The position numbers and the translations under genes were made by a program. The notes under the pieces were generated by a model. The model saw only the letters and a program-made list of their open reading frames with translations, was not told where the DNA came from and did not search any database. A stretch of DNA of 64,000 nucleotides from positions 3,328,001 through 3,392,000 of the forward strand of contig OX638351.1 in assembly GCA_951813565.1 (NCBI GenBank), read 5' to 3'. Origin of the DNA: an uncultured Poribacteria bacterium. GTDB taxonomy: Bacteria; Poribacteria; WGA-4E; WGA-3G. Below, piece by piece: positions 1 through 64,000 of the stretch; position 1 is the stretch's first letter, and the number at the start of each line of letters is the position of its first letter.

Positions 1-159
1 ACGATACCCAACCAAGTTGGTAAGTCAACGCAGAACCCAACACGCCGACGCATCTTTCAAATGTTTGAGGGTATTGATGTCCTATTGATAGAACAAAACG
101 GTCATATACAACGCACTATCGTGAACATAACAGTGATAAAGTCTCAAATTATCAACATA

Positions 160-435
160 TTAGGTATAGAAGTCAAAAAAGTTTATTTTCCAGATCCGTA
201 ACTGCGGAATGTAGGATGTATACTCAGATTCTGTATACAGAATCTGCGTTCCATCTGGCGACCACCGCGGATAATTAGACGTTAGTTTATCAGTCAGTAG
301 CGTTACATTGCTGCCATCGTCGTTCATGACGTAGATTCCAGAAATACCATCGCGTTTAGAACTAAAAACGACTTTAGTATCCGCTACTGTTGAAAGCAAG
401 ACAATGAGGCAGAAAATCATTAATAATATACGCAT
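160..435 (-). pseudogene. Short or truncated TolB/PD40-repeat secreted protein
   Basis: Signal peptide, then 'KVVFSSKRDGISGIYVMNDDGSNV' and 'PRWSPDGTQILY' (PD40 repeat). Ends at 91 aa, too short for a beta-propeller. Confidence 0.55.
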
Positions 436-539
436 TACGGACCTCCATTGAAATTGTAGGTTTTACCATAACCTTTTGGATTTAGATTTCCATGACTTCG
501 TGCCGACTAACGCCCGCTAATTGCTGATTTGCCAAAACC

Positions 540-908
540 TTATGAGATAGGATTCAAATTCTCTGGTTCGTTAGTCTCTGGATCAGTAACAGTGATATTG
601 GTGACTACGTTCCGCTGTTCCGGATGCCGAACCGGAAAATCTTTGATTACTTCATTGATCAGTTCTTTTATTATCGTTTTAACTTGATCAAATGGGATAC
701 ATTCTAAAATGATAATGGCGCGATGTTTGGAAGGTGCAATGTTGTATGTCAACCCGTACTGTATACCTAACTGCAGCAGTTCCGGTTCGACGTTGATAGA
801 GATCTGCCTGCGTTCCTGTTCTGTAATAAAATAGCTATCAACGATGAAGTGTGTGTGAATCCACGCTTCTTTTTCTTCTATAATCTTCATGTTTTTGCAC
901 TGTAGCAT
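540..908 (-). CDS. Hypothetical protein
   Basis: 122-aa ORF with protein-like composition; no motif recognised. Confidence 0.5.
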   Translation of the reverse strand: MLQCKNMKIIEEKEAWIHTHFIVDSYFITEQERRQISINVEPELLQLGIQYGLTYNIAPSKHRAIIILECIPFDQVKTIIKELINEVIKDFPVRHPEQRNVVTNITVTDPETNEPENLNPIS

Positions 909-957
909 GAAAAACGGTAAGTGTCAACGTTGCCGGAGGGTTATTATAACAAAAGGT

Positions 958-1872
958 CTATTTCTTTATTTTTGGACGCGGGCGGACGACCCGAAATCCA
1001 ATCGTATGTGTTGAATCGAGAGGATAGAATTTGAACCGTAAACTTGAACGGAGAAACGCACTGCCGACATCCCATGCGCCACCGCGAATGACTCGTGCAC
1101 GTAACACATCGCGGAAACGGAGGTTAATCGGATTTCGTTTAACATTCTTGCTGTTTTGTTGGTAAAAAGATGGGTTATATTCATCAAGACACCACTCCCA
1201 GACATTTCCAGCAAGATCGGCAATACCATTGGGAGAAGTGCCATTTGGGAATTGTCCGATAGGTGTTGGTCGATTGTAACGGCGTGCAAAATTTGCATGG
1301 TGTCGTGCTTTAGGTGGATCGTTCCCCCACGGATATGTTCGTCCTTCCGTGCCACGCGCCGCGCGTTCCCACTGTGCCTCAGTCGGCAAACTTCCACCGA
1401 TCCATTCTGCAAACGCTTGTGCGTCAAACCATGTAACACCGACAACGGGTTGCGTATCGGTGTTGAAGTTTCCATCTTTCCATATCTCTTCACCTTGATG
1501 TCCGCGAGGTGAAGGGCGTCCAGTCGCTTCAATGAAGGCGCGGTATTGTGCATTTGTAATTTCGTATCGTGAGATTTGGTAGGCAGAGAGATAGACGGTG
1601 TGTTGTGGGACTTCAGCGTCAAAGGTATGTTTTTCGAGCAGGGAACTTCGTAACTTAGCGTCTGTATAGGCGGTTTCTGCTTCCTCTGGTGTAGAACCCA
1701 TTATGAATTTGCCCTCTGGAATAGCAACCCATTCTATAGTTGTGAGTGTCTTTTCAGCGGCAGAACTTAATTCGGCAGTAATAACACCCTCCCAAGCAGA
1801 AAGAAGAAATATCAGAATCGTAATACAGACGCATCGCATAACCAGAAAAGTCCTTTTAGCATATTTTACCAT
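958..1872 (-). CDS. Formylglycine-generating enzyme (SUMF1/FGE-sulfatase) family protein
   Basis: Motifs 'IPEGKFIMGS', 'YEITNAQY', 'QPVVGVTWFDA', 'LPTEAQWERAARG', 'DLAGNVWEWC', 'RGGAW', 'IGFRVV'; N-terminal signal or anchor. Confidence 0.9.
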   Translation of the reverse strand: MVKYAKRTFLVMRCVCITILIFLLSAWEGVITAELSSAAEKTLTTIEWVAIPEGKFIMGSTPEEAETAYTDAKLRSSLLEKHTFDAEVPQHTVYLSAYQISRYEITNAQYRAFIEATGRPSPRGHQGEEIWKDGNFNTDTQPVVGVTWFDAQAFAEWIGGSLPTEAQWERAARGTEGRTYPWGNDPPKARHHANFARRYNRPTPIGQFPNGTSPNGIADLAGNVWEWCLDEYNPSFYQQNSKNVKRNPINLRFRDVLRARVIRGGAWDVGSAFLRSSLRFKFYPLDSTHTIGFRVVRPRPKIKK

Positions 1873-1906
1873 GCCAGCAAGAATATGTCAATTTTTACAG
1901 ATTGGC

Positions 1907-3366
1907 GGGGGTGTGTAAAGTTTTTGGCATGAATATCACGCTGCTTTTGTGTTTGTATACCAATAATTATTCCATGCTTCATTTTTCAACAAACACCTCC
2001 ACTTCAGCACAGCATTGATACCCGGTTTCTCCCATCTCATAGCAGCTTGTTTGCATCTTTGTCCGACAACATGTTTACACGCACTTTCAATCACACCACT
2101 GCCAATCTGATACCCTTTTTCTCTAAACGCTTTATACTGCATTCGCTTCGCGTGTTTTTCGAAATACCGCGCTTCTCTTTCTAAAATATCCGATACTTCC
2201 GGGGTCTGTGTATCTAAGCCACGAATGCGTGCGGCTACTTCTGTAATGTTGCCATCATAAAGGATAGGTTCTGTCGTTTTTACCCAGTCTTGTATCGCCT
2301 CTGTTTCAGTCTCTCCGAACGCAACTTTAGCAACATCATATAGATGAGACTTCGCATGCATATAATCCACAATCTCTACAGCATTGGGGAAGTATTCATC
2401 CGCTAAGTTCCATATCCACGCTGCACCATCACCAAGAAACACAATCTCTTGCGTATCTATCGCTTCTTGGTAGATGCCACTATGGTTGCTAACGCATATA
2501 ACTCCTTACCAAAATGTGCTGCATCATTACGCGTTGCGACATAACGGATACTTGTCTCTCTCGCACTTGACACCGCATCAGAACCACATTGTGGATAATC
2601 TCTGTAAACACAACCAACTTTTGTCTCTTTCCACCCATCAGGGGAGTTGGTATGACACCCATCACAACTCACATGCCATCGCTCATTTTCTGCGAGTTTT
2701 TGAGGTGCCACTTGTTCACAGACGCTCAAATCTTCTGACCATTCACTCACTTTGTGTTGGAGCGTCGTGTGGCTGACTTCTATACCTTGATGCGACAACT
2801 CCGATGCCGCTTCTCTATAGTCAAGAAGGGCAGACAGACGACACATCGTTTCAGCAACACGACGCGTGTATTGACCCAATAACTTCTGTTTGACCTCCCA
2901 CGGCGCGTGACGATGTCCTTGTTCACAACAATACACCCAACGATTTACGCTTGTTTTTCCACAAAGTGTTGTGAAATAACGCGCACGCATACGCAATGGA
3001 CGACAAAGTTCTTGACACGCTGGACATTCAACTGGTTCACGCTCTTTCTTATTTGACTTTTTAGAAACACACATTTCTAAAAACTTTTGTTTAAAAGAAC
3101 AAAATGCTTCGGAAACACGGACTTCAACATCACCTAAAGATAAACCCTCGTCAGAATTGATGTCTACATAAAGATCGTTGATCTCTTTTACAAACTCGTT
3201 AAAATCTGCTTTGTAATCGTTGCCTTCACAAGGACTTAATGATATACTTGGCATTGGTATCCTCTCCTATAATAGTGTGATAATTATTAGGGTAGGATAC
3301 CAGTTATATACATTTTCTACAAGAACTCCATTCATTTCAATTTCATGCCAAAAACTTTACACACCC
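1907..3366 (-). mobile_element. Insertion sequence, ISKra4-like (UPF0236 transposase)
   Basis: 25-bp TIR GGGTGTGTAAAGTTTTTGGCATGAA near the left end, with its reverse complement at 3342-3366. Flanking direct repeat AGATTGGC at 1899-1906 and 3367-3374. Confidence 0.9.
1936..3254 (-). pseudogene. ISKra4-family transposase split by a single frameshift
   Basis: ORF 2457-3254 ('VSCDG', 'WKETKVG') and ORF 1936-2442 ('LGDGAAWIW', 'VDYMHA', 'IGSGVIESACKHVVGQRCKQAAMRW') join if one base is added near 2484. Confidence 0.85.
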
Positions 3367-3471
3367 AGATTGGCTAATGAGAAGCGCGATTTTGGCTTGA
3401 TGCTTATAACAAATTCTGTTATATTAAAAGACAAGCAATTTGTCGGATTAAGGAAACCTACACGCAACGTA

Positions 3472-4455
3472 ATGCACAAGATTAACTCTAACAAACTGGT
3501 TGTCGGTTCTTTGGTTGCCGAGCCCGGTACACGGGTAGAAGGGCGTTTGTCCGTCGGCAATATGGCGGATGGAACACCGATTCGTGTGCCTGTTGTCCTT
3601 ATCAATGGAAAACAACCCGGAAAAACCCTCTATCTCCAAGCGATTAGCGATGGAAATGAACTGAACGGTATCGCTGTTATCCATGAAATCTTAGGTAAAA
3701 TTGATCCTACAGAATTAAGTGGTAGACTCATCGTAGTACCTGTTGTCAATGTTCACGCTTTTCATGCGAAGCAAGCGTACAGTCCAGTTGATAACGTCAA
3801 GATGAACCGCTGTTTTCCCGGACGATCCGATGGCACATCAAGTGAACGTATAGCGTATCAGCTGTTTGGAAAAGCCATCCGAAACGCTGACTATTGCATC
3901 GACCTGCATCAGGGAGGTGTCCAACCGATGATTGATGAGGTGCGTGTGCGTGTTGGTAAGAAGCATCAATGCCACAGTGCTTGCCTTACATTAGCGCGTG
4001 TCTTCGGTATCGGTTATATTCTTGACCAAAAGGGGCCGAAGGGACAACTGGCACAAGCTGCGCCGGATATTGGAATACCGACAATTGACCCAGAACTCGG
4101 TGGAACACACGGATGGGACACCACCAGTATCAATAAAGGTGTGCAAGGTGTCTTAAACGTACTCAAACATTATCAATTTATCAACGGAACGTCTGAAATT
4201 CCTGATCAACAAATCGTTGTCAATAAGTTTGTGTCTATCCTCAGCAATAAAGGTGGATTTGTCTACTATAAGGCAAATTTATATGATCGGCTTGAGGTGC
4301 GGCAGCCGATAGCTGAAATCTGTGATGTATTCGGAAATGTATCCGAAGTTATTCGTGCCCCTGATGAGGGTATATTCTGGTCCCACCCGGTTTATCCAAT
4401 GGTTGCGAGCGGAGGCATTATCGGTAAAATAGGCACACCAATTAGTTATCTCTGA
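3472..4455 (+). CDS. Succinylglutamate desuccinylase/aspartoacylase (M14-like) family protein
   Basis: 'SDGNELNG', 'VPVVNVHAF', 'MNRCFPG', 'IDLHQG', 'PELGG', plus a C-terminal biotinyl-like beta domain. Start set at ATG 3472 because the longer ORF runs into the IS. Confidence 0.85.
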   Translation: MHKINSNKLVVGSLVAEPGTRVEGRLSVGNMADGTPIRVPVVLINGKQPGKTLYLQAISDGNELNGIAVIHEILGKIDPTELSGRLIVVPVVNVHAFHAKQAYSPVDNVKMNRCFPGRSDGTSSERIAYQLFGKAIRNADYCIDLHQGGVQPMIDEVRVRVGKKHQCHSACLTLARVFGIGYILDQKGPKGQLAQAAPDIGIPTIDPELGGTHGWDTTSINKGVQGVLNVLKHYQFINGTSEIPDQQIVVNKFVSILSNKGGFVYYKANLYDRLEVRQPIAEICDVFGNVSEVIRAPDEGIFWSHPVYPMVASGGIIGKIGTPISYL

Positions 4456-4586
4456 AATGGCTATCAGCTGTTAATTTTCGGCAGTCGGTTAAAGAGATTC
4501 TTTCAGAAAGTTGATTTAATTGGGTTTACAAAACCCTCTTATGAAAAGAGGAATCAGGCTTACAAAGCCCTCCTATAAGAGAGCGT

Positions 4587-5888
4587 ATGCATAAAAAAAA
4601 TCGAGAAAACTTCATAGAGCAGATGGATTCTGGTAGCGTAGCAATTTTTGTCAATGCCCCTGCTGCAATGCGGAACCACGATACAGAACACATTTATAAT
4701 CCCGATCCGAATTTTTACTATCTCACAGGTTTTGAAGAACCCGATTCAATTTGTGTGATTGCACCTGACCATCCGAAACATCAATATATCCTGTTTGTGC
4801 TTCCTAAAGATGAAAAAGCCGAAATCTGGAACGGAAAACGGGCTGGTGTCAAAGATGCCTGCACACACTACGGAGCAGACAAAGCGTTCCCGATAGGCAA
4901 ATTTGAGGAAAAGATAGGCAGATACTTAGAAGGGGCTGAACGACTCTATTACACACTCGGATCTGACTCACACATTGATGCAAAAATCCTTGACCGTTTC
5001 AAAAGAGGTGTTAGATCACGCATTGGCACTGGAAAAGGAATTCATACACTTATTGATCCAAGTCCGATTCTCAGTGAAATGCGATTAATCAAAAACGAAG
5101 CGGAACTGAATCGTATAAGGCAGGCAGCAGATATTACGGTTGATGGTCATATCGCTGCTATGGTCGCAGCGCGTCCAGGAATGTACGAATACGAATTGGA
5201 GGCGATTGTAGACGCAACTTTCCGTAGCAGCGGGGCAAACAGCACCGCATTCCCAACTATTGTTGCAAGCGGTGGAAACGCAACAACACTCCATTACACA
5301 ACCAACGACTGTCGAATCGAGGATAATACACTCGTCCTCATTGATGCGGGGGCAGAATATAAACGCTACTGCGGTGACGTTACCCGAACCTTCCCCGCTA
5401 ACGGCACATTTACCGATGCGCAAAAAGAGATATATCAACTTGTTCTTGATGCGCAATATGAGATTATTAACACTATTCGTCCGGGTGTTTCTATTGACGA
5501 ACCGCACCAAAAATCCATTGAGTTGTTGACAGAAGGCATGCTCAGTCTCGGCCTTCTAAAGGGAAAAACGAAGAAATTGATAAAAAAGGAGAAATATAGA
5601 CAATTTTATATGTATCGTGTTGGTCACATGATTGGACTGGATGTTCACGATGTTAATTGTGTGCGCGACGCAGCGGGTGAGTTCAAAACGTTTGAACCGG
5701 GGATGGTTATCACAATTGAACCTGGACTCTACGTTGCGGAAGGTACAAAGAAGGTTCCTACTGATTACCTCGGCATCGGTGTGCGTATTGAGGACGATAT
5801 TCTCGTAACGGAGTCCGGTTGTGAAGTGTTAACAGATGCTGTGCCGAAAGAGATTAATGCAATTGAGGAGCTCATGGAACAGAGGTAG
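4587..5888 (+). CDS. pepP: Xaa-Pro aminopeptidase
   Basis: AMP_N domain 'NFYYLTGFEEP'; M24 motifs 'LIDAGAEY..YCGDVTRTFP', 'GHMIGLDVHD', 'TIEPGLY', 'GVRIEDD'. Confidence 0.93.
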   Translation: MHKKNRENFIEQMDSGSVAIFVNAPAAMRNHDTEHIYNPDPNFYYLTGFEEPDSICVIAPDHPKHQYILFVLPKDEKAEIWNGKRAGVKDACTHYGADKAFPIGKFEEKIGRYLEGAERLYYTLGSDSHIDAKILDRFKRGVRSRIGTGKGIHTLIDPSPILSEMRLIKNEAELNRIRQAADITVDGHIAAMVAARPGMYEYELEAIVDATFRSSGANSTAFPTIVASGGNATTLHYTTNDCRIEDNTLVLIDAGAEYKRYCGDVTRTFPANGTFTDAQKEIYQLVLDAQYEIINTIRPGVSIDEPHQKSIELLTEGMLSLGLLKGKTKKLIKKEKYRQFYMYRVGHMIGLDVHDVNCVRDAAGEFKTFEPGMVITIEPGLYVAEGTKKVPTDYLGIGVRIEDDILVTESGCEVLTDAVPKEINAIEELMEQR

Positions 5889-5921
5889 GTAGCCTTCGTG
5901 TCGTCTACTGAGAGGTTTATC

Positions 5922-6209
5922 ATGATTGAAGCAGTAAAAAAATTGGTCGCTGAAGAAAAGGACGAAATCCGCCAGCAGTTCAAAGCCGAAATTAAAGCTA
6001 TCTTCGGTTCGTACGCACGGGGAGATAACCATGTGGATAGTGATCTGGATATTCTGGTGGATTTGGATGATGGAGCAGATATCTTTGACCTTGTCGGTCT
6101 TCAGCAATTTTTAGAGGATAAACTCGGGTGCGGTGTGGATGTCGTGCCACGTGATTCACTCCGAGAGGAACTTCGTGCTTCTGTATTCAGTGAAGCCATA
6201 TACCTATGA
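5922..6209 (+). CDS. mntA: Minimal nucleotidyltransferase (MNT) antitoxin
   Basis: GS-x10-DxD motif 'FGSYARGDNHVDSDLD' and 'VDVV'. Overlaps the downstream HEPN gene by 4 nt. Confidence 0.88.
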   Translation: MIEAVKKLVAEEKDEIRQQFKAEIKAIFGSYARGDNHVDSDLDILVDLDDGADIFDLVGLQQFLEDKLGCGVDVVPRDSLREELRASVFSEAIYL

Positions 6210-6550
6210 GAAATTACAGACTTTATCTCAAAGACATACTTGAAGCAATGACTTCTATCCAATCATTTATTGAAGGCATGGATTTTGATGCGTTTATCGC
6301 AGATGACAAAACAGTTTCTGCTGTTGTTATGAAACTTCAAATTATCGGAGAAGCGACTAAAAATGTTCCAGAAACGATTCGCGAAAAGTACGAACATGTG
6401 CCTTGGTGGTTGATGGCAGGAATGCGTGACCGACTCGTCCATGGATACTTTGAGGTTAACTATTCTGTAGTTTGGGATACCATCAAGAACCGGATACCAC
6501 CGCTACAACCTATCGTCGCGCAAATTCTTGAAGATATGGAAATGGAGTAA
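6206..6550 (+). CDS. hepT: HEPN (DUF86) RNase toxin
   Basis: 'IIGEATK', 'VPW', and Rx4HxY motif 'RDRLVHGY'. Confidence 0.9.
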   Translation: MRNYRLYLKDILEAMTSIQSFIEGMDFDAFIADDKTVSAVVMKLQIIGEATKNVPETIREKYEHVPWWLMAGMRDRLVHGYFEVNYSVVWDTIKNRIPPLQPIVAQILEDMEME

Positions 6551-6635
6551 ATCAAAATCGCAACTCCTTGCAAACGTTGTTCTTGAAACATTTATTGTAC
6601 ACAAATACATATAGTAAAGTAATGGAGCATACCTA

Positions 6636-9443
6636 ATGGAATACAAAGCACGTATTGAAGTTGCTACGCCACCAGGTAGTCCAAATAAAGAAAAAGGTGA
6701 TTTACTTGAGAATTTGGCAGAAGACTTGTTAAGAATACAGAACTACATAGTTGCCAAACAGATTCGATTAATTGCTACTGAGCTTGACCTTTTGTGTGAA
6801 CACCAAGTAAATCGAAGAACCGTTTATGTAGAGTGCAAAGCATATAGGGATCCTATCAGTGCAGATGTTCTTACCAAACTATTAGGTACAGTGCACTCGC
6901 AAGGACACCAAGAAGGTTGGCTTATATCTACTGGACCTCTGAGCAAAGACGCAAAAGGTTTTCAACATGAATGGGAGAAAAAACCACAGGAAGAATCGCA
7001 AAAATTAAGTATTTACACACCTGAAAGGGTTATTGGAGCTCTCATATCATCTGGAATGGTTAAACGACTACCCTATGACTTGGCCGTCAAAACGATAGGA
7101 AATGAAGATCTAATCGGGGATCCGACATTATTAATTACTGAATATGGTGTGTTTTGGACGATAGTTTGCTTGGAAGGAGGTGTTCCTGTTGGTGTTTTGG
7201 TATATTCTACTAAAACAGGTGTCTTAATCAAGGATCAAGAATTGCTCCGAAAACTCTCACAAACTGACACAAGTCAAAATGGGCTTGATTTTGAGTATGT
7301 CTATAACTCATCTAAATCGAGTTCAGAACCTAATCAAAATTGTGTTGTCGAAGTTGAGCATGGAGAAACTTGGACAGATTACAGGCCTGCCCGACCTCAG
7401 GATTTTGTTGGTCGTCAGGATGTACAAGAACAGATTCTCCGTTTTCTTGAAGAAGTTAGGGTAGGCAATTCAATTACTCGTGTGTTCGCGGTAAAAGGCG
7501 ACTCAGGGATGGGCAAAAGTTCATTGATTGCAAAACTCAGAGATCATGTACGTAATAGACATTATAAAAGGAAATTCTTTATTTATGCTGTTGATATTAG
7601 AGCTGCCGCTGGAGCTAACTATATATTATGGTCAGTCCTTGAATGCTTGCGGAAAGCAGCAGAATTAGGATTTGGAGGGGAAAATTTAAATAATTTAAAA
7701 ATCACAAATTCCGCGAATCCATTTGAGAGTCCCTCAATACAGGAATTCTTAACTCAACTTGAACACAGGAAGCAAGTAATTTGTCTTGTATTTGACCAGT
7801 TTGAAGAATTATACTCAAAACCTGAGTTGTTTGCTGTTTTTGAGGCAACACAAAGTCTTTTACTCTCAGCTGTTGCAGCGCAGTCAAACCTTGTTTTAGG
7901 TTTTGCTTGGAAAACTGACAGTACCGTACATCAAGATCATCCAGCATATTATATGTGGCATAGTTTAGCGGACCATCGCATGGAGGTAGAACTCGGACGG
8001 TTTACGAGTTCAGAAGCCTCAAAAGCTATCAGAATTTTTCAAACAGAACTTGGTCAAGAATTAAAGTCTGATTTACGGAGACAACTTGTTGAGAATAGTC
8101 AAGGGTATCCATGGTTATTAAAAAAATTGTGTATCCATGTATATGATGCGGTAATGTCTGGAAATAGTCAATCTGATCTTGTCAATAAAGCCTTGGATGT
8201 AAAATCGTTATTTGACAAAGATCTTCAACAGCTTACCCCTTCTGAAAATACTTGTCTTAAGATGATTGCTGAAAGTGCCCCAACTGATTGGTATGAAATT
8301 CTTGAGGTATCTGATAAAGAAGTAGTCCGCGCTCTTCAAAACAAACGATTAATTATTCGGAGCGGTGATCGTTTAAATCTTTATTGGGATATATTTCGTG
8401 AATATGTTCAAACTCAGACTGTACCATCAATTCCATTCAATTATCTACCTTCTTCTCCTTCAATTAGTGCCTTGTTAAAAGTAGTAAAGCAACTTCACTC
8501 AGAAAAAAGTCAAAACTATGCAAGACTTAGTGAACTTTGCGGTTTTGTTGAAAAAACAATAGTGAATGTGATTCGCGACCTAAAAATGTTTGACATAGCT
8601 ACTGTAGATCAATCAGAAGTCAGACTCGCACCATCTATGGAAGTTTTTGATGAGGAAAAGATTTTGCAGAGGCTTAGACATGTCCTCAGGAATCATGCAT
8701 TGACTTTGCGATTGTCAAAACGTGATCCTGGAAAAATTATTACAACGCAAAATATAATTCAATTGCTTAAACAGATTAATCCAACCGCTAGACATAAGGA
8801 GAAGACCTGGAAAGTATATGCAGAAAGGATGGAGTATTGGTTGTCTGTAACAGGATACCTTGTTCAAAGAGAAAACGATTGGAAATTTGAAGATCAAGGA
8901 AAAGTAAATCTTGAATATATTGCCAAAACCCGCAAAGGTCGCAAAATTGGTGGATCTATCATTTTTTTAGGCGACACCTCTCCCGTAAAAACCATTGAAG
9001 CCCTTGAATACCTTAGAAATAACCAACCGCTTTCAAGTCAAGAAATGGAAAGAAAAGGCTTTCGTAATGCCTTGGCAGTATTACGCCGAATGGACGCGGT
9101 TAAAAATGAACTTGGTAGATACTTTGTTTCTGAATCGACTCAACTTAATTCGAAGTCCTCATTAGAAACTGTATGGGATGCAGCTTGCAGTGAAAAAACT
9201 ATACAATCAGTAATTGATTATTTGGAAAACCATCCTGCTGTTGATGGAAGAGCCGTCGGAGAGTATATTAATAAAGAGTACAAGCGTGATTGGTCAGCTG
9301 CTTCGAAACTAAGGATAGGTAATAGTCTTCGTCAATGGGCAAGATGGGTGCTTATTGGAAATCAAGAGAAACGAATTCCTAAACCACCCGGGCGCACTGA
9401 AGTTGAATCAGAAGATCAAATGCTGCTATTTGAAGATGGTTAA
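6636..9443 (+). CDS. Mrr-like restriction endonuclease fused to STAND-type NTPase; putative defence protein
   Basis: N-terminal 'KGDLLE...ELDL...YVECKAY' (PD-(D/E)xK fold); 'DFVGR'; Walker A GDSGMGKS; Walker B 'LVFDQFEE'; 'GYPWLL' (GxP motif); long C-terminal region. Visibly more AT-rich than its neighbours. Confidence 0.8.
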   Translation: MEYKARIEVATPPGSPNKEKGDLLENLAEDLLRIQNYIVAKQIRLIATELDLLCEHQVNRRTVYVECKAYRDPISADVLTKLLGTVHSQGHQEGWLISTGPLSKDAKGFQHEWEKKPQEESQKLSIYTPERVIGALISSGMVKRLPYDLAVKTIGNEDLIGDPTLLITEYGVFWTIVCLEGGVPVGVLVYSTKTGVLIKDQELLRKLSQTDTSQNGLDFEYVYNSSKSSSEPNQNCVVEVEHGETWTDYRPARPQDFVGRQDVQEQILRFLEEVRVGNSITRVFAVKGDSGMGKSSLIAKLRDHVRNRHYKRKFFIYAVDIRAAAGANYILWSVLECLRKAAELGFGGENLNNLKITNSANPFESPSIQEFLTQLEHRKQVICLVFDQFEELYSKPELFAVFEATQSLLLSAVAAQSNLVLGFAWKTDSTVHQDHPAYYMWHSLADHRMEVELGRFTSSEASKAIRIFQTELGQELKSDLRRQLVENSQGYPWLLKKLCIHVYDAVMSGNSQSDLVNKALDVKSLFDKDLQQLTPSENTCLKMIAESAPTDWYEILEVSDKEVVRALQNKRLIIRSGDRLNLYWDIFREYVQTQTVPSIPFNYLPSSPSISALLKVVKQLHSEKSQNYARLSELCGFVEKTIVNVIRDLKMFDIATVDQSEVRLAPSMEVFDEEKILQRLRHVLRNHALTLRLSKRDPGKIITTQNIIQLLKQINPTARHKEKTWKVYAERMEYWLSVTGYLVQRENDWKFEDQGKVNLEYIAKTRKGRKIGGSIIFLGDTSPVKTIEALEYLRNNQPLSSQEMERKGFRNALAVLRRMDAVKNELGRYFVSESTQLNSKSSLETVWDAACSEKTIQSVIDYLENHPAVDGRAVGEYINKEYKRDWSAASKLRIGNSLRQWARWVLIGNQEKRIPKPPGRTEVESEDQMLLFEDG

Positions 9444-9554
9444 ACCTAAACGAGAAGGGCAATGGCTATTGCGACTATAAACAGAGTTTGCCTTGCCAAT
9501 TAAACTTGAAAAACCGCAAAAACCATGTCATAATTCTGTTAACAGAGAAGAGAG

Positions 9555-10100
9555 ATGCCGAAAAAATTAACTGGGATGAACAGATATCAGAAGAAAGCAC
9601 ACCGACGACGCGAAGACCGCTTGCGTGGTGATGGCGTAGAATATTACCTTTCTCTTGCCTACTCTGCTAACCCGGAAGAGCGCGCACTGGCAATGGAGAA
9701 CCTCTGTCCATGCCACGTTCGGAAACGAATTGATGCAGTCTGGGTGGCATTATATAAGGGCTTGGTTGATCCCGATCTGCGCGTACGCCGTGCCGCATGG
9801 CATACGCTTGACGATGGTGGAAATCCGAACGATCCAAGGCTACAACCGCTCCTTCAAAAGATTGTTAAAACAGAAACCGATCGAACCTTACGGCAACGCG
9901 CACTTGACCTCATCAAAGCAACGCAAAAGGTAGAAGAACAGAAACAGGCACTCTTGGCACAGAAAGCACACACCTTTTCTGGACGATGTGATTGGTGTGG
10001 CACATCAAATATACTAGTGAGTTATGATTACGAAACAGAGTTTGAGACCGATGGTGTTAAACGTTTCGCGTTGGTCTGTGACACATGTTACACCGTGTAA
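9555..10100 (+). CDS. HEAT-repeat protein with CPCH motif and C-terminal CxxC...CxxC zinc ribbon
   Basis: 'LCPCHV', 'DPDLRVRRAAWHTL', 'CDWC', 'CDTC'. Confidence 0.7.
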   Translation: MPKKLTGMNRYQKKAHRRREDRLRGDGVEYYLSLAYSANPEERALAMENLCPCHVRKRIDAVWVALYKGLVDPDLRVRRAAWHTLDDGGNPNDPRLQPLLQKIVKTETDRTLRQRALDLIKATQKVEEQKQALLAQKAHTFSGRCDWCGTSNILVSYDYETEFETDGVKRFALVCDTCYTV

Positions 10101-10180
10101 TTTTCCCTACAATAAAAAAAATGAAGAAATTATAATTCCGATGCAACTAATTCAGTAACATCTGCGCAAGGTGAACTTTT

Positions 10181-10738
10181 ATGATTCCAGATGATGTTTT
10201 TGTGCACAAAACAGTAGAGGGCGATATTGAGGCATTTAACGAATTGGTCAATCGCCACCATACCAAAATTTATGCGCTTGCATACCGAATGCTCGGCAAT
10301 TCCGAGGATGCTGAGGATGCTACGCAAGAGACGTTTTTAGAGGCGTATAAGTCAATTAAAACGTTTCGATTCCAGTCGCAATTTGGAACGTGGTTGTATC
10401 GTGTTGGTCTAAACACTTGCAATCAATACATCCGCAAAGCCAAATCCCGTAATAGAATGCTGGAGGCTTATACAGAAGAAACTTCGGCACATGGCATGAC
10501 AGAGGAACGGGATATACCTGATCGGATGGTAATCAAGACTGAACAGAGTGAGATCGTTCAAGCCGCTATTGACTGTCTGCCTCCGAAGCAGCGTGAGGTT
10601 GTGACGCTGTATTATATGCAACACCTTAAATATAAAGAGATCGCTGAAATTCTTAACTGCTCTCTCGGAACTGTCGCCTCACGGTTAAATAAAGCTATAC
10701 AGAATCTCAAAGCGAAGTTGGAAAAACACTATTTTTGA
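10181..10738 (+). CDS. ECF RNA polymerase sigma factor
   Basis: 'DAEDATQETFL', 'FGTWLYR', 'LPPKQREVV..YKEIAEIL..SLGTVASRL'. Confidence 0.93.
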   Translation: MIPDDVFVHKTVEGDIEAFNELVNRHHTKIYALAYRMLGNSEDAEDATQETFLEAYKSIKTFRFQSQFGTWLYRVGLNTCNQYIRKAKSRNRMLEAYTEETSAHGMTEERDIPDRMVIKTEQSEIVQAAIDCLPPKQREVVTLYYMQHLKYKEIAEILNCSLGTVASRLNKAIQNLKAKLEKHYF

Positions 10739-10795
10739 GAAGTTTAGGTTGCTACGTGAATATATTCTTACCTTATAAAAGCGAGGATTGTTAAA

Positions 10796-11476
10796 ATGAA
10801 TTGTAAACAGACTCGTGAAAATCTGGTTTTACACCGTCAAGATTCCATGTTGCAAGGGACAAAGCGGCATGAATTCTTACAACATCTACGAGGCTGCAAG
10901 GCGTGCCAAGTTGAATATGAAGGATTGTGGCATACCGCTACGGTACTGGGTAGTCTTGAAGCACCAGAACCACCTCCCGAATTACTGGGAAATATCCAAG
11001 GTCAAATCCGAGAAGTCCATAGGAGGAATCAAACCGCCTTCTTCGCGGCCCCTATCTCATGGCTTTTCGGTAAGTTTAAGTTAGAAATATCTCCGCAGTT
11101 TGTGAATTGTGTCGCGTTGCTTTGTTATCTGATCGTATCAGTCTTCTTCGTGAAGCTTGTGTTCTTTACAGATACACCAGAGCAGGATTTCGGTTTGACC
11201 GCAATGGAAGAGACACGTCTCCAACGCGTGCGAATTGCCCCATCACCTTGGGCATCACTTAAGCACGGGAGCGCGCAGGTTGAGAAAACACTTCCTACAG
11301 AAGCACCGAAAAAGACACATGTGAATCTTGCCAGTCCATTTGCTGATATTGAGTCAACAGAGTTGTGGCACACGCATCCTATTAATAAAGGCACAGAAGT
11401 CTTTGATGCTCATTTTTCAAACACAGTAAGCAAGAAACTTACCGTCATTTGGAGCGATATCAAAACAAATCTGTAA
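10796..11476 (+). CDS. Zinc-binding (ZAS) membrane anti-sigma factor
   Basis: HxxxCxxC motif 'HLRGCKAC', one transmembrane segment, directly after the ECF sigma gene. Confidence 0.8.
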   Translation: MNCKQTRENLVLHRQDSMLQGTKRHEFLQHLRGCKACQVEYEGLWHTATVLGSLEAPEPPPELLGNIQGQIREVHRRNQTAFFAAPISWLFGKFKLEISPQFVNCVALLCYLIVSVFFVKLVFFTDTPEQDFGLTAMEETRLQRVRIAPSPWASLKHGSAQVEKTLPTEAPKKTHVNLASPFADIESTELWHTHPINKGTEVFDAHFSNTVSKKLTVIWSDIKTNL

Positions 11477-11528
11477 GGAGGATGTGTATTTATTTGAAAT
11501 CTCAAATATATGAAGGTGGTTGATAAGT

Positions 11529-11559
11529 AAGAGGCGCAATTTGTTGTGCCTCTTTTTTT
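11529..11559 (+). terminator. Rho-independent terminator
   Basis: AAGAGGCGCAA-TTTG-TTGTGCCTCTT hairpin followed by a T-run, downstream of the anti-sigma gene. Confidence 0.75.
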
Positions 11560-11683
11560 ATGGGACAATAAACATTGGCATTTATACCCGTAAACCATAT
11601 CCAACTAAAAAGTTGACCTACGATTTATTTTCCTGTAAAATATTCATATATCCAGAATCATAACTGCAATATCGGATAAAAAG

Positions 11684-12760
11684 TTGACACATTTACTACT
11701 TGAAGTTTCTAATTTAAAAACAGTATTTCCTACAGATGGTGGCGTTGTAAACGCTGTAAACGATGTCAGTTTTTCTATTGAACGCGGCAAAACGGTTGGC
11801 ATTGTCGGTGAAAGCGGTTGTGGAAAAAGTATCACTGGACTTTCCCTTCTCCAACTTGTACCAAATCCAGGTAGGATCGAAGCGGGCGAGATTCTGTTCT
11901 ATCGTGATGACGTAGACGAACCTTTAGATATAGCGCAAATATCACCGCGAAGTGAGTTAATGCGTCAGATTCGTGGCAACGAAATTGCTATCATTTTCCA
12001 AGAACCGATGACATCACTTAACCCTGTCTATACCGTTGGAGAGCAAATTGCTGAGGCAATTGTGTTACACCAAGAGCATAAGCGTTCGCCTCTGGAAAGT
12101 TTCGGTTTGCAGAAGATACCAAAATGGGCACGTGAACGCGCTGTTGAGATGCTTGCACGCGTCGGTATCCCTGCCCCTGAACAACGTTTTGATGAGTATC
12201 CGCATCAACTCTCCGGCGGGATGCGTCAACGCGTGATGATTGCGATTGCACTCTGTTGTGCGCCCGCGCTTCTTATTGCAGATGAACCGACTACGGCACT
12301 TGATGTCACGATTCAAGCACAAGTGCTTGCACTCATGCAGGAGCTGCAAGCGGATATTGGAATGGCGATTATGCTGATTACGCACGACTTAGGGGTTATC
12401 GCTGACATGGCTGACGAGGTAGTTGTTATGTATGCTGGACGTGTCGTTGAAAAGGGAAGTGTTGATGACATTTTCTATAATCCCTTACATCCTTACACAC
12501 GTGGCTTGCTCAACTCTATTCCGACACTTGGTGGACATCAACAAAAAACACTGCCCTCTATTCACGGAACGGTGCCGCACCCACTGGCACTTCCTATCGG
12601 GTGTTCGTTTCAACCGCGATGTGCCGAACGAATTCAGGTTTGCGAAGAAATGCCTACACTTAGCACGATTGATGCTCCAAAAAATATTAATACCGGAAAA
12701 GAGAAACATGCTGTAAGATGCTGGCTTTGTGAGGGAAAAACCGATGTCAATACTGCTTGA
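11684..12760 (+). CDS. oppD: Oligopeptide/dipeptide ABC transporter ATPase
   Basis: GESGCGKS, '[10 protein letters not shown]', [16 protein letters not shown], 'HPYT', C-terminal Cys motif. Confidence 0.92.
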
Positions 12761-13745
12761 AGTCAAAGACTTACGAAAGTATTTTCCGATACGAAAAGGA
12801 ATTCTTCGACAGACTGTTGGACATGTGAAAGCGGTAGACGGGATTAGTTTTGATGTCCAACGCGGCGAGACCCTTGGGTTAGTAGGCGAAAGCGGTTGTG
12901 GAAAGACTACCGCAAGTCGATGTCTCCTCCGTTTAATTTCACCTACAAGTGGTAGTTTCACTTTTGGGGATGAACAAGTGGATTTAGCAAAGTTGACGTC
13001 TCAACAGGTACGTCCCTTTCGTCGGCGTATCCAGATGGTTTTCCAAGACCCACAATCATCTCTTAACCCACGGTTGACGGTGGCAGATATCGTCAGTGAG
13101 CCGCTACGCGTCAATCGCGCTATAAAAAGGAACGAACTTCAAGATAGAATTGTTGAACTGTTGGAATCTGTTGGTTTAAAATCACAAGACATGCGGCGTT
13201 ACCCACACGCCTTTAGCGGTGGACAACGCCAACGTATTGGGATTGCACGTGCATTAGCACTTAACCCCGAACTGATCGTCGCTGATGAACCAGTATCGGC
13301 ACTTGATGTCTCCGTGCAAGCCCAAATTCTCAACCTTCTGGCGGAATTGCGGAAGAAATTCCGACTTTCCTATATCTTTATCGCACATGATTTGAGCATT
13401 GTCAAGCATATCAGCGACCGTGTGGCAGTTATGTATCTCGGTAAGATCGTTGAGATTAGTGATGCTGAAACACTTTATCAATCACCGAAACACCCTTATA
13501 CAGAGGCGTTGATATCCGCAGTACCATTGCCTGATCCGAAGGAACAACGTAAGCGTGAACTAATTCGCCTTGAAGGAGATGTTCCTGATCCATCTCAACC
13601 ACCAATGGGTTGCCATTTTCATCCACGGTGCCGCTACGCAACCGATATTTGTAAACAGGAAACACCCGAACTTCGAGAGATTACACAGGGCGTAAAAGTT
13701 GCGTGTCATCTGAGTGAAACGTTGGAATTACAAGGAGTGTCGTGA
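12729..13745 (+). CDS. oppF: Oligopeptide/dipeptide ABC transporter ATPase
   Basis: [30 protein letters not shown], 'HPYT', 'GCHFHPRC'. Confidence 0.92.
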
Positions 13746-14692
13746 TGCCAAAATCAAATCAGATAACATCTGAACAACTTGCATCCTTTCGAAAGCAGCT
13801 TGAACGCCGATGGATAAACCGAAAAGTTGATGAGGCGTTATTAGAACGTGCGTGGCAGGTCGCATACAAGATCGCAACACTTCTTTATGAAGAATTCGAT
13901 GCGACACAGGTTGCTGTTTTCGGGTCACTTGCGGAACCGATCAGTTTCACAAAGTCATCGGATATTGATATTGCAGTGTGGGGTCTCTCTGATAAGACAC
14001 ATTCAGCTGCATACTGGAAAGTTAAAAGCATTGATACGGGATTCAAAATAGACCTGATTAATTTTGATACAACCAAAGGGCTTTTCCAAGAAAGAATCCA
14101 GCAGCAAGCGATTCTTGTGAAAAAAGGAGAACAACCCACATTATGGAAAACACTTTATGAGCATCTACAACGTCAAGTTTTCCCTGTCGTGGAGGAAGAA
14201 ATATACGAGATGAACCGAAAAAAACTCACCCAACGTATCAACGATGAACTTGTAAAGATAGAGGATACGCTTGCAAGAATCCAGAGAGGGTTGGAAAAAA
14301 TTAAAGTTGTTCCCTCTGATGTCACAGAATTTGTTGAAAATACGATTGCGACAGACCTTGCCGATATCTATAGTGGGATTGAACGGATTTTTGAGCGAAT
14401 TGCCAACGAAGTTGATGGACAATTACCGAGAGGGAGTAGATGGCATAAAAACCTACTTGAGCAAATGACAAAACAACGCGCTGAGAGACCGCCTGTTATT
14501 TCTGACGATACATTTCTCAAATTAGGAGAACTTTTAGCGTTTCGCCACAAAGTAACCAACATCTACGGGCGAGAATTGAAATATGACAATACATTGGGGC
14601 ATGCAGAGACAATCCATGAATTGTTTGCGGCAGTTTCACAGGATTTCAATACCTTCACTGATTCTCTTGCGCAGCATCAGGAGGATGTCTGA
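13742..14692 (+). CDS. Fused MNT nucleotidyltransferase + HEPN (HepT-like) protein, copy 1
   Basis: N-half 'VFGSLAEP...SDIDIAV...KIDLI'; C-half '[12 protein letters not shown]', 'WHKNLL', 'FRHKVTNIY'. Confidence 0.8.
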
Positions 14693-14693
14693 A

Positions 14694-15662
14694 ATGCAAC
14701 AGGCTACAAACACAAAGCAAACAGCTAAAGAGATGTCATCAGAACAACTTGCATCCTGCCGAAAGCAGCTTGAACGCCGATGGAAAAACCGAAAAGTTGA
14801 TGAGGCGTTATTAGAACGTGCGTGGCAGGTCGCATACGAGATCGCAACACTTCTTTATGAAGAATTCGATGCGACACAGGTTGCTGTTTTTGGATCGCTT
14901 GCGGAACCGATCAGTTTCACAAAGTCATCGGATATTGATATTGCAGTGTGGGGGCTCTCTGATAAGACACATTCAGCTGCATACTGGAAAGTTAAAGGCA
15001 TTGATACGGGATTCAAAATAGACCTGATTAATTTTGATACAACCAAAGGGCTTTTCCAAGAAAGAATCCAGCAGCAAGCGATTCCTATTAAAAAAGGGGA
15101 GCAGCCTACATTATGGAAAACACTTTATGAACACTTACAACGTCAAGTTTTTCCTGTCGTGGAGGAAGAAATATACGAGATGAACCGAAAAAAACTCACC
15201 CAACGTATCAACGATGAATGCACAAAAATTGAATCTACTGTTGATGCAATTGTCAAAGCTTTAGAAGACATTGAAGTACTACCTGCTGCAGCAAGAGAAT
15301 ATATAGAGGAATCAATTGCCAACAAACTTGCCGATGTTTATCGGGGTATAGAGCGAATTTTTGAGCGAATTGCCAACGAAGTTGACACGCATCTGTCGCG
15401 TGGAAGTCGGTGGCATAAAAACCTACTTGAACAGATGACAAAACAACGCCCTGAAAGACCAACTGTGATTTCGCAGGAGACTTTTTTGCTTTTAGAAGCG
15501 CTCTTAGAATTTCGACATAAAGTTAACAACATCTATGCAGATGAACTAATTTATAAAAATACGGAGGAGCATGCAAAGGGTATCAAAGAACTGTTTCAGA
15601 GTTTCTCCGATGATCTCAATATGTTTACCGATTTTCTTGCACAGCATCAGGATGAATCTTGA
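14694..15662 (+). CDS. Fused MNT nucleotidyltransferase + HEPN (HepT-like) protein, copy 2
   Basis: MNT half nearly identical to copy 1; HEPN half diverged ('FRHKVNNIY'). RBS GGAGGA upstream. Confidence 0.8.
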   Translation: MQQATNTKQTAKEMSSEQLASCRKQLERRWKNRKVDEALLERAWQVAYEIATLLYEEFDATQVAVFGSLAEPISFTKSSDIDIAVWGLSDKTHSAAYWKVKGIDTGFKIDLINFDTTKGLFQERIQQQAIPIKKGEQPTLWKTLYEHLQRQVFPVVEEEIYEMNRKKLTQRINDECTKIESTVDAIVKALEDIEVLPAAAREYIEESIANKLADVYRGIERIFERIANEVDTHLSRGSRWHKNLLEQMTKQRPERPTVISQETFLLLEALLEFRHKVNNIYADELIYKNTEEHAKGIKELFQSFSDDLNMFTDFLAQHQDES

Positions 15663-15677
15663 AAGGAATAAAACTAC

Positions 15678-16505
15678 ATGCCAACACACACAGACCCCGG
15701 TTTCTTTGCTACAGACGTTTCATTTGAAAATAGTGCTGCAATCGTAACAGGTTCCAGTCGCGGTATTGGACGCGCAATCGCTATTGAATTAGCACGACAA
15801 GGTGCTGATGTGCTTATTAACTACAATCAAAATCGCGATGCAGCCGAAGCAGTACAGCGTGAAGTAGAGGCACTCGGTAGAAAAGCAGTCATTATTCAAG
15901 CAGATATCAGCGACTTAGATGCACACGCTAAACTCCTTGAAACCGCACACGATGCCTTTGGGAAGGTGAACATCCTTATTAACAATGCAGGGATAACCCG
16001 TATTGCTGATGTTCTTGAAGAAACGCCAGAACAGTTCGATCTACTGCTAAATACGAACCTGAAGGCACCGCATTTTCTTACACAACGCGTTGCAAATTAC
16101 ATGGTAGAGAATGAGATTCTCGGATGTATTATCTATACCCTTTCCATTTCGGATACGATGGCATCTGACAACCGGACTGCCTACTGCATCTCAAAAGCAG
16201 GATTAGAGATGAGCATGCGGGCTTATGCGGGGAGGTTGGCGATGCACGGCATTAAGGTAAACGGTATCGCTGCAGGTGTCATTGATACTGACCTGTCACG
16301 TGTCCGTATTCCGGATTACGAAGAGGCAGCTGAGAAAGGATATATTTTTATGGTGCGTCCCGGTACACCGGAAGATGTAGCACATGCGACCGTCGCTGCG
16401 ATGCGGCTTTACGATACAGGGGTTGTCCTGCCTGCGTCTGGTGGTGTGATGACGCCGCTGCTTAATCTCAGAACCATGGCGGAATTAGATATGAACAAAT
16501 CCTAA
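15678..16505 (+). CDS. SDR-family oxidoreductase
   Basis: TGSSRGIG, NNAG, YxxxK motif 'YCISK'. Confidence 0.9.
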   Translation: MPTHTDPGFFATDVSFENSAAIVTGSSRGIGRAIAIELARQGADVLINYNQNRDAAEAVQREVEALGRKAVIIQADISDLDAHAKLLETAHDAFGKVNILINNAGITRIADVLEETPEQFDLLLNTNLKAPHFLTQRVANYMVENEILGCIIYTLSISDTMASDNRTAYCISKAGLEMSMRAYAGRLAMHGIKVNGIAAGVIDTDLSRVRIPDYEEAAEKGYIFMVRPGTPEDVAHATVAAMRLYDTGVVLPASGGVMTPLLNLRTMAELDMNKS

Positions 16506-16531
16506 ACTGCGCCGAATCTGGTATATCTCCG

Positions 16532-17455
16532 TTATTTCCAAATCCCAATGTCTCGTAATATCAACTTCTTGATTTTACATACCATCGTATATGCTGGATC
16601 AAACACGTTTCCCATATCGTATTCAACGGTTTGCCCTAACAAGATGTGCGCAGCACGTTTCTCCAAACCGAGTTCTCCTAACCATCGGAGCAGTTCGGTA
16701 GTAGCGTGCTGCACTGCTTGATCCAAGGGACGCGCATTGCCTGCTGTGAGGATATATTCCGCGTTTTCAGCACGCGGCCAATTAATAGACTTTTCCTTGA
16801 TTACTTCAACTGTGAACTGAACATCAAAAGAGATTTCAATCCCGGTACCGACAATTTCTCCGTCACCTTGTACTGCATGACCATCGCCGAGGTGAAAGAG
16901 CGCACCCGGAACAAAGACGGGAAGATAGACAGTAACACCCTCTTTAAACCCACGATAGTCCATATTTCCGCCGTGTGTAGAGGAGGTCGCCGTAGAAATG
17001 GCTTGTCCGCGCGGTGGTGCAACACCAAAACATCCCACCATCGGCTCAAGCGGCAGTGTAAGTCTACCTAACTGTGTTTCTGGCGACATTAAAGTTGCTG
17101 TCCATGCTTCAATATCAACGTGCCATTCAGCACGATCCCCTTCAGGCATTTCGGATGCAACATAATATGGATCAAGCACATTCGGCACAACAACCGTAGC
17201 AGTTCTCCCAATTTTACGATTCGGTAGCAGTTTATCGAAATGCACTGCAAGCGTATCTCCCAGTTGCGCGGTTTGAATATAAAACGGACCTGTTTGTGGA
17301 TTACCACCCGGTGTTACCTGTGTATCGGTAGCATCATAACCCGCGTTATCTACGGTTGTAGTAAAAACAGTATCACCACTATTGATATGAAGCACTGGCT
17401 CATGTGTACCTATTGCTGTGTGGTATACAGTCGGTTTAAAATGATGTATTGCCAT
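16532..17455 (-). CDS. Acetamidase/formamidase family protein
   Basis: 'NPQTGPFYI', 'HGGNMD', 'GDGHAVQGDGEIVGTGIE'. Confidence 0.9.
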   Translation of the reverse strand: MAIHHFKPTVYHTAIGTHEPVLHINSGDTVFTTTVDNAGYDATDTQVTPGGNPQTGPFYIQTAQLGDTLAVHFDKLLPNRKIGRTATVVVPNVLDPYYVASEMPEGDRAEWHVDIEAWTATLMSPETQLGRLTLPLEPMVGCFGVAPPRGQAISTATSSTHGGNMDYRGFKEGVTVYLPVFVPGALFHLGDGHAVQGDGEIVGTGIEISFDVQFTVEVIKEKSINWPRAENAEYILTAGNARPLDQAVQHATTELLRWLGELGLEKRAAHILLGQTVEYDMGNVFDPAYTMVCKIKKLILRDIGIWK

Positions 17456-17566
17456 AGTATATCCTTTCTATCGTCTGAAGTGCCTTGTAAGTTTGATGTC
17501 CAATTCTGTGTCTATACCATAATATACCATATCAGCAGTGTTGCGTCTACAAGGGATGTATTGCAG

Positions 17567-18041
17567 CAGGGTTATTTAGTTTTAGGGTTTTTGCACATTT
17601 TCGTCAAAAAGTCGCGAGCTGGAGCTCGCTCCTACAGTAAGAGGGGCATTCAAGAATAACCGAAAATATGGAGAACTAAATGAGGGGTGTGCATAAATAT
17701 TTGGCGCATCAACACAGACAGGGACAGACGCCAGGTGCCGCTTGATTTATAGAAATGCGTTTGTAGTCGCGCAATTCATTGCCAAATCAACACAGCATGC
17801 GCCAAATCAAGAAATCAACGGTATGAATCATGGCGAATCATGTAGAATACCAAAAGCGTATTCTACCAAGCGCATTCGTCTTTAGTCATTCACCGGGTCC
17901 GAATGCCTTATGGCATTCCCCGTGTGGCATGCTGCGCCTCTTTGAACTTGCGGACGGAAACCCACGCCGTGTGCCGTCCACCTTTAAGCGCATATTTAAC
18001 ATCGGAATTATTTATGCACACCCCTCAACTAAATAACCCTG
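17567..18041. mobile_element. MITE family A (CAGGGTTATTTAGTT termini) containing a REP and a nested family B MITE
   Basis: TIR CAGGGTTATTTAGTT / AACTAAATAACCCTG; flanks GTATTGCAG / GTGTTGCAA (degenerate 9-bp TSD). The same element occurs inverted at 56470-56690. Confidence 0.8.
17682..18026. mobile_element. MITE family B, 345 bp, copy 1
   Basis: TIR GAGGGGTGTGCATAAATA / TATTTATGCACACCCCTC; perfect 8-bp TSD AACTAAAT; near-identical copy at 48877-49221. Confidence 0.9.
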
Positions 18042-18145
18042 GTGTTGCAATTGGAAAGAACGATTAACATCGCGGCATTTAGCAAGGAGATCACCCTATG
18101 ATAATAAATAAAACGCACCTTTGAAGTGGCAAAATTCTAAAAGAA

Positions 18146-18175
18146 TTGACACTTCTTGGACTAAAATGTTAGAAT
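18146..18175 (+). promoter_or_regulatory. Sigma70-type promoter of the protease gene
   Basis: TTGACA-18 nt-TAGAAT with an extended -10 TG, upstream of RBS AAGGAG. Confidence 0.55.
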
Positions 18176-18230
18176 TTCAGAATAAATCTACAAACGAATC
18201 TATTTCATTGTATAAACAAAAAGGAGTATC

Positions 18231-19646
18231 ATGAAACAAATTTTTCAAAAAACATCCATCCTTTTACTGCTTTTCACATTTATTACAGCAAACGCCAACG
18301 CAGCGCACAACTGGACAGAACAGATTGCCAGTTTTAAACCGATGGTAGTGAATGTCGAAACTGCTTCTGAGGTTGTCTTCGAAACGGAATCAAAAGGCAC
18401 AAGCTTCGCTACCGGTTTCGTAGTTGATGCAGAACGTGGGATTATCGCCACGAACCGACATGTTACAGGCAGCAGTCCTGCCTATGTTAAAATCAACTTT
18501 CATGATGGTAGCTTTACAGAAGCAAATATTCTTTACTATGACCCAACGCACGACTTCGGATTTTATAAGATTGATCCTGCTGAAGTTGATTTTGAACTGC
18601 AAGCCGTTGAACTTGGTGAATGGGATAAACTCGCGCTCGGCGATGAACTACTGCTGATTGGCAACAACGAAAAAGAGGAATATTCTATCAAATTTGGTAC
18701 GATTGCGAACCTCAATGTCAACAAAGGTGATAGACATTCAAGTTACATCCATACCACGTTCGACAGAACAGGCGGGTCAAGTGGTAGTCCTGTATGGAAC
18801 ACCGCGGGCGAGGTTATTGCTATCCATGCACGCGGAACAGACACCTCCAGTTTTGAATTACCCATTGATTACCTTATTGATGCGCTGGAATTAATTCAGA
18901 ACGAGATGCCTATTCAACGTGGCGAAATCGGTGTTGATCTTGAACTTATCTCCATTGGAGAAGCCATAAAACATTTTAATTTTCCAGAGGTTTTACGCAA
19001 AGAGATTGGTCCTTCCAAAGCTGGCACACCGAAAGTTATTCAGGTAGAATCTATGGTGCCGCGGACAACAGGTGAAACCATCCTCCGAGCATCCGATATT
19101 ATCTATCGCATTAACGATGAACTTATCCGAGATGATTTATACACCTTTGATGCTATTCTGAATCAGAACGTCGGTAAAGAAGTCACTTTGGACATCTACC
19201 GTAATGGAGAAAACCTCAGTCTTCAGGTGCCCGTAGAGAATTTAGAGAAAAAGAAAGTTCAGAGATTCGTTCGATTCGGTGGTGCTGTTTTTCACGACAT
19301 AACGCCGCAGCTGCGTCGGTTGCTCTACTTGGAAGCTAACGGTGTCTATATGCCCCATGCCGCTGCGGGTAGTAGTTTTTCACGTGTCGGTGTACAAGAG
19401 CGGAACGGTAATTCTAAGGTGGTTATTCTTGATGTAAATGGAAAGCAGATTCGGAATCTGGACGATTTCATTGAGGCATGCAAAACCATTACCGATGGAC
19501 AACACACTTATGTTGTTGTCCGAGATTTCAATCTGTTTGACAGCTCCCCAACCCCGAAAAGTTTAACGGTCAACCTTAAATTCGGTCCATTGCAACAATT
19601 TAAATGGGATTCTGAGAAGTTAGATTGGGAAGAAGTAGTTGAGTAA
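18231..19646 (+). CDS. Secreted trypsin-like serine protease with PDZ domains (HtrA superfamily, Nma111/DEG7-like)
   Basis: Signal peptide; 'ATGFVVDAERGIIATNRHV', 'YYDPTHDFGF', 'GGSSGSPV'; two PDZ-like regions. Confidence 0.85.
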   Translation: MKQIFQKTSILLLLFTFITANANAAHNWTEQIASFKPMVVNVETASEVVFETESKGTSFATGFVVDAERGIIATNRHVTGSSPAYVKINFHDGSFTEANILYYDPTHDFGFYKIDPAEVDFELQAVELGEWDKLALGDELLLIGNNEKEEYSIKFGTIANLNVNKGDRHSSYIHTTFDRTGGSSGSPVWNTAGEVIAIHARGTDTSSFELPIDYLIDALELIQNEMPIQRGEIGVDLELISIGEAIKHFNFPEVLRKEIGPSKAGTPKVIQVESMVPRTTGETILRASDIIYRINDELIRDDLYTFDAILNQNVGKEVTLDIYRNGENLSLQVPVENLEKKKVQRFVRFGGAVFHDITPQLRRLLYLEANGVYMPHAAAGSSFSRVGVQERNGNSKVVILDVNGKQIRNLDDFIEACKTITDGQHTYVVVRDFNLFDSSPTPKSLTVNLKFGPLQQFKWDSEKLDWEEVVE

Positions 19647-20203
19647 TACCAAATTAACGGGATTTATCGCATTTTCCGGACGGTAGGTGCGGTTTCCTAA
19701 ACGCTCCATAACTGTCAATTTAAGAAAAAAAGCGTAGTCGCGCAATTCATTGCCAAATCAACGCCAAGCGCACTTGGGCGAATACGCCAAATCAACGGTC
19801 CGAATCATGGCGAATGCCGGACGGGGAATGCCAAAGGGCATTCATACCCGGTGAATGACTAAAGACGAATGCGCTTTTGGCATTCGCCATGATTCATACC
19901 GTTGATTTCTTGATTTGGCGCATTCGTCTTTAGGCACTCCCCGTGTGGTATTCGCCATGACTTGTCGCCTCGGACATTCTGTAGGAGCGAGCTCCAGCTC
20001 GCGACCGGGAGGTCGCTCCTACAGAAGAAAATCGGGGTTGAAAACCCGCCAAATGCCAAAAAGCGCATTTGGCGTTGATTTGGCAGCATGCCAAACGCGC
20101 ATGCTGCGTTGATTCGCTCCCACAAGAGGGTATATCCTTAAATTGACGCATAAGGCGCGTTTTCCTAACTGCTCCATAAATATGAATCAAGTTAATGTGG
20201 TAT
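19646..20203. repeat. Composite nested palindromic element: MITE-like ends, GTAG REPs and micro-hairpin units
   Basis: Outer IR ATACCAAATTAAC / GTTAATGTGGTAT; inner IR GTCAATTTAAG (19714) / CTTAAATTGAC (20137); REP GTAGGAGCGAGCTCCAGCTCGCGA at 19981; many modules shared with MITE B. Confidence 0.75.
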
Positions 20204-20563
20204 AAGAAAACGCGCTAAAATAAAAGTAAACGAACCTTTTATTTTTAGCTATGTCTAATTGAAAATGAGGGCAATTGATTTTCGCCCAGATTTAGGTCAC
20301 CGCTTCCTTCAAGAGGAATTCAAGGTCATCCGATATTGAATGCCTTTTAAGAGTTAGATTCTTCTTTCTCATTTTAGTAAAATTCAGTATACTCTTACCA
20401 TTGATTGCGAGCGTGGTCAAGAGTTTCTTCACTTACAGAATCCCAATGGGTAGATTCTATTATCCGATGCTGACCCTGCGCGTTGTGGACTCGGATTCCG
20501 TCTTGATCCAGGCGATGGCTCGGGTTACGCGTTTCTTATTCATCATTTTTTGAATAAAAAACT

Positions 20564-20591
20564 TTGACATCACCAAATAATATTGTATAAT
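20564..20591 (+). promoter_or_regulatory. Consensus sigma70 promoter
   Basis: TTGACA-16 nt-TATAAT upstream of RBS AGGAGG (20701) and ATG 20716. Confidence 0.7.
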
Positions 20592-20715
20592 GTATACAAT
20601 TTGCTGGATCAGTAAAGATTGGTATGGTAGAATGGGTGCAGTTTATTCAAGCTTATGTAACTTAACGCGAAACTCACGTAAAAGTGAGATTCATTTTTAT
20701 AGGAGGTTGAACGGC

Positions 20716-21411
20716 ATGAAAATTATATTGGTATTAGTAGGATTTGTGTTGATGATAGCCTATTCTGTTATCGGCACGAGCGACATGGCACAGGCGGAGG
20801 AAGTCTTGGGAGTAGGAACGGATTCGCTGCTCGGAGGAGACCTAACCGACCCAGAAGACGATGGTAATCCTGAAGCAGATGACGGTTACGACGCCATTTT
20901 CACTGCCAACGATGAACCTGGATTCGCTGGCGGGGAATTTGCGTTTAACGTCTTTGATAACACCCTTGGCCCCGGCAATGCCAAATGGTGCTGAGGACGT
21001 GCAGGCGGCATTCCGGAGGAAGGCCTACACATTACAGCTGAGTTTGAGGAGCCGTACGCATTGACACACTTCACCGTATCTTCAGCGAACGATGTTCCTG
21101 CGAGGGACCCTACAGTGTGGGAGGTTCAGGGGTCGAACGACGGCGAAGATTTTACGACTATCTATGCTCACGACGGGGACAGTTTTTGGGATCAGCGACT
21201 GCAAGTCGTCCTTTTTGAGGCAGGGGTAGATTACGACGTTCAAAAAATCGGATATCGGTTTTTTCGGCATGTTACTTTTGACACCGTAGCGAACCCGGCT
21301 GGGGCGTACTTTCAAATTGGCGAAATTGAGTACTTCGGCGATGATAGTTATCCCGTAGACCCTAAAGCCAAGGTCACAACCACATGGGGAAGCATCAAAA
21401 ACATCCGATAA
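20716..21411 (+). CDS. Secreted discoidin/F5-8-like protein with an in-frame TGA (candidate selenocysteine at codon 93) and a C-terminal TWG motif
   Basis: ORFs 20590-20994 and 21061-21411 share a frame, separated only by TGA at 20992-20994 (AKWC*GRAGGIPEEGLHITAEFEEPYALTHFT). Signal peptide; 'WEVQGSNDGEDFT', 'FQIGEIEYFG'; tail VDPKAKVTTTWGSIK. Confidence 0.75.
20995..21030 (+). promoter_or_regulatory. Putative bacterial SECIS element
   Basis: GTG-C-AGGC-GGCA-TTCC-[GGA]-GGAA-G-GCCT-A-CAC hairpin directly after the TGA; the G-starting apical loop lies 20 nt downstream. Confidence 0.5.
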
Positions 21412-21433
21412 ACACAAATATCGGACATTTTCT

Positions 21434-21476
21434 AAATCGGCTTGAATCCAGTAATAACTTGGTTTGAGCCGATTTT
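21434..21476 (+). terminator. Terminator-like hairpin
   Basis: AAATCGGCTTGAATCCA...TGGTTTGAGCCGATTTT, just after the 21411 stop. Confidence 0.6.
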
Positions 21477-21573
21477 CATATCTGCTTGAAACCGTATGGA
21501 CTATACTGGTGAGGACCTTTTTGATTTTGAACCGCGAAAATCTTCATGCTCATATTGATTATGAGTTTATAAC

Positions 21574-21957
21574 ATGGAATTCCTCAATGACCATCGTGCT
21601 TGGAAGCAGAATGATACTAATCCTCCGTTTGGTGCGGTAAAAATCGGCACTTGGTACTGGATGAAGGCTGAAATATCAGACGATGGTTTTACGGGCAAAA
21701 TCTGGGAAGATGGCGAAGCAGAACCGAGAGATTGGCTCCTTGAAAGCGCACTTGGTTTTGGTGGTCTTAGACCGAAAAGTGGTCAAGTGGGTCTAAATGG
21801 AGGATCAAGCAGTGATCCGCCTGGGCTTACGGTTGTATCATTTGATAATTGGACGATCTGCGAAACAGCTGATGAGTGCACACCGGATGAGATTCTTGCT
21901 GTTCAAGCAGCTGGCAAACTTCCAACGGTTTGGGGAGTACTCAAAGCGCACTATTAA
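21574..21957 (+). pseudogene. C-terminal fragment of a secreted lectin-like beta-sandwich protein with a TWG-like tail
   Basis: No signal peptide or clear RBS; 'GTWYWMKAEI', 'SGQVGL', 'VSFDNW'; tail AVQAAGKLPTVWGVLK. Confidence 0.6.
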
Positions 21958-21990
21958 AGGTCGTGCCACAAAATTGACATACTTCAAGTC

Positions 21991-22026
21991 TAAAGCCTTG
22001 GAATTCTATAGGATCCCAAGGCTTTA
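21991..22026. terminator. Bidirectional terminator-like hairpin between convergent genes
   Basis: TAAAGCCTTGG...CCAAGGCTTTA inverted repeat. Confidence 0.65.
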
Positions 22027-22047
22027 AATTTGCAGATTGCAGAGCAT

Positions 22048-22893
22048 TCAAAATTGTAGTTCAGCAGAGATAAAATCCGAAGCGAAACGTTCTTCATAAA
22101 TTCGGGCGTAATTTATATATACATCAATAATTCGCAGGCCAACACCACCAGTTAAAGCACCGTTTGAACTGCCAACCCGTAGAGAAAAAAACGATGACGG
22201 AGTCCATTCGACACCGAAATAAAACTCCGGTTCTGCATCTTCGGTAGAGAGGGCAATGTCTGCGGAGAATTGATATGAAGTATAACGATAGGCGATGCCG
22301 AGTGTCACCCATTGAATACCGCGTCCGTCAAGGTTTTGCAACAGACATCCGAATTTGAGTTCTGGACGCGGTTTGAAAAGCAAACCGATGTCGTAAGAGG
22401 TATGGTATCCAAAGAATTGGTAATAATCGGACGGGTGCTGTCGTTTGAATTTGAGGCTTAATCCTGCAGCAAAATACGCACCGAGTTGACGTGCAAAACT
22501 ATAGTAATTAAAGTCAGGAATGCCATTTGCCACGTCAATAGCAATCTTATTTCCCCAATAGAGACTGTAGCCGCGCCAACTATAGCCAACACCTTTCGGA
22601 TCGAACCGATAATAGTGTCGATCATGAAACTTGGTAACACCGAAAAGCTTAACACCCTGCCACTGAATTAATCCTGCAGGATTCCAAAAACCGGCGGTCC
22701 CATCGTCAGCGACAGCAGTAAAAGCATTCCCCATCGCCAATGCGCGAGCACCTACATAAAGCGGACGCGCCGTTTCAAAAGGAAATTCTGTCTGTCCTAA
22801 AACAGGTGCCGTTAGAAAAAGAAAACAAACAGTAAAAAAACAGAAACGAGATTTCTGTAAATAACGTCCTGAACCCCCTATTTCAATCATCAC
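22048..22893 (-). CDS. PorV/FadL-like outer-membrane beta-barrel protein
   Basis: 'VGARALAMGNAFTAVADDGTAGFWNPAGL' N-terminal signature, amphipathic beta strands, C-terminal Phe. Confidence 0.8.
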   Translation of the reverse strand: MMIEIGGSGRYLQKSRFCFFTVCFLFLTAPVLGQTEFPFETARPLYVGARALAMGNAFTAVADDGTAGFWNPAGLIQWQGVKLFGVTKFHDRHYYRFDPKGVGYSWRGYSLYWGNKIAIDVANGIPDFNYYSFARQLGAYFAAGLSLKFKRQHPSDYYQFFGYHTSYDIGLLFKPRPELKFGCLLQNLDGRGIQWVTLGIAYRYTSYQFSADIALSTEDAEPEFYFGVEWTPSSFFSLRVGSSNGALTGGVGLRIIDVYINYARIYEERFASDFISAELQF

Positions 22894-23150
22894 TTTCTCG
22901 GTAATTGCTTTTGAACATTTGCATGAGTCTGCATCAAAATTGTGCTATTACTTATAGATATTTTATCAAATATAGGTGAAATTGCAAGGGAAATCAGTAT
23001 TGCTCAATAGATTGCCACTAAACTTTTATACTCGAATTGCGTCAAAATTGCTAATATACTTTATCAAGAAATTTCTGCACTCAGAATTTGTTCTGAACTT
23101 TTGAAATTGATTATTGTCAAAAATAAAAGGCTTGTTAAAATTACGACTTG

Positions 23151-23380
23151 TGCCAGTTAAGTGAAAGTTTTGTTGTTTTTCACAATTGTTCATATTTTGG
23201 AATCAACGCCAAATACGCTTTTGGCATTTGGCCGGAGCGATCTCCGAATCGCGACACGTTTGCAGTCGGGAATCGGAGTTCCCTCCTACCTTGAGGACAG
23301 CAGCTATCGGAAAAGTTGCGGAATGCAAACCCAAACAAGAGGAACATGTGAAATATAAATATACCAAATGTTAACTGGCA
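23151..23380. repeat. MITE-like element with a REP doublet and a micro-hairpin unit
   Basis: IR TGCCAGTTAA / TTAACTGGCA; internal GGAGCGATCTCCGAATCGCGAC...GTCGGGAATCGGAGTTCCCTCCTAC; unit at 23200-23232. Confidence 0.65.
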
Positions 23381-23431
23381 TAACGCGTTAAAATTACAAT
23401 TTTCTACAATATAAGTTTTAAGTTTAAGGAG

Positions 23432-24772
23432 ATGCTAATGCTTCGATGGAGAATTGGGTTTACTCTTTTCCTGTTTAGTTTGCAGTTTGTCGTAATTCTT
23501 TGTGTAAACGCACAAGAACCAGAGGAAATTGACTTATCTCAACCACTAACACTTGAACAGTGTATTCAAATGGGGTTAGAAAAGGCGACGAGTATGCGAA
23601 ATGCTCGGTTGAGTCTTGCTATTCAGGAACTACGTATAAAAAATGCACGTGCAGGTTATTTTCCTACAATTTCGTCTTCTGGACGGTATGATTTTTCTGA
23701 TCGGTTGGATTTCGGTTTTGAACGTGAGAATTACAATTTAGGATTGACAGGACGTTATACGCTTTGGGATAATGGGCAGCGTGAAGTAAATTACGCACAA
23801 GCAAAAGAAGGATTGGTATCTACAACGAGTCGGAATGAAGGAATTAAACAAGGTTTAATTCTTCAAATCACCCAAGCATATTACGACGTGCTTAAAGACA
23901 CAGAACTTGTTAAGGTTAGCTTAGACGTGTTGGAACGTTCAAGGGAAAACACAGCACAAACCGTAGCATTAGAGGAAGCAGGTGTCCTTATACCCGCTGA
24001 TGTCGCAACAGCCAGAGTGCGTGAAGCAAATAGCGAATTGGGGCTGGTAAACAATCAAAATTCACTTCAGATTTCACAAGCGACTTTGCCACGACTTATG
24101 GGGTTAGACCCTGGACTGCTAATTACCGTAGCAGTGGATGAATCCTTCCAAATGTATCTGGAACGGGGTACCATTGAGAAGATAGATATTACTGTTGAGG
24201 AAGCGATACAAGTAGCGCTTGAAAATCGTCCGGAATTTAAAGAAACCGAAGCACAAATTAAACAACAGCAATGGAGTTTGACACTTTCAAAATTGCAACG
24301 TTGGCCCCGGTTGGGTGCAGACGTGAATTATAATGTAAACCTTGATGATTACCTTCACGAACGTCAAAATTTCTCAGACTTTCGGAGTTGGAGCGTTGGC
24401 GCTTCACTCAACTTCACTCTGTTTGATAGCGGCGTTTTGGGGAATCGTGTCAAAGAATTGAACATGCAGTTAGAACAGGCACGCGAAAATGCAAGTGACT
24501 TGGAACGTTCCGTTGCACTTGGTGTCAGACAAAGCTATCTAAATCTGAAACGAAGTGAAACAGCAGTAGAAATCTCTAATACACAGGTAGTTAACGCACA
24601 ACTGAGTTTAGACGTCATCCAAGGGCGCTATAAGGTAGGGAAAGCGATTCTCCTTGAGGTGCTTGATGCGCAAACAAGTTACGCGCAAGCATTGACAAAT
24701 CAGGTGAATGCATTTTACGATTACAAAATTGCGCGAGTACGATTACAGGATGCAATGGGGGTCCTACAGTAA
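23432..24772 (+). CDS. TolC-family outer membrane channel
   Basis: Signal peptide, 'LTLEQCI', two OEP repeats, 'GRYKVGK..LLEVLDAQ'. Confidence 0.88.
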   Translation: MLMLRWRIGFTLFLFSLQFVVILCVNAQEPEEIDLSQPLTLEQCIQMGLEKATSMRNARLSLAIQELRIKNARAGYFPTISSSGRYDFSDRLDFGFERENYNLGLTGRYTLWDNGQREVNYAQAKEGLVSTTSRNEGIKQGLILQITQAYYDVLKDTELVKVSLDVLERSRENTAQTVALEEAGVLIPADVATARVREANSELGLVNNQNSLQISQATLPRLMGLDPGLLITVAVDESFQMYLERGTIEKIDITVEEAIQVALENRPEFKETEAQIKQQQWSLTLSKLQRWPRLGADVNYNVNLDDYLHERQNFSDFRSWSVGASLNFTLFDSGVLGNRVKELNMQLEQARENASDLERSVALGVRQSYLNLKRSETAVEISNTQVVNAQLSLDVIQGRYKVGKAILLEVLDAQTSYAQALTNQVNAFYDYKIARVRLQDAMGVLQ

Positions 24773-24777
24773 TTATT

Positions 24778-26739
24778 ATGAAGATCGGCAAAAAATGGAT
24801 TATTATTGGCACAGTTGCTATCATTGTTATTGCTGTAGCAGTGATAGGGGCAACCCGAATGAACTTTGGACAAAAGAAAGATGGTGAAGAGGACAAGCGG
24901 GAAGTTGTTCGGCGCGGAGAATTCCTTGTAAAAGTCCAAGAAACTGGATATCTCCGTTCCTTTATTGAAGTAGATGTCCGGTCCAACGTGGAAGGTGAAA
25001 TAACGGAAATTCACGTTGAAGAGAGTGACCCTGTTCAAGAAGGCGATCCATTGCTCAAAATTGACGATGAGCAAATTCGAGAGGATATGAAGCAGGCAGA
25101 AGCCTACCGTGATGCGCGAAAAGCTGAACTTGAACAATCAGACCTCCGAATAAAGATTGCTGACCAACGCGAAAAAAGTGACCTGCTGCAGGCACAAAAT
25201 GCTGTTGCTAAAGCTGAAGCTAACCTCCAATCCTTTATCGCAAACAAACAACAACGCATCACTGAAGCGGAAACCCTCGTTGCCACAACGAAGAACTTAC
25301 TGAACCGAGACAAAATCTCACTGAAGCAGGGTGAAATCTCTTTAACACAAGCAAATTTAACGCTTGATCGGGCGAAAGCAAATGTAACATCCGCAAAAAT
25401 TACCTTAGAGACAACCCAATCCGAACATGAGCGCAACAAAGAACTATTTGATAAGGAATTAATTTCAGAACAAGCGTTAGAGGAATCTCAAAAACAACTT
25501 GTTTTGAAGACTTCGCAATACGAAACAGCACAAAAAGAGGTTGAATCCCAAAATGAGACCATTAAATCCCAAGATGAAAGCATCAAGGCGATGAAGGAGG
25601 CTATTCAGAGCCGAGAAGCAACGCTTGCACTTAATAAAAAGAATGTAGAAACGGTGAAAGAATCCCAAAATGCACAGGAAAAGCAACTGGAAGCGGAATT
25701 AGGAAATACACGTACCCGACTGAAGCAGACTGAAGAAACAACTGAGGAAGAAAAAGCACTCACAAAACATGCGAAAGTTAGCGCAGAAGCAAACCTGCTT
25801 CAAGCAGAAAGCCGTCTCAAATCACAGCAGGATCGATACAAATGGACAACTGTCAAAGCACCTATGTCCGGCACGATTACACGTCTTTCTGTAGAAGAGG
25901 GCGAGATTATCACTTCAGGTCGATCAGCATTTTCACGCGGTGAGGCGATCATGCGCATCGCCGACCTTTCCCAGATGATTGTCAAAACCCAAATCAATCA
26001 GGTTGAAATCGGTAGGATAAAAGAAGGACAACGCGCAGAAATACGGGTGGATAGTTTTCGCAAAAAAATCTTTAATGGTAGAGTCAGTGAAATCTCACCC
26101 AGCTCTACCCCACGTGGTCAAGGCGGTGGTGGTGTGATTACCTTTGAGGTTGATATAGAGGTAGATATACCGGATCAAGAATTTCAACTATTACCCGGAA
26201 TGTCGGCAGATGTAGATATTATTGTCTTTGAAAAACCTGATATTCTTCAGATTCCGATAGCAGCCGTGTTAAGTCCGGAGGTGTTTACTGTAAAAGCCAC
26301 AGTTGATTCAAATGCTCTTGGTCAGTTCCAGCAGGGGCAAAAAATAAAAATCCAGAACCTTATCGGCAAACAATTTGACGGACAAGTTACAAAAATTTCC
26401 CCTTCGGAAACTCGTCGCAATCTTGAAATTCTGTTTGATGAACCCCCAAAAGGTATGCGTCCTGGTCCGACAGAGATTGTCATTGTAATCTCTGAAAACA
26501 AGCGATTATCCGGTATAGAAGCAGAGATTAGGAGTGAGCGTCAACACTTTGTTAAGCTTGACACAGGCGAACCTCAGAAAAATAAAGACGGCGAAAAAGG
26601 TGTTAAAACACATATTAAAGTTGGTAGACGCAACAACACACATTTTGAAATAATTAGCGGCTTAAAAGAAGGCGATCGCGTTTTTGTCCCTTCTATGATG
26701 GAATTGACAAGGGGAGAAGAAAATAGAAATAACAGATAA
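24778..26739 (+). CDS. MacA/HlyD-family periplasmic adaptor with a very long coiled coil
   Basis: N-terminal TM segment; lipoyl halves 'VRSNVEGEITEIHVEE' and 'VKAPMSGTI'; 'LLPGMSADV'; 'EIISGLKEGD'; 653 aa. Confidence 0.85.
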   Translation: MKIGKKWIIIGTVAIIVIAVAVIGATRMNFGQKKDGEEDKREVVRRGEFLVKVQETGYLRSFIEVDVRSNVEGEITEIHVEESDPVQEGDPLLKIDDEQIREDMKQAEAYRDARKAELEQSDLRIKIADQREKSDLLQAQNAVAKAEANLQSFIANKQQRITEAETLVATTKNLLNRDKISLKQGEISLTQANLTLDRAKANVTSAKITLETTQSEHERNKELFDKELISEQALEESQKQLVLKTSQYETAQKEVESQNETIKSQDESIKAMKEAIQSREATLALNKKNVETVKESQNAQEKQLEAELGNTRTRLKQTEETTEEEKALTKHAKVSAEANLLQAESRLKSQQDRYKWTTVKAPMSGTITRLSVEEGEIITSGRSAFSRGEAIMRIADLSQMIVKTQINQVEIGRIKEGQRAEIRVDSFRKKIFNGRVSEISPSSTPRGQGGGGVITFEVDIEVDIPDQEFQLLPGMSADVDIIVFEKPDILQIPIAAVLSPEVFTVKATVDSNALGQFQQGQKIKIQNLIGKQFDGQVTKISPSETRRNLEILFDEPPKGMRPGPTEIVIVISENKRLSGIEAEIRSERQHFVKLDTGEPQKNKDGEKGVKTHIKVGRRNNTHFEIISGLKEGDRVFVPSMMELTRGEENRNNR

Positions 26740-26820
26740 CGATTGAATTTAGCAGTCTAACTTCCTATCAGTAAGTGCTGAATTCAAAACTGATGACTAC
26801 GATCAAGGCAGGGTAAATAT

Positions 26821-27501
26821 ATGTTAATAGATGTTAAAGACATAACGAAAATCTATGAGATGGGTGATGTGCAGGTGCATGCGTTACGAGGGGTTACCTT
26901 CACTGTAGAGCCAGGCGAGTTTATCGCAATTATGGGTCCCTCCGGTTCTGGCAAATCAACTATGATGGATATTTTAGGTTGCCTTGCTACTCCAACAGAT
27001 GGTGAGTATTTCTTTGAAGGTGAAGAGGTAGGTAAACTTTCGGATAACCAATTAGCAGACATCCGAAATAAAAAGATCGGATTCGTGTTTCAGTCATTCA
27101 ACCTTCTGCCGAGAACAAGTGCACTACACAACGTTGAACTCCCGCTTATCTATTCTGGCTTGGGGCGAAAAGAACGTAAGCGCAGAGCATTTGAATCTCT
27201 GGAAGCAGTCGGATTAGCTGATCGGGTTGACCACAAATCAACTGAACTGTCCGGTGGACAAGTTCAACGTGTCGCTATTGCCCGTGCGCTTGTGAATAAA
27301 CCGTCACTCGTTTTCGCAGATGAACCAACTGGAAACTTGGACACACGCTCTGGTGCCGAAATTCTTGCTATTTTTGATCGCCTTAATGAGGAGGGAAACA
27401 CCATCATCATGGTTACGCATGAACCGGAAGTTGCGGAACATGCAAGACGTGTGCTACACATTCGGGACGGCCTCATTGAGCAAGATGAAAGGCGAAACTA
27501 A
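26821..27501 (+). CDS. MacB/LolD-type ABC transporter ATPase
   Basis: GPSGSGKS, '[10 protein letters not shown]', [13 protein letters not shown]. Confidence 0.92.
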
Positions 27502-28480
27502 CCCAAGAATCAACCGAGTCAGAATTAGCACGCCCGCTCGATTGCATTTTTCACTGATAGACTTGAACGGACAACTCGGTCGAATTGATGGCGGGTTCGG
27601 ATTAGCCATCACTGAACCGAATTTTAAGATCGTTGCCGAAGCGTCAACAGAAATTCATGTTGAATCCGCTGCTTATCGTGAGCGTGCATGTGCTATTCTG
27701 GCAAAGCTTCAAACAATCTATCAGTTCCCCGGAATTAAACTAAAATTCATCTCCGAAATCCCGACACATAGCGGCTTCGGTTCAGGAACACAACTCTCAC
27801 TTGGTATCGCTGCTGCCGTAAATATCCTTTACGATCTAAAATTAAGTGTCTTGGAGTTAGCGAATGCTGTTGGGCGTGGTGGCACTTCTGGTATTGGAGT
27901 TGCTGCGTTTGAAACTGGCGGTTTTATCCTAGATGGAGGACACCGGTACCCCGAACAGAAATCCTCTTTTCTTCCCTCTTCTGCTGCAGACGATATTTCT
28001 CCTCCCCCAATTTTATTCCAACACGCATTTCCAAAATGGCCGCTTCTTATTGTCCTGCCTAACTGTTCGCGTATTTACGGAGAAGAAGAATTAGAACTTT
28101 TCCGGACGTTGTGTCCGCAACCTCCGTCTGTTGCACCAAAGTTGTCACATCTTCTGTTGCTACAATTATTACCTGCAATCCTTGAGAAAGATATGCTTAG
28201 TTTTGGAAAGGCTTTGAACGAGATCCAAACATTCGGTTGGAAAAGAGTGGAGATTGATGCACAAGGTGCTGAATTACAGCAAACACTGGAGTTTTTACAA
28301 GCTAACGGGGCATTAGGTGCTGGCGTGAGTAGTTGGGGACCGGCGATTTGTGCTGTAAGTGAGGAAATTGAGAAGTTGAAACGGGGAACAGAAGAATATC
28401 TAACAAATTTACCAAACGGTGGTACCTGCTTTATTACCTATGCCAACAATACAGGTGCGGAAATTAGAAAAGTTGGCTAA
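27485..28480 (+). CDS. mptG: Beta-ribofuranosylaminobenzene 5'-phosphate (beta-RFAP) synthase, GHMP family
   Basis: '[20 protein letters not shown]', 'HSGFGSGTQ', '[22 protein letters not shown]', 'SSWGPA'. Confidence 0.85.
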
Positions 28481-29027
28481 GGCACCATCGCTCTAACCAA
28501 CCTTCACTATAATTATCCGAATCATCTTTGAATTCGATTTTAAATCTTATGTATAACTAACTTCTGAAATCGGAAGTACTCCGATAGTTTTAAACTATAT
28601 ATTTCCGTGTAATACATTGGATATCGCGGGAAATACACGTTTTGCAAGGTATCCGAGGATACCCAGGGTCTATCTACCAAAGCGTGTCTACAATAGGCAC
28701 GCGCCTATTTTCTCTTTATGCAATTGTCTGCTTGGTTTGTTATGCGCTGCGACGACACGCTACCAGACAGGTTTTTTATGCTTTCCGCCTGTCATTTTTT
28801 ATCAACGCTTTTCGGCTTGCTTGAGACATATCCAAGTATCCACCGAGAATCCGTCTATCATCTCTAAAGGCACTCTTGCAGCCAAAGTGTTATGATACGT
28901 GACACATGTCAAAAACTACAGATAGAAAACTGAGATACAGACACAATCATGTCAAAAGACAAGCATAGTATTATGCCCGTAAATATAAAGAAATATATAG
29001 ATTATTAAATACTGTTACTTAACCTTA

Positions 29028-29642
29028 CTATCCTTTTCCAGAAGAATAGTAAGGATTAGTACCCGATGCATGGTCAGTTGTATCAATGACCTGCTTGATT
29101 TCTGGGAACACTTCTTGAATCATCGCTTCAATACCGTGTTTGAGTGTGACATTTGCCATGCCACAACCTTGGCACCCACCGCCCATGTGAATATAGATAG
29201 CATCATCTTCGACGTTCAAGAGTTCTATTTGCCCACCGTGTGCTGCGACAGCAGGATTAATTCGTTCGTCAATTAGTTCTTGAATCTTCTGTGCCTTCGG
29301 ATTGTCCCAAGTTGGCTTATTCGGATTTTCTATTTTAAATCCGCTTGAATTGAGGTCTTCAACATAGTCAATAACAGCGCCTTTAAGGTCTTCTGCACTT
29401 TTTGCATCAACCAAGACCTTAAAACTCCCAATGTCAAGGGCGATGTCGTCTTCCTCGGCTTCCGTAGCTAAGCCTAAACTATATTGAAAGTCGGTAGCAC
29501 TACGACCTTCAATGCTAATGCGCAGCCCTGCCACATCCACGTCTTCAGCATCAATCACAGCTTGAATTTTTTCTTGCGCGGTTTTTGTAACTTCCAATAG
29601 AGATGCTTCAGTTCCCGCGATCTTTTTAAATAAATTCTTCAT
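29028..29642 (-). CDS. nfuA: Fe-S cluster carrier NfuA (degenerate A-type domain + NifU-C)
   Basis: A-type-like N-domain lacking Cys ('IDYVEDLNSSGFKIENPN'); 'INPAVAAHGG', 'GGGCQGC', 'TDHASGTNPYY'. Confidence 0.88.
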   Translation of the reverse strand: MKNLFKKIAGTEASLLEVTKTAQEKIQAVIDAEDVDVAGLRISIEGRSATDFQYSLGLATEAEEDDIALDIGSFKVLVDAKSAEDLKGAVIDYVEDLNSSGFKIENPNKPTWDNPKAQKIQELIDERINPAVAAHGGQIELLNVEDDAIYIHMGGGCQGCGMANVTLKHGIEAMIQEVFPEIKQVIDTTDHASGTNPYYSSGKG

Positions 29643-29664
29643 AACTGCCTTTTGTGAATCCGAC

Positions 29665-30633
29665 TCAAGCGGCTGTTTGATCAACCTTGTATTCTGAGCG
29701 GAATTCACCCATTTCGTTGTAAAGGTTGCTTAACTGAGAAATTGCATAGATTTCCAACTGTCGGATGCGTTCTCGGGTTACATCAAGGGCATCTCCAATT
29801 TCCCGGAGTGTTTTCCGTTCACCATCTTCAAGCCCAAAACGCATTTTCAAAACTTGTTGCTCCCGTTCAGGGAGTTTGCTGAGGAATTGTTCTACCAAAT
29901 CATGTGTGATTAATTGTCCAATCGGTCCGTCTTCGGAAGATGTTGCTGGGTCTTCAATCAAATCTCCGAGTGTTGCAGCCGAACGTGATGAGCGTTCTTC
30001 ACCAAGTGGTAAGTCCATTGACACGGTATCCGCATTAAATGTAAGAATTTCTTCTACCTGTTGGAGGGTTAGGTCAAGTGCTTCCGCGATTTCTGCGCGT
30101 GTAGGTTCACGTTGAAGTTCTTGGCAAAGCGCCGCGTACGTTGCATCAAACTTATTCATCTTGGCAACAATATATGCTGGCAACCGAATAGAACGAGCAA
30201 AGTTATCAAGCGTCCGCATAATTGATTGCTTGATCCACCAGATAGCATAAGTACTAAACTTAAAACCCTTCCGATAATCAAATTTACCTGCTGCTTTAAT
30301 TAACCCAATATTTCCTTCCTGAATTAGGTCTTCAAGCGGGACTTTGTTTCCTTGATACTTAACCGCAATAGAAATGACAAGCCGCAAATTAGCCTGAACA
30401 AGCTCGTCGCGTGCGGCAGTATCACCAGCTTCAATTCGTTTCGCTAACTCAACTTCTTCTTCGCGAGATAATAAACGATGTCCCGCAACACTACGTAACC
30501 AACTCGTTAAAGCGCTCCTATCACTACCCTTGTAGTCGTTTGTATACCCCGTTTCTTCCGTAGGATATACTTCATCTATATATGAGTCAACACCTTCAAT
30601 GTCTTCTGTTTCACCGAAAAACTCGGTTTCCAT
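29665..30633 (-). CDS. RNA polymerase sigma-70 factor (RpoD/RpoS-like, no region 1.1)
   Basis: 'ANLRLVISIA', 'DLIQEGNIGL', 'KFSTYAIWWIKQ', 'TRERIRQLE'. Confidence 0.92.
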   Translation of the reverse strand: METEFFGETEDIEGVDSYIDEVYPTEETGYTNDYKGSDRSALTSWLRSVAGHRLLSREEEVELAKRIEAGDTAARDELVQANLRLVISIAVKYQGNKVPLEDLIQEGNIGLIKAAGKFDYRKGFKFSTYAIWWIKQSIMRTLDNFARSIRLPAYIVAKMNKFDATYAALCQELQREPTRAEIAEALDLTLQQVEEILTFNADTVSMDLPLGEERSSRSAATLGDLIEDPATSSEDGPIGQLITHDLVEQFLSKLPEREQQVLKMRFGLEDGERKTLREIGDALDVTRERIRQLEIYAISQLSNLYNEMGEFRSEYKVDQTAA

Positions 30634-30892
30634 TCGTCTCCTCTCCTTATCATAAATTTCTATAAAAATCTGCCAAATAGATATAATACATTATACTATA
30701 ACGTTTTGTCAAGCAAATTGTTTAAAAAAAAATGAATTTATTGTGAATTTTGCTAAAAAAACCCAAAAAAACAATCTACGTTTCATTTTTCTGAAAATTC
30801 GAACTTATATACAGAATTTTGGTCTAATAGAATAATACGACAATTCATAGCAACTATTTACAAGGGCATATATGAAACTTGTCTTCTGGTAA

Positions 30893-31222
30893 CTATACTT
30901 TGGACAATTTTAGTTGTTTTCGTGAGGTTGGGTTAGACAGAAACATCTTAGAAATATATATAGTTTTCATATTATGCACCTGTCGCCCCGCTGGGGCTGC
31001 CCAAAAGGTATTTTTGGACGAGTTCTTTCAGCCAGCAAAATCGCAGAAAATATAAATACTATAAGATGACACCTTAGCCCCAGGGGGCGATAGGTGTATA
31101 GAAGAAGGTAATTGCCGCTGTCTAAAGCCCCCGCGGGGCGACAGGTGTCCAATATTTTGCTTTGGACACCTAACAGTTTCTCAGCAAGTCCTCAAACAGT
31201 ATGTAAATTGTCCAAACTATAG
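30893..31222. mobile_element. MITE family C with internal palindromes
   Basis: TIR CTATACTTTGGACAATTT / AAATTGTCCAAACTATAG; perfect 9-bp TSD TTCTGGTAA; internal CACCTGTCGCCCC-type inverted repeats. Confidence 0.85.
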
Positions 31223-31266
31223 TTCTGGTAAATGACTACAAGTTTAAGTAAATGTCTATTAATTTA

Positions 31267-31453
31267 ACCTAAGTTGCTACGGACAAGATTTCAAGTTAGC
31301 AAACACTGCTTTTTACTGAAAAAACAAGGCTTTTCGCTGATTCTTATGTTTTTTGTTCTAAAATCCAAATCAACACCAAATGCGCGTTTGGCATTTGGCG
31401 GGGTTAGAAACCCCTCCTACAAGAGCATTTGCGGAATAGGTGGCAACTTGGGT
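31267..31453. mobile_element. MITE family D containing a REP and a micro-hairpin unit
   Basis: TIR ACCTAAGTTGCTAC / GTGGCAACTTGGGT flanked by a TAATTTA direct repeat. Confidence 0.7.
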
Positions 31454-31893
31454 TAATTTACATGGGTTTGAAATATAAAACGTCACAATTAAATTTAATT
31501 CCGCATTAATGCAAAAAGATCAGATAAGGTGGATTTTAACGTAGGTACGGTGATAAAATTTAATTATGATGTAAAAACGTTTTGGTAGGTATATTAAACC
31601 TATTGCCAATTTGTTTCGTCTTAAAATGGGTCACACATACAGTAAACCGTCCGTCATTGCTTTTTCAAGACATGGATTGAGAAAGTATCAATAATTCCCC
31701 GATAAGGTATTAATCCCAGTAAGATATTATTTTCTTGGCACGAAACCGCAATCGTGGTGGTAGAGATTAAATGTATTGGTAAACGAAAAATTATAGTAAG
31801 TATATTTGAGCAGTTGAATTCTAAGCTATGTTAACTTACGCTGCGTCAAAAAATACTGGTTAATCTGAAAATCAATAAGGAACTATTTATACT

Positions 31894-33774
31894 ATGTACG
31901 GTGCATCACAAAAAAAATCGCTCGTTGAAGTGTTACGGGAAGCAGACCTAATTTCAGAACAGGAATATCATCAAATTCATGAGAAAATTCTGGCAGGTTG
32001 GGTAAATAATCCTATGCAATCTGACGATACAACAGACGGAGATCATCAGTCCGAATCACAAGGTTATCGGCAAATCCTGAATGAAATTGAAAAAGCTGGC
32101 GAATCCGAGGAAGCAATTATTTCCGATTATGTGTCTCCCAAAGTTCTTGAACTTGCCAAAAAAGGGCGAGAATTCGGAACACCTGTCCTACAATTAGCAG
32201 ATGTCAATCCTGAACAGGAAGCGCTCGACAAGGTAACAGCAAGTTTTGCCTATCGCAAAAAGATTGTGCCAGTGCATATTGAAAATAACGTTCTTACTGT
32301 CGCAATTGCTGATGTGCAAGATGTAATGTTAATTGATGAAATCCAATACGTCACAGAGTGTGAGATTAACATACTTCTGGCAGATGAAGACGAAATCTCA
32401 GATGCTATTGTTCGCCTCTATGGTAAAAGTGCTGCTTCGCTGCTGAGCGCAGGTATTAAAGGTCCTGTCGGCGCTGCTGCGACAATTGAACGGGAAAGAA
32501 TTGAAGACTTTGGGATTGATGAAAAGGATCTCAGCGAAGACCCGACAGTTGTTAATGCTGTTGACCAAATGATTATTGACGCTGTCCGGGCGGGGGCAAG
32601 TGATATACACATTGAACCTTATCCGGAAGAGTTGAAGATTCGGTATCGGGTTGATGGTGTTTTGGAAGATCAGGAACAACCCCCACCGTATCTCCAGTCT
32701 GCTATTACTTCGCGTGTCAAAATTATGGCTGGTATGGACGTGGCAGAACGTCGCCGACCACAAGACGGAAAGATCAATAAAGAAATCGCGAGTCTCGGCG
32801 GCGGGCGTCAGATTGACCTTCGTGTTTCTACAGTGCCTACCGTTGCTACACAGCATAGTGAAAGTGTTGTGCTACGTATTCTTGACCGTCAATCCATTGA
32901 ATTTGGGTTAGCAGAACTTGGGCTAACTGATGATAATTTTGAACTCTTTCAGCGAATGATCCATAAGCCACACGGTATTATCCTTGCGACAGGTCCCACT
33001 GGAAGTGGAAAAACAACAACACTTTATGCATGTTTGAAAGAGATCAACACGCCGCATGTCAAAATTATTACGCTTGAAGACCCAGTTGAATATGAATTAG
33101 AAGGAATAAATCAAATTCAAGTTAATCCTGATATTAGCTTTACCTTTGCAGATGGTTTACGACATATTCTACGACAAGACCCTGATAAGGTACTGGTCGG
33201 TGAGATTCGTGACCACGAAACAGCCGAAATGGCTATTCATACCTCACTCACAGGGCATCTTGTCTTCAGCACACTACACACAAATGATGCCCCAGGTGCG
33301 ATCACACGTCTGATTGATATGGGAGTTGAACCATATTTGGTTGCCTCTACAGTAGAAGGAATTATAGCACAGCGATTAGCAAGACGTGTCTGTAAAGCCT
33401 GCTGTGAAATGTATAAACCAAGTGAGAAGGAAATTGCTGGAATCTTTAACAACAACGGTGTCCATCTGCAAACCGACCTTGAAATTCCACGCGCAAACGA
33501 TGATGGTTGCAAAGAATGTCGTGGTAGAGGCTATAGGGGTAGAATAGGCATTTTTGAAGTTATTTTTATGTCTGAAGAACTACGAGCGTTGGCACTTGAG
33601 CAGCCTTCAACAAGTGAACTTCGTCGTCTCGCTGTGAAATTAGGTATGAAAAGTTTACGTGAAGACGGGTGGCGAAAGGTTGTTTCAGGATTAACAACGA
33701 TTGATGAAATTCTGCGGCTCACCCAAGAAGATGTATACGATTTTGATGAGGATGATCAGAGCACTGCTGAATAA
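31894..33774 (+). CDS. gspE: Type II secretion/type IV pilus assembly ATPase
   Basis: 'ASDIHIEP', GPTGSGKTTT, 'EDPVE', 'LRQDPD...GEIRD', 'STLHTND', Cys zinc motif. Confidence 0.93.
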   Translation: MYGASQKKSLVEVLREADLISEQEYHQIHEKILAGWVNNPMQSDDTTDGDHQSESQGYRQILNEIEKAGESEEAIISDYVSPKVLELAKKGREFGTPVLQLADVNPEQEALDKVTASFAYRKKIVPVHIENNVLTVAIADVQDVMLIDEIQYVTECEINILLADEDEISDAIVRLYGKSAASLLSAGIKGPVGAAATIERERIEDFGIDEKDLSEDPTVVNAVDQMIIDAVRAGASDIHIEPYPEELKIRYRVDGVLEDQEQPPPYLQSAITSRVKIMAGMDVAERRRPQDGKINKEIASLGGGRQIDLRVSTVPTVATQHSESVVLRILDRQSIEFGLAELGLTDDNFELFQRMIHKPHGIILATGPTGSGKTTTLYACLKEINTPHVKIITLEDPVEYELEGINQIQVNPDISFTFADGLRHILRQDPDKVLVGEIRDHETAEMAIHTSLTGHLVFSTLHTNDAPGAITRLIDMGVEPYLVASTVEGIIAQRLARRVCKACCEMYKPSEKEIAGIFNNNGVHLQTDLEIPRANDDGCKECRGRGYRGRIGIFEVIFMSEELRALALEQPSTSELRRLAVKLGMKSLREDGWRKVVSGLTTIDEILRLTQEDVYDFDEDDQSTAE

Positions 33775-33801
33775 GGGCAGTGATAAACGAAGGTATAATT
33801 C

Positions 33802-33870
33802 GTAAGTTGGGTAGAGCGAAACCTAACTTTGAGATTATTGTTGGGTTTCGCGTTTTTCAACCCAATTTAC
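33802..33870. repeat. REP-doublet-like palindrome between gspE and gspF
   Basis: GTAAGTTGGGT...ACCCAATTTAC enclosing GCGAAACCTAAC / GTTGGGTTTCGC. Confidence 0.6.
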
Positions 33871-33887
33871 ACTACAAGAGATTGAGT

Positions 33888-35114
33888 ATGCCAAGATTTC
33901 AATATGAAGCTATCACCTATACAGGTGCTACAGTCAACAATACCTTAGAAGCAGACTCTAAAGTCGAACTTATTGCGCAATTGCGGCAGATGGGATACTG
34001 GCCAACACAGATTGTGGAGGAAGGTGAAGCGCTTGAAACTAAAGCGAAACGGATATTTAATATCGGAACGCGCAAAATCAAGTCGGCTGAAGTAGAATTT
34101 TTCACCTACCAGTTAGCAGCGTTGATTAACGCCCACGTTGCACTCCCTCGTGCTTTAGAGGTAACATTAGAACAGATTACGAATCCGGAATTGAACCGCA
34201 TTATTTCGCAGGTTAAATACGATGTTGAACATGGTGCAACGTTTAACGATGCATTGAACCAACATCCAAAGGTCTTTACCGAACTTTATGTTAACATGGT
34301 CAAGGCGGGTGAAGCTGGCGGTGTATTAGGAGAAGTTTTGGAACGGTTGGCAGAGTTTGCAGAGCGGCAGCGCGTTCTCAAAAACCAAGTTGTTTCAGCG
34401 CTGTTCTACCCAGCAATTCTTTTCGGATTGATGGTAACTGCTGTCATAGTTCTAATGGTACTGGTTATTCCTAAATTCACAGCCATGTTCCTTGAATTTG
34501 ATGCTGATCTGCCGCTTCCAACTCAAATCTTGATTTCAATATCGGATGCATTTGCAAATTTTTGGTGGGTAGGTTTGCTCGCTATTAGTATTATTGCAAC
34601 GGTCCTCCGACAGTACCTGCGCACAGAAAATGGAAAGGTAATGCTTGATCGGATTAAACTTAAAATCCCACTTGTCGGACCGGTTTTTGGCACATTTGCT
34701 ATTGTTCGGTTTACGCGTACTATGGCGACACTTCTGGAAAACGGAGTACGCATGCTCCCTGCTTTACAAGTTGTTAAGGATACTATTGGAAATAAGGTTT
34801 ACAGTAATATTATCTCAGAAGCAGAAAAAGAGGTAGAACAAGGTTCCACACTTTCACGCGAATTAGGGCAGAGCAAGGACTTCCCTACTCTCGTAACCCA
34901 CATGATCGCTGTAGGTGAAGAATCTGGTGAACCTGTCACCATGTTGTCAAAATTGTCTGAATACTACGACATGGAAATCAAGAAGAATCTGGAACGTTTG
35001 ACGAGTTCAATTAGTCCCTTGGTAATTTTAATTATGGGTTTGCTTATCGGTTTCATTGCTGTCGCGATGATTCTGCCTATCTTTGAAGCACAACAAGCAT
35101 TAGGTGGCGGTTAA
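33888..35114 (+). CDS. gspF: T2SS inner-membrane platform protein
   Basis: 'MPRFQYEA', 'MVKAGEAGGVL', 'ALFYP', 'MIAVGEESG', three TM segments. Confidence 0.92.
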   Translation: MPRFQYEAITYTGATVNNTLEADSKVELIAQLRQMGYWPTQIVEEGEALETKAKRIFNIGTRKIKSAEVEFFTYQLAALINAHVALPRALEVTLEQITNPELNRIISQVKYDVEHGATFNDALNQHPKVFTELYVNMVKAGEAGGVLGEVLERLAEFAERQRVLKNQVVSALFYPAILFGLMVTAVIVLMVLVIPKFTAMFLEFDADLPLPTQILISISDAFANFWWVGLLAISIIATVLRQYLRTENGKVMLDRIKLKIPLVGPVFGTFAIVRFTRTMATLLENGVRMLPALQVVKDTIGNKVYSNIISEAEKEVEQGSTLSRELGQSKDFPTLVTHMIAVGEESGEPVTMLSKLSEYYDMEIKKNLERLTSSISPLVILIMGLLIGFIAVAMILPIFEAQQALGGG

Positions 35115-35254
35115 TGCTAAACGCCAACTTTTGAAAGTCAATTTTCCTAAACTATCATGAGAGTTATTTGTCTAAATGGATAGACACAAGTTGTTTGTAT
35201 AGTCAGAAAAAACCAGAACACGAAGTTCTGCATACTAAAAAGGAGTTAAACTAA

Positions 35255-35710
35255 ATGTTTAAGCAACTTAGAACTGACGAATCAGGGTTAACCCTAATTG
35301 AGTTGACAATTGTTATCGTCATTTTGGGTATTTTAGCGGCGTTTATCGCCCCAAGAATTGTAAATGCCCCACAAAAAGCAAAAGTTGCAAAAGCACGTAT
35401 AGAAATCGGCAATCTTAAAACGGCCCTGCAGCTTTATGCTACCGAGGTTGGTGAGTATCCGACCACAGAACAAGGTTTAAATGCACTATGGCGTGCACCG
35501 AGCCCAACACCTCCGAGTTGGGGTGGTCCTTACCTTGACCAGCAGCTTACAAACGATCCATGGGGTAATCCTTATGTTTACCGCAATCCGGGCACCCAAT
35601 ATGGGTACGATTATGATTTGCTGTCTTACGGTAAAGATGGTAAGTTAGGAGGTGTTGAGCTTGACGCGGACATCACCAACTATATTCAAGATGAATCTGC
35701 GATTAAGTAG
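35255..35710 (+). CDS. gspG: T2SS major pseudopilin
   Basis: Prepilin site G|LTLIEL; 'YPTTEQGLNAL', 'WGGPYL', 'DPWGNPYVY..PG', 'SYGKDG'. Confidence 0.93.
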   Translation: MFKQLRTDESGLTLIELTIVIVILGILAAFIAPRIVNAPQKAKVAKARIEIGNLKTALQLYATEVGEYPTTEQGLNALWRAPSPTPPSWGGPYLDQQLTNDPWGNPYVYRNPGTQYGYDYDLLSYGKDGKLGGVELDADITNYIQDESAIK

Positions 35711-35741
35711 ATTGCTATCTTTTTCTGATAGGGACTCCAGC

Positions 35742-36365
35742 ATGTTGATAAATTTCCGAAGCCGAATTGTTTCGCGCGGTGAAGAAGGTTTTAGTCTGAT
35801 GGAAATTATGCTGGTATTTGCTATTATTGCTGTTTTGTCTTCCATGTCTATGCCGGCGATGCGGGGATTTGCCGCATCGCGTAGGCTAAAAACCTCCGCA
35901 CAGGCAATTACTGACACGCTCGCGTTTGCGCGTGATATAGCAATTACTGAAAAAACTACACATCTTGTTGTTTTTGATGTTGACAGCAGTAGATATTGGT
36001 TGGCTTCAACCGAAACTTTTGATGTTCAAAATCCTATTGCTTCAGCAGGGAGAGCTGCTAACACTGCTACTTCAGCGAATGGACAAGCGGTGATATCACG
36101 GTCGAGTGGTATTATGGGAATTCCGCAACCGCTCAGCCAAGGTATTACGATTGCAGCTTTACTTACAGCGCACAACGGTGTAACGCAACAAATTACTTCT
36201 GGTGTGGATTACGTCTATTTTTCTCCAACTTCAACATCAGTGGATACCGTCGTATATCTCAGAAATGTTAGAGGAAACGCAATTGCAATCACTGTTGAGG
36301 CAACAACTGGACGCGCCACCATTCAAGAAATGTCACCTGAACAGATTCAAACGTTGGGTTTATAG
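35742..36365 (+). CDS. gspH: Minor pseudopilin, GspH/FimT-like
   Basis: G|FSLMEIMLV; 'LAFARDIAI'; position after gspG. Confidence 0.75.
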   Translation: MLINFRSRIVSRGEEGFSLMEIMLVFAIIAVLSSMSMPAMRGFAASRRLKTSAQAITDTLAFARDIAITEKTTHLVVFDVDSSRYWLASTETFDVQNPIASAGRAANTATSANGQAVISRSSGIMGIPQPLSQGITIAALLTAHNGVTQQITSGVDYVYFSPTSTSVDTVVYLRNVRGNAIAITVEATTGRATIQEMSPEQIQTLGL

Positions 36366-36378
36366 GATAATTTATAAA

Positions 36379-36789
36379 ATGACAAAACGATCAATTTTCT
36401 GCCGTGAAGACGGGTTCACTTTTGCCGAAATCCTTGTAACTATAGCAATTATGGCTGCTGTATTGCCAGCACTTTTAAAGGTGTTTAGTGATACATCTCG
36501 CAACGTGTCTCTTGCAGATAATAGAATGACAGCACTCTATCTGCTCAAATATCAGATGGCACAAATTGAAATGCAAGGTTACCCAGAGGTTGGACAGCAG
36601 AGTGATGTGTTTGGAGGTGATTCCATCTATCAGTGGCAATCTGTGGTATCAGATATAGAATCTGATGAAATAATTGGACTCCGGAGGATTGAGTTAACTA
36701 TTGCTTGGGAACATTTGGGAAGGCCGCAATCAATTAGTATGTACACCTATATAGCTAACAGGGAAATCCAACAAACACAAAGCCAATAA
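36379..36789 (+). CDS. gspI: Minor pseudopilin, GspI-like
   Basis: G|FTFAEILVT; short; 'YQWQSVV', 'LRRIELTIAW'. Confidence 0.75.
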   Translation: MTKRSIFCREDGFTFAEILVTIAIMAAVLPALLKVFSDTSRNVSLADNRMTALYLLKYQMAQIEMQGYPEVGQQSDVFGGDSIYQWQSVVSDIESDEIIGLRRIELTIAWEHLGRPQSISMYTYIANREIQQTQSQ

Positions 36790-36838
36790 AACAAAGCATT
36801 TGCTGTCTAAAAAGACAGTTGATGTGGAACACTGAGTT

Positions 36839-37705
36839 ATGCGAAATCTAATAAAAAAGTGTGAGAGCGGACTTACCCTCGTTGAAATGCTGACTGCTGT
36901 CAGTATTATCGTTATTATGGGTGGTTCCACTTACGCTGTTTTCAATACGGCTATAAAAGCATACCACCGCACCCAATCAAAATTGATTCAAGCACAACGT
37001 TGTCGTGTTGCTATGGATCACATAGTCACAGATTTGAGTCAGATGCAGGCGGATACATCTGACGAAATGTTAGTTCTCTATTCCGAAGACGTCCCCACTC
37101 CATCAGGCGATAGAGATATTCTCAGTTTTGTGACACTGATAAAGACCGATCCCGACCTATTTGTAGCGCAGCACAACGCTTCAATTATAGAGCTTTTGAG
37201 CGATGTACGCCGCGTCGCTTATTATGTTGGGCCAAAGATTCCTATTGAAGAGTTGCGGATCGGGCCTGTTGTTCCACCGCCTCATACTGGAACAGAAAAA
37301 CCTGGGCAAGACACTGCCGCTCTGGAAGAAAACCTCACACTCTATCGCATTGTGACGACAGCACTGAACCCAGAATTAGTTATTAGCGCATTTATGGACA
37401 CAGGAACAGTTCCAACAGTAGATGAAAATGGCATGCCGATTCACTTTAGGGTGGATGCACTAATTGATGGAATTATCAACTTCGATTTCAAGTATCTTGA
37501 TGAAGAAGCAGTATATGAATCTTGGGATCAACCAGACACAATTCCGCTTGGTGTCCAAGTGCTGATTTCCGTAATAGATGAAGATAGGCAAGAATCACCA
37601 TCAACGCAAACTTTTGCGCAGAACCCAGGCGCTATAATACAAGGTGCATTAACACAATCAACTATGGTATATCTGCCTGCAAGCGCAAACGCCTCGGAAC
37701 AGTAA
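36839..37705 (+). CDS. gspJ: Minor pseudopilin, GspJ-like
   Basis: G|LTLVEMLTA; 'RRVAYYV'; 'FDFKYLD....ESWD...IPLGVQV'. Confidence 0.75.
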   Translation: MRNLIKKCESGLTLVEMLTAVSIIVIMGGSTYAVFNTAIKAYHRTQSKLIQAQRCRVAMDHIVTDLSQMQADTSDEMLVLYSEDVPTPSGDRDILSFVTLIKTDPDLFVAQHNASIIELLSDVRRVAYYVGPKIPIEELRIGPVVPPPHTGTEKPGQDTAALEENLTLYRIVTTALNPELVISAFMDTGTVPTVDENGMPIHFRVDALIDGIINFDFKYLDEEAVYESWDQPDTIPLGVQVLISVIDEDRQESPSTQTFAQNPGAIIQGALTQSTMVYLPASANASEQ

Positions 37706-37789
37706 AAACGGTGAATTTCAAATTAGGATATTGAGGTCATTTTTGCTGCCAACATGTTTTACTTTCAGAAAGAAGTTTAAGGATAACCG

Positions 37790-39391
37790 ATGAAAGAATA
37801 TCGTAATAATTCATTTAGGTATAGAAACAAATATACCCATCGGCAGATGAAACAGTCGGTATTAACGATTTTCTGCTTTCGCGATGCGAACGGGTTATCG
37901 CTTGTTTCAACGCTTTGGATTCTAACGATCCTTTCTGTCTTGGCGATGCAGTTGCTCTATTCATTTCAGCTTGAAAACAACGCGCAGCGCAACTTTGTGG
38001 ACAGGGAGAAATATCACTACGCAGCTAAAGCGGGGTTTGAATGGGGTGTCGCAAAATTGGGAATGGATGAAACTAATTTCGACTCGCTTGGGGAAACTTG
38101 GGCGGAACCGGTTCAACAGCAGATTGATGATGGCATACAAACGGGTAACTTGTTAACCTACCAGGTAGCCATAATTGATGAAGCATCAAAAATTAACATC
38201 AACACTGCAGGGGAAGACCTTATACGTAATCTACTCTCGTTTTTAGGTGTTCAACCAGAAAATAATGAAACTGGTGATCTTGCAGTTCGGATCGTTGAAG
38301 GACGTCCATACCGAACCGTCCGTGATGTGGCAAAAGTTGAAGGGATGACCATGGAAATCCTTTATGGCATTCAGCAGCAAGCTGTAGCGGAACCGGTAAC
38401 AAGTGAGTCTGAAAGTATTCTGCAACAACCGCCATCACTAACTACAACGAGCATTGGGGGACTCGTTAATATGGCAACGGTCTATTCCGTTGACGCGAAT
38501 ACTGATGCAAATGGACAGCAACGTGTCAATATCAATACAGCAAATGCACAGCAGCTAACACAAATTCGCGGAAATAATAATCAGTCTGTTTTCACACAAG
38601 CTGAGGCAAATGCAGTTATCCAACAACGCGACTTTAGCGGACTTTCTGCCCTATTAGATGTTCCAGCTATATCAGATCAGGTATTTAATAATATTAGTTC
38701 AAACATCACAGTTGAAGACAAAGCGCCAGAAAATAATAATAATAATGGTGAAGAGAATCAAAATGGTGGTAGAAACGAAGGTTTTGGTGGAAATGGTGGC
38801 GGCAACAATCAAGAGCCCGAGGATGAGTTAATAAATATTAATACGGCTGACTCAGATGAACTACAAGAACTTCAAGGAATTGATAAGGGAATTGCTGATC
38901 GGATTGTCGCACACCGCGATTCTCAAGGGTCGTTCCAAAATATTAATGCTATTAGGGATGTTAAGGTAATGACAGTACAAGAATTCGCTGGAATTGTTGA
39001 CAAAATTGCGATCAAAGATGGTCAAACTGTCGAAGGATTAGTAAATATAAATACTGCCCCCTTGGAGATTTTACAGTTGTTGCCAGGAATGGATCAACAG
39101 AAAGCACAAGCAATCATCACTTGGCGTGAACAAGAAAACCCTGATGATCAGAGCAACACTGAAAATCCCGTCCGAGGTACCCCTTTCAACAATCTTTCGC
39201 AACTATTACAAGTTGAAGGAGTTGATACACAATCTTTCCGACAAGTTGTTGACTGGGTCACGTATCGTTCGCACGGATATCGTATTGAATCTGCTGCGGT
39301 TGATCTGAACGGAAAAATTATAGCAACATATCGTGGCATCGTTGTGCGCAACGGAAGCCAATTGAATGTCACATATTGGCGACAGGATTAG
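37790..39391 (+). CDS. gspK: GspK-like pseudopilin with multiple ComEA-type helix-hairpin-helix repeats
   Basis: G|LSLVSTLW (no Glu+5); 'IIDEASKININ'; four 'NINTA' repeats; C-terminal 'YRSHGYRIES'. The start may be ATG 37847. Confidence 0.78.
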   Translation: MKEYRNNSFRYRNKYTHRQMKQSVLTIFCFRDANGLSLVSTLWILTILSVLAMQLLYSFQLENNAQRNFVDREKYHYAAKAGFEWGVAKLGMDETNFDSLGETWAEPVQQQIDDGIQTGNLLTYQVAIIDEASKININTAGEDLIRNLLSFLGVQPENNETGDLAVRIVEGRPYRTVRDVAKVEGMTMEILYGIQQQAVAEPVTSESESILQQPPSLTTTSIGGLVNMATVYSVDANTDANGQQRVNINTANAQQLTQIRGNNNQSVFTQAEANAVIQQRDFSGLSALLDVPAISDQVFNNISSNITVEDKAPENNNNNGEENQNGGRNEGFGGNGGGNNQEPEDELININTADSDELQELQGIDKGIADRIVAHRDSQGSFQNINAIRDVKVMTVQEFAGIVDKIAIKDGQTVEGLVNINTAPLEILQLLPGMDQQKAQAIITWREQENPDDQSNTENPVRGTPFNNLSQLLQVEGVDTQSFRQVVDWVTYRSHGYRIESAAVDLNGKIIATYRGIVVRNGSQLNVTYWRQD

Positions 39392-39430
39392 TAAGAGAAA
39401 CTACCGAAAAATAAAATGAGGCTTTAACAG

Positions 39431-41161
39431 ATGGCAAAAAATCAAGTTGTAGCAATTGATATAGGATTAGCCACAGCAAAGATTGTATATATCGAAAAAA
39501 TTTCAGGTGTCCCGCATTTAATTAACGCGAGTGTTATCCAGTACACAGACCCTGACAATCCTCAACACATCTCTGAAGTTGTACGGAATCTGTGGAAACA
39601 GATTGGAATCAAGCAAACCTTTTTCAATAAACATAAAATCGAAGTTGCAATTGCATTGCCTCGTGGCTCTGTTGTTCCCAAACGTCTATTCAACTTACCA
39701 CCAGGGACAACGGATGCACAGTTACCTTCCATTGTGGAAATGGCAGCGGAAACAGAGATACCGTTTCAAACAGAAGAGTCTGTTTTTACGTACCACGACA
39801 TTCAACGGACACCAGATTCTCTTTCGGTCGAATTAGTTTCGGCCCGTCGCGATACAGTGACACGCTACATGGAATATCTGAAGGAAATAGGTGTTACACC
39901 TTCAGCAGTGATTCCTTCCATGTTAGCCATAGCGGATGTTACCCGCAACGCATTATCTGATACCTCAGGTCGTACGATCATCGTTGATATTGGGGCAGGA
40001 AATACAGTTTTCTGTTTAATGCATGGAAACACGCTGCAATTTTCGCGTGGGTTTAATGTCAGTGGTAACCAATTGACGAGAACCTTGATGACGGAAATGC
40101 AGTTGGATGCCGAAACAGCAGAACAGGAAAAACAACAAATTCCTGCCAATCAAGCACCTACTCGGACCTGGACAAGACGTTTCGTTGAAGAGTTGGACCG
40201 TTCTATCACAGCAGCACAACGGGAAATTGGCGAAGATGAAGTTGAAGATATTTCAGAAATCTGGTTATGTGGTGGTGGTGCACGCGTTCCAGAATTGGCA
40301 GAAACTTGTCAAGAACAACTTCAAATCCCAACCAGGCTTTGGAACCCGCTCTATGCTGACGCATTAGACACAAGCAGTGCGCCAACATCGGCACTTGAAA
40401 CATACGGTGATGTGCTAGCTGTTCCTTTGGGAGTTGGAATACATCTTTTAGAAGCTGAAGAACCTGTTTCGCTTTTACCGACCGAAGTCGGTGTGAAACG
40501 GGCAGAATCTTCGCGCAAACACCAACAACTGATTGCAGCGGGTATTGCGGGTTTCGTACTTCTCGTAATTGTTCTTTGTGGGATTACATGGAGCCGATCT
40601 CAAAAATCCAAAGTAGCCTTATTAGACAATCAGGTAGCGACCTTTGGGGCACTACAATCTGAAGCTAATACCCAACTTGCCCGTGAACTGATTTTGGCAG
40701 ATAAATTAACCCATCAAATTTCTCCGTTAGATATTTTACATGCCCTTAGCACGCTTTTTAAAGATAGAACAAAAGTTGCATGGAAAACTTTTGAGGTCAA
40801 CAATTTAGATGACCTACAGAAAACACGTATTAACTTTAGTTTACAAGCAAATTCGTATGATTCTATTAACTCTATGCATGGTGTACTTAGCAGTTCAAAA
40901 CTTTTTAGTAACATTGAGGTGGGTGAAATTGCGCCAACCGGTGACGAACGGAGACCGACGTTTGAATTAAAAATAAACTGCCGATTGTCACCCGAAGCGA
41001 CACAAATGTTTGCACAAAAGAGATATCCGAAACCTGTTATTGAAATTATTACAGAGATAGCGGAGGAGGACATCATCGTTTTGCCGCCACCTGCGGGAGA
41101 CGTTGACGTTTCACCGCCATCTGAAAAATATGAAGACTCAAAAGAAGAAAACAAAGAATAA
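39431..41161 (+). CDS. PilM-like actin-fold protein fused to a PilN/GspL-like membrane/periplasmic domain
   Basis: 'VAIDIG', 'IVDIGAGNT', 'IWLCGGGARVP', then a TM segment and a periplasmic domain. Confidence 0.8.
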   Translation: MAKNQVVAIDIGLATAKIVYIEKISGVPHLINASVIQYTDPDNPQHISEVVRNLWKQIGIKQTFFNKHKIEVAIALPRGSVVPKRLFNLPPGTTDAQLPSIVEMAAETEIPFQTEESVFTYHDIQRTPDSLSVELVSARRDTVTRYMEYLKEIGVTPSAVIPSMLAIADVTRNALSDTSGRTIIVDIGAGNTVFCLMHGNTLQFSRGFNVSGNQLTRTLMTEMQLDAETAEQEKQQIPANQAPTRTWTRRFVEELDRSITAAQREIGEDEVEDISEIWLCGGGARVPELAETCQEQLQIPTRLWNPLYADALDTSSAPTSALETYGDVLAVPLGVGIHLLEAEEPVSLLPTEVGVKRAESSRKHQQLIAAGIAGFVLLVIVLCGITWSRSQKSKVALLDNQVATFGALQSEANTQLARELILADKLTHQISPLDILHALSTLFKDRTKVAWKTFEVNNLDDLQKTRINFSLQANSYDSINSMHGVLSSSKLFSNIEVGEIAPTGDERRPTFELKINCRLSPEATQMFAQKRYPKPVIEIITEIAEEDIIVLPPPAGDVDVSPPSEKYEDSKEENKE

Positions 41162-41300
41162 AACTAACTTGCTTACATTCTGCAATTATAGTGGATAAAA
41201 AAAGTAGACACCGTCTGTAATCGCGCAGATCAGGGTGTTAACTTTAAAATCTACTATAGGTTGGCAGATAAACCTATAAAAGTAGGTAAGGAAACAAAAA

Positions 41301-42704
41301 GTGAATTTAAATCTTCAACTTACAACGCAAACCAAAATTTTGATTGGTGTTCTGGCAGTTGTCCTGATTGCTGCAGTTGCAACACAATGGGGCCCTGGGT
41401 TATACGGTTCGTTTTCTAATAAAGAAATGAAAAACAAGCAGCAAACCCTGCAGACATCTAAAGATTTGGTAGCGGCATCAGAAATTCTGAAACCGATTGA
41501 AACCGATTTGTATCAGAAAACAGGACTTTCTGACGAGGAAAAAACTACGACTATTTTTGATGGGGCTTATGCTGAAACGGTTATCCGTGAGAAAATTGAC
41601 GCAATCGTGAAAAAAGCTGGCATTCCACAAAATTATCAGTTGAATCTGGAACAAGTCCCAGGCAAAAAATCAGAGAAAATATCAACTCAGGCACGTCGAA
41701 ACCTTGTTGTTTATTTTTATCAGAAGAAATTGGAAACAGAGCGAGATGTCCTCAAAGACGAAATTGAGGCTGAATTCCAAGATGAATTTGAATTTGAAGA
41801 AGAAGTTGGTGTTGATGAAGCATCTATGGATATGTTGATGGCGGCATGGCTGGACGAAACAGACGAGGATGACGCCGAAACACCAAAAGAATCTGAAAAG
41901 CCTGAAAAAAATAAAGGTGATTCTGAGAAACTATCCGATGAAGATCAAGATGATTCCGAGAAACTATCTAAGGTAAAAATAGACGAGGATGACGCCGAAA
42001 CACCAAAAGAATCTGAAAAGCCTGAAAAAAATAAAGATGGGGCTGAGAAGCTATCTAAGGTAAAAACAGACGAGGATGCCGAAATACAGCAAAAACCGCA
42101 AGAGTCCTACAAGAATCAAAACGATTCGGAAAATTCGATGAATACTGAATCCCAATGGGGATTCGCATCAATGCCAGAATCTATACCGAGTTCAATGCGG
42201 CTTGAACTCATTGAACTTATTATTTCAATGATAGAGCAGCATCTTGTAGGTGCGGAAAAAACACTGTTTGAAAACGAATTCTATGAGATACAAAAACAGG
42301 CGGCCTCTGGGTTTTTTGGCATTGGTGCTAAAAAACCTAAAAACGAGATTAACTTTAATCCAAATAGCCAGATTTTAACCAAGTTCACAGGACTTATTAA
42401 GACTTATGGGGAAAGATTGGACGAGGAAACAGCCACGACAGAACTTCTTAAATATCTTGAACGGATTCAATCACAAATTGCAGAACTTTCCCAAAAGTTA
42501 CAAATGGCTCCCACTTCCTATTTACCTGAAAGTTATACCGTAAAAATGAAATTTAAAGCGGAAATTGATAAACTCGTTAACTTAAATCGACTCATTGAAA
42601 CAACAACTAAATGGTTGATGGTAAGAGATCTTCAAATTTCCGTTGACAACAAAGACAATAAAATAAATGTGGATGTGCTAATGATTGCGAGGGTCTATCA
42701 ATGA
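41301..42704 (+). CDS. GspM/PilO-like protein with a large acidic repetitive insertion
   Basis: N-terminal TM segment; C-terminal ferredoxin-like 'YTVKMKFKA...LIE...LMVRDLQIS'; lies between the pilM-like gene and the secretins. Confidence 0.55.
   Translation: MNLNLQLTTQTKILIGVLAVVLIAAVATQWGPGLYGSFSNKEMKNKQQTLQTSKDLVAASEILKPIETDLYQKTGLSDEEKTTTIFDGAYAETVIREKIDAIVKKAGIPQNYQLNLEQVPGKKSEKISTQARRNLVVYFYQKKLETERDVLKDEIEAEFQDEFEFEEEVGVDEASMDMLMAAWLDETDEDDAETPKESEKPEKNKGDSEKLSDEDQDDSEKLSKVKIDEDDAETPKESEKPEKNKDGAEKLSKVKTDEDAEIQQKPQESYKNQNDSENSMNTESQWGFASMPESIPSSMRLELIELIISMIEQHLVGAEKTLFENEFYEIQKQAASGFFGIGAKKPKNEINFNPNSQILTKFTGLIKTYGERLDEETATTELLKYLERIQSQIAELSQKLQMAPTSYLPESYTVKMKFKAEIDKLVNLNRLIETTTKWLMVRDLQISVDNKDNKINVDVLMIARVYQ
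41861..42078 (+). repeat. Intragenic duplication encoding DEDDAETPKESEKPEKNK
   Basis: 41861-41916 is repeated at 41981-42036 (120-nt period), with a partial third copy. Confidence 0.85.
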
Positions 42705-45700
42705 CAAAAATGTGTGATAGTTTGGCGTTCCGTTTATCGGGACAAAACCGTAAAATCTGCTTAGTTTTTCTGGTGTGTTTCGGCTTACTCTTCTTAATGC
42801 AAGGAGATTTGTCCGCGCAACAGCAGGGACAAATGGAAGTCGCAGAAAGAGACGAAGCTACTGGTAGAGCAATACGTTTTAACTTCAACTTTACAAGCCG
42901 GGAACTCAAAAACGTATTTGAGTGGTTGGCCCGTGAAACCGACCTCACCATTATCGCAAGCGAAAGCGATATCCAAGGCAAACCTTTCTCATTGATTAAC
43001 CTCAATAATGTCACACTTGATGAAGTCATTGAGCATATCAAGACTGTGCTTGCACAATATAATTTGACATTTGTTCGTGTTAATAGCACTCTCCTTATCA
43101 CAACGTTTGAAAAAGCGACTGTAATGAATGTTCCAGTAAAGATTATCCAAGCGGATCCGGAACAGGTTGAAATGACAGATGAGATCCAGACTTACATTAT
43201 CCAGTTGGAAAATGCGTCTGCCTCGGAACAAGCGGGTGTTCTAAAACCTTTGTTGAACAAACAAGCAAACATCTTCGCTGATGCGATGACCAATGCGCTT
43301 GTCATTACTGATGTTGCTTCAAACGTTCATAGAATTGTGTCTATTTTACAATTTGCTGATGAAGGTGAACGTTTCCCCTTAAAAATTACTATTGTCCCTT
43401 TATCCTATGCCGACGCTACTTCTGTAGCACAAACCCTCACAAATGTTTTTGAGGATAATGAAGAAGATGCCAAATCGGCAACAGGTCCAACGGGTATTGA
43501 CCCTGAACAGATCAAGCAAGCGATTGAACAAGGCTTAGGTGTAGAGTTGATTGATGGCATAGTTAAGGTTTATGCGGATACCAACTCTAATTCTCTCATT
43601 ATTAAAGCCACCGAAGAAAACCTTATTATTCTAAAAGAAATTATCCGTCATCTTGATAAAGCGCCAACACTTCAGACAGAAATCCGAACCTTTCGTCTCA
43701 ATTATGCTTCAGCGGAGGAGGTTGCGACAACGCTTGAAGAGATCATCACCGGTGAAAGCGGCCAAGGTGGTGGTAGAAGAAGTTTCGACAGAGAGGATAT
43801 GTTGGAAATGCTTTATGATCGACGTAGGCGAGGGGATACAGGTGATCTCTTTCAAGGCATTGTCGGATTGGTAAACATCTCACGGAGTGATCGCTTAAAC
43901 ATTGTCGTTATTTCATCAGATCCACGCAACTTTCCAATTATAGAAAAGCTTATCAATGAACTGGATCAGGAACAGACACAGGAAGAGATCAAGATGTATT
44001 TCCTGCAATTTGCAAACGCAGAAACACTCTCCACGAATTTAGAAGATTTGTTTGAAGGGGGAGGCGGTGGAGATGATGATGATCGTCCTTGGTGGGACCG
44101 GGGGCGAAGAGAAAGTGAATCAACTGATGCTGGTGGATTTGGTGTTCAAGGTGAAGTGCATATCGTCTTTGATGCGCGACTCAACGCATTACTGATTTCA
44201 ACCGCTTCACAGAATTTTCCCATGATAGACAAAATAATCAACGACCTTGATGTTAGCATGCCTGAACAGGAATGGGGTACTCGTATCTTTTATCTCAAAT
44301 ATGCTGACGCAGAAAATGTCGCCAATCTATTGAATGAACACTACGGTGGGAATTCCGGTAGCAGTAGTAGGAGCAGGTTTGATGATTTTTGGTGGGTTCG
44401 TGGTCGGAGTTCCTCATCTTCTGGTGCACAGACACAAGGTTCTCTTGCTGGTAATGTTACCGCTCAACCTTTCCCCAATCTAAATGCGGTTATCATATCT
44501 ACAGGCACTAAACGCAACTTTGAAATGATTGACGAGTTTATCAAACAAATTGACGTGCCTACACCACCGGAACAGGTAGAAGTTACTGAGACAATACGTC
44601 TTGAATATGCGACCGCAGATTCGATTGCACAAATACTTGCACAAGTGTGGCAAGACGCACAGGCAGAGGATGAAGGTTTTGGTTTTAGTAGATTCTTCCG
44701 ATCATCCTTTGAGGAAGACGAACCGGCGGATGTCAATTCGTTACACGGGAAGGTGACAGTCTTTGCGGATCCAGATACGAATTCGCTTATTGTCACAACT
44801 CGGCGCCGCTATCTTGAACAGGTTAGATTTCTTATCAAACAGCTTGATTTTGTTCGCGGACAGGTATGGATTGATATAAAGATTCTTGAGGTTACGCTTG
44901 ATGAAACTACAAAACTCGGTATAGAGCTTACCGCTAATGAAAAGGGAGTTGGCGGCATTGAACTTGGTCCAGGCAATCCGCTTATTGGAGACACAGATGC
45001 TGAACTCGGTCTGGAACAAGAAATCTCTGGATTTACCTATGGTTTGGCAACTAAAGAGTATATGGCACTCCTGCACACACTTATCCGTGAAAATAAAGTT
45101 CAAACGCTTTCAACACCATCTCTTTTAACCCGTGATAGTCGTTCTGCTACATGGAGTAGTGGACGGCGCATTCCATACCTCCAGAGTGTGGATACTAATA
45201 GCATACTTGGGGATACAGCAACACAACCACTCTTCAATTACGATTTTATTGATCCACCCGTCGGTATTAACATTGACCTCACGCCTTATATCGCAAGGTC
45301 TCAAGTGGGAGAAGACGGGAAACGGACAATCGGTTTAGATATTACGAATATCAGTGCCAGCAACTTTATTGAATTTACCGATTTTAACGCACCGATAACA
45401 GATGATAATGCCCTCAGCGTCTATATTGATGTTGAAGACGGACAACGACTCATCGTCGGTGGTATTATTCGCAAAAAACAGAAACAGGTTGAAAACAAAG
45501 TTCCTGTCCTCGGTGATATTCCTTTACTTGGAAGACTATTCAAAAGCACCGAAACCGAAGTACAAGATACAGAGATTGTCTTCATTATTACGCCTCATAT
45601 CGTGGACATTCAGAATCCGGAAGACTTAGAAAAGTTGAAGCAGAAAGCTGACAACTGGCAAAGTAATGGAATGAACGATTTAGAGGATTCCAGCAACTAA
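42701..45700 (+). CDS. gspD: T2SS secretin, copy 1 (six NolW/N3-type domains)
   Basis: N0 domain, repeated 'L.YA.A' N-domains, 'QVWIDIKILEV', 'KVPVLGDIPLLGRLFKS', 'FIITPHIV'. Confidence 0.9.
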   Translation: MTKMCDSLAFRLSGQNRKICLVFLVCFGLLFLMQGDLSAQQQGQMEVAERDEATGRAIRFNFNFTSRELKNVFEWLARETDLTIIASESDIQGKPFSLINLNNVTLDEVIEHIKTVLAQYNLTFVRVNSTLLITTFEKATVMNVPVKIIQADPEQVEMTDEIQTYIIQLENASASEQAGVLKPLLNKQANIFADAMTNALVITDVASNVHRIVSILQFADEGERFPLKITIVPLSYADATSVAQTLTNVFEDNEEDAKSATGPTGIDPEQIKQAIEQGLGVELIDGIVKVYADTNSNSLIIKATEENLIILKEIIRHLDKAPTLQTEIRTFRLNYASAEEVATTLEEIITGESGQGGGRRSFDREDMLEMLYDRRRRGDTGDLFQGIVGLVNISRSDRLNIVVISSDPRNFPIIEKLINELDQEQTQEEIKMYFLQFANAETLSTNLEDLFEGGGGGDDDDRPWWDRGRRESESTDAGGFGVQGEVHIVFDARLNALLISTASQNFPMIDKIINDLDVSMPEQEWGTRIFYLKYADAENVANLLNEHYGGNSGSSSRSRFDDFWWVRGRSSSSSGAQTQGSLAGNVTAQPFPNLNAVIISTGTKRNFEMIDEFIKQIDVPTPPEQVEVTETIRLEYATADSIAQILAQVWQDAQAEDEGFGFSRFFRSSFEEDEPADVNSLHGKVTVFADPDTNSLIVTTRRRYLEQVRFLIKQLDFVRGQVWIDIKILEVTLDETTKLGIELTANEKGVGGIELGPGNPLIGDTDAELGLEQEISGFTYGLATKEYMALLHTLIRENKVQTLSTPSLLTRDSRSATWSSGRRIPYLQSVDTNSILGDTATQPLFNYDFIDPPVGINIDLTPYIARSQVGEDGKRTIGLDITNISASNFIEFTDFNAPITDDNALSVYIDVEDGQRLIVGGIIRKKQKQVENKVPVLGDIPLLGRLFKSTETEVQDTEIVFIITPHIVDIQNPEDLEKLKQKADNWQSNGMNDLEDSSN

Positions 45701-45804
45701 TTGTAAAATTCTATTGAATTCCTTTCTTTAGTGTAGATATACACGCAGTCGTGCATCTAAACGCATTGATGGAGATTGATATCTGTTTTCAGAAAAAATA
45801 ACTG

Positions 45805-48800
45805 TTGACCTTGAATGATTACGAGGCATTGTCAATGATAAAAAAATATAGTAACTTGCTGCGCGCGTTATCGGGACAAAAACGCAATATCTGCTTAGTT
45901 TTTCTGATGTGTTTCGGCTTGCTCTTCTTAATACAAGGAGATTTGTTCGCGCAACAACAGGGACAAATGGAAGTCGCAGAAAGAGACGAAGCTACCGGTA
46001 GGGCAATACGTTTCAACTTCAACTTTACAAGCCGGGAACTCAAGAACGTGTTTGAGTGGTTGGCCCGTGAAACCGACCTCACCATTATCGCAAGCGAAAG
46101 CGATATCCAAGGCAAACCCTTCTCATTGATTAACCTCAATAATGTCACACTTGATGAAGTCATTGAGCATATCAAGACTGTGCTTGCACAATATAATTTA
46201 ACCTTTGTTCGTGTTAATAGCACTCTCCTTATCACAACGTTTGAAAAAGCGACTGTAATGAATGTTCCAGTGAAGATTATCCAAGCGGATCCGGAACAGG
46301 TTGAAATGACAGATGAGATTCAGACTTACATTATCCAGTTGGAAAATGCGTCTGCCTCAGATCAAGTTGGCACTCTAAAACCTTTATTGAACAGACAAGC
46401 GAATATTTTTGCGGATGCGATGACGAATGCACTTGTCATTACTGATGTTTCTTCAAACGTCCGCAGAATTGTGTCCATTTTACAATTCGCTGATGAAGGT
46501 GAACGTTTCCCCTTAAAGATTACTATTGTTCCACTTACCTATGCGGATGCTCAAGCAGTTGCACAGACACTCACGAGGGTCTTTGAGGATAACAAAGAAG
46601 ATACCAAATCAGCAACAGGTCCAACGGGTATTGACCCTGAACAGATCAAGCAAGCGATTGAACAAGGCTTAGGTGTAGAGTTGATTGATGGCATGATTAA
46701 GGTCTATGCTGATGTTAATTCTAACTCGCTTGTTCTAAAAGCGACTGAAGAAAACCTTATTATTCTAAAAGAAATCATTCGTCATCTTGATAGAGTCCCA
46801 ACGCTTCAGACAGAAATCCGAACCTATCATCTCAACTATGCTTCAGCGGAGGATGTTGCTACAACGCTTGAAGAGGTTATCACCGGTGAAAGCAGCCAAA
46901 ATTCTGGAAGTTTTGGTAGGTGGGATGCTGAGAAAATGCGCGCATTTCGACGGGAAAGAGGTGACACAAGTAGTCTCTACCAAGGGATTGTTGGAACGGT
47001 AAATGTCTCACGGAATGATCGCTTAAACATTGTCGTTGTTTCGTCAGATCCACGCAATTTTAGCATTATTGAGAAGATAATCAATGAGTTAGATCAGGAG
47101 CAAACACAGGAAGAAATCAAGATGTATTTCCTTGAGTTCGCAAATGCTGAAACACTCTCCACGAATCTACAAAACCTGTTCGAAGGGGGAAGTGGTGGAG
47201 ATGACGATCGGCCTTGGTGGGACAGAGGGCGAAGTGATAGTAGATCAACTGATGGTGGCGGATTTGGTGTTCAAGGTGAAGTGCATATCGTTTTTGATGC
47301 GCGCCTCAATGCCTTGCTGATCTCAACCGCTTCACAGAACTTTCCCATGATAGAGAAAATAATCAACGACCTTGATGTTAGCATGCCTGAACAGGAATGG
47401 GGTACCCGTATCTTTTATCTTAAATATGCTGACGCAGACAATGTCGCCAATCTATTGAATGCACACTACGGTGGAAACGCCAGTAGCAACAACCGGTCCA
47501 ATGATTTCTGGTGGGTTCGCAGTCGGAGTTCCTCATCTTCTGGTGCACAGACACAAGGTTCTCTTGCTGGTAATGTTACCGCTCAACCTTTCCCCAATCT
47601 AAATGCGGTTATCATATCTACAGGCACAAAGCGCAACTTTGACATGATTGATGAGTTTATCAAACAAATTGACGTGCCTACGCCACCGGAACAGGTAGAA
47701 GTTACTGAGACAATTCGACTTGAATATGCGACCGCAGAGTCTATTGCACAAATACTTGCACAAGTGTGGCAAGACCAGCAAGGACAAGACGATGAGTTTG
47801 GTTTTGTTATATTTGTCCGATCAAACAGCGACCCCAGCGACGAACCGACGGACATCAATTCATTGCACGGGAAGGTGACAGTCTTTGCGGATCCGGATAC
47901 AAACTCGCTTATTGTCACAACTCGACGCCGCTATCTTGACCAAGTTAAAGCGCTAATTAAACAGCTTGATTTTGTTCGTGGACAGGTATGGATTGATATA
48001 AAGATTCTTGAGGTTACGCTTGATGAAACTACAAAACTCGGTATAGAAATGTCCGCTAATGAAAGGAAACTTGGCGGTATTGAACTTGCTTCAGGTAATC
48101 CGCTTGTTGGAGATACAAATGCTGAACTCGGTCTGGAGCAGGAGATATCGGGATTTAACTATAGTCTGGCAACTAAAGAGTATATGGCACTACTTCATAC
48201 CCTTATCCGTGAAAATAAGGTCAAAACCATCTCGAATCCAACGCTTATGACACGCGATAGTAAAGCTGCTATATGGAGTAGTGGACGGCGCATTCCATTT
48301 CTTCAAAGCGTTGATACCAATAGTATCCTTGGAGACACCGCTACTCAGCCACTCTTCAACTACGATTTTATTGATCCACCCGTCGGCATCAACATTGAAC
48401 TCACGCCTTATATTGCTAAATCCCAAGCGGGAGAAGATGGGAAGCGGACAATTGGCTTAGCCATTACGAATATCAGTGCCAGCAACTTCATTGAATTTAC
48501 CGATTTTAACGCACCGATTACGGAAGATAACTCTATTAGTGTTGTTATTGACGTTGAAGATGGTCAGAAGCTTATTATCGGTGGCATTATTCGCAAAAAA
48601 CAGAAACAAGTTGAAAGCAAAGTTCCAATCCTCGGTGATATTCCTTTACTTGGAAGGCTATTCAAAAGCACCGAAACCGCAGTTGAAGATACTGAGATTG
48701 TCTTTATTATTACGCCTCACATCGTGGATATTCAGAATCCGGAAGATTTAGAAAAGTTGAAGCAGAGAGCTGACAACTGGCAAAATAATGGAATAAACGA

Positions 48801-48822
48801 TTTAGAGGATTCCAGCAACTAA
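45805..48822 (+). CDS. gspD: T2SS secretin, copy 2
   Basis: Same architecture, with long stretches identical to copy 1. The start may be ATG 45835. Confidence 0.9.
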   Translation: MTLNDYEALSMIKKYSNLLRALSGQKRNICLVFLMCFGLLFLIQGDLFAQQQGQMEVAERDEATGRAIRFNFNFTSRELKNVFEWLARETDLTIIASESDIQGKPFSLINLNNVTLDEVIEHIKTVLAQYNLTFVRVNSTLLITTFEKATVMNVPVKIIQADPEQVEMTDEIQTYIIQLENASASDQVGTLKPLLNRQANIFADAMTNALVITDVSSNVRRIVSILQFADEGERFPLKITIVPLTYADAQAVAQTLTRVFEDNKEDTKSATGPTGIDPEQIKQAIEQGLGVELIDGMIKVYADVNSNSLVLKATEENLIILKEIIRHLDRVPTLQTEIRTYHLNYASAEDVATTLEEVITGESSQNSGSFGRWDAEKMRAFRRERGDTSSLYQGIVGTVNVSRNDRLNIVVVSSDPRNFSIIEKIINELDQEQTQEEIKMYFLEFANAETLSTNLQNLFEGGSGGDDDRPWWDRGRSDSRSTDGGGFGVQGEVHIVFDARLNALLISTASQNFPMIEKIINDLDVSMPEQEWGTRIFYLKYADADNVANLLNAHYGGNASSNNRSNDFWWVRSRSSSSSGAQTQGSLAGNVTAQPFPNLNAVIISTGTKRNFDMIDEFIKQIDVPTPPEQVEVTETIRLEYATAESIAQILAQVWQDQQGQDDEFGFVIFVRSNSDPSDEPTDINSLHGKVTVFADPDTNSLIVTTRRRYLDQVKALIKQLDFVRGQVWIDIKILEVTLDETTKLGIEMSANERKLGGIELASGNPLVGDTNAELGLEQEISGFNYSLATKEYMALLHTLIRENKVKTISNPTLMTRDSKAAIWSSGRRIPFLQSVDTNSILGDTATQPLFNYDFIDPPVGINIELTPYIAKSQAGEDGKRTIGLAITNISASNFIEFTDFNAPITEDNSISVVIDVEDGQKLIIGGIIRKKQKQVESKVPILGDIPLLGRLFKSTETAVEDTEIVFIITPHIVDIQNPEDLEKLKQRADNWQNNGINDLEDSSN

Positions 48823-48876
48823 TCGTAAAATTCACTTGAATCCCCCTTAGTTTTTATATATATACTTAATTATCTT

Positions 48877-49221
48877 GAGGGGTGTGTATAAATATTTGGC
48901 GCATTAACACAGACAGGGACAGACGCCAGGTGCCGCTTGATTTATAGAAATGCGTTTGTAGTCGCGCAATTCATTGCCAAATCAACGCAGCATGCGCCAA
49001 ATCAAGAAATCAACGGTATGAATCATGGCGAATCATGTAGAATACCAAAAGCGTATTCTACCAAGCACATTCGTCTTTAGTCATTCACCGGGTCCGAATG
49101 CCTTATGGCATTCCCCGTGTGGCATGCTGCGCCTCTTTGAACTTGTGGACGGAAACCCACGGCGTGTGCCTATTACCTTTAAGCGCATATTTAACATCGG
49201 AATTATTTATGCACACCCCTC
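48877..49221. mobile_element. MITE family B, 345 bp, copy 2
   Basis: Near-identical to 17682-18026; flanks AATTATCTT / AATTGTCTT. Confidence 0.9.
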
Positions 49222-49331
49222 AATTGTCTTCTAAACTCATTGATGGGCGTTGATACCTATTTTCATATCTGAATGCTGTGGTGTTGAAACTTAATCTTGA
49301 GTATTTCAAACGCACACAACTGAATAAGTAA

Positions 49332-52300
49332 GTGTTGTGTTCTAATCATTACGAGACATTGTCAATGATAAAAAAATATAGTAACTTACTGCTCGCTTCA
49401 TCAAAACAAAATCGCAATATCTGCTCAGCTTTTCTGGTGTGTTTCGGCTTACTCTTCTTAATGCAAGGAGATTTGTCCGCGCAACAGCAGGGACAAATGG
49501 AAGTCGCAGAAAGAGACGAAGCTACTGGTAGAGCAATACGTTTCAACTTCAACTTTACAAGCCGGGAACTCAAGAACGTGTTTGAGTGGTTGGCCCGTGA
49601 AACCGACCTCACCATTATCGCAAGCGAAAGCGATATCCAAGGCAAACCTTTCTCACTGATTAACCTCAATAATGTCACACTTGATGAAGTTATTGAGCAT
49701 ATCAAGACTGTGCTTGCACAATATAATTTGACATTTGTTCGTGTTAATAGCACCCTCCTTATCACAACGTTTGATAAAGCGACTGTAATGAATGTTCCAG
49801 TGAAGATTATCCAAGCGGATCCGGAACAGGTTGAAATGACAGATGAGATCCAGACTTACATTATCCAGTTGGAAAATGCGTCTGCCTCGGAACAAGTTGG
49901 CGTTCTAAAACCTTTATTGAACAGACAAGCAAACATTTTTGCTGATGCGATGACAAATTCACTTGTTATTACCGATGTTGCTTCAAATGTGCATAGGATC
50001 GTCTCCATTCTCGAATTCGCTGATGAAGGTGAACGTTTCCCCTTAAAGATTACTATTGTTCCACTTACTTATGCGGATGCTGAAGCAGTGGCACAGACAC
50101 TCACAAGGGTCTTTGAGGATAACAAAGAAGATGCCAAGTCAGCAAGAGGGCAAACAGGTATTGACCCTGAACAGATCAAGCAAGCGATTGAACAAAGCTT
50201 AGGTGTAGAGTTGATTGATGGCATGATTAAGGTTTATGCTGATGCTAATTCTAATTCGCTTGTTCTTAAAGCGACCGAAGAAAACCTTGTTATTCTAAAA
50301 GAACTCATCCGTCATCTTGATAGAGCTCCAACGCTTCAGACAGAAATTCGAACCTATAGTCTCAAATATGCTTCAGCGGAGGATGTTGCTACAACGCTTG
50401 AAGAGATTATTATAGGTGAAAGTGGGCAGAGTACGGGAAGCGATGACAGGTGGATAGCTGAGAAAATTCGCGCATCTCGACGGGAAAGAGGTGAAGCAAG
50501 TAATCTCTACCAAGGGATTGTTGGAACGGTAAATATCTCACGCAATGATCGCTTAAACATTGTCGTTGTTTCGTCAGACACACGCAACTTCTCAATTATA
50601 GAAAAGCTCATCAATGAACTGGATCAGGAGCAAACGCAGGAAGAAATGAGGATGTACCTTCTTGAATTTGCAAAAGCTGAAGCGCTTGCCGCAAACATGA
50701 AAGACCTATTTGAAGGTGGTAGTGCCGGACAAGATAGAAATCGTCCGTGGTGGGATAGAAGAGATCGTGAACCGACAGAAAATGCTGGTTTCGGTGTGCA
50801 AGGAGCGGTACATATCGTCACTGATGGGCGACTCAACGCACTGCTAATCTCAACCGCTTCACAGAATTTTCCCCTGATTGAAGACTTAATCAATAGAATT
50901 GATGTTAACCTACCTGAACAAGAATGGAGCACGCGAATCTATAAAATTAAATATGTTGAAGCTGAAAGTGTCGCCACTCTGTTGAACACAGTCTACAAAG
51001 GTCAAATCAATATCGGTGGGAACCGCGCTAATTACTATTCCCTTTCCTATTATCTTCGCAGTCGAGAATTAGTACCGGATGAAGTACAAGGCACGCTTTC
51101 CAGCATGACTTATGCAGAGCCTTATCCGAATCTCAATGCCGTTATGGTATCTACGGGGACAAATCGCAACTTTGAACTCATTGAAGAATTCATTAGACAA
51201 ATTGACATACCTACACCCGAACACCATAGAGAGGTTACGGAGTCAATTCGCCTTGAATATGCAACCGCAGAGAATATTGCCCCAATACTCTCACAAGTGT
51301 GGCAAGATCCACAAAGTGAAGATCAGGGATTTAGTTTTAGTAGATTTTTCCGTTCATCCTCTGAGGAAAGCGAACCGACAGACATCAGTTCTTTATACGG
51401 CAAAGTTACTGTCTTTGCGGATCCGGATACGAACTCGCTCGTTGTTACAACTCGACGCCGCTATCTTGAACAAGTGCGAGCCCTGATTAAAAAACTTGAT
51501 TTTGTGCGTGGACAGGTATGGATTGATATAAAGATTCTTGAGGTTACGCTTGATGAAACCACAAAACTCGGTGTAGAAGCGGCTGCGAAAGAAAAGAAAC
51601 TTGGTGGAATTGATCTTAGTCCAAGTAATCCGCTTGTTGGGGAAGCAGATGCTGAACTCGGTTTGGAACAGGAGATCTCTGGGTTTAACTATAGTCTGGC
51701 AACCAAAGAGTATATGGCACTTCTCTACACTCTTATCCGCCAAAATAAGGTCAAAACGATCTCAACGCCATCGCTTTTGACACGCGATAGCAAAGCTGCG
51801 ACTTGGAGTAGTGGACGGCGCATTCCATTTTTACAAAGCGTTGATACCAACAGTATCCTTGGAGACACGGCTACTCAGCCACTTTTCAACTACGATTTTA
51901 TTGATCCACCCGTGGGAATTAACATCGTCCTGACACCTTATATTACAAAATCACAGGTTGGAGAAGATGGGAAACGGACAATTGGCTTAGACATTACGAA
52001 CATCAGTGCCAGCAACTTCATTGAATTTACCGATTTTAACGCACCGATAACAGATGATAACGTTCTCAGTGTCTATATTGATGTTGAAGATGGACAAAAA
52101 CTCATCGTCGGTGGTATCATTCGTAAGAAACAGAAACAGGTTGAAAACAAAGTTCCTATCCTCGGTGATATTCCTTTACTCGGAAGGCTATTCAAAAGCA
52201 CCGAAACCGAAGTGCAAGATACAGAGATTGTCTTCATTATTACGCCTCATATCGTGGATATTCAGAATCCGGAAGACTTAGAAAAGTTGAAGCAGAAAGC

Positions 52301-52352
52301 TGACAACTGGCAAAATAATGGAATAAACGATTTAGAGAATTTCATCAAATAG
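49332..52352 (+). CDS. gspD: T2SS secretin, copy 3 (most diverged middle region)
   Basis: Same architecture; N4-N6 region diverged from copies 1 and 2. Confidence 0.9.
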   Translation: MLCSNHYETLSMIKKYSNLLLASSKQNRNICSAFLVCFGLLFLMQGDLSAQQQGQMEVAERDEATGRAIRFNFNFTSRELKNVFEWLARETDLTIIASESDIQGKPFSLINLNNVTLDEVIEHIKTVLAQYNLTFVRVNSTLLITTFDKATVMNVPVKIIQADPEQVEMTDEIQTYIIQLENASASEQVGVLKPLLNRQANIFADAMTNSLVITDVASNVHRIVSILEFADEGERFPLKITIVPLTYADAEAVAQTLTRVFEDNKEDAKSARGQTGIDPEQIKQAIEQSLGVELIDGMIKVYADANSNSLVLKATEENLVILKELIRHLDRAPTLQTEIRTYSLKYASAEDVATTLEEIIIGESGQSTGSDDRWIAEKIRASRRERGEASNLYQGIVGTVNISRNDRLNIVVVSSDTRNFSIIEKLINELDQEQTQEEMRMYLLEFAKAEALAANMKDLFEGGSAGQDRNRPWWDRRDREPTENAGFGVQGAVHIVTDGRLNALLISTASQNFPLIEDLINRIDVNLPEQEWSTRIYKIKYVEAESVATLLNTVYKGQINIGGNRANYYSLSYYLRSRELVPDEVQGTLSSMTYAEPYPNLNAVMVSTGTNRNFELIEEFIRQIDIPTPEHHREVTESIRLEYATAENIAPILSQVWQDPQSEDQGFSFSRFFRSSSEESEPTDISSLYGKVTVFADPDTNSLVVTTRRRYLEQVRALIKKLDFVRGQVWIDIKILEVTLDETTKLGVEAAAKEKKLGGIDLSPSNPLVGEADAELGLEQEISGFNYSLATKEYMALLYTLIRQNKVKTISTPSLLTRDSKAATWSSGRRIPFLQSVDTNSILGDTATQPLFNYDFIDPPVGINIVLTPYITKSQVGEDGKRTIGLDITNISASNFIEFTDFNAPITDDNVLSVYIDVEDGQKLIVGGIIRKKQKQVENKVPILGDIPLLGRLFKSTETEVQDTEIVFIITPHIVDIQNPEDLEKLKQKADNWQNNGINDLENFIK

Positions 52353-52417
52353 TCCTTAGTAATGAAGGCCACTAATATTTGCAGTTATGCCTTTCGCGGG
52401 GCAGCCGTTAGCACTCC

Positions 52418-53776
52418 CCGTCAAACCCCCTGCCTTTAGGTAGGGGATGTAGACGGCGAAAGTTTTGATTTAAAATATACTTTTCAATCTAATCACAATG
52501 TGGTATAATATATCATACTATATTGTAGTTCTTGAAGTGATAAAAGAGTATATTGAAGGTCAAAGTGGTCAATGAGAAAATCTCACAAGTTCAAACTTCA
52601 ACACCAATCTAACACAATCAAACTCGGCAATATGCTTGATGATATGTGGGAAATCCATGTGCATATCGTGCGTTTAGCACGTAGGTATTATCGCATGTTC
52701 GGCAAAAATTTGTCTGCGTATCGTCTGAAGGCACACGTCACAAAACTTAAAAAGACAACTAAACCGCATTGGGCAGCCTTGCCGAGTCAAGTTGTGCCAG
52801 ACGTTGTCCTACGTTATGGTAAATCACAAGACGCATTTTTCCAAAATATAGCAAGCCGCAAATCAGGTAAAACAACGCGTAAAGTGGGTAGACCGAAAAT
52901 CAAACCGCGCCACAAATACAACTCCATGACCTTCACACAAGCGGGCTACAAACTTGAAGATAACCGTATCAAAATCAACTGTATAGATACATGGTTTTCC
53001 TACCACAAACACCGTGAAATCAAAGGTGTCATCAAGACGATCACCATCAAACGTGACAGGTGCGGTGACTATTGGATATGCTTTTCGTGCGAGAATGTTG
53101 ACGATCCCGAACCCAAACCCAAGACAGGTAAGAGCGCAGGATTTGATTACGGAAACAAAACATTCCTCACAAGCGACGAAGGGGACACAATAGAATCCCC
53201 GCAGTTTTTCAAACAATCACTCAACACGTTGCGATCTCTCAACAAAGCACTCAGTCGTAAAGTCAAAGGTTCTAACAACTATTATCGTGCGTGCCGTGCT
53301 TTAGCAAGGCAACACAGAAAAGTGGCACGACAAAGAGAAGATTGGCAATGGAAACTTGCCTCAAAACTTTGTGTAGAGTTTGACACACTCATTTTTGAAA
53401 CGCTGAACCTTGACGGTATGAAACGATTATGGGGACGTAAAGTTTCTGACCATTCTTTCTACCAGTTTCTTCAGATATTGGAACAGAAGTGTGCGAAGCA
53501 CGGCAAAAAACTTGTGCGAATCTCTCAATGGATAGCAACAACAAAACCTTGTAGTGATTGTGGATACCATAACAAAGAACTCTCTCTTTCTGATAGGCAG
53601 TGGACATGCCCCAAATGTGGCTCACACCACGACAGAGACATCAATGCTGCTATCAATATCAAACGGGCAGGCTTGGCTGCCTAAAGTGGAGCGACACTAA
53701 GACGGTCAACTCTCTGAGAAAACCGCAGTCGCAAGGAAGCACAAGCCCCTACCTTTAGGTAGTGGGTACCTATGAC
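52418..53776 (+). mobile_element. IS200/IS605-family non-autonomous (tnpB-only) element
   Basis: Subterminal hairpins CCCCTGCCTTTAGGTAGGGG (left) and CCCCTACCTTTAGGTAGTGGG...TGAC (right); no tnpA. Boundaries are approximate. Confidence 0.8.
52572..53684 (+). CDS. tnpB: RNA-guided endonuclease TnpB
   Basis: RuvC-I 'GFDYG', RuvC-II 'IFETL', zinc finger CSDC/CPKC, RuvC-III 'HDRDINAAINI'. Confidence 0.93.
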   Translation: MRKSHKFKLQHQSNTIKLGNMLDDMWEIHVHIVRLARRYYRMFGKNLSAYRLKAHVTKLKKTTKPHWAALPSQVVPDVVLRYGKSQDAFFQNIASRKSGKTTRKVGRPKIKPRHKYNSMTFTQAGYKLEDNRIKINCIDTWFSYHKHREIKGVIKTITIKRDRCGDYWICFSCENVDDPEPKPKTGKSAGFDYGNKTFLTSDEGDTIESPQFFKQSLNTLRSLNKALSRKVKGSNNYYRACRALARQHRKVARQREDWQWKLASKLCVEFDTLIFETLNLDGMKRLWGRKVSDHSFYQFLQILEQKCAKHGKKLVRISQWIATTKPCSDCGYHNKELSLSDRQWTCPKCGSHHDRDINAAINIKRAGLAA

Positions 53777-53794
53777 GTTGTTCCCACGTTTTTT

Positions 53795-54466
53795 TTATCG
53801 GGTATTCCGATAAAGTTTAGCAAGTCGTTCCAATGAGAAACCCAAAAAATAGAGAAAAGTGATAAGCCAATTTTTAGTTGTTGTTCGGACAATACCGTTT
53901 GCCTCCCACCGCCGTGCTGATATATGAATGCGAGGCTTAACCATTTTCGTTTTCCCTAACGTGCGTAATTCTTTAGAAAATCCCACCTCTTCCATAATCG
54001 GAACGTCAGGAAATCCACCGATACTCTGAAAGTCGTTTCTTGACACAAAAATCCCGCTATCCCCATAAAAAACTTTTAGATATTTACCGCGTATATCCGC
54101 GGCAATTTCAATCATGCGATACAGAATGTTCCTATCATCAATCTTTTGAAGAAACCCGCCACCGACATATCCCGATGATAGCGCTGTCTCGACTGCAGTA
54201 AACGCACCCGGTTCAAGCCACACATCTGCGTGTAAAAAAATTAGAATGTCACCTGTTGCTGCCGCTGCACCAGCGTTCAACTGTTTTGCGCGTCCTCGTT
54301 CGGATTTTACAACCTTCCCATACTTCTCTGCGATGCTGATGGAAGCATCTGTACTGCCACCATCTACAATAATAAGTTCATGGTTTTTCAATTCAGGCTG
54401 AAGTTGAGAGAGTGTTTTTTCCAATATCTTTGCTTCGTTCAGAATCGGAATAATGACTGATATCAT
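53795..54466 (-). CDS. GT2-family glycosyltransferase (TIGR04283-like)
   Basis: 'ISVIIPILNE', 'VDGGSTD', 'GRAKQLNAGA', 'FLHAD', 'YGDSGIF', 'SARRW'. Confidence 0.85.
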   Translation of the reverse strand: MISVIIPILNEAKILEKTLSQLQPELKNHELIIVDGGSTDASISIAEKYGKVVKSERGRAKQLNAGAAAATGDILIFLHADVWLEPGAFTAVETALSSGYVGGGFLQKIDDRNILYRMIEIAADIRGKYLKVFYGDSGIFVSRNDFQSIGGFPDVPIMEEVGFSKELRTLGKTKMVKPRIHISARRWEANGIVRTTTKNWLITFLYFLGFSLERLAKLYRNTR

Positions 54467-54492
54467 ATTATTTTATGCTACAACAAGACAAC

Positions 54493-54672
54493 ATCTCATA
54501 GATCACTTGTAGGGTAGGGTCTCTGTGCCCGCCCTGTCTTGGTTAAGGGAACAACGGGCGGGCACCAAATCACCGGGTCCGAATGCCCTTTGGCATTCCC
54601 CGGAGACCCGCCCCTACTATTGGATGATGTTGGAAAACGGAATAAAACCTAACAAAATTGGATTTATGAGAT
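54493..54672. repeat. Palindromic element with a GTAG REP doublet interrupted by a 36-nt micro-unit
   Basis: REP arm at 54509-54534; its complement at 54556-54617 is split by 54566-54601. Outer IR ATCTCATAGATC / GATTTATGAGAT. Confidence 0.75.
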
Positions 54673-54675
54673 ACT

Positions 54676-56391
54676 CTACGAAGTTTTATTGACATACTGA
54701 TTCAGTGCCAAGATCGGAAAAACGGAAGCGTAAATCGGATCGCTATACCCACCTATTACCTCCCAATAAATACCGACACAACTTTCTTCCCATGAACCGT
54801 TTTCTTTTTGATTCTTTAGGAGAAACGCAATTCCTTTTTGAGCAGATCGGTTTTCACGATCAACAAGTCCGAGAGCGTAGGTGCACCATGCTGTCTGTTC
54901 TACTGTGCTATCAGTAGGATTGCCGAACATATCTTCTCCCCAACCGCCATCCGTGTTCTGTGTCTGTTCCAACCAACGAATACCCCGTGCAATCTCAGAA
55001 GCTTCTCCGAATCCTGCTTTAACAAGTGCAGCAATCGCACATGCTGTTCCATAAGTGCGTTTTGCTAACCAAAGGTCATCCCAGAAGCCATCACGATGAA
55101 TAGTAGAGCGAAGCCATTGGATACCACGGTTTACAGATATTTCATTCTCACCGAACGCAAGCAACGCCTCAATTGCGTGCGCCGTGATACTAACACAACC
55201 GACATCACCTTGACCGGGTTGGTATGTGCTCCAACTCCCATCACTGCCTTGATTCTGTTTCAACCACTCAATTCCCCGTTGAATTGCGCTGTTTGCGTCT
55301 GTAGATGTAAGTTTTGCGCGAATTATGGCAAGAGTACCTAAAGCGGTGTCATCTGCATCACTTGGAAGAGAACTATCGCACATGCCAGAGAATGCCCAAC
55401 CACCGTTGTCATTTTGGTGATCAACAAGCCATTGTGCTGCTTCGCTGATTATATCTGAACTGTTGGAATAACTTGCACTGACTTCTGTTAAGGCGATGAT
55501 GCTTAAAGCAGTATCCCAAACATTGAGGTTTAGTGCCTCTCTGCACCCACCATCTGGGTTCTGCGTAGCACGTAGCCATTCAATCCCTTTTTCTATTAAC
55601 AGTTGAATTTCAGAATCAGCACTCCCATTTTTGTGGATTTCAATCAGTGCCAATACCGATAGTGCAGTGATATAGTTTACACGAAACCAACTGCCATCAC
55701 TCAAAACACGCGCTTTCAACCACGCTACCAATGAATTAATGATTTCAGGGCGTTTTGTTGTGTTCAGCTCTATTAAAATGAAGACGGGAACTAAAGTATG
55801 CTGTTCAGCGATAAACAATTCTTCAAAAAGAGGTGTGTTGAAAAGGTCAACGGGCGGGAGTTTGTTTCTCGGAGGTTTTAATAATGCACGCAGCGCTGGA
55901 ATACGCGTTAAAAGTTTGACGAACCTCATCAACGGCAAAGCCCTTTTAGAAACGGTTAATTTATACCAGTCAAACCGATTGAAAGATGCGTAGGAAAGTT
56001 TAACTAAAGCGAGGTCAAGCGGATAGTGCGGAATGCACGACAATGTTTCCTGAAGCCGTGGCGTTGACACATTTTCGGATACCTGTTCCAAAATTAATTG
56101 CGTAAACAACGTTGCATCCGGATTTGATTGATTTGCAGTATCCAATCCCCACGCGCCATCTTCATTCTGGTTTTTGATAAACCAATCAATTAATGCTTTT
56201 TCTGGTGTTTGTCCTTGTGTGAGTTGAATCCAAGCGTAAGCACAGGACGGAAACGTGCTTGAGGAAAGTTGTCCTTCAAAATTTCCGTTTGCATGCTGCT
56301 GTGTCAGGAAAAAATCAATAGCACGTGCTAAGGCAGATGTGGTTTGTTCCTTAATTTCTGAATTAGGTTGGAGGTTTCGGTTTTGCCGCAT
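54676..56391 (-). CDS. Class II terpene cyclase (squalene-hopene/sporulenol cyclase-like)
   Basis: Multiple QW repeats (QNEDGAW, QNPDGG, QNDNGGW, QGSDGSW, QNTDGGWGE, QKENGSW), 'VWDTAL', DxDD motif 'DADDTA'. Confidence 0.85.
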   Translation of the reverse strand: MRQNRNLQPNSEIKEQTTSALARAIDFFLTQQHANGNFEGQLSSSTFPSCAYAWIQLTQGQTPEKALIDWFIKNQNEDGAWGLDTANQSNPDATLFTQLILEQVSENVSTPRLQETLSCIPHYPLDLALVKLSYASFNRFDWYKLTVSKRALPLMRFVKLLTRIPALRALLKPPRNKLPPVDLFNTPLFEELFIAEQHTLVPVFILIELNTTKRPEIINSLVAWLKARVLSDGSWFRVNYITALSVLALIEIHKNGSADSEIQLLIEKGIEWLRATQNPDGGCREALNLNVWDTALSIIALTEVSASYSNSSDIISEAAQWLVDHQNDNGGWAFSGMCDSSLPSDADDTALGTLAIIRAKLTSTDANSAIQRGIEWLKQNQGSDGSWSTYQPGQGDVGCVSITAHAIEALLAFGENEISVNRGIQWLRSTIHRDGFWDDLWLAKRTYGTACAIAALVKAGFGEASEIARGIRWLEQTQNTDGGWGEDMFGNPTDSTVEQTAWCTYALGLVDRENRSAQKGIAFLLKNQKENGSWEESCVGIYWEVIGGYSDPIYASVFPILALNQYVNKTS

Positions 56392-56469
56392 CGCTTCATA
56401 TTTTGGGAATGAAATGTGAAAGAAGTATAGCATATTTAAACACACAAGACAACCTGTTTATTCTGTAGG

Positions 56470-56690
56470 CAGGGTTATTTAGTTCTCCATATTTTCGGTT
56501 ATTCTTGAATGCCCTCTTGCTGTAGGAGCGAGCTCCAGCTCGCGACTTTTTGACGAAAATGTGCAAAAACCCTAAAACTATAGTGGGCTTTAGAATTAAT
56601 CAGACACGCCGCACCAGCGAGGTTAGGAAACCTCGTCTACCGTGGGGGGAAGTGTCTAATTATTTTTAGGTTTCACTATAAATAACCCTG
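56470..56690. mobile_element. MITE family A copy with a nested TA-flanked element
   Basis: CAGGGTTATTT...AATAACCCTG ends; perfect 9-bp TSD TTCTGTAGG; inverted copy of the element at 17567. Confidence 0.85.
56581..56678. mobile_element. Small TA-duplicating MITE (IS630/Tc1-like ends)
   Basis: TAGTG...CACTA termini with an imperfect ~27-bp IR, inserted at a duplicated TA inside the family A TIR. Confidence 0.7.
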
Positions 56691-56768
56691 TTCTGTAGGT
56701 TCTTAATATAATGCTTGTCAATCAAAGGGAATTATGATAAGATAATACGCAATCAAAGGAGAAAGAAA

Positions 56769-57821
56769 ATGGCAATAGGATTAGGTGTTATCGGGATCAA
56801 TCCTACCAATATGGGTTCAACCGCAACATTGTTAAAAGATGTGTCGGACCTAAATTATGAACTTCGCGGCATCTGCGCGAGACGGGAAGACGTTCTCCAA
56901 AACTATGCTAAGAATATTGGAGTTGATTTCTGGACGACAGACTACCGTGAATTGATACAACGTGATGACATTACCGTGATTGCAGTTTATTCACCAGATC
57001 ATCTTCATGCTGAACATTGCATCGCCGCCATTGAAGTTGGTAAGCATGTGGTCTGCACTAAACCGATGGTAACAACGTTGGCAGATGCACAACGTTTGGT
57101 AGATTTAGTTCGGGAACAAGGTGTCAAATTCCTTGTCGGGCAAACAATGCGATTTGATCTGCAGTTTTTAACGATGAAGAGGCTCTATGACGATGGTGAT
57201 TTAGGTGACATTATGGTTGCAGATGCCTATTATGTCCACGATTTGCGCGATGTCTACGATTTTACACCGTGGCGGCTACATGCCCCACAGGACCTCATGT
57301 TTGGCGGTGTTGTGCATCCTGTTGATATTCTGCGCAGTTTTCTCGGCGATGTTGAAGAGGTTCATGCTTACGGCACAAAAGGCACACTCACGCCTGAGTA
57401 CCCTATAAAAAATAACTTCTTTCTCAACCTGAAGTTCAAGAGCGGCGTAATTGCCAGAGCAATGGGACTTTACGATGTTGTTCACCCGCCGATGCCGATG
57501 ATGCAAGTATCCATTTACGGTAGCAAAGGCACAATGATTGGTGACTTTACGGATAATAAAGGCGGGCAGGTAAAACTCATGCTTGATAAAATGTCTGCGA
57601 GAGAGCCTTTTGAGATGACATGTCCCCCTGAAGTTGACACGAGCGTTTATGGACATGGGCAAACAGTTATCCGATATATGCGGCATTTTCAGCAGTGTCT
57701 TGAAGAAGATTTAGAACCGTCTCCAAATGTAGTTGATGGCGCGAAGTCTATCGCTGTAGGTGTTGCAGCGTGGCAGTCGATTGAAACAGGAAAACCTGTG
57801 AAAGTATTTAACGAATTTTAG
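56769..57821 (+). CDS. Gfo/Idh/MocA oxidoreductase
   Basis: 'GLGVIG', 'SPDHLHAE', 'GKHVVCTKPM', 'GGVVHPVD'. Confidence 0.88.
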   Translation: MAIGLGVIGINPTNMGSTATLLKDVSDLNYELRGICARREDVLQNYAKNIGVDFWTTDYRELIQRDDITVIAVYSPDHLHAEHCIAAIEVGKHVVCTKPMVTTLADAQRLVDLVREQGVKFLVGQTMRFDLQFLTMKRLYDDGDLGDIMVADAYYVHDLRDVYDFTPWRLHAPQDLMFGGVVHPVDILRSFLGDVEEVHAYGTKGTLTPEYPIKNNFFLNLKFKSGVIARAMGLYDVVHPPMPMMQVSIYGSKGTMIGDFTDNKGGQVKLMLDKMSAREPFEMTCPPEVDTSVYGHGQTVIRYMRHFQQCLEEDLEPSPNVVDGAKSIAVGVAAWQSIETGKPVKVFNEF

Positions 57822-57854
57822 CGAGGCACGAACATTGAAAGTTCAAAATTTCTC

Positions 57855-57898
57855 TTGACGTTAGTTAGGTATTAATATATAATTTAGGTATGCCTAAA
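57855..57898 (+). promoter_or_regulatory. Sigma70 promoter overlapped by a DtxR/MntR-type operator
   Basis: TTGACG-17 nt-TATAAT (57855-57883), then palindrome TTTAGG-TATG-CCTAAA (57883-57898), upstream of the mntR-like gene. Confidence 0.8.
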
Positions 57899-58024
57899 AT
57901 AAATTCTCAACGTTTACAACAATTTTAGCATATATTGCCTAAAATCAGGTAGGTTTACCCTACCATATACCGCAAAATGAGGAATTACACGCGTCGCGTA
58001 CTTCCTTGCGGATTGGAAAGACGA

Positions 58025-58696
58025 ATGCTTACACAAGCGGCTGAGGACTACCTCAAGTCAATCTATAAGTTGCAAGAGAAGGGTGGCAAAGTTTCTACCG
58101 GTATTTTAGCAGAATATCTTGACGTTAAACCGGCGTCTGCAACAGGAATGATCAAAAAACTGAAAACGATGAACCTTGTGAGCCATGAACGCTATCAAGG
58201 TGTTACACTTACGGATGCAGGACAAGCTATCGCGCTTGAAATCATCCGGCACCATCGTTTATTAGAGCTTTATCTTTTCAAAGCGCTCGGTGTGCCGTGG
58301 GATGGCGTTCATGAGGAAGCAGAAAAGTTAGAGCATGTTATTTCAGAAGATGTGGAGGCGCGAATGGATGAGTTTCTCGGCTACCCTACTGCTGATCCAC
58401 ACGGTTCGCCGATTCCAGATAAAAACGGTGTTGTGCCAAAAAAAGCGTCTATGCCGATGACAGATTTACGGAACGGTCAATCCTGCGTTGTTGCTGAAGT
58501 AAGTGATAGCGATTCAGCATTGCTCCGACATCTGGGAAGTTTTAATCTTTACCCTGGCACAGCATTCCGGGTTATTGAGGTTGCCCCATTTGAAGGCCCC
58601 TTCACTATCGACATTGCTGGGCAGCAAGCAGTAATCGGGCGCGAGGTTGCAAAAAATATATTCGTTAATAATGTACAAGAAACAGATAATGTGTAA
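58025..58696 (+). CDS. mntR: DtxR/MntR/TroR metal-dependent repressor with FeoA domain
   Basis: 'EDYLKSIY', 'RHHRLLELYL', 'EAEKLEH', 'DPHGSPIP', C-terminal FeoA-like domain. Confidence 0.9.
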   Translation: MLTQAAEDYLKSIYKLQEKGGKVSTGILAEYLDVKPASATGMIKKLKTMNLVSHERYQGVTLTDAGQAIALEIIRHHRLLELYLFKALGVPWDGVHEEAEKLEHVISEDVEARMDEFLGYPTADPHGSPIPDKNGVVPKKASMPMTDLRNGQSCVVAEVSDSDSALLRHLGSFNLYPGTAFRVIEVAPFEGPFTIDIAGQQAVIGREVAKNIFVNNVQETDNV

Positions 58697-58737
58697 GCGC
58701 GCTTTGAAAGCGCGCTAATTATCACAAAGGACCTAAA

Positions 58738-59871
58738 ATGGAACAGCAGGAAAAGATTAAACCAGATGATAAAACTATCAAGACATGGAAACACCATCTA
58801 CAAGATGAAATAGATGCGAGTTTCCTCTATAGTGTTTTCGCCAACCTCGAACCAGACCCTGATCGGAAAGATATACTTCTTGAACTTGCTGAGGTGGAAA
58901 ATCGACATGTTGCACGTTGGGAGGAGATGTTAACTTCTTACAATGTCAAAATTAAGAAGCTCCGCCCAACATCAAAAGCAAGGTTAATGGCGTGGTATGC
59001 ACGGAAGATTGACAGAGCATTTCCACTTTCACGGATGCTGAACGAAGAGGCGAGTGAAGTTAAAGATTACCTAACATTGTATAAAAACAGTACGTTGGCG
59101 GATGCTAAAGAGACAGCACTTGATTTAGCTAAAGAGTCTGCAATGCATACTGAAAGTTTAAAAGAACTCACCGGTTCAAGTGATGAACCTTGGCACAAAA
59201 CTGAATCTGGGGGGATGTTAGGCAATATTGTTTACGGTTTTAATGATGGATTAACAGCGAACTTCGGTTTAGTTGCTGGTGTTATCGCTGCAACATCTGA
59301 TATTACCACAATTCTTGTGACGGGCATTGTCGGAACAGTAGCAGACTCACTCTCTATGGGGGCATCGGGATACCTCGCTGCGAAGAGCGAACAAGAGGTG
59401 TATGAACATGAAATTGAGTTAGAAAGGGAAGAAATTCGCCTCATGCCGGACATTGAGGAGGACGAACTCACACTTATTTATGCTACCCGAGGTGTGCCTA
59501 AGGAACATGCGCGACTCCTCGCAAAAGAAGTGATGAGTGATCCCGAAAGAGCATTAGAAGAAAAAATACAGGCTGAACTTAAGATTGGCGAAATCCACAC
59601 GACACCATTAAAAGATGGATGGGTTACAGGACTTGCGACTGCCATTGGTGCTTTCATACCTGTTGCTCCATTTCTTTTCACCTCTGGTGCAACAGCGATA
59701 TGGTTCTCTTTTTCTCTTGCAATGTTTTCGCACTTTGCAGTCGGTGCAGCACGCAGCCTTTTCACTGGACGTGGCTTAATTCGGAGCGGTTTTGATATGT
59801 TTGTTGTCGGTCTTGGCGTCGCAGGGGTCGGCTATCTTGTTGGTAAACTTTTAGAACGTTTTTTATTTTAA
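58738..59871 (+). CDS. VIT1/CCC1 family metal transporter with an N-terminal ferritin/rubrerythrin-like domain
   Basis: 'LAEVENRH', 'ESAMH', 'VYGFNDGL', 'SMGASGYLAAKSE'. Confidence 0.88.
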   Translation: MEQQEKIKPDDKTIKTWKHHLQDEIDASFLYSVFANLEPDPDRKDILLELAEVENRHVARWEEMLTSYNVKIKKLRPTSKARLMAWYARKIDRAFPLSRMLNEEASEVKDYLTLYKNSTLADAKETALDLAKESAMHTESLKELTGSSDEPWHKTESGGMLGNIVYGFNDGLTANFGLVAGVIAATSDITTILVTGIVGTVADSLSMGASGYLAAKSEQEVYEHEIELEREEIRLMPDIEEDELTLIYATRGVPKEHARLLAKEVMSDPERALEEKIQAELKIGEIHTTPLKDGWVTGLATAIGAFIPVAPFLFTSGATAIWFSFSLAMFSHFAVGAARSLFTGRGLIRSGFDMFVVGLGVAGVGYLVGKLLERFLF

Positions 59872-59894
59872 AATATTTTTTTGGAAATTGAATT

Positions 59895-60914
59895 ATGTTT
59901 AAAATATATCTTTCACTATCAAAAATGTTAACACGATATTTAAACGCGTTTACACTGCTAATACATATAATGTGTGTTGCACTTTTTCTTATTTCCATTT
60001 TGGCAAATATTGGGTGTGATTCAAAAAAGCCACCGAACACATCTGAGGCAGGAAAAATTCGTGTTGTTTGCACAATTGGTATGATTACGGACATCGTCAA
60101 AAATGTTGGTGGTGATCAGGTTGAAGTAATAGGTATGATGGGGCCCGGTGTTGACCCACACTTTTATAAACCGACTACTAAAGATTTCCAAAGACTAAGA
60201 TCAGCACACATCATCTTTTATAACGGATTACACCTGGAAGCAAAAATGGCAGACGTGCTTGCTAATATGTCGGGTGATACCAAAACCGTTGCTGTAACAG
60301 AGGGCGTTGATGAAAATCTGCTATTATCACCGCCGGAATTTGAAGGACAGTCCGACCCACACGTATGGTTTGACGTAACACTTTGGATGAAAGCTGTGGA
60401 AAAGATTCGCGACACTTTGCGTGAGTTTAATCCTGATGATGCGGCAGTTTATCAAAGCAATGCTGAACGTTACCTTGCGGAACTCGCGAAACTGCATGAA
60501 TACGTTAAAACACAAGTAGAACTTGTACCACCCGAACAACGTGTGCTCGTGACAGCACACGACGCTTTTAACTACTTCGGCAAGGCCTATGGATTTGAAG
60601 TACGCGGATTGCAAGGAATTAGTACCGTCACGGAAGCAAGTATCGCTGATGTGCAGAATTTAGCGGCCTTTATAGCAGAACGACGCATTCCTGCTATTTT
60701 TGTGGAAACAACTGTCTCTACACGGAGTGTTGAGGCAGTGAAAGCTGCGGTAAAATCAAAAGGGTTTGATGTGCAGATCGGTGGCGAGCTTTTTTCTGAC
60801 GCTATGGGCAATGAGGGGACACCTGAAGGCACTTATATCGGCATGGTTCGGCACAACGTTGGGACGATTGTCCAAGCATTGACAAGAGATACTGTTTCTA
60901 CGAAGGAAAACTAA
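59895..60914 (+). CDS. troA: Mn/Zn/Fe ABC transporter substrate-binding lipoprotein
   Basis: Lipobox-like 'NIGC', 'GVDPHFY', 'YNGLHLE', 'DPHVWFD', 'TAHDAFNYF', 'LFSDAMG'. Confidence 0.9.
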
Positions 60915-60915
60915 A

Positions 60916-61659
60916 TTGCAAACCTATGAAACAAACGCAATTCAGGTAACGGATCTGACTGTCGCATATCGTGAAACTCCCGTATTATGGGACATTGACC
61001 TTGATGTTCCACCAGGCGTGCTTTTAGCGATCGTTGGTCCCAACGGCGCAGGCAAAACAACGTTGATCAAAGCAATTTTAGGATTAGTGCGCCCCGCCGC
61101 TGGTAATGTCTTAATCTATAACAAACCTTATGCGTTACAGCGAAAGATTGTTGGATATGTGCCACAACGAGGAAGCGTCGACTGGGATTTTCCGACAAAC
61201 GTTCTTGATGTCGTCATGATGGGAAGATACGGCGCACTCGGCTGGATAAGACGGCCCAGAAAGCAGGACCGCGAACTGGCGATGCATGCCCTGGAGAAGG
61301 TTGGCATGGAGAAGTATACTACCCGACAGATTAGCCAACTCTCTGGTGGACAACAACAACGTGTTTTTCTCGCTCGTGCCCTTATTCAAGATGCCACAGT
61401 GTACCTGATGGATGAACCTTTTCAAGGTGTTGATGCGACTACCGAACGCGCAATCATCGCCTTACTTCAGGAACTTCGTGAAAACGGTAAAACAGTGGTC
61501 GTGGTGCATCATGATCTGCAAACTGTAACCGACTATTTCGACTGGGTAACGTTATTAAACATTCGACGTATTGCGAGTGGCCCGGTTGATGAGACATTTA
61601 CCTCTGATAATTTGCGAGAGACTTATGGCGGACGAATAGCATTCATAAAAAACCGATAA
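60916..61659 (+). CDS. troB: Mn/Zn/Fe ABC transporter ATPase
   Basis: GPNGAGKT, '[13 protein letters not shown]', LSGGQQQR, 'VVHHDL'. Confidence 0.92.
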
Positions 61660-61716
61660 GATATATTTGTGGAAGCGGTTTTCAACTGCGATTTCCACGT
61701 GTACCATCCCAAAATC

Positions 61717-62682
61717 ATGGAAAATTTTTACTTCCTAACTTATTTTGATTATACATTGATAATTGTTTCTATTGGTGCTGCCCTGCTCGGCACGGTGAGC
61801 GGTGCACTTGGCACCTACGCTGTTTTGCGGCGTCAGAGTCTCCTCGGCGATGCTATTTCACACGCCGCACTACCCGGCATTGCGATAGCATTTATGCTGA
61901 CAGGAAGTAAGACACGGCTGATCCTGATTCTTGGTGCTGCAATCGCGGGATGGTTAGGGACACTCATCATTTTAAGTATCGTGAGATTGACGCGTATCAA
62001 ATATGATAGCGCTCTCGGTCTTGTGCTATCCACTTTTTTCGGATTCGGATTAGTATTGCTCACGCTTATACAGCGCAGTGGCAATGCTAATCAGGCAGGG
62101 CTGGATGATTTTATCTTCGGGCAAGCTGCCACAATCCTAAAACGTGATGTCCTAACGATTGGCATACTCGGCGGCGTTGCACTTATTATTATGGTTATTT
62201 TCTGGAAAGAGTTGAAAATCCTCATTTTTGATGAAGGGTTCGCCGCATCTATCGGGTTGCCGACTCACGCACTTGATATTCTACTGACCAGCCTTCTTGT
62301 TATAGCGATTGTTCTCGGTCTACAAGCGGTTGGGGCAGTGTTAATGAGTGCCATGTTAGTTGCCCCTGCTGTCGCTGCGCGGCAGTGGACAAACAGACTC
62401 AATCTAATGGTAATCCTCGCTGCATGCTTTGGAGCATTTGCTGGAGTGAGTGGTACTATTATCAGCAGTAGCGCAACAGGTATTCCCACTGGTCCAACAA
62501 TTATCCTATGCGCGACAGTTGCGGTAGGATTTTCAATCGCTTTCGCACCGAACCGTGGGTTACTATGGAACAGTATCAAACAACACAGGAATAGGCGCAG
62601 CTTGAAGATAGCCACAAATAAATTAGTTGGTGCAACCGCAGCAGAAAAGCATATAAAAGAAAATGATACAAGAACATCTTGA
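61717..62682 (+). CDS. troC: Mn/Zn/Fe ABC transporter permease
   Basis: 'SLLGDAISHAALPG', multiple TM segments, 'ARQWT', 'PTGP'. Confidence 0.9.
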   Translation: MENFYFLTYFDYTLIIVSIGAALLGTVSGALGTYAVLRRQSLLGDAISHAALPGIAIAFMLTGSKTRLILILGAAIAGWLGTLIILSIVRLTRIKYDSALGLVLSTFFGFGLVLLTLIQRSGNANQAGLDDFIFGQAATILKRDVLTIGILGGVALIIMVIFWKELKILIFDEGFAASIGLPTHALDILLTSLLVIAIVLGLQAVGAVLMSAMLVAPAVAARQWTNRLNLMVILAACFGAFAGVSGTIISSSATGIPTGPTIILCATVAVGFSIAFAPNRGLLWNSIKQHRNRRSLKIATNKLVGATAAEKHIKENDTRTS

Positions 62683-63772
62683 TATACTACTGATTGCTAT
62701 TGTCACAGCGTCCGCATGTGCTTTACCCGGCGTATTCTTAGTGCTACGCCGAATGACGTTGATGAGTGACGCTATTAGTCACGCGATTCTTCCCGGTATT
62801 GTCTTGGCATTTTTTCTTACGCATAGTCTTTCATCTCCGCTACTAATTCTCGCTGCCGCTGCAACTGGTGTTCTCACCGTTGTTTTCGTTGAATTACTAC
62901 AAAAAACGAAACTTGTGAAAGAGGATGCTGCGATAGGATTGACATTCCCCGCTCTTTTTAGCATCGGTGTGATCCTTATTTCTCGATTTTCAAGCAATGT
63001 TCACTTGGATATAGACGCAGTTCTGCTCGGTGAACTCGCGTACGCACCACTCAATCGATTAGAGATTTCTATTTACGATCTGGGGCCTGTATCTCTATAT
63101 GTTATGGGTGGAATGTTCCTGTTGAATCTCGCCTTTATTATCATATTCTACAAAGAATTGAAGTTAGCAACATTTGATGCAAGTTTAGCCGCAACATTAG
63201 GGTTTGCACCCGTTCTTGTCCATTACGGATTGATGACATTGGTTTCTATGACAACTGTAGGTGCGTTTGATGCAGTCGGTTCAATATTAGTTGTCGCGCT
63301 TATCGCTGGTCCGCCTGCTACCGCTTATCTTATGACTGATAGTCTCACACGGATGCTTATTTTAAGTGTTGTTATCGGGTGTGTGAATGCTGTGAGCGGC
63401 TATTGGCTCTCCTTTCTGCTTAATGTTTCAATTGCGGGCACTATTGCGACGGTGACATTCTTTGTTTTCGGACTTTTCTTTTTGATTATCCCGAATCGTG
63501 GTCTTATCTCAATTGCGCGTAGGCACATCCGCCAAAAATGGGAGTTCGCGCAAACAATGCTCGTTATTCATCTTTTTAATCATGAAGGATTGCCAGAAGC
63601 ACAAGATGAATCTGAAATAGCACACCTTCATGAACATCTTCAATGGGAACCGACATTTGCAACACGAGTCGTTAAATACGCTTTGAACAACCGATATGTG
63701 TCACAGAAAGCAACGCAGCTCATGCTAACAGATCGGGGACGCTCCATTGCTCAGCAAGCGCTTGTGCAATAA
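62663..63772 (+). CDS. troD: Mn/Zn/Fe ABC transporter permease with a C-terminal winged-helix-like extension
   Basis: 'MSDAISHAILPG', 'VHLDIDAVLLGE', 'AFDAVGSILVVA', C-terminal 'LMLTDRGRSIA'. Confidence 0.88.
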   Translation: MIQEHLDILLIAIVTASACALPGVFLVLRRMTLMSDAISHAILPGIVLAFFLTHSLSSPLLILAAAATGVLTVVFVELLQKTKLVKEDAAIGLTFPALFSIGVILISRFSSNVHLDIDAVLLGELAYAPLNRLEISIYDLGPVSLYVMGGMFLLNLAFIIIFYKELKLATFDASLAATLGFAPVLVHYGLMTLVSMTTVGAFDAVGSILVVALIAGPPATAYLMTDSLTRMLILSVVIGCVNAVSGYWLSFLLNVSIAGTIATVTFFVFGLFFLIIPNRGLISIARRHIRQKWEFAQTMLVIHLFNHEGLPEAQDESEIAHLHEHLQWEPTFATRVVKYALNNRYVSQKATQLMLTDRGRSIAQQALVQ

Positions 63773-63834
63773 CAATCCACATGAATTACACGATAACTTT
63801 ATAGTCAATTCCCAAATATATGAACATTCCCTTG

Positions 63835-63860
63835 TAGGCGCGGTTTCAAATCGCGCCTAC
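63835..63860. repeat. GTAG-type REP palindrome
   Basis: GTAGGCGCGGTTTCAAATCGCGCCTAC perfect-ended hairpin downstream of the tro operon. Confidence 0.6.
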
Positions 63861-64000
63861 CATAGCGTATAAGAATATAGGATTTCAAAAAGATATAGGT
63901 TTGTATTAGTGCGATCCGTTGTTCGTCATAATTTATAGTAAAATCCAATAATATGTTCACATTTCAATGAACAGCAATTCCCACACGCATGCGCTGGCGA

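Follow-up and report, generated by a model that had tools for sequence, protein, structure and literature searches.

Leader-plus-hairpin modules of 34-36 nt inserted in REP palindromes and in one another in a genus of Candidatus Poribacteria

The window, i.e. the whole stretch of 64,000 nucleotides that was analysed, comes from a one-contig MAG of Candidatus Poribacteria and holds short repeats, each made of a leader and a single hairpin, that sit inside REP palindromes and inside each other. We propose, with moderate confidence, that these are genus-restricted, non-coding modules of 34-36 nt, inserted at C^G(GG) (the caret marks the point of insertion) and copied in trans by a factor other than a Y1 transposase. 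A more specific proposal, which we put forward only tentatively, is that this factor is a genus-specific protein, not of the Y1/HUH type, that recognises the 7-nt leader plus the hairpin and copies the 34-36-nt unit into C^G sites exposed within other hairpins, as a form of minimal mobile DNA not described before.

Anatomy, abundance and stem variation of the units

The five units named in the original prediction are all present at the positions given for them, and all five fold, as was also predicted, into a free leader and a hairpin: as ssDNA each has an unpaired 9-nt leader followed by a hairpin of -6.2 to -10.5 kcal/mol (z -2.1 to -3.0). The leader consists of two variable bases plus AATCAAC and is single-stranded. 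In U-type units it is followed by a 9-bp hairpin with a loop of the GCGNNTG type, and in G-type units by a 7-bp hairpin with outer G:C pairs. The five units are:

20083..20116, minus strand: U-type unit with leader CGAATCAAC and stem GCAGCATGC/GCATGCTGC; first of a tandem pair in a REP
20048..20082, minus strand: U-type unit with leader CAAATCAAC and stem GCCAAATGC/GCATTTGGC; second of the tandem pair
23199..23232, plus strand: U-type unit with one stem mismatch; adjoins a REP; carried as a fixed passenger by a TIR-bounded MITE
31366..31399, plus strand: U-type unit at C^GGGG, the 5' foot of the REP hairpin 31400-31420
54566..54601, plus strand: G-type unit with the leader variant CAAATCACC and stem GAATGCC/GGCATTC, with outer G:C pairs; in a REP loop

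A genome-wide scan, which the prediction had called for, located a hairpin 3' of AATCA[AC]C at 712 of 3179 sites. With a stricter parser the whole genome yielded 576 simple units (34 nt, n = 286; 35 nt, n = 241; 36 nt, n = 49) and 29 more that were revealed after inner units had been removed; the reversed genome yielded none. The abundance of the units is far beyond chance. They are non-coding and are not an oriented RNA element: 570 of 582 lie outside crude ORFs, which make up 79.6% of the genome, and the 582 units show no orientation bias relative to neighbouring genes. Strand along the chromosome is likewise unbiased (455 forward, 393 reverse), and GC skew is too weak for placing an origin or terminus. 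Searches of the 64-kb window with Rfam 15 at the gathering score, and of viral contigs with the strict unit pattern, gave no matches. Two familiar kinds of element were considered and rejected, CRISPR arrays because the units adjoin directly with a period of 34-35 and have no spacers, and intrinsic terminators because GGG, not a T-run, stands 3' of the hairpin.

Could the units spread through RNA, by transcription of a unit, reverse transcription and insertion? Such a route has reportedly been proposed for the cyanobacterial small dispersed repeats (SDR elements). Two reverse-transcriptase genes are present in the genome, and the nesting of the units is analogous to that of SDR elements as presented in the accessible part of PMC5861425. 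We nevertheless regard this route as most improbable, given that unit orientation is unbiased relative to neighbouring genes, that no RNA run on record holds the region, that one of the reverse-transcriptase genes adjoins cas1, which suggests another role, and that nothing ties either gene to the units.

The stems were predicted to vary but stay paired, and this is borne out by alternative matched pairs at stem positions 1, 3, 4, 5 and 8. Perfect stems occur in 257 of 406 units, compared with a mean of 69.6 (maximum 89) after the 3' arms had been redealt among units. Other species have stems of their own, for instance GCCGAATCC/GGAATTCG in genome G018, GCCGAATAC/GTATTCG in G023, and a G-type stem GAACGCC/GGCGTTC. 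When 100 copies from two other species were chosen by their hairpin alone, AATCAAC stood directly 5' of the stem in 95 (hand count), and the head (C)AAATCAAC was likewise found in 95; in the source genome all units have this head by definition. Since the stems co-vary, both inside a species and from one species to the next, and the leader AATCAAC remains constant, we propose a trans-acting factor that would read the fixed leader together with the shape of the hairpin, probably on ssDNA at the replication fork.

Insertion sites, host repeats and nesting

Two of the REP hosts in the window are:

20032..20123, minus strand: host REP with head GTGGGAG and hairpin GGGTTTTCAACCCC; split by two units
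54509..54617, unstranded: inverted pair of REPs, 54509-54534 and 54556-54617, of which the second hosts unit 54566-54601

As predicted, removal of both units, including the 2-nt prefix, from 20032-20123 restores the REP, leaving GTGGGAG plus GGGTTTTCAACCCC, i.e. GGGGTTGAAAACCCCTCCCAC. The restored junction occurs unfilled elsewhere in the genome 39 and 22 times (two head variants); the junction as first drawn (...GAGC GGG...) has 4 genomic occurrences against 39 for the present borders. The restoration proposed at 31364-31420 is matched by a joined form (joint 31362>31399) that has high depth in contigs of other runs. This empty form is paralogous, and the site type of 31366-31399 is among the 19 described below. 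At 54556-54617 the restored sequence does resemble the complement of the partner arm, as had been claimed, but by our reading differs from it at 3 positions, which makes the claim correct in part only; loop variants of this REP family were also counted.

Across the genome, 283 of 582 units can be excised at fixed borders to leave a sequence that exists elsewhere in the genome (12+12 nt match, at most 1 mismatch), whereas excision one base too long or too short restores only 0-32. The 222 non-tandem restored units represent 19 site types, in which the preceding base is C in 17 and the next base is G in 16. The target site is accordingly written C^G(GG); it is located in the loop or at the foot of a REP or of another unit. 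TSDs exceeding 1 nt were not found (the prediction had allowed 1-2 nt), the borders sharing at most one C; there is also no TIR, and the units themselves are not TIR-bounded MITEs. Fixed-border excision and the 19 site types thus uphold the original view of discrete modules set into REPs and into each other without a real TSD. The empty sites are all paralogues and could also stem from loss of a unit or from gene conversion between repeat copies.

Not every copy is an independent insertion. Many present copies have spread as passengers of larger elements, namely REP composites, a MITE and an IS: 27 are carried by one IS end, 11 with identical flanks (class TGG) by one MITE, and dozens, as read from the copies listed, by one REP composite. 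The window contains a MITE with such a passenger:

23146..23387, plus strand: TIR-bounded MITE of ~240 bp with one unit and two inverted REPs; flanked by an 11-bp direct repeat

In alignments with three related species (G006, G002 and G012), the syntenic site lacks this MITE. The original prediction had overlooked both the location of the 23199 unit in a MITE and the fixed place of some copies in longer repeats. It had, however, named a fixed position within a longer repeat as something that would tell against it; this applies to some of the copies, though not to the family as a whole, whose 582 units have 195 flank contexts, 142 of them singletons.

The passengers raise the question of whether the units move at all, or are immobile parts of a small set of longer repeats (REP composites, MITEs, IS ends), the seeming insertions being old and fixed. 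The IS-end and MITE copies agree with this, as do the largest flank clusters (52, 45 and 34 units) and the 54566 unit, which is fixed in a second sample. We consider it very unlikely in view of the many flank contexts and singletons, the exact empty paralogues at 19 site types, the occurrence of the same unit types in loops of at least 4 host stems, and the range of 2-273 copies among species, with species-specific stem variants in arrays.

The joints themselves are slightly irregular. Of the 283 restored units, 250 have a left border that can slide by 1 nt, 209 by 2 nt and 138 by 3 nt. In addition, for 109 of 269 units the empty paralogues hold 1-3 nt that are absent from the filled copy (A 45, TT 19, G 8), and at the GTAGGAG heads of several REP families, units with different stems all read GT-G[unit]G-GGAG. 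Most copies have GGG or the next unit as their 3' flank, and the two bases before AATCAAC track their context, being CA after C and TG or CG after GAG. A copying error without an enzyme could also account for such joints. There would then be no dedicated enzyme at all, only template switching at stalled hairpins, in which a nascent end (...C) pairs beside a distant unit, copies it and returns on a G-run, followed by gene conversion between dispersed copies. The left-border microhomology of 1-3 nt, the 3' flanks, the context-dependent bases and the use of hairpins as targets all accord with this, and the nucleotides missing from the 109 units, reproducibly at GTAGGAG heads and REP loops, would be target bases lost between the switch points. 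Template switching alone nonetheless seems rather doubtful to us, for it leaves unexplained why an unpaired leader stays fixed across species despite compensated stem drift (95/100), and why units are present in 39/39 genomes of one genus and not in a sister genus with comparable REPs and RAYTs.

New copies enter at C^G(GG) in the loops or feet of hairpin repeats, namely several REP families and other units, and because a unit followed by GGG offers such a site again, nesting and head-to-tail arrays result. If copying in trans is the correct reading, joining would be by short microhomology, not by a precise staggered cut. Three nested structures in the window, none of which figured in the original prediction, are as follows:

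17783..17935, plus strand: outer U-type unit with leader CAAATCAAC and stem ACAGCATGC/GCATGCTGC
~19754..19960, unstranded: complex nested cluster in which both strands carry leaders (19756+, 19790+, 19907-, 19915-)
~48978..49130, plus strand: nested composite paralogous to 17783-17935; its end is estimated from the equal architecture

A palindrome with a GTAG head (17763-17782 / 17936-17955) has the 17783-17935 unit at its apex. Nested in the loop of this unit (GC^GTGTG) is a block of ~119-120 nt, made of further leader-plus-hairpin modules with a G-type unit at the end. The form without the inner 120 nt (joint 17802>17923) is found at high depth in contigs of 4/4 runs and represents other genomic copies. 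The cluster at 19754-19960, which the parser resolves in part, includes a sister module with the leader AATCATG and a partial leader duplication, AATCAAGAAATCAAC. Generic peeling collapses such complex clusters in part only, because further module types exist. A search for split hosts returned 307 candidates, chance matches included. By hand count, at least ~35 of the matches listed are U-type hosts with a 35-nt G-type unit in the loop GC^GTRTG, and at least a dozen of the matches listed are hosts with a reversed unit in the loop; 29 hosts become whole again after peeling. The loops of at least 4 different host stems hold the same unit types. Arrays run head to tail with a period of 34-35.

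Distribution and the copying factor

Units occur in all 39 genomes of one genus (g1), with 2-273 matches each and 0-2 in controls; in the 65 genomes of the sister genus (g13) they are at background level. The read data consisted of Logan contigs from four sponge-metagenome runs of four studies, in all of which the window is present. These contigs end at every repeat cluster (17594/17999, 19673/20177, 23193/23351, 30921/31404), and it is because of the units that short-read assemblies of these symbionts break at every unit cluster. Unit-sized joints in the Logan contigs have 5-40x single-copy depth and are therefore from other genomic copies. A near-identical metagenome contig was found for one of 41 loci (L112); it bridges the locus and carries the 54566 unit with a canonical leader, differing at 3 positions within the unit and at 1 beyond it. 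The units are thus not assembly artefacts, a possibility that the prediction had raised, since 39 other assemblies contain them, as do short-read contigs from four runs and one independent contig from a metagenome.

Neither between strains nor at orthologous sites was a single-unit filled/empty difference seen among contigs that break at clusters and one bridging contig that is filled; two species-level presence/absence differences involve whole composite elements. Five relatives have 80-88% identity in the longer gene-bearing matches, and at 80 loci around gene 18231-19646 the intergenic DNA is too diverged and the downstream synteny is broken. Among ORFs in 90 gaps enclosed by unit clusters, no recurring family seems likely to be relevant; cas1 appears twice, probably by chance.

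What, then, copies the units? The original answer was an HUH Y1 enzyme (RAYT/TnpA-REP or IS200/IS605 TnpA) that moves them as ssDNA, as with REPs and IS608-type ends. The anatomy fits, in that the hairpin is preceded by a short single-stranded motif and there is no TSD; Y1_Tnp matches number 10 in the genome, including three RAYT-like ones with GTAG-REP flanks; and the units are found preferentially in and beside GTAG-REPs. Y1 genes flanked by units, which the prediction had suggested looking for, were found at 0/10 loci, whose flanks are GTAG-REPs or unrelated repeats and in no case units serving as the ends of the Y1 gene. Beside two RAYT-like genes units do occur, only as inserts in upstream GTAG-REPs, and the IS605-like copies have unrelated ends. 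RAYT-like genes are present in 28/39 genomes of the genus with units and in 53/65 of the sister genus without them. No PF01797 match was obtained in two genomes that do have units: G023, a single contig at 92% completeness with 156 matches to a loose pattern (overlapping ones counted several times), and G001, in 4 contigs at 97% completeness. Moreover, a unit has one hairpin, not two distinct ends, and a single fixed base (C) on its 5' side. Without a unit-flanked Y1 gene or co-occurrence with RAYTs, and with two unit genomes that lack a PF01797 match, the proposed link to HUH enzymes is not supported, and we consider it unlikely. We infer instead that the units are copied in trans by a factor that is kept throughout the genus and is probably not a Y1 (RAYT/IS200) transposase.

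If self-mobile, the units, with their 34-36 nt, would rank with the smallest known mobile DNAs, and a 7-nt tag plus one hairpin would be enough information for propagation; if they are copied by a protein, they would constitute a self-nesting element ~10 times smaller than a typical MITE. They reshape REPs and other repeats, and hence possibly RAYT substrates, and by building arrays they render the intergenic DNA of this uncultured sponge symbiont very changeable. With so clean a phyletic contrast (39/39 genomes versus background in 65), the search for the responsible factor is tractable by comparative genomics.

Comparison with known repeat systems

The ends of IS200/IS605 elements and their miniature derivatives have a hairpin and a short adjacent motif, act as single strands and produce no TSD. 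The units are similar in having a hairpin with an adjacent motif and no TSD. They differ in having one hairpin each where IS200/IS605 elements have distinct left and right ends with different subterminal hairpins, and in keeping only C at -1 and G(GG) at +1, where IS200/IS605 elements insert on the 3' side of 4-5 fixed target nucleotides. Furthermore, the five IS605-like copies in this genome share ends that lack the AATCAAC leader and the unit hairpin, and the units do not co-occur with Y1 genes.

A second comparison is with REPs and REPINs and their RAYTs (Bertels & Rainey 2011, PMC3116915; bioRxiv 10.1101/2021.07.10.451892 and 10.1101/2022.05.22.493013; drawn from the accessible parts of these sources). 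Here too a short conserved single-stranded motif precedes an imperfect palindrome, there is no TSD, and hundreds of intergenic copies persist vertically in a lineage. The leader of the units is, however, AATCAAC and not GTAG, and GTAG-headed REPs exist as separate families in the same genome. The mobile form of a REPIN is an inverted doublet, but the units are mostly single or head-to-tail, with an inverted leader next in only 12/406 U-type units (3' flank GTTG), and they insert into REPs, with no RAYT flanking or co-occurrence.

SDR elements measure 21-27 nt, and to our knowledge no enzyme is known for them. Elhai et al. 2008 (Genome Res 18:1484) reportedly described SDR1-8 of Nostocaceae. 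By titles and openings of abstracts, we found no literature on such repeats in Poribacteria, and otherwise nothing closer than REPINs. The original statement that the units belong to no described class was too strong, as very small, nested dispersed repeats, the SDR elements of Nostocaceae, are already published (PMC3116915; PMC5861425, accessible parts). Among HIP1-rich cyanobacteria, SDR-like repeats were not found outside Nostocaceae, according to the accessible part of PMC5861425. By description, SDR elements are the closest published analogue of the units. The differences, on the same descriptive footing, are size (34-36 nt versus 21-27 nt for SDR elements), the fixed unpaired 9-nt leader of the present units, the target (C^G(GG) in REP hairpins, as opposed to HIP1 or heptamer repeats) and the host, which belongs to a sponge-symbiont phylum, Candidatus Poribacteria, and not to Nostocaceae. 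The likeness lies in very small, non-coding dispersed repeats whose hairpin is kept by compensatory changes, and which nest in other short repeats and in their own copies within one lineage.

Units in the window and across the genome

All five short units named in the original prediction are present in the window, where three further clusters of far greater complexity also occur. The MITE that carries one of the five is listed with them.

Units, unit clusters and a carrier element in the window
20083-20116, minus strand: unit, in a head-to-tail pair with 20048-20082
20048-20082, minus strand: unit, in a head-to-tail pair with 20083-20116
23199-23232, plus strand: unit, borders from the removal test
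31366-31399, plus strand: unit, borders from the removal test
54566-54601, plus strand: unit, borders from the removal test
17783-17935, ~19754-19960 and ~48978-49130: complex unit clusters
23146-23387: TIR-bounded MITE of ~240 bp, carrying a unit and two inverted REPs

Folded as single-stranded DNA, the five units leave the 9-nt leader (two variable bases plus AATCAAC) unpaired and then form a hairpin (-6.2 to -10.5 kcal/mol; z = -2.1 to -3.0 against shuffles). All six unit loci in the window lie in gaps between ORFs. Sister modules whose hairpin is preceded by AATCATG, not AATCAAC, occur at 17805-17860, 19907-19915 and 49000-49040, with a partial leader duplication (AATCAAGAAATCAAC) among them; AATCAAG followed directly by AAATCAACG is found in about 121 copies across the genome. 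The window also has three ORFs of about 1000 aa in tandem at 42701-52352 (999, 1005 and 1006 aa). A 43-nt stretch identical in two of these and one base different in the third suggests that they are paralogues; a nested unit composite stands between the second and third.

The genome is a single contig (C1) of 5.43 Mb and 43% G+C. For one gene of the window, the relatives were without exception Candidatus Poribacteria MAGs (sponge symbionts), and the window was found in sponge metagenome runs. Genome-wide, 712 of 3179 AATCA[AC]C sites have a hairpin of ≥7 bp within 4 nt downstream. A strict parser (U-type, a 9-bp stem immediately 3' of the leader with a loop of 5-9 nt; G-type, GGTATGAATGCC-N4-5-GGCATTCCCC) gave 576 non-overlapping units, 400 U and 176 G, and none in the reversed genome; 29 more became complete only once the first set had been excised. 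Lengths were 34 nt (286 units), 35 nt (241) and 36 nt (49). A looser count (leader plus a common 9-nt stem start) gave ~850-890 copies, many interrupted, grouped into 438 clusters with 1-11 members each. Almost all units (570 of 582) lie outside ORFs, which by crude calls cover 79.6% of the genome, and no tie was found between the orientation of the 582 units and that of neighboring genes.

Insertion sites, joints and passengers

Are the units discrete modules? We cut out each of 582 singly, from 2 nt before AATCAAC to the last stem base, and looked for the resulting junction elsewhere in the genome (12+12 nt, with ≤1 mismatch allowed in the right-hand 12). At these borders an empty paralog exists for 283 units, versus only 0-32 when the removal is one base too long or too short and 32-74, the tandem-array background, with far-shifted frames. 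A frame moved 1, 2 or 3 nt to the left also finds an empty paralog for 250, 209 and 138 units, respectively, and the bases 5' of the unit match those at its own end (C, GC, GGC); a move to the right drops the count to background. Non-tandem units with an empty paralog number 222 and represent 19 site types, with C as the 5' base in 17 and G, usually GGG, as the 3' base in 16.

Site types (^, insertion point)
GC^GTRTG: loop of other units
Loops of three REP families
Apex of a GTAG-headed palindrome
C^GGGGTT...: 5' foot of a REP hairpin
GTGGGAG^GGGTT...: REP head/hairpin junction

The 582 units occupy 195 different flank contexts, of which 142 occur once. A split-host search (307 candidate hosts, chance matches included) showed, by our count of the candidates listed, at least ~35 U-type hosts, having four different stems, with the same 35-nt G-type unit in the loop; in at least a dozen hosts a reversed unit sits at the stem-loop border. 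We conclude with high confidence that these are discrete modules, inserted on many occasions both into hairpin repeats and into one another. The direction, gain versus loss, is inferred from the nesting: hundreds of un-nested hosts have the loop that nested hosts have split.

All the empty sites are paralogs, since no unit-sized presence/absence difference between strains was seen. Short-read Logan contigs from four independent runs all end at 17594-17999, 19673-20177, 23193-23351 and 30921-31404, and unit-sized joints in them have multi-copy depth; repeat clusters fragment short-read assemblies of this symbiont. The sole near-identical contig, L112 from an independent metagenome, has the 54566 unit, and related species (80-88% identity in longer gene-bearing matches) are too distant for site comparison. 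Between the window and L112, the 36 nt of the 54566 unit have three differences and the surrounding ~245 nt have one, which could reflect faster change, or conversion, inside units.

Many joints are irregular. For 109 of the 269 units that lack a clean empty site, a paralog has 1-3 bases in the unit's place (A in 45 cases, TT in 19, G in 8). In several REP families, GTAGGAG heads filled by units of differing stems all read GT-G[unit]G-GGAG, and the unfilled GTGGGAG head of those families is not among the 15 commonest heads listed. One REP family has the loop GGCAC-A-GAGACC in 134 copies, G in 6, and is filled at that spot in 14. Moreover, the two bases 5' of AATCAAC track the context (CA after C; TG or CG after GAG). 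Because of these irregular joints and the context-tracking prefix, short-microhomology joining fits better than a precise cut.

Hitch-hiking accounts for a good part of the copy number. One IS end has a unit at a constant position in 27 copies, with one empty paralog. Its family belongs to a set of many diverse IS- and MITE-like elements that end in an 18-nt motif, AACGTGAGTTTGATAAAT, found 177 times in the genome at ≤2 mismatches (e.g. C1:69747 and 205058). A further 11 unit copies lie in the copies of one TIR-bounded MITE, and dozens in the REP composite of the 20032-20123 type. The copy of this MITE in the window, 23146-23387, has an 11-bp direct repeat, GTTAAAATTAC, on its flanks and no counterpart at the syntenic site in three relatives (species G006, G002 and G012). 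Because it carries the 23199 unit, that unit is not an independent insertion.

Stem covariation, fixed leader and distribution

Among units of this genome, alternative matched pairs occur at stem positions 1, 3, 4, 5 and 8. Perfect U-type stems number 257 of 406, versus a mean of 69.6 (maximum 89) with the 3' arms re-dealt; preselection of the stems at ≤1 mismatch inflates the pairing but not the shuffle contrast. Other species have stems of their own, frequently arrayed with a period of 34 (GCCGAATCC/GGAATTCG in genome G018; GCCGAATAC/GTATTCG in G023), and a G-type stem, GAACGCC/GGCGTTC, is likewise found outside this genome. When copies in G018 and G023 were chosen by hairpin alone, 95 of 100, by our count, had AATCAAC directly 5' of the stem. 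Recognition by a protein would give just such a fixed unpaired tag beside a freely co-varying stem.

Matches to a distribution pattern (leader plus hairpin in a G...C frame) occur in all 39 genomes of one genus, 2-273 each, with 0-2 in reversed controls. A neighboring genus has real units in one genome, G110. The 65 genomes of the sister genus have ≤6 matches each, at or near control level, and other families of the phylum mostly ≤6 each, with no hairpins among the matches listed. Viral contigs gave no match to the strict unit pattern. The main rival explanation, enzyme-free template switching at stalled hairpins, would account well for the joints but poorly for the fixed leader and for the family's sharp restriction to one genus.

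Candidate enzymes, mechanism and known systems

The original prediction was that the units are possibly moved as single-stranded DNA by an HUH enzyme, to be sought among RAYT/TnpA Y1 genes. The genome has ten Y1_Tnp matches.

Y1_Tnp genes of the genome
Five genes: IS605-like tnpA, ends unrelated to units
C1:241978-242496, 5070794-5071330 and 3549542-3550111: RAYT-like, GTAG-REPs on flanks
Two genes: other type, with repeats of their own

One RAYT-like gene has an in-frame TAG stop codon, and an array of about ten REPs lies downstream of the first. None of the ten loci has unit ends; units occur near them only as inserts in REPs upstream of two RAYT-like genes. In the unit-bearing genus, 28 of 39 genomes have RAYT-like genes; in the sister genus, which is unit-free, 53 of 65 do. 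Five unit-bearing genomes without a RAYT-like match were given a Y1-domain test, and PF01797 had no match in G023, a one-contig assembly at 92% completeness with 156 matches to the loose pattern (some counted more than once), or in G001 (four contigs, 97% complete). On these three grounds, the Y1 flanks, the RAYT distribution and the PF01797-free genomes, the HUH/RAYT mechanism is unsupported.

ORFs between unit clusters included no recurrent gene family of likely relevance, and no link to units was found for either of the two reverse-transcriptase genes, one of which adjoins cas1. Cas1-like ORFs lie between unit clusters at C1:3988878-3991839 and 1201868-1203938. Since one adjoins a 465-aa reverse-transcriptase ORF, that neighborhood may be, from its gene content, an RT-linked CRISPR adaptation module.

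The mechanism that we consider most likely, at moderate to low confidence, is copying in trans, guided by leader plus hairpin, with joining of the microhomology type. The target would be a single-stranded C^G(GG) site in a hairpin. A unit followed by GGG would form the same kind of site anew, which would explain the head-to-tail arrays.

Among the papers listed by literature searches, none deals with such repeats in Poribacteria. In anatomy, the units are like REP/REPIN-RAYT systems and IS200/IS605 ends, but the defining features of each were sought in the units and are absent from them. The closest published analogs are the SDR elements of Nostocaceae, for which, to our knowledge, no mechanism is known and which resemble the units in being very small, nested and hairpin-bearing.

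Follow-up and report, generated by a model that had tools for sequence, protein, structure and literature searches.

A probable selenoprotein gene for a predicted discoidin-fold module with an adjacent Cys-Sec pair in Candidatus Poribacteria

Bacterial selenoproteins are overwhelmingly thioredoxin-fold proteins or metallo-enzymes, and in the standard bacterial mechanism SelB carrying Sec-tRNA(Sec) binds a hairpin just 3' of the UGA codon at which selenocysteine (Sec, U) is inserted. Sec insertion is costly. Neighboring Cys and Sec residues occur in the C-terminal GCUG of mammalian thioredoxin reductase (TrxR) and the SCUG of selenoprotein N (SelN), which are vicinal Cys-Sec redox centers. The gene described here resembles both in having adjacent C-U followed by glycine (WCUG), but it has no flavoprotein or thioredoxin-fold context, the motif lying inside a modeled β-sandwich of a protein that is predicted to be exported. 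It also parallels the fdhF, selD, and Prx-like UxxC genes, in which UGA similarly stands on a conserved Cys with a hairpin that has G first in its loop 17 to 20 nt further on, in a genome with SelA, SelB, SelD, and tRNA-Sec and with Cys-form paralogs. It departs from the thioredoxin-like or enzyme folds of those selenoproteins, however, as the structural model is of a CBM32/discoidin β-sandwich. That predicted fold is held in common with CBM32 modules such as those of the Clostridium perfringens GH89 and GH84C enzymes and of the Neobacillus novalis GH92 mannosidase (7nsn), whereas the KWCC/KWCU segment and a conserved N-terminal LGxGTxxLLGGDLTDPEDDG stretch are covered by no PDB sequence match.

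A 2026 review (PMC13188914) lists 119 prokaryotic selenoprotein families in its Table 1, and the part of the table available to us gives the CU motif for SaoL, SaoC, HgcA, MbdU, KCU-star, and the Csac_0668 2Fe-2S protein. Neither adjacent Cys-Sec motifs nor exported selenoproteins are new in bacteria, and these catalogued CU selenoproteins share the motif with the present family and differ from it in fold and domain partners. No NCBIfam model matches this protein at E ≤0.1, and therefore none of the NF-numbered models listed for most CU families fits. As far as the available part of Table 1 extends, no F5/8 type C, discoidin, or PF00754 family is included among the 119, and the family is new to that catalog. 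The terms discoidin, carbohydrate, Poribacteria, secreted, and sponge have no mention in the text of PMC13188914, nor in the accessible portion of the BSepDB paper (PMC13326102), and literature listings and abstracts yielded no report of Sec in Poribacteria or of a bacterial discoidin selenoprotein. A literature search for vicinal disulfides in carbohydrate-binding modules returned nothing useful. A preliminary description of this DNA had presented an exported, carbohydrate-binding-like protein with a vicinal Cys-Sec pair as unusual. Because the CU motif is already catalogued, it is the lectin-type fold and the family that are unusual, not the motif.

The gene lies in a window of 64,000 nucleotides, the whole stretch of DNA that was analyzed; the host is a sponge-symbiont bacterium, Candidatus Poribacteria. 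The features to which we refer are listed here by position in the window.

20564..20591, plus strand: sigma-70-type promoter, TTGACA-16 nt-TATAAT, agreeing with the consensus at 12/12 positions.
20701..20706, plus strand: ribosome-binding site AGGAGG, 9 nt upstream of the ATG, as read from the sequence.
20716..21411, plus strand: probable selenoprotein gene, ATG at 20716 and TAA at 21409-21411, 231 codons plus TAA, read through at codon 93.
20716..20796, plus strand: putative signal-peptide-like N-terminus, residues 1-27, with Lys2, a hydrophobic run, and A-x-A (AQA before EE).
20800..21345, plus strand: KWCC-type module of predicted CBM32/discoidin fold, residues ~29-210, from Pfam, AF2, and Foldseek.
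20989..20991, plus strand: TGC codon of Cys92, an invariant Cys in homolog alignments.
20992..20994, plus strand: UGA very probably read as Sec (codon 93), aligned to an invariant Cys, with TGA in relatives and Sec machinery in the genome.
21007..21025, plus strand: SECIS-like hairpin GGCAUUCC[GGA]GGAAGGCC, loop at 21015-21017, with constraint specific to Sec forms.
21352..21408, plus strand: C-terminal tag PVDPKAKVTTTWGSIKNIR, a motif common to ~85 ORFs of the genome.
21404..21425, plus strand: terminator-like stem-loop followed by a T-rich tail, from a sequence scan.

The sole in-frame stop of the 20716-21411 ORF is the TGA at codon 93, in the context K-W-C-U-G, and its position directly after the TGC codon of Cys92 is as the preliminary description had it; the promoter, ribosome-binding site, predicted signal peptide, C-terminal tail, and terminator-like site that it named were likewise all found again. 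Full-length homologs of the product are 227 to 238 aa. The mature protein has no Cys-type residues other than Cys92 and Sec93, which are neighbors in the chain. The second gene downstream is PorV/PorQ-like.

A protein search returned 290 relatives, and among the 120 matches listed the lengths range from 213 to 258 aa and the named relatives are Candidatus Poribacteria. When the query is aligned with 32 full-length homologs, K90, W91, C92, C93, and G94 do not vary (33/33), and the expectation that homologs would carry KWCC at this site is borne out, with both Cys residues present in every aligned sequence. Among 182 distant copies of the module, taken from the top 149 representatives, Cys is present at column 92 in 170 and at column 93 in 169 (~93%). 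The best 80 of 339 confirmed related genomic loci provide 86 instances of the motif, in which the codon pair is TGC-TGC in 78, TGC-TGA in 6, and TGT-TGC and TGC-TGT in 1 each. The Cys forms include an intact paralog (L004) in this same genome, with 84% identity.

The TGA recurs well beyond this assembly. A search pattern that includes part of the hairpin found 12 TGA loci, and a second pattern, giving codons only up to TGAGG, found 27 TGA loci in 21 other Poribacteria assemblies, with two copies in 6 assemblies; this second pattern is free of SECIS bias because it specifies nothing beyond TGAGG. One further TGA form came from a metagenome contig with 99% identity to the window. In 27 of the 29 TGA copies (window included) the frame runs from a start codon to a normal stop with no interruption other than the TGA, over 211 to 238 aa; of the remaining two, one runs off its contig and the other has no start found. 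Conservation of the codon in relatives, which the preliminary description had proposed to look for, is thus observed at 27 loci. The TGA assemblies derive from SPAdes, megahit, and long-read assembly, which rules out a sequencing error common to them all, and identities of 80 to 93% exclude a single contaminating sequence behind all of them. The TGA is neither a chance nor an assembly event.

Two types of Sec form can be told apart. Type 1, KWCUG[RP]xGG[IF]P[EA]EGLH, is represented by 13 loci together with the window and the metagenome contig, and type 2, KWCUG[PF]xx[LT]LP[AE][GE]GIH, by 14 loci in which the segment between the Sec codon and the hairpin is one residue shorter. The type 2 Sec forms are a clade (SH-aLRT, 99%), and a pattern search of the genome contigs for a Cys version of type 2 gave 0 matches, the TGA version of the pattern, as positive control, matching 14 of the 29 copies. 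On an unrooted DNA tree of 110 unique sequences (82 Cys, drawn from the best 80 loci only, and 28 Sec), the distribution of the Sec/Cys label requires a minimum of 3 changes, and no shuffle of the labels gave so low a number. The Sec branches are long, with end branches of up to 0.14 and one internal branch of 0.16 substitutions per site.

Selection on the coding sequence continues past the TGA. In 11 full-length type 1 Sec forms dN/dS (Nei-Gojobori) is 0.22 for codons 28-92, 0.21 for codons 94-231, and 0.19 for codons 108-231, and the values in 82 Cys forms for the same three ranges are 0.23, 0.25, and 0.26. Downstream of the TGA, the first codon that could serve as a start is a TTG at 21061, and the 22 codons that separate the two are also conserved in frame. 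The downstream part of the TGA forms is translated. Among sequencing reads, advised earlier as a check on the TGA, a DNA contig of 496 nt from run X1 has 2 differences and keeps A at 20994. Three contigs from metatranscriptome X18 cover 20981-20994; two have C at the last position and the third (word depth, 1645) has A, which hints at transcription of a Sec form, weakly so because these are contigs only and the libraries can hold DNA. RNA libraries X9 and X16, which may also contain DNA, have only C at 20994, corresponding to Cys paralogs. For the gene family taken together, word depth in the sponge-associated RNA libraries is very high.

The SECIS-like hairpin at 21007-21025 has an 8-position stem with one A.G mismatch and a GGA loop, and it spans the interval 12 to 30 nt after the UGA; the loop, at 21015-21017, therefore starts 20 nt downstream of the UGA. 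Taken alone, it is no better than chance: its minimum free energy (MFE) is -10.1 kcal/mol with a z-score of -0.83, 41 of 200 shuffles reach an equally good or better fold, and a crude score as high or higher is obtained at 6.5% of 20,000 in-frame positions drawn at random from the long ORFs of this genome. Rfam has no match to SECIS or any other RNA family, either for the region at E ≤10 or for the whole window at the gathering score. Comparison of Sec with Cys forms, by contrast, separates the two. Sec forms have no third-position diversity over codons 98-104 (0.000; flanks, 0.26 to 0.36), which makes this their lowest 7-codon window in the gene; in Cys forms the value is 0.314, and the sole variable base of the hairpin stretch in type 1 Sec forms is the third base of the loop (GGA or GGC). 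The hairpin 19-mer has an MFE of -6.7 kcal/mol in 11/11 Sec forms versus a mean of -2.4 in 82 Cys forms (range, -6.7 to -0.3; Mann-Whitney p 6e-8, phylogeny ignored), at least one of the Cys forms folding as well as the Sec forms. In a Cys form placed within the Sec clade (L021), the hairpin has undergone 3 synonymous substitutions and its MFE is -1.0 versus -6.7, and the corresponding region of the Cys paralog in this genome has an MFE of -1.4. Because the Sec forms are related, the invariance of the hairpin is partly shared ancestry.

In type 2 the core hairpin CCUUCC[GGN]GGRAGG is kept despite different amino acids, with its loop 17 nt after the UGA, and in one Sec form (L127) an Ile-to-Phe change turns the A.G mismatch into U.G. 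RNAalifold applied to 26 unique Sec sequences recovers only a 4-bp core and an outer GCUG/CAGC stem, the latter occurring in Cys forms too. Over the 8-position stem 85.1% of cells pair, versus at most 66.8% for slid controls; covariation amounts to 2 pairs with a double change, each in one sequence, which 42 of 500 shuffles match. The hairpin stretch is under RNA-level constraint only in the TGA forms. Of the SECIS-like element originally described, the position and the G-starting loop hold up, and the structure by itself is statistically ordinary.

The genome, a single contig of 5.43 Mb, has the full Sec system. SelA is found with 525 bits, SelB adjoins tRNA-SeC(tca), and the SelD frame is itself interrupted by a TGA, at VKCAGUASKL, so that selA, selB, selC (tRNA-Sec), and selD, for which a search had been recommended, are all present. 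Across the phylum, 171 of 176 genomes have a SelA match that passes the Pfam cut-off, a few of these matches being weak. TGA is not reassigned genome-wide, because 440 of 2265 long ORFs end in it. A scan for coding-like codon usage gave 119 TGA read-through ORF candidates, and 16 of the 19 compared with Pfam match families; these are AhpC/TSA (5 loci), thioredoxin with dockerin, DUF3179, HMA (3 genes, GMTUxxC), ThiF with rhodanese, formate dehydrogenase, GRDB-like, UGSC, Thioredoxin_2, and, doubtfully, MazG. The other three read-through proteins have adjacent C-U (two with DE[SA]CUGSGK and one with DESCUANGK) and no Pfam match. There are about 17 other loci of known selenoprotein families in the genome. 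The 17 strongest candidates, 14 with a Pfam family and the 3 C-U-G proteins without one, all have hairpins scoring 7.0 to 12, with loops that start 16 to 24 nt after the UGA in 16 and 12 nt after it in one, several of them GGA; on the same scale the hairpin of the present gene scores 8.5, with its loop at 20 nt. The other SECIS-type hairpins of the genome are alike in structure and have next to no sequence in common.

We consider it highly probable that UGA93 is decoded as Sec via SelB and a SECIS element and that this is an intact selenoprotein gene, with selenium predicted to be incorporated at position 93. SelB with Sec-tRNA(Sec) would bind the hairpin 12 to 30 nt past UGA93, and Sec would be inserted instead of termination, giving a 231-residue precursor. 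The N-terminal signal peptide, to go by its sequence, would export the protein, and the KLxTTWGxIK tag probably directs later sorting or attachment at the cell envelope. A dead gene, with the TGA a nonsense mutation or an assembly artifact, would account for a codon one base away from TGC, the codon in 78 of 86 related copies, and for the survival of an intact Cys paralog in the same genome, but it is extremely improbable given the same TGA at 27 loci in 21 other assemblies made with different assemblers, the A kept in the X1 DNA contig, and frames that are otherwise open, with a downstream dN/dS of 0.21 and long Sec branches. Very unlikely, too, is passage of the UGA without Sec, whether by read-through with a near-cognate tRNA (Trp or Cys) or by termination with separate expression of the downstream part. 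The insignificance of the hairpin alone and its lack of an Rfam SECIS match speak for such a reading; against it, the UGA falls exactly on an invariant Cys, as in a classic Sec/Cys pair, 22 codons from the TGA to the TTG at 21061 are kept in frame, and the 7-codon RNA constraint is found in TGA forms only. It is further opposed by a genome that combines the full Sec system with some 17 other selenoprotein loci whose hairpins are similar in size and, in 16/17 scored, similar in spacing.

The product of the intact gene is, as judged from its model, a galactose-binding-domain-like β-sandwich, and the mature protein would be a single CBM32/discoidin-fold module, of sugar-binding type by fold. The Pfam score for PF00754 (F5/8 type C) is 27.5 bits, just below the cut-off of 28.2; many close homologs have a precomputed PF00754 match, and among 51 long relatives 36 reach E ≤1e-5. 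An AF2 model built on a 46-sequence alignment has a pLDDT of 88, exceeding 90 over residues 31-210, and includes a low-confidence helix at residues 2-21 in the signal-peptide-like region; it supersedes a poor model (pLDDT, 61) built on 33 close homologs. The top Foldseek matches are CBM32/discoidin domains, comprising the 7nsn GH92 mannosidase, muskelin, and the C. perfringens GH89 and GH84C CBM32s, with a probability of 1.00 and TM-scores, normalized to the target, of up to 0.77 (4a41). A profile search of PDB sequences matched only 7nsn (GH92 CBM32-like; E 4e-21), at profile positions 107-218, the C-terminal two thirds.

The module (residues ~28-210) is present in 1377 representative proteins at E ≤0.001, 178 of them at E ≤1e-30, often as 1 to 3 copies and within proteins of up to 2802 aa. 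The partner domains in 51 long relatives are TSP3 (19), Laminin_G_3 (12), PEP-CTERM (PF07589; 5), FBA (4), and PA14 (4); none of the 51 has a redox or metal-handling domain, and redox domains are absent from the present protein too. A natural Cys homolog (P0010) retrieved only Poribacteria and Latescibacterota F5/8-type clusters in a protein cluster search. The C-terminal motif [AP]V[ED]PxxKLxTTWGxIK has 86 matches in the genome, ~85 of which end ORFs of at least 80 aa, and no Pfam or NCBIfam model matches this tag. Some homologs are named PEP-CTERM by NCBI; a PEP-CTERM sorting domain was considered for the tag and rejected, with no Pfam/NCBIfam match (PF07589, TIGR02595) and no hydrophobic helix in the tag.

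As to what the pair does, our best guess, offered tentatively, is that Cys92 and Sec93 form a vicinal selenenylsulfide that would serve the module as its reactive center, in redox chemistry or thiol exchange. A site for soft metals (Hg, Cu(I), As, or Cd) on an exported binding module is a possible though rather doubtful alternative. In the part of PMC13188914 available to us, a connection with metals or organomercury is recorded for most of the catalogued CU selenoproteins (SaoL, SaoC, HgcA, MbdU, and the 2Fe-2S protein). GMTUxxC is also present in three HMA-domain genes of the genome. Against a metal site, a chelate of just two adjacent ligands is strained, the module partners are adhesin- and lectin-like, with none of metal-handling type in the 51 long relatives, and no metal-resistance genes directly flank the gene. 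We regard as unlikely a purely structural vicinal bond, for example, a platform for a sugar site, in which Sec is a near-neutral substitute for Cys; Sec and Cys forms do coexist in one genome, the label has changed at least 3 times on the tree, and the module is found in extracellular, oxidizing contexts, but Sec is kept in two subtypes despite its cost, type 2 (14 loci) has no Cys counterpart among the genome contigs, and the SECIS stretch is under strong constraint. It is also conceivable, though again improbable, that the Cys-Sec pair is a covalent-capture warhead that forms reversible Se-S/S-S bonds with thiols, or binds soft metals, on host or matrix ligands. If that were true, the KWCC modules (1377 representatives, often fused to TSP3, LamG, and PA14) would be an unrecognized class of redox-active "covalent lectins," with the highest reactivity in the Sec forms.

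A secreted selenoprotein with a lectin-type fold, as this one is predicted to be, would widen the range of Sec use. Because Sec marks critical, reactive Cys positions, the KWCC pair is implicated as the active center of a widespread extracellular module, and the natural Sec/Cys paralog pairs within single genomes are material for asking what Sec adds. The secreted proteins of the symbiont are under-described, because in current annotation the Sec forms end at the TGA or are broken into separate pieces.

The genome that contains the window is rich in selenoproteins, and read-through TGAs are found at loci numbered L129 to L146: in five AhpC/TSA loci, one of which has two, and in three HMA genes with the motif GMTUxxC. 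Others lie in dockerin-thioredoxin, DUF3179, ThiF-rhodanese and formate dehydrogenase genes, and in those for GRDB-like, UGSC, thioredoxin-TPR and SelD proteins. Three paralogues of 517 to 678 aa also have a TGA in frame directly after Cys:

G000:C1:2853089-2854669 (+), L132, Cys then in-frame TGA
G000:C1:2855966-2858002 (+), L133, Cys then in-frame TGA
G000:C1:1717410-1718963 (-), L145, Cys then in-frame TGA

The motif is DE[SA]CUGSGK in two of the three and DESCUANGK in the other, with perfect or near-perfect hairpins 23 to 24 nt downstream; none of the three matched Pfam. Relatives of the discoidin-fold selenoprotein candidate itself can occur side by side, as shown by another Poribacteria genome (OZ244889.1, about 2339400-2344700; L061/L097/L119/L120), in which Cys, type 1 Sec and type 2 Sec forms are in tandem. 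At L074 and L096, a Cys form is followed by a Sec form.

Upstream of the candidate gene, we note the following features:

18231-19646, HtrA-like protease gene, upstream of the promoter
20592-20715, leader of ~125 nt, from a perfect promoter to the ribosome-binding site
20673-20688, terminator-like hairpin within the leader (stem CTCACG...AGTGAG), then a T-run

With its terminator-like stem, the leader is a possible attenuator or regulatory region, and loose ends of RNA contigs show similar sequence. The ~900 nt between the HtrA-like gene and the promoter (19650-20590) contain only short overlapping ORFs and have no Rfam match.

The candidate ends in a tag, [AP]V[ED]PxxKLxTTWGxIK plus 1 to 6 residues, that forms the C terminus of ~85 ORFs in this genome, most of 220 to 370 aa. 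Three features are pertinent here:

21352-21408, C-terminal tag of the candidate
21574-21957, next gene downstream, 127 aa, tagged, ending ...AVQAAGKLPTVWGVLKAHY
22048-22893 (-), 281-aa ORF, N-terminal part weakly matched by PorV/PorQ family models

The tag matches no Pfam or NCBIfam model and, unlike PEP-CTERM, lacks a transmembrane helix; it seems to be a sorting signal specific to this lineage. The PorV/PorQ matches (E about 1e-11) are far below cut-off, and the 281-aa protein is a possible outer-membrane partner of the tagged proteins.
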